Assembly: GCA_039638295.1 (NCBI GenBank)
Contig: JBDIWJ010000033.1
Span: 1 to 21,522, forward strand
Origin: Candidatus Phoenicimicrobium oleiphilum
GTDB lineage: Bacteria > Atribacterota > Phoenicimicrobiia > Phoenicimicrobiales > Phoenicimicrobiaceae
Direction: 5' to 3'
Length of the DNA stretch: 21,522 bases
Below are positions 1 to 21,522 of the stretch, piece after piece (the first letter of the stretch is position 1; every line of letters starts with the position of its first letter). The notes below the pieces were generated by a model. That model was not told the DNA's origin and ran no database searches. It saw only the letters and a program-made list of their open reading frames with translations. The translations under genes and the position numbers were made by a program.

Positions 1-29
1 ATGAATTTGACTACGAACTTCCTGATTAA

Positions 30-88
30 GAGTGCACGATCTTATGCTACAATATTAAACATTAAAACGAGTACACGATCTTATGCTA
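30..88 (+). repeat. 20-bp direct repeat, period 39 bp
   Basis: GAGTGCACGATCTTATGCTA (30-49) and GAGTACACGATCTTATGCTA (69-88), 19/20 identical. Confidence 0.9.
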
Positions 89-90
89 TA

Positions 91-140
91 TAACAACTAA
101 GAATTACCTGGTCAACTGGTAAACAGGGTAACTGGGTAAC
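91..140 (+). repeat. Octamer-arm element, copy D (3' arm only within the window)
   Basis: TAACAACTAAGAATTACCTGGTCAACTGGTAAACAGGGTAACTGGGTAAC matches the reverse complement of 17711-17759 at 46/50 positions. Confidence 0.9.
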
Positions 141-149
141 TTAAATTAA

Positions 150-201
150 CTTGCAACTTGTATTTAATACTTAAGAACGACTATTTATAAAAACTAATTA
201 A
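150..201 (+). repeat. Pre-RBS module, diverged copy
   Basis: CTTGCAACTTGTATTTAATACT..AACGACTATT..ACTAATTAA resembles the reverse complements of 17645-17700 and 16057-16101. Confidence 0.75.
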
Positions 202-290
202 GAGGTGATGCTGGGAACTAATTAAACAAATTTATTTTAAAGATTTTAAGTATAAAATAAAAATAATAACACAAAGGGAGGAAAAACAAA

Positions 291-677
291 ATGGCAAATA
301 AAGTTATTGAGAATTTATATTATACTAAAAGTGATGAATGGTTAAAAGTAGAAGATGAAATTGGAACAATAGGAATTACTGATTATGCCCAAGACCAACT
401 GGGAGATATTGTTTTTCTTGAAAAAATAGAAAAGGGTAAAAAATTAAAGCAAGGTGAAACACTTACTACCATTGAATCAGTTAAGGCTGTATCTGATGTA
501 TATGCACCAGTTAGTGGAGAGGTAACTGAAGTAAACGAAAAATTATTAGATGATACTTCTATTATAAATAAAGACCCTTACGGAGAGGGTTGGATTGCCA
601 AAATTAAAATAGCTAATAAAGACGAATTAAAAAATCTTATGGGTGCCAAAGAATATTCTGAATATAGAAAAGAATAA
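291..677 (+). CDS. gcvH: Glycine cleavage system H protein
   Basis: GITDYAQDQLGDIVF and the lipoyl-lysine motif IESVKAVSD; SD GGGAGG upstream. Confidence 0.97.
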   Translation: MANKVIENLYYTKSDEWLKVEDEIGTIGITDYAQDQLGDIVFLEKIEKGKKLKQGETLTTIESVKAVSDVYAPVSGEVTEVNEKLLDDTSIINKDPYGEGWIAKIKIANKDELKNLMGAKEYSEYRKE

Positions 678-702
678 TATAAAAGAATAGAGGTATAATA
701 AA

Positions 703-2046
703 ATGAGATACATCCCAAATACCGATGAACAAAAAAGGGAGATGTTAAAAGAGATTGGAGTTTCTTCCTTTGAAGAATTAATTAAAATTATTCCTCAAAA
801 CCTCAGGCTAAAAGAAAGATTAAATATCCCAGAAGCAATAACAGAAAGCGAATTGGAAGATAAAATTTATCATATTGCTCAAAAAAATTCCAACTTCTTT
901 TTAATGAAACCTTTGGTGGGTGCCGGTGCCTACCGACATTATATCCCAGAAGCAGAGAAATTTCTTTTACAAAGAGAAGAATTTTGGACTTGCTATACCC
1001 CTTATCAACCTGAACTGAGCCAGGGTACACTGCAATCAATATTTGAGTATCAAAGTTATATTTCTCGACTTACCAAGACGGAGGTGGTAATTCCTTCTAT
1101 CTACGATGGTGCCTCGGCAACAGGCGAAGCAGCTTTAATGTCCCTAAGATTAACCCATAAAAATAAAATAATTGTATCAAATTTACTACATCCACATTAC
1201 CGAGAAACACTCAAAACCTATGTAGCACCTCATAAGCCAGAAATTATTGAATTACCTTATAATAATGGCTTGGTTGATATAAAAAAATTACAGAATTTGA
1301 TTGGAGAAGATGTAGCGGCAGTTATTATTCAAAGCCCTAATTTCTTTGGAGGTATAGAAAGACTATCTGAAATTTCTGAAATAGTTCATTCTAAAGATGC
1401 ACTGTTAATTGATGTGATTGTGGAAAGTATGTCTTTGGGAATTTTAAAAGCTCCTGGTGAAATGAATGTGGACATTGTAGTGGGAAATGCTCAGTCTTTC
1501 GGAATGGATTTAAATTTCGGGGGCCCCTACAATGCTTATTTGGCAACCAAAAAACAGTTTATCAGGCAACTTCCTGGAAGAATCGTAGGAGAAACAGTTG
1601 ATGTGGACGGAAAACGAGTTTTCGTAATGACTATGCGTGCTCGAGAACAAGATATAAGGAGAGAAAGGGCAACTTCTAACATTTGTACTAACCATAATTT
1701 AAATGTAACAGCTTCTAATATTTACCTTTCTTTATTGGGTACCGAAGGTCTTTATCAAATTTCTCTTATAAATACTAAATCTGCCCATTATTTAGAAAAT
1801 CTACTGATAAAATCTGGGAAATTTGAAAAAGTGTTTGATTATCCCTTCTATAATGAATTTCTCCTGAAGAGTAAAGAAGATATAGATACTGTCAACAAAA
1901 AATTATTAGAGAATAATTATATTCCTCCCCTTAAAATTTGCCAATTTTATAAAGAGGAAAGTTTAAAGAATGTTTTACTCTTTGCGGTAACTGAGATATT
2001 AAGTAGGGATGATTTAAATAAAGTCGCGAATATTCTTTTGGAATAA
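703..2046 (+). CDS. gcvPA: Glycine dehydrogenase (decarboxylating) subunit 1
   Basis: MRYIPNT start, YTPYQPELSQGTLQ, REQDIRRERATSNICTN. Confidence 0.97.
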   Translation: MRYIPNTDEQKREMLKEIGVSSFEELIKIIPQNLRLKERLNIPEAITESELEDKIYHIAQKNSNFFLMKPLVGAGAYRHYIPEAEKFLLQREEFWTCYTPYQPELSQGTLQSIFEYQSYISRLTKTEVVIPSIYDGASATGEAALMSLRLTHKNKIIVSNLLHPHYRETLKTYVAPHKPEIIELPYNNGLVDIKKLQNLIGEDVAAVIIQSPNFFGGIERLSEISEIVHSKDALLIDVIVESMSLGILKAPGEMNVDIVVGNAQSFGMDLNFGGPYNAYLATKKQFIRQLPGRIVGETVDVDGKRVFVMTMRAREQDIRRERATSNICTNHNLNVTASNIYLSLLGTEGLYQISLINTKSAHYLENLLIKSGKFEKVFDYPFYNEFLLKSKEDIDTVNKKLLENNYIPPLKICQFYKEESLKNVLLFAVTEILSRDDLNKVANILLE

Positions 2047-2058
2047 GGAGTGATAAAT

Positions 2059-3564
2059 ATGAAATTAATATTCGAAAAAAGTGTAAAAGGAAGAGATGGT
2101 TATTCGCTGCCTCAAGATTTATTCGAGGATATTAAAATTGAAGAATGTTTACCTGTATATGGTATTAGTAGAGATAAAAAAATACTCAGTGAAGTCTCTG
2201 AAGTAGATGTTATTCGGCACTTTACTAAACTTTCTAAATTAAACTATGGTCTTGATGACGGGTTTTATCCTTTGGGATCGTGCACGATGAAATACAACCC
2301 CAAAATTAACGAAAAATTAGCTTCATTAAGTAATTTTGTTTATGCTCATCCCCTGGCACCTGAAGAGACAGTGCAGGGTTGTTTAGAAATTGCCTATGAC
2401 CTAAATAAATTACTCTGCGAAATAACTGGAATGGACGAATACACTATGGTTCCTGCTGCAGGAGCACATGGGGAATTAACTGGTGTGCTCATTATGAGAA
2501 AATATTTTATTGACCGCGGAGACATACGGCGTAAAATGCTAATTCCTGATTCTGCTCACGGCACCAACCCTGCTTCCGCAGCTATGGCTGGTTTTCAGGT
2601 AGTAGAAGTAAAATCAAACGAAAGGGGAACAATTGATTTAAAAGAATTAGCTGAATTAATGGATGAAGATACTGTTGGATTAATGCTAACCAACCCCAAT
2701 ACGGTAGGATTATACGATGAAGGGATAGAAGAAATTGAAAAGATCGTCCACGGTAAAGGTGGTTTGCTCTATTATGATGGAGCTAATCTTAATGCTTCCC
2801 TGGGTATTATCAGGCCTGGGGACGCCGGTTTTGATGTTGTTCATCTTAATCTACACAAAACTTTTTCTACCCCTCATGGAGGTGGTGGACCTGGCGCAGG
2901 AGTAATTGGAGTAAAGAAAAATCTCACCCCTTACCTCCCCACTCCAATCGTTGCTTTAGATTCAGTCAAGAAAAAATATTACTGGAAAGACGTAGGAGAA
3001 AAAAGTATTGGTATGGTGAGAGCATTCTGGGCTAATTTCCCAGTATTAGTTAAAACTTATGCCTGGATTCTAAGTATGGGACCAGATGGTCTTTATAATG
3101 CTTCGGAAACAAGCATAATAAATGCCAATTATGTGTTAACGAAATTAAAAGAATATTATAAACCGGTTTATGACCGTTATTGTGGACATGAATGTACACT
3201 TACTGGAAAAGAATATAAAAAATATGGAGTGAAGACTTTAGATATTGCTAAGAGATTAATGGATTATAGAATGCATCCACCCACTATTTATTTCCCTCAT
3301 TTTGAACCATATGCTGAAGAAACTATAATGGTAGAACCACCGGAATCAGAAAGTAAAGAAATGCTCGATAAATTTATAGATACTATGATAAAAATTTCTA
3401 ATGAGGTCAAGACCAACCCTGAATTATTAACTACTGCCCCCCATATTACTCCCATCAGAAGGGTTAATGATGCTTTAGCTGTAAAAAGAGCAATTTTAAC
3501 TTATGATGATGAATTAAAACTTAAGGGGGAATTAAAATATCAAGACAAAGATATAAATTTTTAA
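2059..3564 (+). CDS. gcvPB: Glycine dehydrogenase (decarboxylating) subunit 2
   Basis: YPLGSCTMKYNP, PLP-lysine motif HLNLHKTFSTPHGGGGPG. Start moved from 2050 to ATG 2059, which follows SD AAGGAGTGA and gives MKLIFEKS. Confidence 0.96.
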   Translation: MKLIFEKSVKGRDGYSLPQDLFEDIKIEECLPVYGISRDKKILSEVSEVDVIRHFTKLSKLNYGLDDGFYPLGSCTMKYNPKINEKLASLSNFVYAHPLAPEETVQGCLEIAYDLNKLLCEITGMDEYTMVPAAGAHGELTGVLIMRKYFIDRGDIRRKMLIPDSAHGTNPASAAMAGFQVVEVKSNERGTIDLKELAELMDEDTVGLMLTNPNTVGLYDEGIEEIEKIVHGKGGLLYYDGANLNASLGIIRPGDAGFDVVHLNLHKTFSTPHGGGGPGAGVIGVKKNLTPYLPTPIVALDSVKKKYYWKDVGEKSIGMVRAFWANFPVLVKTYAWILSMGPDGLYNASETSIINANYVLTKLKEYYKPVYDRYCGHECTLTGKEYKKYGVKTLDIAKRLMDYRMHPPTIYFPHFEPYAEETIMVEPPESESKEMLDKFIDTMIKISNEVKTNPELLTTAPHITPIRRVNDALAVKRAILTYDDELKLKGELKYQDKDINF

Positions 3565-3582
3565 TCGGGAGGAAATTTTGAA

Positions 3583-4701
3583 ATGGAAGAATTATTATTA
3601 ACTCCTCTACACGAGGAACATTTAAAATTAAAAGCCAGAATGATACCCTTTGATGGTTTTGATATGCCGGTACAATATACCAGTATCATTGAAGAACATT
3701 TTGCTGTTAGGGAACGTGTAGGCATCTTTGATGTGTCACATATGGGAGAGATTGAATTACGTGGCAAAGATGCCCTTCCCTTTACCGATTATCTGGTAAC
3801 CAATTCGATAATAAATATGAAGGATGGAGATATAAAATATTCCCCTTTATGTTACCCCCATGGTGGTCAGGTTGATGACCTCTTTGTTTATAAGGTAAAA
3901 GATGACTTTGTACTTTTGGTAGTAAACGCCTCACCCAATTATTCAATTAAAGATTATGACTGGATCGTAAAAAATAAAGGTGATTTTGATGTAGAAATAT
4001 TTAACAAAAGCAAGGATTATGGCGAAGTAGCAGTTCAAGGTCCTGATTCAGAAAAATTGTTAGAACCTCTGGTAACAGGGGATATTTCTCTTAAAGAATT
4101 GAAGCGTTTTAAGTTTATTTTTGGTCAACTGTTTGGGAAGAAAATTCTTATTTCAAGAACTGGTTATACCGGTGAAGATGGTTTCGAAATTTATACCTTT
4201 AAACCCGAAGATATAATAGATATCTGGCGGGGCATTTTAGAAGAAGGTAAAAAATATAACCTAAAGCCCTGTGGATTAGGAGCTAGAGATACCACCAGAT
4301 TTGAAGTTTGCTATTGGTTATATGGCAATGATATTGACGAAACTGTAAATCCATTAGAGAGCGGACAAGGTTGGACAGTAAAATTTGATAAAGGAAACTT
4401 TATAGGAAAAGATGCTTTACTTAAAATAAAAGAAAAAGGAATTAACCGAAAACTGGTTGGTCTTTTTGTTCCTCAAGGTGGTATTCCACGGCACGGAATG
4501 GAAGTAAAAAAGAATAATAAAAAGATTGGATATATCACTTCTGGAAATTATTGTCCATCCTTAAAAAAGGTATATGCTATGGCTATCTTAGATCTTCCCT
4601 ATACTGAAAAGGGTACTGAGGTAGATATAATTATAAGAAACAGAGAGATAGAAGCGGAAGTTGTGGATATGCCCTTTGTTGCACCATTTAATAAAAGATG
4701 A
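3583..4701 (+). CDS. gcvT: Aminomethyltransferase (glycine cleavage T protein)
   Basis: TPLH, FDVSHMGEI, SRTGYTGEDGFEI, GLGARDT. Confidence 0.97.
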   Translation: MEELLLTPLHEEHLKLKARMIPFDGFDMPVQYTSIIEEHFAVRERVGIFDVSHMGEIELRGKDALPFTDYLVTNSIINMKDGDIKYSPLCYPHGGQVDDLFVYKVKDDFVLLVVNASPNYSIKDYDWIVKNKGDFDVEIFNKSKDYGEVAVQGPDSEKLLEPLVTGDISLKELKRFKFIFGQLFGKKILISRTGYTGEDGFEIYTFKPEDIIDIWRGILEEGKKYNLKPCGLGARDTTRFEVCYWLYGNDIDETVNPLESGQGWTVKFDKGNFIGKDALLKIKEKGINRKLVGLFVPQGGIPRHGMEVKKNNKKIGYITSGNYCPSLKKVYAMAILDLPYTEKGTEVDIIIRNREIEAEVVDMPFVAPFNKR

Positions 4702-4704
4702 GTT

Positions 4705-4744
4705 AATTGGCCGATTTTCCAATTTTTCAATTCACCAATTAAAA
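4705..4744. repeat. Degenerate 8-nt tandem array (RATTnnYY)
   Basis: AATTGGCC GATTTTCC AATTTTTC AATTCACC AATTAAAA just after the gcvT stop. Confidence 0.6.
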
Positions 4745-4748
4745 AAGG

Positions 4749-4811
4749 AAGGAGGTGGTTAAAACAAACTAACAAATAAAATCATTATTAACTTTATCAG
4801 AAGGAGGTGAT
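4749..4811 (+). promoter_or_regulatory. Two orphan Shine-Dalgarno-like sites in the symporter leader
   Basis: AAGGAGGTGG (4749-4758) and AAGGAGGTGAT (4801-4811), with no ATG/GTG/TTG at normal spacing downstream. Confidence 0.5.
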
Positions 4812-4957
4812 ATTAGAACAATTTTATTAAAAAAATTTGTTTGATATTAGTATTTTAAATCATTTTTTCAATACAAAGAAGTACTTTTCAACCCCCATTT
4901 ATGTAAATCAAATTTGTCTTAAGATAATTAATAAAATTTGAGTAAGGAGGTTTTTTT

Positions 4958-6316
4958 ATGACTGCTATAATGAATTTTTTAACTATTCTTGATGATTTTG
5001 TCTGGGGACCCCCTATGATGGTGATACTGGTTGGTACAGGAATATTTTTAACCATCAGATTGGGTTTTCCTCAATTTTTACATTCCTCTTATGCCTGGAA
5101 ATTAATCTTCAAGGGTGCTTTTAAGAAAGATGTGGCTCAACGCGGAGAGGGAGAAATTACTCCCTTCCAGGCTTTAACTGCTACTTTAGCCGCTACTGTG
5201 GGAAATGGTAATATTGCCGGGGTAGCTACTGCCTTAGCGGCCGGTGGTCCAGGTGCAGCAGTTTGGATGTGGATTACTGCTCTTTTCGGAATGTGTACTA
5301 AAATGTGTGAAGCAACCTTAGGTGTAAAATATAGAATAAAAGATAAAGATGGAGCCTATGCCGGTGGCTCAATGTACTTTATCGAAAAGGGTTTGGGACA
5401 AAAATGGTTGGGTTGGTTATTCGCCTTCTTTGGGGCAATTTGCGCCTTTGGAATTGGAGATGCAGTCCAAACTAACTCAATGGCAGCAGTTGGCCATAGT
5501 GTATTTAATATACCCGTTGCATTAACAGGAATAGTAATAACTTTTTTAGTCTGGATAGTAGTAGTTGGAGGAATTAAGCGTATAGGTGAAGTAACTGAAA
5601 AGTTAGTTCCTTTTATGGCTATATTCTATATTGCCGGGGCATTAATTATAATTATAGCTAAAATCAACTTACTCCCCTGGGCAATTGGAGAAATATTTAG
5701 ATCAGCCTTTACCGGAAGAGCGGCATTTGGTGGATTTGCCGGGGCTACTGTAGCTCAAGCTATGAGATTCGGAGTTGCCAGAGGTATATTCTCTAATGAA
5801 GCTGGCTTGGGAAGTGCCAGTATAGCTCACAGTGTTGCCCAAACCAAACATCCAGTACGTCAGGGTACTATTGCTATGATAGGAGTTATGATTGATACTT
5901 TGATTATTTGTTCGATGACCGCCATTGTTATTGTTATTACCCAATCTTTAGGTACCGGACTTACCAGCACACCACTTACAGCTCACGCTTTTACCTCTGT
6001 TTTAGGTGGATTAGGAGGACCTATTGTTGCCCTCGGTTCCTTACTGTTCGGATACTCTACCATTATTACCTGGTGTTACTATGGCCAGCAATGTGCCCGT
6101 TATATCTTTGGTCCAATAGTAATTAGACCTTATGCCTGGCTTTTTGTCATTGTAGCTTTTTTAGGTTCGATAGTAGAAATTCCTTTTGTCTGGTTACTTA
6201 CCGATGCCCTTAATGGAGCAATGGCTATTCCTAATTTAATCGGTCTAATCTTCTTAAGTGGTATAATGGCTAAAGAAGTAAGGGAATACTTCTCTACTCC
6301 AGAACTCTTAGGCTAA
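4958..6316 (+). CDS. Alanine/glycine:cation symporter (AGCS family)
   Basis: ATVGNGNIAGVA, GGPGAAVWMW, RGIFSNEAGLGSA, NGAMAIPNLIGL; multiple hydrophobic segments; SD TAAGGAGG. Confidence 0.95.
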   Translation: MTAIMNFLTILDDFVWGPPMMVILVGTGIFLTIRLGFPQFLHSSYAWKLIFKGAFKKDVAQRGEGEITPFQALTATLAATVGNGNIAGVATALAAGGPGAAVWMWITALFGMCTKMCEATLGVKYRIKDKDGAYAGGSMYFIEKGLGQKWLGWLFAFFGAICAFGIGDAVQTNSMAAVGHSVFNIPVALTGIVITFLVWIVVVGGIKRIGEVTEKLVPFMAIFYIAGALIIIIAKINLLPWAIGEIFRSAFTGRAAFGGFAGATVAQAMRFGVARGIFSNEAGLGSASIAHSVAQTKHPVRQGTIAMIGVMIDTLIICSMTAIVIVITQSLGTGLTSTPLTAHAFTSVLGGLGGPIVALGSLLFGYSTIITWCYYGQQCARYIFGPIVIRPYAWLFVIVAFLGSIVEIPFVWLLTDALNGAMAIPNLIGLIFLSGIMAKEVREYFSTPELLG

Positions 6317-6321
6317 AACTT

Positions 6322-6351
6322 AGAGGGGGGATTAACCCCCCTCTTCTTTTT
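6322..6351 (+). terminator. Intrinsic terminator-like hairpin after the symporter
   Basis: AGAGGGGGG-ATTAA-CCCCCCTCT, a 9-bp stem followed by TCTTTTT. Confidence 0.75.
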
Positions 6352-6384
6352 CTATTAACTAATAAGGAGGAAATTAAAAAAATA

Positions 6385-7500
6385 ATGTTAATTGGTATCC
6401 CTAAAGAAATTAAAAATAATGAAAATAGGGCAGCAATTACTCCAGCCGGGGTAAAAGCTTTCTATCAAGCAGGACATCAAGTACTGGTCCAAAAATCAGC
6501 TGGCATAGGAAGTGGGATTGAAGATATAGAATACAGTCAAGCTGGAGCCTCTATAATCGAAACTGCTAAAGAATTATTTGATAGAGCAGATATGATTATG
6601 AAGGTAAAAGAGCCTCTACCTTCTGAATATGACCTCTTAAGGGCTGGTCAGATACTATTTACTTACTTTCATTTTGCCTCTTCTTTAGAATTAACTAAAG
6701 CTATGATAGATAGAAAAGTTATTTGCATTGCTTATGAAACTGTTCAAACTGAAGACGGTTATTTACCACTGTTAGCACCAATGAGTGAAGTGGCAGGAAA
6801 AATGGCTGCTCATATTGCAGCTTATTATCTTGCCCTACCCTATGGTGGAAGAGGAGTATTGATGGGCGGTGTATCCGGAGTCAGCCCAGCCAAAATTGTA
6901 GTAATCGGGGGAGGAACCGTGGGGACTTGTGCTGCAAAAGTAGCAGCTGGCATAGGTGCAAATGTCACTTTACTTGATATAAATATTAGAAGGTTAAGAT
7001 ATTTAGATGATGTCTTACCAAAAAATATTAAGCTGATAGTTTCTAATCAACACAATATTGAGGAAGAAACTAAAGATGCTGATGCGGTAATTGGAGCAGT
7101 ATTAGTCCCTGGGGCAGAAGCTCCAAAATTAATGACAGAAGAAATGGTAAAGAAGATGAAACCAAATTCTGTCATAGTAGATGTAGCCATCGATCAAGGA
7201 GGATGCATAGCTACAAGTAGACCTACTTCTCATAGTGAACCAGTCTATAAGGTTCACAATGTATTACATTATTGTGTTACCAATATGCCTGGTGCCTTTG
7301 CCAGAACTTCTACCTTTGCCTTAACTAATGCTACCCTTCCCTATGGTTTAGAAATTGCCAATAAAGGCTATATAAAAGCAATAAAGGAAAATAAAGCCCT
7401 CGCTAAAGGATTAAATATCATTGATGGTAAAATTACCTACGAACCCGTAGCAAAGGTTTTTAATTTAAAATACTATCCGATAGAAGAGATAATTAATTAA
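6385..7500 (+). CDS. ald: Alanine dehydrogenase
   Basis: IGIPKEIKNNENR, KVKEP, FTYFH, LLAPMSEVAG, Rossmann GGGTVG, DVAIDQGGC, NMPGA. Confidence 0.97.
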   Translation: MLIGIPKEIKNNENRAAITPAGVKAFYQAGHQVLVQKSAGIGSGIEDIEYSQAGASIIETAKELFDRADMIMKVKEPLPSEYDLLRAGQILFTYFHFASSLELTKAMIDRKVICIAYETVQTEDGYLPLLAPMSEVAGKMAAHIAAYYLALPYGGRGVLMGGVSGVSPAKIVVIGGGTVGTCAAKVAAGIGANVTLLDINIRRLRYLDDVLPKNIKLIVSNQHNIEEETKDADAVIGAVLVPGAEAPKLMTEEMVKKMKPNSVIVDVAIDQGGCIATSRPTSHSEPVYKVHNVLHYCVTNMPGAFARTSTFALTNATLPYGLEIANKGYIKAIKENKALAKGLNIIDGKITYEPVAKVFNLKYYPIEEIIN

Positions 7501-7522
7501 TCCCCTAATTTACTAATTTATT
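7491..7522. repeat. Degenerate 8-nt tandem array (RATTnnYY)
   Basis: AATTAATT AATCCCCT AATTTACT AATTTATT overlapping and following the ald stop. Confidence 0.45.
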
Positions 7523-7533
7523 TTAAATTGGTG

Positions 7534-7581
7534 AAACTTAAAAAGCCTCTATACTGTTAAGTGTAGAGGCTTTTTAAGTTT
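7534..7581. terminator. Bidirectional intrinsic terminator between convergent ald and groEL
   Basis: AAACTTAAAAAGCCTCTATAC-TGTTAA-GTGTAGAGGCTTTTTAAGTTT: 21-bp inverted repeat with one mismatch and A/T tracts on both sides. Confidence 0.9.
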
Positions 7582-7596
7582 ATATTTCTATTTAAC

Positions 7597-9279
<1,683 letters not shown>

Positions 9280-9310
9280 TTACTTTTTTAATTTAAGATA
9301 TTTTATAATC

Positions 9311-9616
9311 TTACTCTTCGAAAATAGCTAAAATATCCTTTTCGCTTAAAATAAGGTACTCTTCTTCATCATCTCCTTTAATATCAGTCCCTGAATACTT
9401 CGCGTAAACTACTTTATCTCCCACTTTAACAGTCATAGGAACCACTTTACCTTCCTTATCAGTACCACCAGGGCCTACTGCTAACACCTCTCCCATCTGG
9501 GGTTTTTCTTTGGAGACGGTATCAGGAAGAAGAATTCCTCCCTTACTTTTCTCTTCTTCGAAAATAGGTTTTATTAATACCCTGTCTCCTAGTGGTTTTA
9601 AGCCTTTGATCTTCAT
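9311..9616 (-). CDS. groES: Co-chaperonin GroES
   Basis: [24 protein letters not shown]; directly upstream of groEL. Confidence 0.98.
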
Positions 9617-9659
9617 TTTTTTAGAACCTCCCTTAATATATTAACATTTTTTAAATTAA

Positions 9660-9686
9660 TTAGCACTCTCTTATTAAGAGTGCTAA
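9660..9686. promoter_or_regulatory. CIRCE element (HrcA operator)
   Basis: TTAGCACTC-TCTTATTAA-GAGTGCTAA is an exact match to TTAGCACTC-N9-GAGTGCTAA, upstream of groES. Confidence 0.97.
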
Positions 9687-9696
9687 AACACTTTAT

Positions 9697-9725
9697 ATAT
9701 TATCCAAACTCTTTTTGAAAAGCAA
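9697..9725 (-). promoter_or_regulatory. Putative sigma70/sigmaA promoter of groESL
   Basis: Minus strand TTGCTT-17 nt-TAATAT immediately upstream of CIRCE. Confidence 0.5.
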
Positions 9726-9803
9726 ATCTTATTATTCTTGATATTTAGCTATTTACTGCTAAATATACCAATTAATAGCTATTTTAATTCATTTTTCTTC
9801 TAT

Positions 9804-10826
9804 TTAATAATTTTTTCTCTCTAATGGTAACCGTGAAATAGCATCCAAACTTAAAGACGATTTTTTGTTATCTTTTAGTTTAAAATAACCAACAGATGCT
9901 ACCATAGCTGCATTGTCAGTACATAAATAAAGTGATGGGTAAAAAACCTCAATATTTAAAATTTTAGCTCTTTCTTTAATATCTTTTCTTAATAGATTAT
10001 TAGCAGCAACTCCTCCTGCTAAAACAATATGTTTAGTTTTAAATTCTTGCGCTGCATTTACAGTCTTTTCTACCAGTACATCGACTACAGCTTGCTGGAA
10101 GGAAGCTAAAATATCTTCAACTTGTAAAATCTTATTTTCTTTTTTTGATTTTTTTATATGATAAATTACTGCAGTTTTAAGTCCACTAAAACTAAAATCA
10201 TAATCTTTATTATTCATAAGAGGACGGGGAAATTTTACTGCTGAAGGATTACCTCTTTTGGCTAATTCCTCAATTATTGGTCCACCAGGGTAACCTAAAT
10301 TTAGCACTTTAGAAATTTTATCAAAGACCTCTCCTACTGCATCATCTTTGGTCTGTCCTAATAATTTGTATTCCCCAAAATCTTTCATATATATTAAAGA
10401 TGTATGTCCTCCTGAAACAATTAGGCAAATGCAGGGGGGCTTTAATTCTTTATGTTCTAAAAAATTAGCATATATATGAGCTTCAAGGTGATTTACTCCG
10501 ATAAATGGAATATCTCGAGCATAGGCTATCGCCTTAGCAACAGATAATCCCACTAAAAGAGAACCTATTAGTCCTGGGCCATAAGTTACGGCTATACCTG
10601 ATAAATCATCTAACTTTTTTTCAGCAGTACATAATGCCCTATCAATTACGGGAATTATATATTCCATATGTTTACGAGAAGCAATTTCGGGAACCACTCC
10701 TCCATATTTTTGATGAACCGTAATTTGAGAAGCTATTACATTAGAAATTATTTCGTTTCCATCTTCTACTATGGCAGCTGCGGTCTCATCGCAAGAAGTT
10801 TCAATTCCCAGTATTAAATCTGACAT
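9804..10826 (-). CDS. tsaD: tRNA N6-adenosine threonylcarbamoyltransferase
   Basis: LGIETSCDET, GGVVPEIASRKH, VNHLEAH, VSGGHT, FSFSGLKT, CTDNAAMV. Confidence 0.97.
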   Translation of the reverse strand: MSDLILGIETSCDETAAAIVEDGNEIISNVIASQITVHQKYGGVVPEIASRKHMEYIIPVIDRALCTAEKKLDDLSGIAVTYGPGLIGSLLVGLSVAKAIAYARDIPFIGVNHLEAHIYANFLEHKELKPPCICLIVSGGHTSLIYMKDFGEYKLLGQTKDDAVGEVFDKISKVLNLGYPGGPIIEELAKRGNPSAVKFPRPLMNNKDYDFSFSGLKTAVIYHIKKSKKENKILQVEDILASFQQAVVDVLVEKTVNAAQEFKTKHIVLAGGVAANNLLRKDIKERAKILNIEVFYPSLYLCTDNAAMVASVGYFKLKDNKKSSLSLDAISRLPLERKNY

Positions 10827-10848
10827 ATAATTTTCCTTTTCTCCATAA

Positions 10849-10920
10849 AATTTATCAATTAACTGATTGATCGATAAACAAATTCACCAATCCACCGATT
10901 AACTGATTCTCCAATTAATT
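10849..10920. repeat. Nine-unit degenerate 8-nt tandem array (RATTnnYY)
   Basis: AATTTATC AATTAACT GATTGATC GATAAACA AATTCACC AATCCACC GATTAACT GATTCTCC AATTAATT. Confidence 0.8.
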
Positions 10921-10922
10921 TA

Positions 10923-11088
10923 GTTGCCCAGTTACCTGGTTTACCAGTTGGCTTAGTTAGTCATAGTCATTAATTTTATATACAACTTCTCAATTGTAAT
11001 ATGAGAATTGGCTGATATAGTTAATCAGTTTAATTTTAATTCTTCAACCAGATAACTGGTAAACTAGCCAACCGGCTAACCACCTTCA
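10923..11088 (-). repeat. Octamer-arm element, copy A (full length)
   Basis: Inverted arms GTTGCCCA GTTACCTG GTTTACCA GTTGGC ... AACCAGAT AACTGGTA AACTAGCC AACCGGCT AAC. Homologous to 17711-17880: 27/30 in the first arm and 77/102 ungapped over the distal part. Confidence 0.9.
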
Positions 11089-11149
11089 CGAGATATTAGA
11101 TATAATATATATTTGCTATATACTGACTATATACTGAATACTGATTCTT

Positions 11150-11620
11150 CTAATTCAATTTCTTTTCCATAACCAAGGCATCTTCTTTTTCAGCTTGATA
11201 ATAATTCTTTCTAATCTTTATTAACTTATATCCACATTTTCTGTACATATTCTGAGCAATAAGATTTGACCTTCTTACTTCTAAAGATATTTTTTCTACC
11301 TTATGTTTAGTTGCCATTTTTTCGATAAACCTTAAAAGGATTCCACCATATCCCCTATTACGCCATCTCTCTTTGATGGCAATATTGGTAATATGAAAGC
11401 TTCTACCTCTGAGCCAAAGTCCGAGATAACCGATAATCTCTTTATTTTTTTCTAATACAAAATATTTAGCATATCTATTTTGGATTAACTCATAATAGAA
11501 AATATTATAAGTCCAGGGATTGGAAAATGATTTTTTTTCTATATTCAGTACTTCTTCTAAATCATCCAACTCCATTGATCTAATAATAATTTTTGATATA
11601 TCGTAATTAACATTAATCAT
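11150..11620 (-). CDS. rimI: Ribosomal-protein-alanine N-acetyltransferase (GNAT)
   Basis: IEKKSFSNPW, HITNIAI, RNRGYG, LEVRRSN, RKNYY..EDALVM; lies between tsaB and tsaD. Confidence 0.93.
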   Translation of the reverse strand: MINVNYDISKIIIRSMELDDLEEVLNIEKKSFSNPWTYNIFYYELIQNRYAKYFVLEKNKEIIGYLGLWLRGRSFHITNIAIKERWRNRGYGGILLRFIEKMATKHKVEKISLEVRRSNLIAQNMYRKCGYKLIKIRKNYYQAEKEDALVMEKKLN

Positions 11621-11626
11621 TATTTG

Positions 11627-12328
11627 TTACTTGTATTTTTTCTCCCAAATAATCTCCGCCTGAGATTTTCTAAGATATAAGGGTGAAAGAGTATAAATAT
11701 TATCTTCCTCCCCTTTTTTAAGTTTTTCTAAACCCAAAAAAGCAACATTCACACCTCGAGGCGGGGCCAAATGCGATCCTACAAATAAGGCGTTTCTGCC
11801 TAATTTTTCTTCTATAGTCTTTCGATATTTTATTATACCTTCACCAATAAAAATTATCTTTTCTTTTAAAAAAGATAATTTTGCCAGAAGACTATTAATA
11901 CCTTCGCAATTATAATCTACAACCTTATCTAAACCATCTACTTCCCGAAATACAGCACTGTATATTTCACCCCTTTTAGATTCTAAAATAGGACAAACTA
12001 AAAAAGGCATCCCCATCAAAGAAAATGCTAAAGCATCTAACGTGGGAATTGCCAATAATGGTAAGGAGGTGGCATAAGATAAACCCTTTGCCACTCCTAA
12101 GCCTATCCTAAGCCCGGTAAAAGAACCAGGGCCTATAGATACCGCAATACCGTCAAGGTCAGATAATTTTAAACCCACCCCTTCTAATACATCTTTTATA
12201 GCGAACACTAAGATAGAAGAGGTTTTTTGGTAATAACTACTAAGATTATATTCGGCAAGAATATCCATTTCTTCAACTAAACCTAAACTACAAATCTTGG
12301 TAGAAGTATCAATCCCTAAAATTTTCAA
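11627..12328 (-). CDS. tsaB: tRNA threonylcarbamoyladenosine biosynthesis protein TsaB
   Basis: ILGIDTST, GPGSFTGLRIG, PLYLRKSQAE; TTG start overlapping the tsaE end. Confidence 0.95.
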   Translation of the reverse strand: MKILGIDTSTKICSLGLVEEMDILAEYNLSSYYQKTSSILVFAIKDVLEGVGLKLSDLDGIAVSIGPGSFTGLRIGLGVAKGLSYATSLPLLAIPTLDALAFSLMGMPFLVCPILESKRGEIYSAVFREVDGLDKVVDYNCEGINSLLAKLSFLKEKIIFIGEGIIKYRKTIEEKLGRNALFVGSHLAPPRGVNVAFLGLEKLKKGEEDNIYTLSPLYLRKSQAEIIWEKKYK

Positions 12329-12785
12329 TTTTAATTAACTCCTTTAAAAATATTTCAAATCTGTCACCTTGAGGGAAAAAGGAAATTGTTCTTTTATCAT
12401 AATTGCTGAATTTAATATTAATTTTCAAATGATTGTTAGGCAAAAAATCTTCAATCTTTTCTGCCCATTCAATAGCTGTTAAGCCCTCTCCGTAAAAATA
12501 TTCTTCATACCCTAAATCCAAAAACTCCTCAGAACTATTGAGACGAAAAAGGTCAAAATGATAAACTGGAATTTTGCCTGTATACTCATTTATAATGGTA
12601 AAAGAAGGACTGGTTACATAATCTTGCACCTCAAGCCCCTGAGATATCCCTTGAATAAGACAAGTCTTTCCTGCTCCTAATTCGCCATAGAAAGCAATTA
12701 AGTCTCCTGGTATAATTAATTTGCTTATTCTTTTTCCCAATTTTTTTGTCTCTTCCGGACTTTCGGTAATAATATTTAAATTCAT
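12309..12785 (-). CDS. tsaE: tRNA threonylcarbamoyladenosine biosynthesis ATPase TsaE
   Basis: Walker A GELGAGKT, VTSPSFTI, HFDLFRL, IEWAE. Confidence 0.96.
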   Translation of the reverse strand: MNLNIITESPEETKKLGKRISKLIIPGDLIAFYGELGAGKTCLIQGISQGLEVQDYVTSPSFTIINEYTGKIPVYHFDLFRLNSSEEFLDLGYEEYFYGEGLTAIEWAEKIEDFLPNNHLKINIKFSNYDKRTISFFPQGDRFEIFLKELIKIENFRD

Positions 12786-12863
12786 TTTAAAAATAATTTA
12801 CACCTTTCTAACTATAGCGTATAGTTTAAGTATTCTATTTATGTAAGTTACTAATAGTTTCAG

Positions 12864-13118
12864 ATTAAATTAAAAACTTAAAGCAAAAAGATTAATTGTT
12901 ACTTAAGAATTCAGGAGCCAGTAGTCAGGAGTCAGAAGAATACAAGATTATATAACCTTATATTCTAAAATAATTCTGAATACTGGATTCTGTCTTCTGG
13001 CTTCTATGTTATCTGCGAGATACAATTCACGATACACAAATTAGTCTTCTAGCTTTTTTTGTCTCAATTTTAAGTTTTGAGTTATGGTTTTACGTTTTGC
13101 GCCTTTAATTTTTTGCTT
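12864..13118. repeat. Nested heptamer inverted-arm repeat cluster (alr-tsaE spacer)
   Basis: Outer AAAA/TTTT-type arms at 12864-12890 and 13066-13118. Inner nAGYCAG arms at 12908-12937 and 12974-13005. Central hairpin 12937-12966. GATAC-type block 13015-13039. Confidence 0.85.
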
Positions 13119-13130
13119 TCTTGTTATCCG

Positions 13131-14306
13131 CTAAAGAAATCTTTCCTCTAACATAGTTTTAACCTTCCAGGGTTTTCCATTTTTAATAAATAATTTAGGA
13201 ACTCGTTTTTTGTCGGGCATATGAACTATTTCATAATTAATTGTCCCAATTTTCTGGGCAATTTCTTCCACTGAAATTACTTCATCCCCCTGCTTTCCCC
13301 ATAACACCACTTCATCTCCTGCTTCTACTTGAGGAAGTTTAGTAACATCTATCATACATTGATCCATACATATTCGACCAATTATTGGCACACGGTTCCC
13401 TCTTACAAGTACTTCTCCTTGATTAGATAGGAGCCGATTATAACCATCAGCATAACCTACGGGGAGAGAGGCAACCAATGTTCTTCTTTTAGTAATGTAA
13501 GTTCGCCCATAACCAATGCTTTCTCCAGCTGGTAGTTCTTTTAAAAAGATTATCCTGGTTTTAAATTCTTGAGCTGGTATCAAGTCTATAGTTTTTTTTA
13601 CTTCAGGGGAGGGATATAGCCCGTATATAGAGATTCCTGGCCTTAGCATATCTAACCACATATGAGGTAAATCAAGGAGAGTAGCACTATTACCTACATG
13701 CTTTATGGAAATATTTATTCCTTCTCTTTTTATATCAATTAAAACTTTATTAAATTTTTTAAATTGATTTTCGGTATAAGCCTTATCCTTTTCATCTGCA
13801 ACAGAAAAATGAGTAAAAATACCTTCTATTTCCACATTTTTCAACGATTTTACCTTTTTAATAAAACCCAAAACTTCTTGAGGGAAAATTCCTATCCTTC
13901 CCATACCAGTATCTACTTTGAGATGTATTTTGGCAATTTTATTCATTTTGATTGCCGACTTAGAAAGTTTTTCTAACATTTCGTATTCACTAACTGCAGG
14001 GGTAATATCATATAATACTAATAATTCTGCCTGTTCCTTCAAGGTCAGCCCAAGAACTAAAATTGGGACAGTAATCCCAGCCTCGCGAAGTAAGATACCT
14101 TCTTCTAAACGAGCAACTGCTAATCTATTAGCTCCATTATCTAAAACTACTGAAGAAACTTCTAAAACATCGTGGCCATACGCATTCCCTTTCACCACTG
14201 CCATTAGTTCTTTTTTCTCGCCGATTAATTTTTTAATATTTCTTACATTTTTTGCAATTGCATCAAGATTTATTTCTACCCACGTAGGGCCTAACAGCTC
14301 TTTCAT
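13131..14306 (-). CDS. alr: Alanine racemase
   Basis: PLP-lysine motif AVVKGNAYGH, KVDTGMGRIG, GYADG, GRICMDQ, GTINYE. Confidence 0.97.
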   Translation of the reverse strand: MKELLGPTWVEINLDAIAKNVRNIKKLIGEKKELMAVVKGNAYGHDVLEVSSVVLDNGANRLAVARLEEGILLREAGITVPILVLGLTLKEQAELLVLYDITPAVSEYEMLEKLSKSAIKMNKIAKIHLKVDTGMGRIGIFPQEVLGFIKKVKSLKNVEIEGIFTHFSVADEKDKAYTENQFKKFNKVLIDIKREGINISIKHVGNSATLLDLPHMWLDMLRPGISIYGLYPSPEVKKTIDLIPAQEFKTRIIFLKELPAGESIGYGRTYITKRRTLVASLPVGYADGYNRLLSNQGEVLVRGNRVPIIGRICMDQCMIDVTKLPQVEAGDEVVLWGKQGDEVISVEEIAQKIGTINYEIVHMPDKKRVPKLFIKNGKPWKVKTMLEERFL

Positions 14307-14417
14307 TTTTGAGTTTCCTTCTTTTTTTTCGTATCGTGCACCGCTTTCAGACTTATAATAGAGTTATCCATCTAAAATATCACTACAATTTTTATGATTT
14401 TGCCCTTTGTATACTTT

Positions 14418-14440
14418 GGGCACGATGCATCGTTCCCTAC
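14418..14440 (-). repeat. GTAG-type REP-like palindrome
   Basis: Minus strand GTAGGGAACGATGCATCGTGCCC: a GTAG tetranucleotide leading into a GC-rich 20-nt palindrome with one mismatched pair. Confidence 0.65.
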
Positions 14441-14463
14441 CTTTAAATCCTGATTTTCTTCAC

Positions 14464-14491
14464 ACGATACTCAATACGCAATACTCGATAC
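14464..14491. repeat. Heptamer tandem array (nnRATAC)
   Basis: ACGATAC TCAATAC GCAATAC TCGATAC; short inverted partner GTATCGTG at 14331-14338. Confidence 0.8.
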
Positions 14492-14496
14492 GGTTT

Positions 14497-16041
14497 TTAT
14501 TCTAAACTTAAAAAGGCTTGAGGGACTTGAGAAAGGATATCACCGGCTATCATTCCTCTTTCACCTTTAATATTACGGGCTAAGTCACCGGCCAGGCTAT
14601 GAATATATACTCCGGCAATAGCTGCTGAAAAATTATCAGCACCTTGAGCTATTAAGCTACAAATTATTCCAGTTAAAACATCTCCCGAGCCTCCTGTAGC
14701 CATTCCTGAATTATCACCAATATTAATATATACCTCGCCTTTATCTCCTGCAATAATCGTTCTAGCCCCCTTTAATACCACCACTACTCCAAAGTCCTGG
14801 GCAACTTCTCTGGTAATTTCCAATTGGTTATCCAAAACATATTTTACATCTTTGTTTATTAAATATGCCATTTCTCCAGGATGGGGAGTAATAACTACTG
14901 GCGATTTGGTCTTTTTTAATAATGCAGGATCTTCTTTTAATGCATATATTGCGTCTGCATCAATAACTATAGGAATAGTAGTTTTTTCAATAATCTTTCT
15001 TGCTAACCTCTGGGTTTCTAATTGTCTGGAAATCCCCGGGCCTATCCCTATAACTGAAAAATCATCCAGAAACTTAAAAATCTCAATTTCTGCTTCATCA
15101 CTTAAAGATTGATTTTTAGTTTCGGCTAGAGGAAAAGTTATTACTTCAGTCAATTTTACTTCCATTATAGAGTTTAAAGTCTTTGGTATCCCTAAAAAGA
15201 CTAAACCCGCACCGCTTCTAATTGCAGCTTCACTGGTTAAATACGCTGCACCAGTCATTCCTCTTGAACCAGCAAGTATTAAAACTTTACCAAAGGACCC
15301 CTTATGTCCATAAGATAAACGAGTAGGTAAAAGCGATTTAACAATTTCTTTATTTATCATATTAAACTTTAATTTTTTACACTCTAAAAGATTTTTAGGA
15401 ATACCGATATCTTCAACAATTATCTTTCCAGTATAATCCGCTCCTGGATAGAGTAATAAACCTATCTTTGGCAAACCTAAAGTGATAGTATAAGTAGCTT
15501 TGACACAGGAGCCTACAATTTTTCCTGTATCGGAATTTAAACCAGAAGGAACATCAACTGCAATTACATCTTTATTAGCGTAATTAATTAAATCTATAAT
15601 CTTTGCCTTTAATCCGGTCACCTTACCTTGTAATCCAGTTCCTAATATTGCATCTATAATCAAATCAGTATCCAGTATAATCCTTCGCACTTCTTCAATT
15701 TTCATAGATTCAATTTCTATTAACTCAATCCCTATTTTACTAATTATTTCTAAGTTTATTTTCGCTTCACCTTTAATTTTATCTAACGAAGATAAAACAA
15801 AAACTCTTACTTTCACTCCATAATTATATAGATGACGTGCAACTACAAATCCGTCTCCTCCATTATTGCCTGACCCTGAAAAAATAATTACTTTTCTTGA
15901 TTTTAAATCTGAATAAATATTTTTTATATTTTGAAATATACTTAAACCAGCATTCTCCATTAAAATTAAACCAGGTATTCCATACTCATCTATAGCTTTT
16001 CTATCTATCTCTTTAATCTCTTGACTGGTTACTACTTTCAT
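14497..16041 (-). CDS. nnr: Bifunctional NAD(P)H-hydrate epimerase/dehydratase (YjeF, NnrE-NnrD fusion)
   Basis: LMENAG, GSGNNGGDG, DVPSG, HKGSFG, ITPHPGEM, VLKGA, MATGGSGDVLTG. Confidence 0.96.
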   Translation of the reverse strand: MKVVTSQEIKEIDRKAIDEYGIPGLILMENAGLSIFQNIKNIYSDLKSRKVIIFSGSGNNGGDGFVVARHLYNYGVKVRVFVLSSLDKIKGEAKINLEIISKIGIELIEIESMKIEEVRRIILDTDLIIDAILGTGLQGKVTGLKAKIIDLINYANKDVIAVDVPSGLNSDTGKIVGSCVKATYTITLGLPKIGLLLYPGADYTGKIIVEDIGIPKNLLECKKLKFNMINKEIVKSLLPTRLSYGHKGSFGKVLILAGSRGMTGAAYLTSEAAIRSGAGLVFLGIPKTLNSIMEVKLTEVITFPLAETKNQSLSDEAEIEIFKFLDDFSVIGIGPGISRQLETQRLARKIIEKTTIPIVIDADAIYALKEDPALLKKTKSPVVITPHPGEMAYLINKDVKYVLDNQLEITREVAQDFGVVVVLKGARTIIAGDKGEVYINIGDNSGMATGGSGDVLTGIICSLIAQGADNFSAAIAGVYIHSLAGDLARNIKGERGMIAGDILSQVPQAFLSLE

Positions 16042-16056
16042 AACTACCTCCTTGAC

Positions 16057-16101
16057 TTAGTCATTAGGGAATAGTCGTCAGTTTTAAATATAAGTTGCAA
16101 G
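16057..16101 (-). repeat. Pre-RBS module, copy upstream of nnr
   Basis: TTAGTCATTAGG GAATAGTCGTCAGTTTTAAATATAAGTTGCAAG; 12/12 plus 31/33 identical to 17649-17700, with one 7-nt gap. Confidence 0.9.
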
Positions 16102-16123
16102 GTGCGAGAGGCAAATTTATTTA

Positions 16124-16214
16124 GTTACTCGGTTACCTAGTTTACCAGTTAAAATCAAAATTCCTAACCAGGAAACCATATAACGGTAACCAGCAAACCA
16201 GCTAACCGGCTAAC
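16124..16214 (-). repeat. Octamer-arm element, copy C (interior shortened)
   Basis: GTTACTCG GTTACCTA GTTTACCA GTT ... AACCAGCA AACCAGCT AACCGGCT AAC. Confidence 0.85.
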
Positions 16215-16225
16215 TATACTGATTT

Positions 16226-16612
16226 TTACTTATCCAGTTGGCTTTCCAGAATTACTTGGGCAATAGCATAATCATTGGTGTGAGAAATAGTTATAAAATA
16301 CTTATGCATTCCCATTTTTAAAGCAATTTTTTTTAATTTCCCGCTTATCTTTATAATAGGTTGGCCAAGTCCATCATTTTTTACTTCAATCTCCTTCCAA
16401 TTAACCCCCCTAAGCCCTAAGCCTAAAGCTTTCAAAAGGGCTTCTTTGGCAGCAAACTTCCCCGCATAAGACTGATATTTATTATTTCTTTTTTCACAAT
16501 AATTTTTTTCCCAAGAAGTAAATATTCTGGAAGTAAAACTATCTTCCCATCTTTTAATTATTTTTTCTATTCTATTTACTTCAACCAAATCTATTCCGCA
16601 TCCTATAATCAA
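16226..16612 (-). CDS. acpS: Holo-[acyl-carrier-protein] synthase
   Basis: IIGCGIDLVE, AGKFAAKEALLKALG, ITISH. The TTG at 16612 fits SD spacing and the usual MIIG.GID N-terminus; the ORF track starts at 16621. Confidence 0.95.
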   Translation of the reverse strand: MIIGCGIDLVEVNRIEKIIKRWEDSFTSRIFTSWEKNYCEKRNNKYQSYAGKFAAKEALLKALGLGLRGVNWKEIEVKNDGLGQPIIKISGKLKKIALKMGMHKYFITISHTNDYAIAQVILESQLDK

Positions 16613-16695
16613 TGAAATCATTCCTTTTTAAATACCATTCCCCCTTTTTATGGGGACATACTTTTATCTTTTTTAGTTATTAGTAAACAGCTATT

Positions 16696-17091
16696 TTAAA
16701 ATTCTCTATAATAAAAATTCCCCTCTTTTATCTTGCCTTTTAACCATTTCAATAAATATTTTTTAACCACCATTCTGCTAAAAGGTATTAAAAAAATAAA
16801 CCCTATAATATCAGTAATAAAACCAGGGGTAAGAAGTAATATTCCTCCAGCCAGAATAATAACTCCCTGAATTAAACTATCTCCTGGCAAGATTCCTTCA
16901 TTTAAATCATTTTGGATTTTCTTTAAAATCATAAAGCCCTGACCTTTTACCAAATAAGCTCCTAATATCCCAGTTAAGATAATTATGCCAATTATGGGTA
17001 GACTTCCTATCCTCTTTCCCACTTCAATCAAGATATATAGCTCTACTACTGGAACTATTATGAATGTCATTAGTAGTTTAGTAAAAAACAT
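16696..17091 (-). CDS. fxsA: FxsA family membrane protein
   Basis: FIIVPVVELYILIEVG, GGILLLTPGFITDIIGF; ATG 17091 follows GAGGAG. Confidence 0.92.
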   Translation of the reverse strand: MFFTKLLMTFIIVPVVELYILIEVGKRIGSLPIIGIIILTGILGAYLVKGQGFMILKKIQNDLNEGILPGDSLIQGVIILAGGILLLTPGFITDIIGFIFLIPFSRMVVKKYLLKWLKGKIKEGNFYYREF

Positions 17092-17187
17092 TTTTCTCCT
17101 CAAATCTTTATTTTCCTCTCGTTACCAATTCCCCCATTTTCACTTAGCCTGACTTCGCGAAAGCAAGGGACAAGCTTATAATTATAA

Positions 17188-17625
17188 CTAATCACATAAA
17201 TATCCTTCTACTTCCTTTTGCATTTCTGGAGAAAGAACAATAAATCTTCCCCTTGCCTCTGTTAATAAGGTCCCATCTTCTAAATGGGCTTGAGCTTGGG
17301 CTTCAATCATTCTACCCAAATCTTTTATCAACTGAGCAGTAAAGATAATCTTTTTGCCTATCGGAGCTTTTTTTCGGTATTTTATATTAATTTCTACAGT
17401 TAAAGTCATTACTCCTTTATTTACTATTGCAGTTCTTCCCATTATTTCATCTAAAATAGAAAATAATATTCCGCCATGAACAATTCCCTTGAAACCTTGG
17501 TGTTTTGGTTCAGGAATAAATTCTGCTTTTACTTCTTTTCCATCTTTAAAAAAAGTAATTTTTAAACCAAAAGGATTTTCTTTCCCACATACAAAGCATT
17601 CTTTATATCCTGGTAAAGCTTCCAA
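17188..17625 (-). CDS. PaaI-family (hotdog fold) thioesterase
   Basis: CFVCGKENPFGL, HQGFKGIVHGGILFSILDE; TTG start after SD GGGAGG. Confidence 0.88.
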   Translation of the reverse strand: MEALPGYKECFVCGKENPFGLKITFFKDGKEVKAEFIPEPKHQGFKGIVHGGILFSILDEIMGRTAIVNKGVMTLTVEINIKYRKKAPIGKKIIFTAQLIKDLGRMIEAQAQAHLEDGTLLTEARGRFIVLSPEMQKEVEGYLCD

Positions 17626-17644
17626 AAATTAAAACCTCCCTGCT

Positions 17645-17700
17645 TTAATTAGTCATTAGGTGATAGTGAATAGTCGTTAGTTTTAAATATAAGTTGTAAG
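17645..17700 (-). repeat. Pre-RBS module, copy upstream of the thioesterase
   Basis: Heptamers TTAGTCA TTAGGTG ATAGTGA ATAGTCG TTAGTTT followed by TAAATATAAGTTGTAAG. Confidence 0.9.
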
Positions 17701-17710
17701 TTTATAGTTG

Positions 17711-17880
17711 GTTACCCAGTTACCCGGTTTACCAGTTGACCAATTAATTCTAGTTGTTAATTTCAAATCAAATATAAGTTCTCAGTTGTAAGATAATGGT
17801 GATTTGATACATTTAACCAACTTGATTTTAATTCTTCAACCGGATAATCGGTGAACTGGCTAACTGGCTAACCTGCTTCA
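17711..17880 (-). repeat. Octamer-arm element, copy B (full length)
   Basis: GTTACCCA GTTACCCG GTTTACCA GTTGACCA ... AACCGGAT AATCGGTG AACTGGCT AACTGGCT AAC; homologous to 10923-11088 and 91-140. Confidence 0.9.
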
Positions 17881-17881
17881 T

Positions 17882-17909
17882 TATATACTATATACTCGAT
17901 ACTATACAC
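17882..17909. repeat. Heptamer tandem array (nnnATAC)
   Basis: TATATAC TATATAC TCGATAC TATACAC abutting the ltaE stop codon. Confidence 0.8.
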
Positions 17910-18970
17910 TAATTTTTCACTATTTCTTTTATTACCTTTATAGTAGTAAAAATATCTTCTTCACTAATTCCATAATGAGTAACTAAACGAACTTTGGTAG
18001 GTGGTCGGGGTGAACCTAAGATATTATATTTAGCTAATTCTTGTAAAAATTGATAAGTGTCCATACCTGCTTCTTGAACATCTAAGTATACCATATTTGT
18101 CTGGACTGTTTTTAAGTCTAACTTTATTCCTTTTATTTCATTTAAGCCTTCGCCTAAAATACGGGCATTTTTATGGTCTTCTTTTAATCTTTCAACCATC
18201 TTTTCTAAGGCAATTATCCCTGCTGCTGCTAAAATACCTGCCTGTCTCATTCCCCCACCTAACATCTTCCGATTTTTACGAGCTTTTTCAATAAATTCTT
18301 CTGACCCGGCCAAGATTGACCCCACCGGTGCACTTAACCCTTTAGAAAGACAAAACATTACTGAATCAACATCTTTTGTAAGGGTAGCTGGATCAAGATT
18401 TAATGCTACAGCAGCATTAAATATTCGGGCTCCGTCTAAATGAATCAGAATATTTCGCTGATGACCTAATTGGCAAATTTCTTCGATTATCTCAGGAGGA
18501 ATAATTGTTCCTCCGGCCCTATTATGAGTATTCTCTAAGCAAATTAGCCTGGTCTCGGGATAGTGAATATTTTTATCTCTTAATGCTTTTTTAATATCCC
18601 GTGGATCTGGAATACCTTTATCACCCGAAATCAACCGAGGAATCACCCCTGCGATAGCTGATATACCTCCTACCTCATAATAATACATATGGCAGTCCGA
18701 TTCTAAAATTACTTCGTCTCCTTTTTGGCAATGGGTTAAAACTGCAAGCAAATTACCCATAGTTCCACTAGCTACAAACAATGCTGCCTCTTTTCCCATC
18801 TTTTTTGCGGCTAATTCTTCTAATCTATTCACTGTGGGATCTTCTTGGTAAACATCATCTCCAACTTCCGCGTTTTTCATTGCTTCTCTCATCTCATTTG
18901 TTGGTAAGGTAACTGTATCACTTCTTAAATCAATTTTTTTGAGGTCACTATTTTTATTAAAAGTACTCAT
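17909..18970 (-). CDS. ltaE: Low-specificity L-threonine aldolase
   Basis: IDLRSDTVT, VGDDVY.EDPTV, SGTMGN, ENTHN, HLDGARIFNA, PLP-lysine CLSKGL. Start moved to ATG 18970 after SD GGAGGT. Confidence 0.96.
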   Translation of the reverse strand: MSTFNKNSDLKKIDLRSDTVTLPTNEMREAMKNAEVGDDVYQEDPTVNRLEELAAKKMGKEAALFVASGTMGNLLAVLTHCQKGDEVILESDCHMYYYEVGGISAIAGVIPRLISGDKGIPDPRDIKKALRDKNIHYPETRLICLENTHNRAGGTIIPPEIIEEICQLGHQRNILIHLDGARIFNAAVALNLDPATLTKDVDSVMFCLSKGLSAPVGSILAGSEEFIEKARKNRKMLGGGMRQAGILAAAGIIALEKMVERLKEDHKNARILGEGLNEIKGIKLDLKTVQTNMVYLDVQEAGMDTYQFLQELAKYNILGSPRPPTKVRLVTHYGISEEDIFTTIKVIKEIVKN

Positions 18971-18996
18971 ATTATTTACCTCCAAATTATATAAAG

Positions 18997-19272
18997 TATT
19001 CAGGAACCAGAAGCCAGTAGTCAGAATTAATTCGTTATTCGTATCTTGTATCTTGTATCTTGTATCTCTTTCAAGAAATTATTTTGTTCATATTATCATT
19101 CATTATTAAATTAAAAATTTAAAGCGAAAAGTGTAAAATCATAATTCAAAACTTAAAACTTTTTGAATTAATTTTGAATTTTAAGTTTTAGTTTTACGCT
19201 TTGCACTTTGCGTTTTTCGCTACTTCACTACTTGCTATAATTCGAGATACGATTCACGAGATACGAGATACA
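18997..19272. repeat. Nested heptamer inverted-arm repeat cluster (glnA-ltaE spacer)
   Basis: nAGYCAG array 18997-19024. TYGTATC x4 at 19039-19066 with inverted GAGATAC arm 19244-19272. Inner AAAA/TTTT-type arms at 19105-19160 and 19170-19221. Confidence 0.9.
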
Positions 19273-19328
19273 TTTTATGCTTGGCATTTTGTCATCTTCT
19301 CTATCAGATATATGCAAAATATCATTTA

Positions 19329-20660
19329 TCAATAAATTGTTAGATACCTATCTAATTCCCACTGGTGAACTTGAATGCGATAAGCTTCCCACTCCTCTTT
19401 TTTAGCTTCGATATAATTTTCTAAAATGTGAGGAGTTAAAGCAGATTTTACTACATCGTCTTTTTCTAACTCTATTAAAGCATCGTTTAAAGTAGTGGGC
19501 AAATTTTCAATACCTAAAGATTTTCTTTCTTCTTTACTCATTGTATAAATATTTTTGTTAATTGGCTCACCAGGATCAATTTGATTTTTTATACCATCTA
19601 TTCCTGCCTTTAGTATCACCGCAAAAGCTAAATAAGGGTTGCAGGATGGGTCAGGACTTCTCAATTCCGTCCTAGTGCCCTCTTTTCTTGCAATTGGGAC
19701 CCTGACTAAAGGGCTACGATTTCTCTCCGACCAGGCGATATAAACTGGTGCTTCATAACCAGGAGTCAATCTCTTATAAGAATTTACTAAAGGGTTTGTA
19801 ATGGCAGTAAAACCTTTAGCATGTTTTAATAATCCTCCAATGAAATACAGGGCTTCTTTACTCAATTGATATTTTTCTTCTGGATTGTAAAAGATATTTT
19901 TTCCATCTCTAAATAATGAAATATGAGTATGCATTCCCGAGCCAGGTGCCCCAAAAATGGGCTTAGGCATAAAGGTAACATGTAAATTATGTTTTAAGGC
20001 TATGGTTTTACTAGTAAGTTTTAAAGTCATTATCCTATCTGCTGCTGTAAGGGCATCTGAATATTTAAAATCAATCTCGTGTTGGCCGGGTGCAACTTCA
20101 TGATGAGATGCTTCGATTTCAAAACCTAATTTTTCCAAAGCTATTACCATATCCCTTCTTGCCTCTTCTCCTAAATCAACTGGTAAAAGGTCGAAATATC
20201 CACCCTGGTCATGAGTCTTGGTAGTGGCTTTCCCTTCTTGGTCTTTAAAAAACAGAAAAAATTCTACCTCTGGTCCCAAGTTAGGGGAATATCCCATTTC
20301 TTCAACTTCTTTTAATATTCTTTTTAAATTATTTCTGGGGCAGCCTTCAAATGGTGAACCATTGGGGTTATAAACATCACAAGTGATTCGAGCTACATCT
20401 TTTTCTTCTTCCCAAGGATTTATCGTAAAAGTTGAATAATCTGGTCTTAAATACATATCAGATTCTTCAATCCGCACAAAGCCCTGGATAGAAGAACCAT
20501 CAAACATAATCTTTCCATCGAGAGCCTTTTCAAATTCTCTTATTGGAATTTCCACATTTTTGGGCATACCTAAAATATCAGTAAATCGTAGTCTTACAAA
20601 CTTTACCTTTAATTCTTTAGCCTTTTTTAAAATCTCTTCTTTGGTTACCTTCCTCATCAA
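19329..20660 (-). CDS. glnA: Glutamine synthetase type I (alpha-like)
   Basis: [51 protein letters not shown]. Start could be TTG 20660 or ATG 20657. Confidence 0.97.
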
Positions 20661-20754
20661 TAATCGCCCCCTTAAAATCTCTCTTAATTTTGTTTTTAAT
20701 TTATTATACTCTTACAATTTCTTTTCACAAAATTTTTTTCTAACAAATACCCTT

Positions 20755-21522
20755 TCATTCAACAGTAACACTTTTAGCTAAATTTCTTGGTTTGTCAACA
20801 TCACAACCTAATCTATCAGCAATATGATAAGCAAACAATTGTAAAGGTATAACTGTTAATACAGGATATAATATATCTAAAGTTTTGGGAATATAGAACA
20901 CTCGATCTACTACATTTTTAATTTCTTGATCGCCCTCAGTAGCAATACCTAATACCAGAGTATTTCGTGCTTTAACCTCTTTTATATTGTTAACTACTTT
21001 AGTGTAAACCCTATCACGGGGTACTATTACTACAGCTGGAAAATCTTTATCCAAGAGAGCAATGGGACCATGTTTCATCTCTCCTGCTGGATAACCTTCA
21101 GCATGGATATAAGAAATCTCCTTGAGTTTTAAAGCTCCTTCTAAAGCAATGGGGTAATTGATTCCTCTCCCCAGGTAAAGAAAATTATGAAATTTATAAA
21201 ATTCTTCACTTAATTTAGCAATTTCTAGGTCTTTAAATAAAATAATCTCAACCAATTGAGGAATCTTTATTAATTCAGAAATTATTTTCTTAATCTCTGC
21301 CAAATTAAGAGCTTCCCTAACTTTAGCAAAATAAAGAGACAATATGTAAAGACACATTAATTGCCCAATAAAAGCTTTCGTAGTAGCCACACCTATTTCT
21401 GGACCTGCATTAATATACATTATACTATCTGCTTCCCTACTGATAGTGCTTCCTCTTACATTAGTAAGAGCTAAAACGTGGGAACCAAGTTCCTTGCAAG
21501 CCCTTAAAGCGGCAATAGTATC
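20755..21522 (-). CDS. glmS: Glutamine-fructose-6-phosphate aminotransferase, C-terminal part (5' end outside the window)
   Basis: AGPEIGVATTK, EGALKLKEISYIHAEG, EMKHGPIAL, DKPRNLAKSVTVE. The frame stays open to the window edge (DTIAALRACKELGSHVLALTNVRGSTISRE). Confidence 0.98.
   Translation of the reverse strand, partial: DTIAALRACKELGSHVLALTNVRGSTISREADSIMYINAGPEIGVATTKAFIGQLMCLYILSLYFAKVREALNLAEIKKIISELIKIPQLVEIILFKDLEIAKLSEEFYKFHNFLYLGRGINYPIALEGALKLKEISYIHAEGYPAGEMKHGPIALLDKDFPAVVIVPRDRVYTKVVNNIKEVKARNTLVLGIATEGDQEIKNVVDRVFYIPKTLDILYPVLTVIPLQLFAYHIADRLGCDVDKPRNLAKSVTVE

What the first reader, a model, noticed from the sequence alone, without database searches (positions are those of the whole stretch)
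91..19272. Modular family of 7-nt/8-nt tandem-repeat inverted-arm elements filling the spacers of housekeeping operons
Seen: six large spacers (upstream of gcvH, tsaD/rimI, tsaE/alr, nnr/acpS, thioesterase/ltaE, ltaE/glnA) and some smaller ones share a small vocabulary of modules. These are GTTnnCCR octamer arms, RATTnnYY octamer arrays, nAGYCAG, GATAC-type and TTTTnnG-type heptamer arms, and a TTAGTCA-type module. The same modules recur kb apart at roughly 75-95% identity, usually as inverted pairs around a short interior, and in different nesting orders. They are not CRISPR, IS or standard terminators, and no transposase is in the window. Inference: a non-autonomous mobile or recombinogenic system that targets stop-to-RBS intervals, or long mRNA hairpins used as processing sites. 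From memory and unverified here: small four-helix-bundle (TIGR02436, 23S-IVP-like) genes are often bracketed by similar short-period inverted arrays, so these could be empty or decayed cassettes of that kind.
Basis: partly seen in the sequence, partly recalled or inferred. Interest (0 to 1): 0.8.

Follow-up and report, generated by a model that had tools for sequence, protein, structure and literature searches.

The report
Empty four-helix-bundle cassettes with coded arms
The short 7- and 8-base repeat arms between these genes match the arms around a small four-helix-bundle gene elsewhere in this genome and its relatives, each protein subfamily carrying its own repeat unit, so they are likely gene-less leftovers of a mobile cassette whose protein is predicted to bind its own repeats.

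Summary
The modules are real. Genome-wide, period-7 and period-8 arrays in spacers number 320 and 91, against 17-24 and 2-7 in shuffles. The same arms bracket TIGR02436 four-helix-bundle genes: 3 matches in this genome and 100 in 27 of 30 family genomes. Protein clade and arm unit match one to one: 14 changes for 15 units on the protein tree, shuffled 46 or more. Of 79 relatives of one protein from many phyla, 74 carry its unit. The genes are under purifying selection, sit at changing operon junctions, and decay in place leaving arms. Orthologous spacers differ wholesale between near-identical strains. No G-U pairing bias, no strict polarity of empty copies, no target duplication and no reverse transcriptase were found. 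I therefore favour DNA-level binding and copying, which is inferred, not shown. Known REP hairpins share the spacers. Ten paper searches found no description of the gene-arm link; this scan reported similar cassettes in at least 35 other genomes.

The parts
91..186 (+). Right half of an octamer-armed (GTTnnCCR, class G) empty element with trailing heptamer units; the left half is cut off by the IS-like end at 1-99
   Evidence: 83% match to 17669-17759; TRF period 8 at 114-141
4703..4742 (+). Lone opening arm of the RATTnnYY octamer type (class F) right after the gcvT stop
   Evidence: TRF period 8; 86% to arms of four-helix cassette L030
10850..10919 (-). Closing octamer array (class F) before the tsaD start
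   Evidence: 72-82% to arms of cassettes L030 and L037
10920..11095 (-). Complete class G empty element: inverted octamer arms 10923-10949 and 11054-11080 around a shared core of about 100 nt
   Evidence: I21; z -3.65
11116..11143 (-). Lone heptamer-type opening arm (class C, as around L001) after the rimI stop
12864..13113 (-). Nested empties: TTTTnnG-type (class J) arms at 12864-12895 and 13068-13113 enclosing an nAGYCAG (class H) inverted pair at 12906-13010 and a GATAC-type unit
   Evidence: J arm at 13068-13113 is 77-83% to cassettes L092, L093, L096; H arm 82% to L002; J arm at 12864 (D14); fold z -3.56
14398..14428 (-). GTAG-tagged REP-like palindrome, a known kind of repeat, lodged in the nnr-alr spacer
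   Evidence: sequence; many copies genome-wide; GTAG definition in PMC3733652
14460..14492 (-). GATAC-type heptamer opening arm (classes B/C) after the nnr stop
   Evidence: TRF period 7; 80-88% to cassettes L057, L060, L025
16055..16216 (-). Class G inverted octamer pair (16114-16151 and 16179-16214) followed by TTAGTCA-type (class A) closing units before the nnr start
   Evidence: fold z -5.69; A arm 84% to cassette L052; (I9, D8, D10)
17650..17911 (-). Mosaic: class C opening arm 17882-17911, complete class G element 17706-17875, class A closing arm 17650-17682
   Evidence: (z -4.52)
18994..19272 (-). Nested empties: GATAC-type (class D) pair 19238-19272 and 19035-19075 enclosing a class J pair 19105-19221; lone class H closing arm 18994-19030
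   Evidence: D arm 92-97% to cassettes L070, L075; J arms 78-88% to L092, L093, L096; fold z -3.15

Best explanation
The spacer modules carry the same inverted 7/8-nt arm arrays that bracket small four-helix-bundle (TIGR02436) genes, with one arm unit per protein clade, and they are likely gene-less remnants and copies of those cassettes, which the protein is predicted to help copy by binding its own repeat units. Shown: gene and arm unit travel together, occupy changing operon junctions co-oriented with the upstream gene, stay under purifying selection and decay in place; empty units and composite blocks recur at unrelated spacers. Inferred: the protein, likely a pentamer like XCC0516, binds roughly five units per arm, probably on DNA. 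It would hold a cassette end against a like array elsewhere, so that host recombination or repair copies the enclosed block without a target duplication. Repeated rounds, deletions and lodging REP or IS elements would give the nested mosaics.
For: Arms around own-genome genes equal window modules. Tree of 70 proteins: 15 arm labels on 67 rows need 14 changes, the minimum; 300 shuffles need 46 or more. 74 of 79 nearest relatives of L002 from many phyla carry the same unit; 68 of 79 have period-7 arrays on both sides; 70 of 79 have inverted arms against 1 of 75 control windows. One clade occurs at up to 4 different junctions and 3 junctions hold two different clades. dN/dS is 0.11-0.20 in 11 clades (one rests on a single pair); the upstream neighbour is on the same strand in 43 of 43 cases found, of 70 genes. 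A deletion remnant sits at the orthologous site in G001. One empty element has about ten full-length copies at 71-79%. Nine blocks of at least 120 nt and 85% are shared between different gene junctions. Median 5.3 units per arm; 2GSC XCC0516 match at E 1e-22, a homopentamer per PMC4990558. For DNA over RNA: no G-U bias (111:96 and 88:80); own partner arm barely better than another cassette's (45.7 vs 43.4, 31:21); empties in both orientations (7:3). Three TIGR02436-negative genomes outside the family show 1 array in about 25 kb of spacers.
Against: No binding or movement was observed, and I found no report of a catalytic activity for this fold. Cores of the window's empties show no coding remnant, so descent rests on the arms. 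Arms persist in G011 and G012, where no gene was found (both about 90% complete). Relatives' spacers show a weak G-U excess (173:131, p 0.02, rows not independent). Orientation of empties leans one way (20:5, P 0.10). Clade-unit congruence inside the family partly reflects shared descent. The five-unit count uses a lenient run measure (10th-90th percentile 3-8). No clean pair of pristine and filled sites was found.
Confidence: 0.5

Rival explanations
1. RNA-level intervening sequence: the arms pair in the host mRNA, RNase III cuts the stem as in 23S rRNA IVSs, the protein binds the RNA, and spread would need a borrowed reverse transcriptase or plain recombination.
For: Same protein family as in 23S IVSs, which RNase III excises (PMC4990558). 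Avd, a structural relative, binds RNA (10.1101/2023.10.23.563531). Genes are co-oriented 43 of 43. Stable predicted hairpins. RNase III is present. Weak G-U excess in relatives.
Against: No G-U bias in this genome or in filled cassettes, and transversion mismatches between arms outnumber transitions 287 to 207. Most detected arms are unpaired. No reverse transcriptase match in this genome or in 20 of 30 family genomes (draft genomes). Pairing alone would not require a clade-specific unit.
Confidence: 0.2
2. Passive satellites: cassettes seed the arms, but the empties multiply and shuffle only by slippage, ectopic gene conversion and inter-strain recombination, with no part for the protein.
For: Element ends fall inside neighbouring heptamer arms and no target duplication is visible. 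Two strains share about 90 nt of a spacer and then switch inside an arm (L144/L145). Arms persist where no gene was found. STRR heptamers are long known without a gene (PMC2670836).
Against: It leaves unexplained why a degenerate non-coding unit tracks protein clade across phyla at 59-72% protein identity and why the genes are under purifying selection while changing place. Periods 7 and 8 dominate and others are absent.
Confidence: 0.2
3. Hitch-hiking: the blocks are moved by another lodger's enzyme (RAYT-type Y1 nuclease, stand-alone GIY-YIG nuclease or an IS transposase).
For: The genome has one Y1/RAYT-like gene and two small GIY-YIG genes with their own palindromic arms; one lies inside class J arms. 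Several shared blocks contain REP palindromes.
Against: The Y1 gene scores below the RAYT cut-off (61 vs 80 bits) and its flanking repeats are not heptamer arms. The ten-copy class G element holds no GC-rich palindrome.
Confidence: 0.1

Closest known systems
ORF-bearing intervening sequences of 23S rRNA (S23p / 23S_rRNA_IVP; PMC4990558)
   Same: Same protein family (TIGR02436 over cut-off; 2GSC), enclosed by inverted repeats and placed inside a host transcript; sporadic occurrence.
   Different: Here the sites are junctions of protein-coding operons, the arms are tandem 7/8-nt arrays with a clade-specific unit, they pair imperfectly, and gene-less arms occur in a large share of spacers.
REPtron/REPIN-RAYT systems (PMC3116915, PMC3733652)
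   Same: A single gene flanked by its own repeat type, with many non-autonomous inverted pairs in extragenic DNA; several gene-repeat pairs coexist in one genome.
   Different: The gene is not a HUH/Y1 nuclease, the arms are tandem heptamers or octamers and not GTAG/CGTC-tagged palindromes. True REPs occur here as separate lodgers.
STRR heptamers of cyanobacteria and TAACTGA repeats of Beggiatoaceae (PMC2670836, PMC4679880)
   Same: Intergenic 7-nt tandem repeats, near start codons, able to form hairpins, function unknown. Cyanobacterial relatives of L002 carry the class H arms.
   Different: The passages read link those repeats to no gene (0 hits for four-helix terms in PMC4679880). Here 8-mers are included and each unit is tied to a protein clade.
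Avd of diversity-generating retroelements (10.1101/2023.10.23.563531)
   Same: Pentameric positively charged barrel similar to S23 proteins; binds nucleic acid in a copying reaction. Weak profile match (E 1e-5 to 1e-9).
   Different: Far below the Avd cut-off (25-36 vs 80 bits); no reverse transcriptase match in this genome.

Membership tests
23S rRNA intervening sequence | Encodes an S23p/TIGR02436 protein (ORF-bearing type) | tested here: met
   Filled cassettes L001 and L002 score 132 and 122 bits, cut-off 24; the window's own copies are empty
23S rRNA intervening sequence | Located inside an rRNA gene | tested here: not met
   Window copies lie between protein genes; 43 filled copies have a protein gene directly upstream
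23S rRNA intervening sequence | Excised from RNA by RNase III | not testable with these tools
   RNA runs are contigs only; long contigs cross several spacers unchanged
REPIN/RAYT | Cognate gene is a Y1/HUH tyrosine transposase | tested here: not met
   Genes between heptamer arms are TIGR02436; the one Y1 gene has other flanks
REPIN/RAYT | Units are short GTAG- or CGTC-tagged palindromes | tested here: not met
   Arms are tandem 7/8-mers; only 14398-14428 is REP-like
REPIN/RAYT | Inverted doublets in extragenic DNA that can form hairpins | tested here: met
   opening before closing arm 292:12
MITE | Many copies of a discrete gene-less unit with terminal inverted repeats | tested here: met
   About ten copies of the class G element, 71-79%
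MITE | Target-site duplication and a cognate transposase | tested here: inconclusive
   None visible in 14 aligned copies, but copies are old and their ends merge with other arms
STRR heptamer repeats | Intergenic tandem 7-nt units | tested here: met
STRR heptamer repeats | Identity with the published STRR consensus units | not tested
   No paper giving the consensus units was read
Diversity-generating retroelement | Avd plus adjacent reverse transcriptase and template repeat | tested here: not met
   template repeats were not searched
CRISPR array or Rfam RNA family | Regular repeat-spacer array or covariance-model match | tested here: not met

The most novel reading that the evidence does not exclude
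A widespread class of mobile element whose only protein is a non-catalytic pentamer that reads a 7/8-nt code, about one unit per subunit, at both ends and steers host recombination to copy whatever lies between. At least 15 protein-repeat pairs coexist in one bacterial family. Many unexplained bacterial heptamer repeats, including cyanobacterial ones, would be its empty copies, and rRNA intervening sequences a special case.
Probability: 0.35. Interest if true: 0.93.

Novelty: new variant of a known kind. Interest (0 to 1): 0.76.

Why it matters
It ties two old puzzles together: a common orphan protein family (23S-IVP/four-helix bundle, related to Avd) and bacterial heptamer repeats of unknown origin. 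The one-to-one match between protein clade and repeat unit gives a direct, cheap test: cognate versus non-cognate binding. If it holds, it offers a set of natural protein-repeat pairs and explains how about a third of the operon junctions of this lineage are rewritten while the flanking genes barely change.

Tried and rejected
Rfam scan: nothing better than E 0.58. Reverse transcriptase PF00078, GxxExxY TIGR04256 and IS110 PF02371: no match in this 91%-complete genome. G-U versus A-C test: not significant here; a 17:3 excess in 4 divergent spacers has no strand meaning and was set aside. Opening-before-closing order (292:12) is strand-symmetric, so it is not evidence of polarity to transcription. 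blastn and tblastx of window spacers against 70 cassettes hit arms and at most the last codons, not gene bodies. RNA runs X1-X3 are contigs and may hold DNA; a joint skipping 12790-13125 at low depth has unknown letters between and may be another strain or locus, so it is not counted. No shared terminal motif stood out at arm ends beyond the units themselves. Nesting was too rarely scorable (4 nested, 1 crossed). The IS-like end found nothing in viral contigs or plasmids. Ten paper searches found no description of four-helix genes with heptamer arms; subscription journals are mostly outside the library, and I read no supplements, which could list such flanks.
Full report
Setting. The window is G000:C33:1-21522 of a 1.65 Mb, 33% GC, 91% complete draft genome. 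It holds housekeeping genes, from gcvH to glmS (names from translation and, for four of them). Earlier scan notes call the organism Atribacterota; I did not test that. Class letters A-O below are my labels for arm units.

Observation. The six large spacers and their modules are present as described. Each large spacer has 44-137 blastn hits in the genome. In 828 spacers, period-7 arrays number 320 against 17-24 in shuffles and 16 in coding DNA; period-8 arrays number 91 against 2-7 and 4; periods 9-13 are near zero. With vocabularies read from cassette flanks, 246 of 693 co-directional spacers hold an arm, against 49-69 after shuffling. Opening arms precede closing arms 292:12. A class shows both arms in one spacer 53 times (permutation 34.5 +/- 5), while 433 detections are single arms (exact matching misses worn arms, including some in the window). 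The first opening arm begins a median 8 nt after the upstream stop. Five paired elements fold with z -3.2 to -5.7, as any inverted repeat would. Rfam gives nothing.

What the arms belong to. The genome has three TIGR02436 matches. L002 is bracketed by the nAGYCAG arms that enclose only a short core at window 12906-13010. L001 is bracketed by the unit seen at 17882-17911. L003 is an internally deleted gene between TTAGTCA-type arms. The family holds 100 matches in 27 of 30 genomes. I fetched 89 further loci, found 102 profile hits and kept 70 full-length genes; 32 were dropped (fragments, frameshift halves, one weak hit beside a reverse transcriptase, and L067). Arm labels were set from the flanks before the tree was built; 3 genes had no arm or no flank. 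On the protein tree, 15 labels on 67 rows need 14 changes, the minimum; 300 shuffles need 46 or more. Clades are 17-84% identical to each other. Every large window spacer matches arms of filled cassettes at 72-97%, but not gene bodies.

The match reaches beyond kin. The 80 best relatives of the L002 protein in named genomes (59-72% identity) come from Cyanobacteria, Nitrospirota, Verrucomicrobiota, Bacteroidota, Acidobacteriota, Planctomycetota, Bacillota and others. Of 79 with usable flanks, 74 score best for the same unit, 68 have period-7 arrays on both sides, and 70 have inverted arms against 1 of 75 control windows. The last codons overlap the right arm, but the left arm is non-coding. 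A short degenerate non-coding unit kept in step with protein clade over this distance points to recognition by the protein; that step is inference.

Mobility and decay. One clade occurs at up to four different junctions, and three junctions hold two different clades in different genomes. Several junctions filled in relatives hold only arms in G000. Upstream neighbours, found for 43 of 70 genes, are on the same strand in all 43; dN/dS is 0.11-0.20. At the L002 site the sister species G001 keeps a short mid-gene fragment joined to the gene end and right arm. Orthologues of the window's spacers in 19 relatives run from 19 to 707 nt with the same vocabulary reshuffled. L117 and L118 differ at 7 of 600 upstream and 3 of 660 downstream coding bases, yet their glnA-ltaE spacers (257 and 412 nt) share only the ends; L144 and L145 share about 90 nt and switch inside an arm. 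These are metagenome contigs and could be chimeric. Nine blocks of at least 120 nt and 85% identity are shared between different gene junctions, seven in the same and two in opposite orientation. The class G element at 17706-17875 has about ten full-length copies at 71-79%. In 14 aligned copies its ends merge into neighbouring arms with no visible target duplication.

DNA or RNA. Mismatches between arms show no G-U excess on the sense strand in this genome (111:96, 63 hairpins) or in filled cassettes (88:80, 57 of 70). Relatives' spacers show a weak excess (173:131, p 0.02, not independent). A left arm pairs only slightly better with its own right arm than with another cassette's of the same class (45.7 vs 43.4; other class 22.0). 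The class G element lies 7:3 to host transcription; over seven small families the ratio is 20:5, P 0.10. No reverse transcriptase was found here, and 10 of 30 family genomes have one. RNase III is present. The RNA runs are contigs and cannot show processing. Arms of filled cassettes hold a median 5.3 units (lenient measure). The only solved relative found is XCC0516, 2GSC, a homopentamer per PMC4990558. I read the arms as binding-site arrays more than as pairing stems.

Co-occurrence. Samples of three genomes outside the family without TIGR02436 show 0, 0 and 1 arrays in about 25 kb of spacers. G031 and G039, which have the gene, show 16 and 4; the G031 sample included two contigs chosen for the gene. 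G011 and G012 have arms but no gene match.

Other lodgers. GTAG REP palindromes, GIY-YIG genes with their own palindromic arms, a group II intron-like insert and an IS-like end sit in or among the arms.

Literature seen. Passages of PMC4990558, PMC3733652, PMC3936711, PMC2670836 and 10.1101/2023.10.23.563531; abstract and outline of PMC3116915; abstract, passages and section 10 of PMC4679880. No supplements were read. None of these passages links the gene to heptamer arms, and ten searches found no such paper. Earlier scan notes report such cassettes in at least 35 other genomes. My reading was stated before I saw them. A word search for clade-unit specificity returned none.

Verdict. Real. 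Descent from four-helix-bundle cassettes with clade-specific arms is likely (about 0.9, my estimate). Protein-guided DNA-level copying is my best mechanism (0.5) and is untested. It fails defining tests for rRNA IVS, REPIN and DGR, but works like a REPtron/REPIN pair without a nuclease.

Noticed in passing
window 1-99; also ends of C49, C38, C54, C29; L345: End of a multi-copy IS-like element (99-100% identical, at five contig ends) with an ORF tail and two short direct repeats. In at least three of five copies and in G004 it abuts class A heptamer arms, and in the window it cuts the class G element, which suggests targeting of these repeats. No IS110 match; family not identified.
   Followed up: partly
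G000:C3:13728-14612 (L195) and C2:85253-85577 (L194): Stand-alone GIY-YIG genes of about 105 aa, each flanked by its own palindromic repeats that resemble CGTC-type REPs by my recall; PMC3733652 says CGTC REPs lack a dedicated transposase. The C3 copy lies inside class J arms where relative L092 has a four-helix gene.
   Followed up: partly
L120, glnA-ltaE spacer (1831 nt): A group II intron-like insert (recognised by eye from its start and long reading frame) sits inside an octamer opening arm.
   Followed up: no
G000:C23:17607-18491 (L193): Y1/RAYT-like gene, below the NF047646 cut-off, flanked by its own repeated GC-rich motif.
   Followed up: partly
alr-tsaE spacers of L004, L007-L010, L012, L016; window 10850-10919: Class F closing arms end just before start codons and contain purine-rich ribosome-binding-like words; detections are 27 closing to 5 opening, which suggests use as ribosome binding sites.
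   Followed up: no
L104 (G025:C145): Weak TIGR02436 hit next to a reverse transcriptase, a likely Avd-RT pair of a diversity-generating retroelement.
   Followed up: no
window 9661-9685: Inverted repeat upstream of groS, conserved in relatives; by recall a CIRCE heat-shock operator.
   Followed up: no
window 11-90: Bases 28-90 also match, at about 76%, four further contig ends (C38, C43, C36, C23), possibly the other end or a sister of the IS-like element.
   Followed up: no
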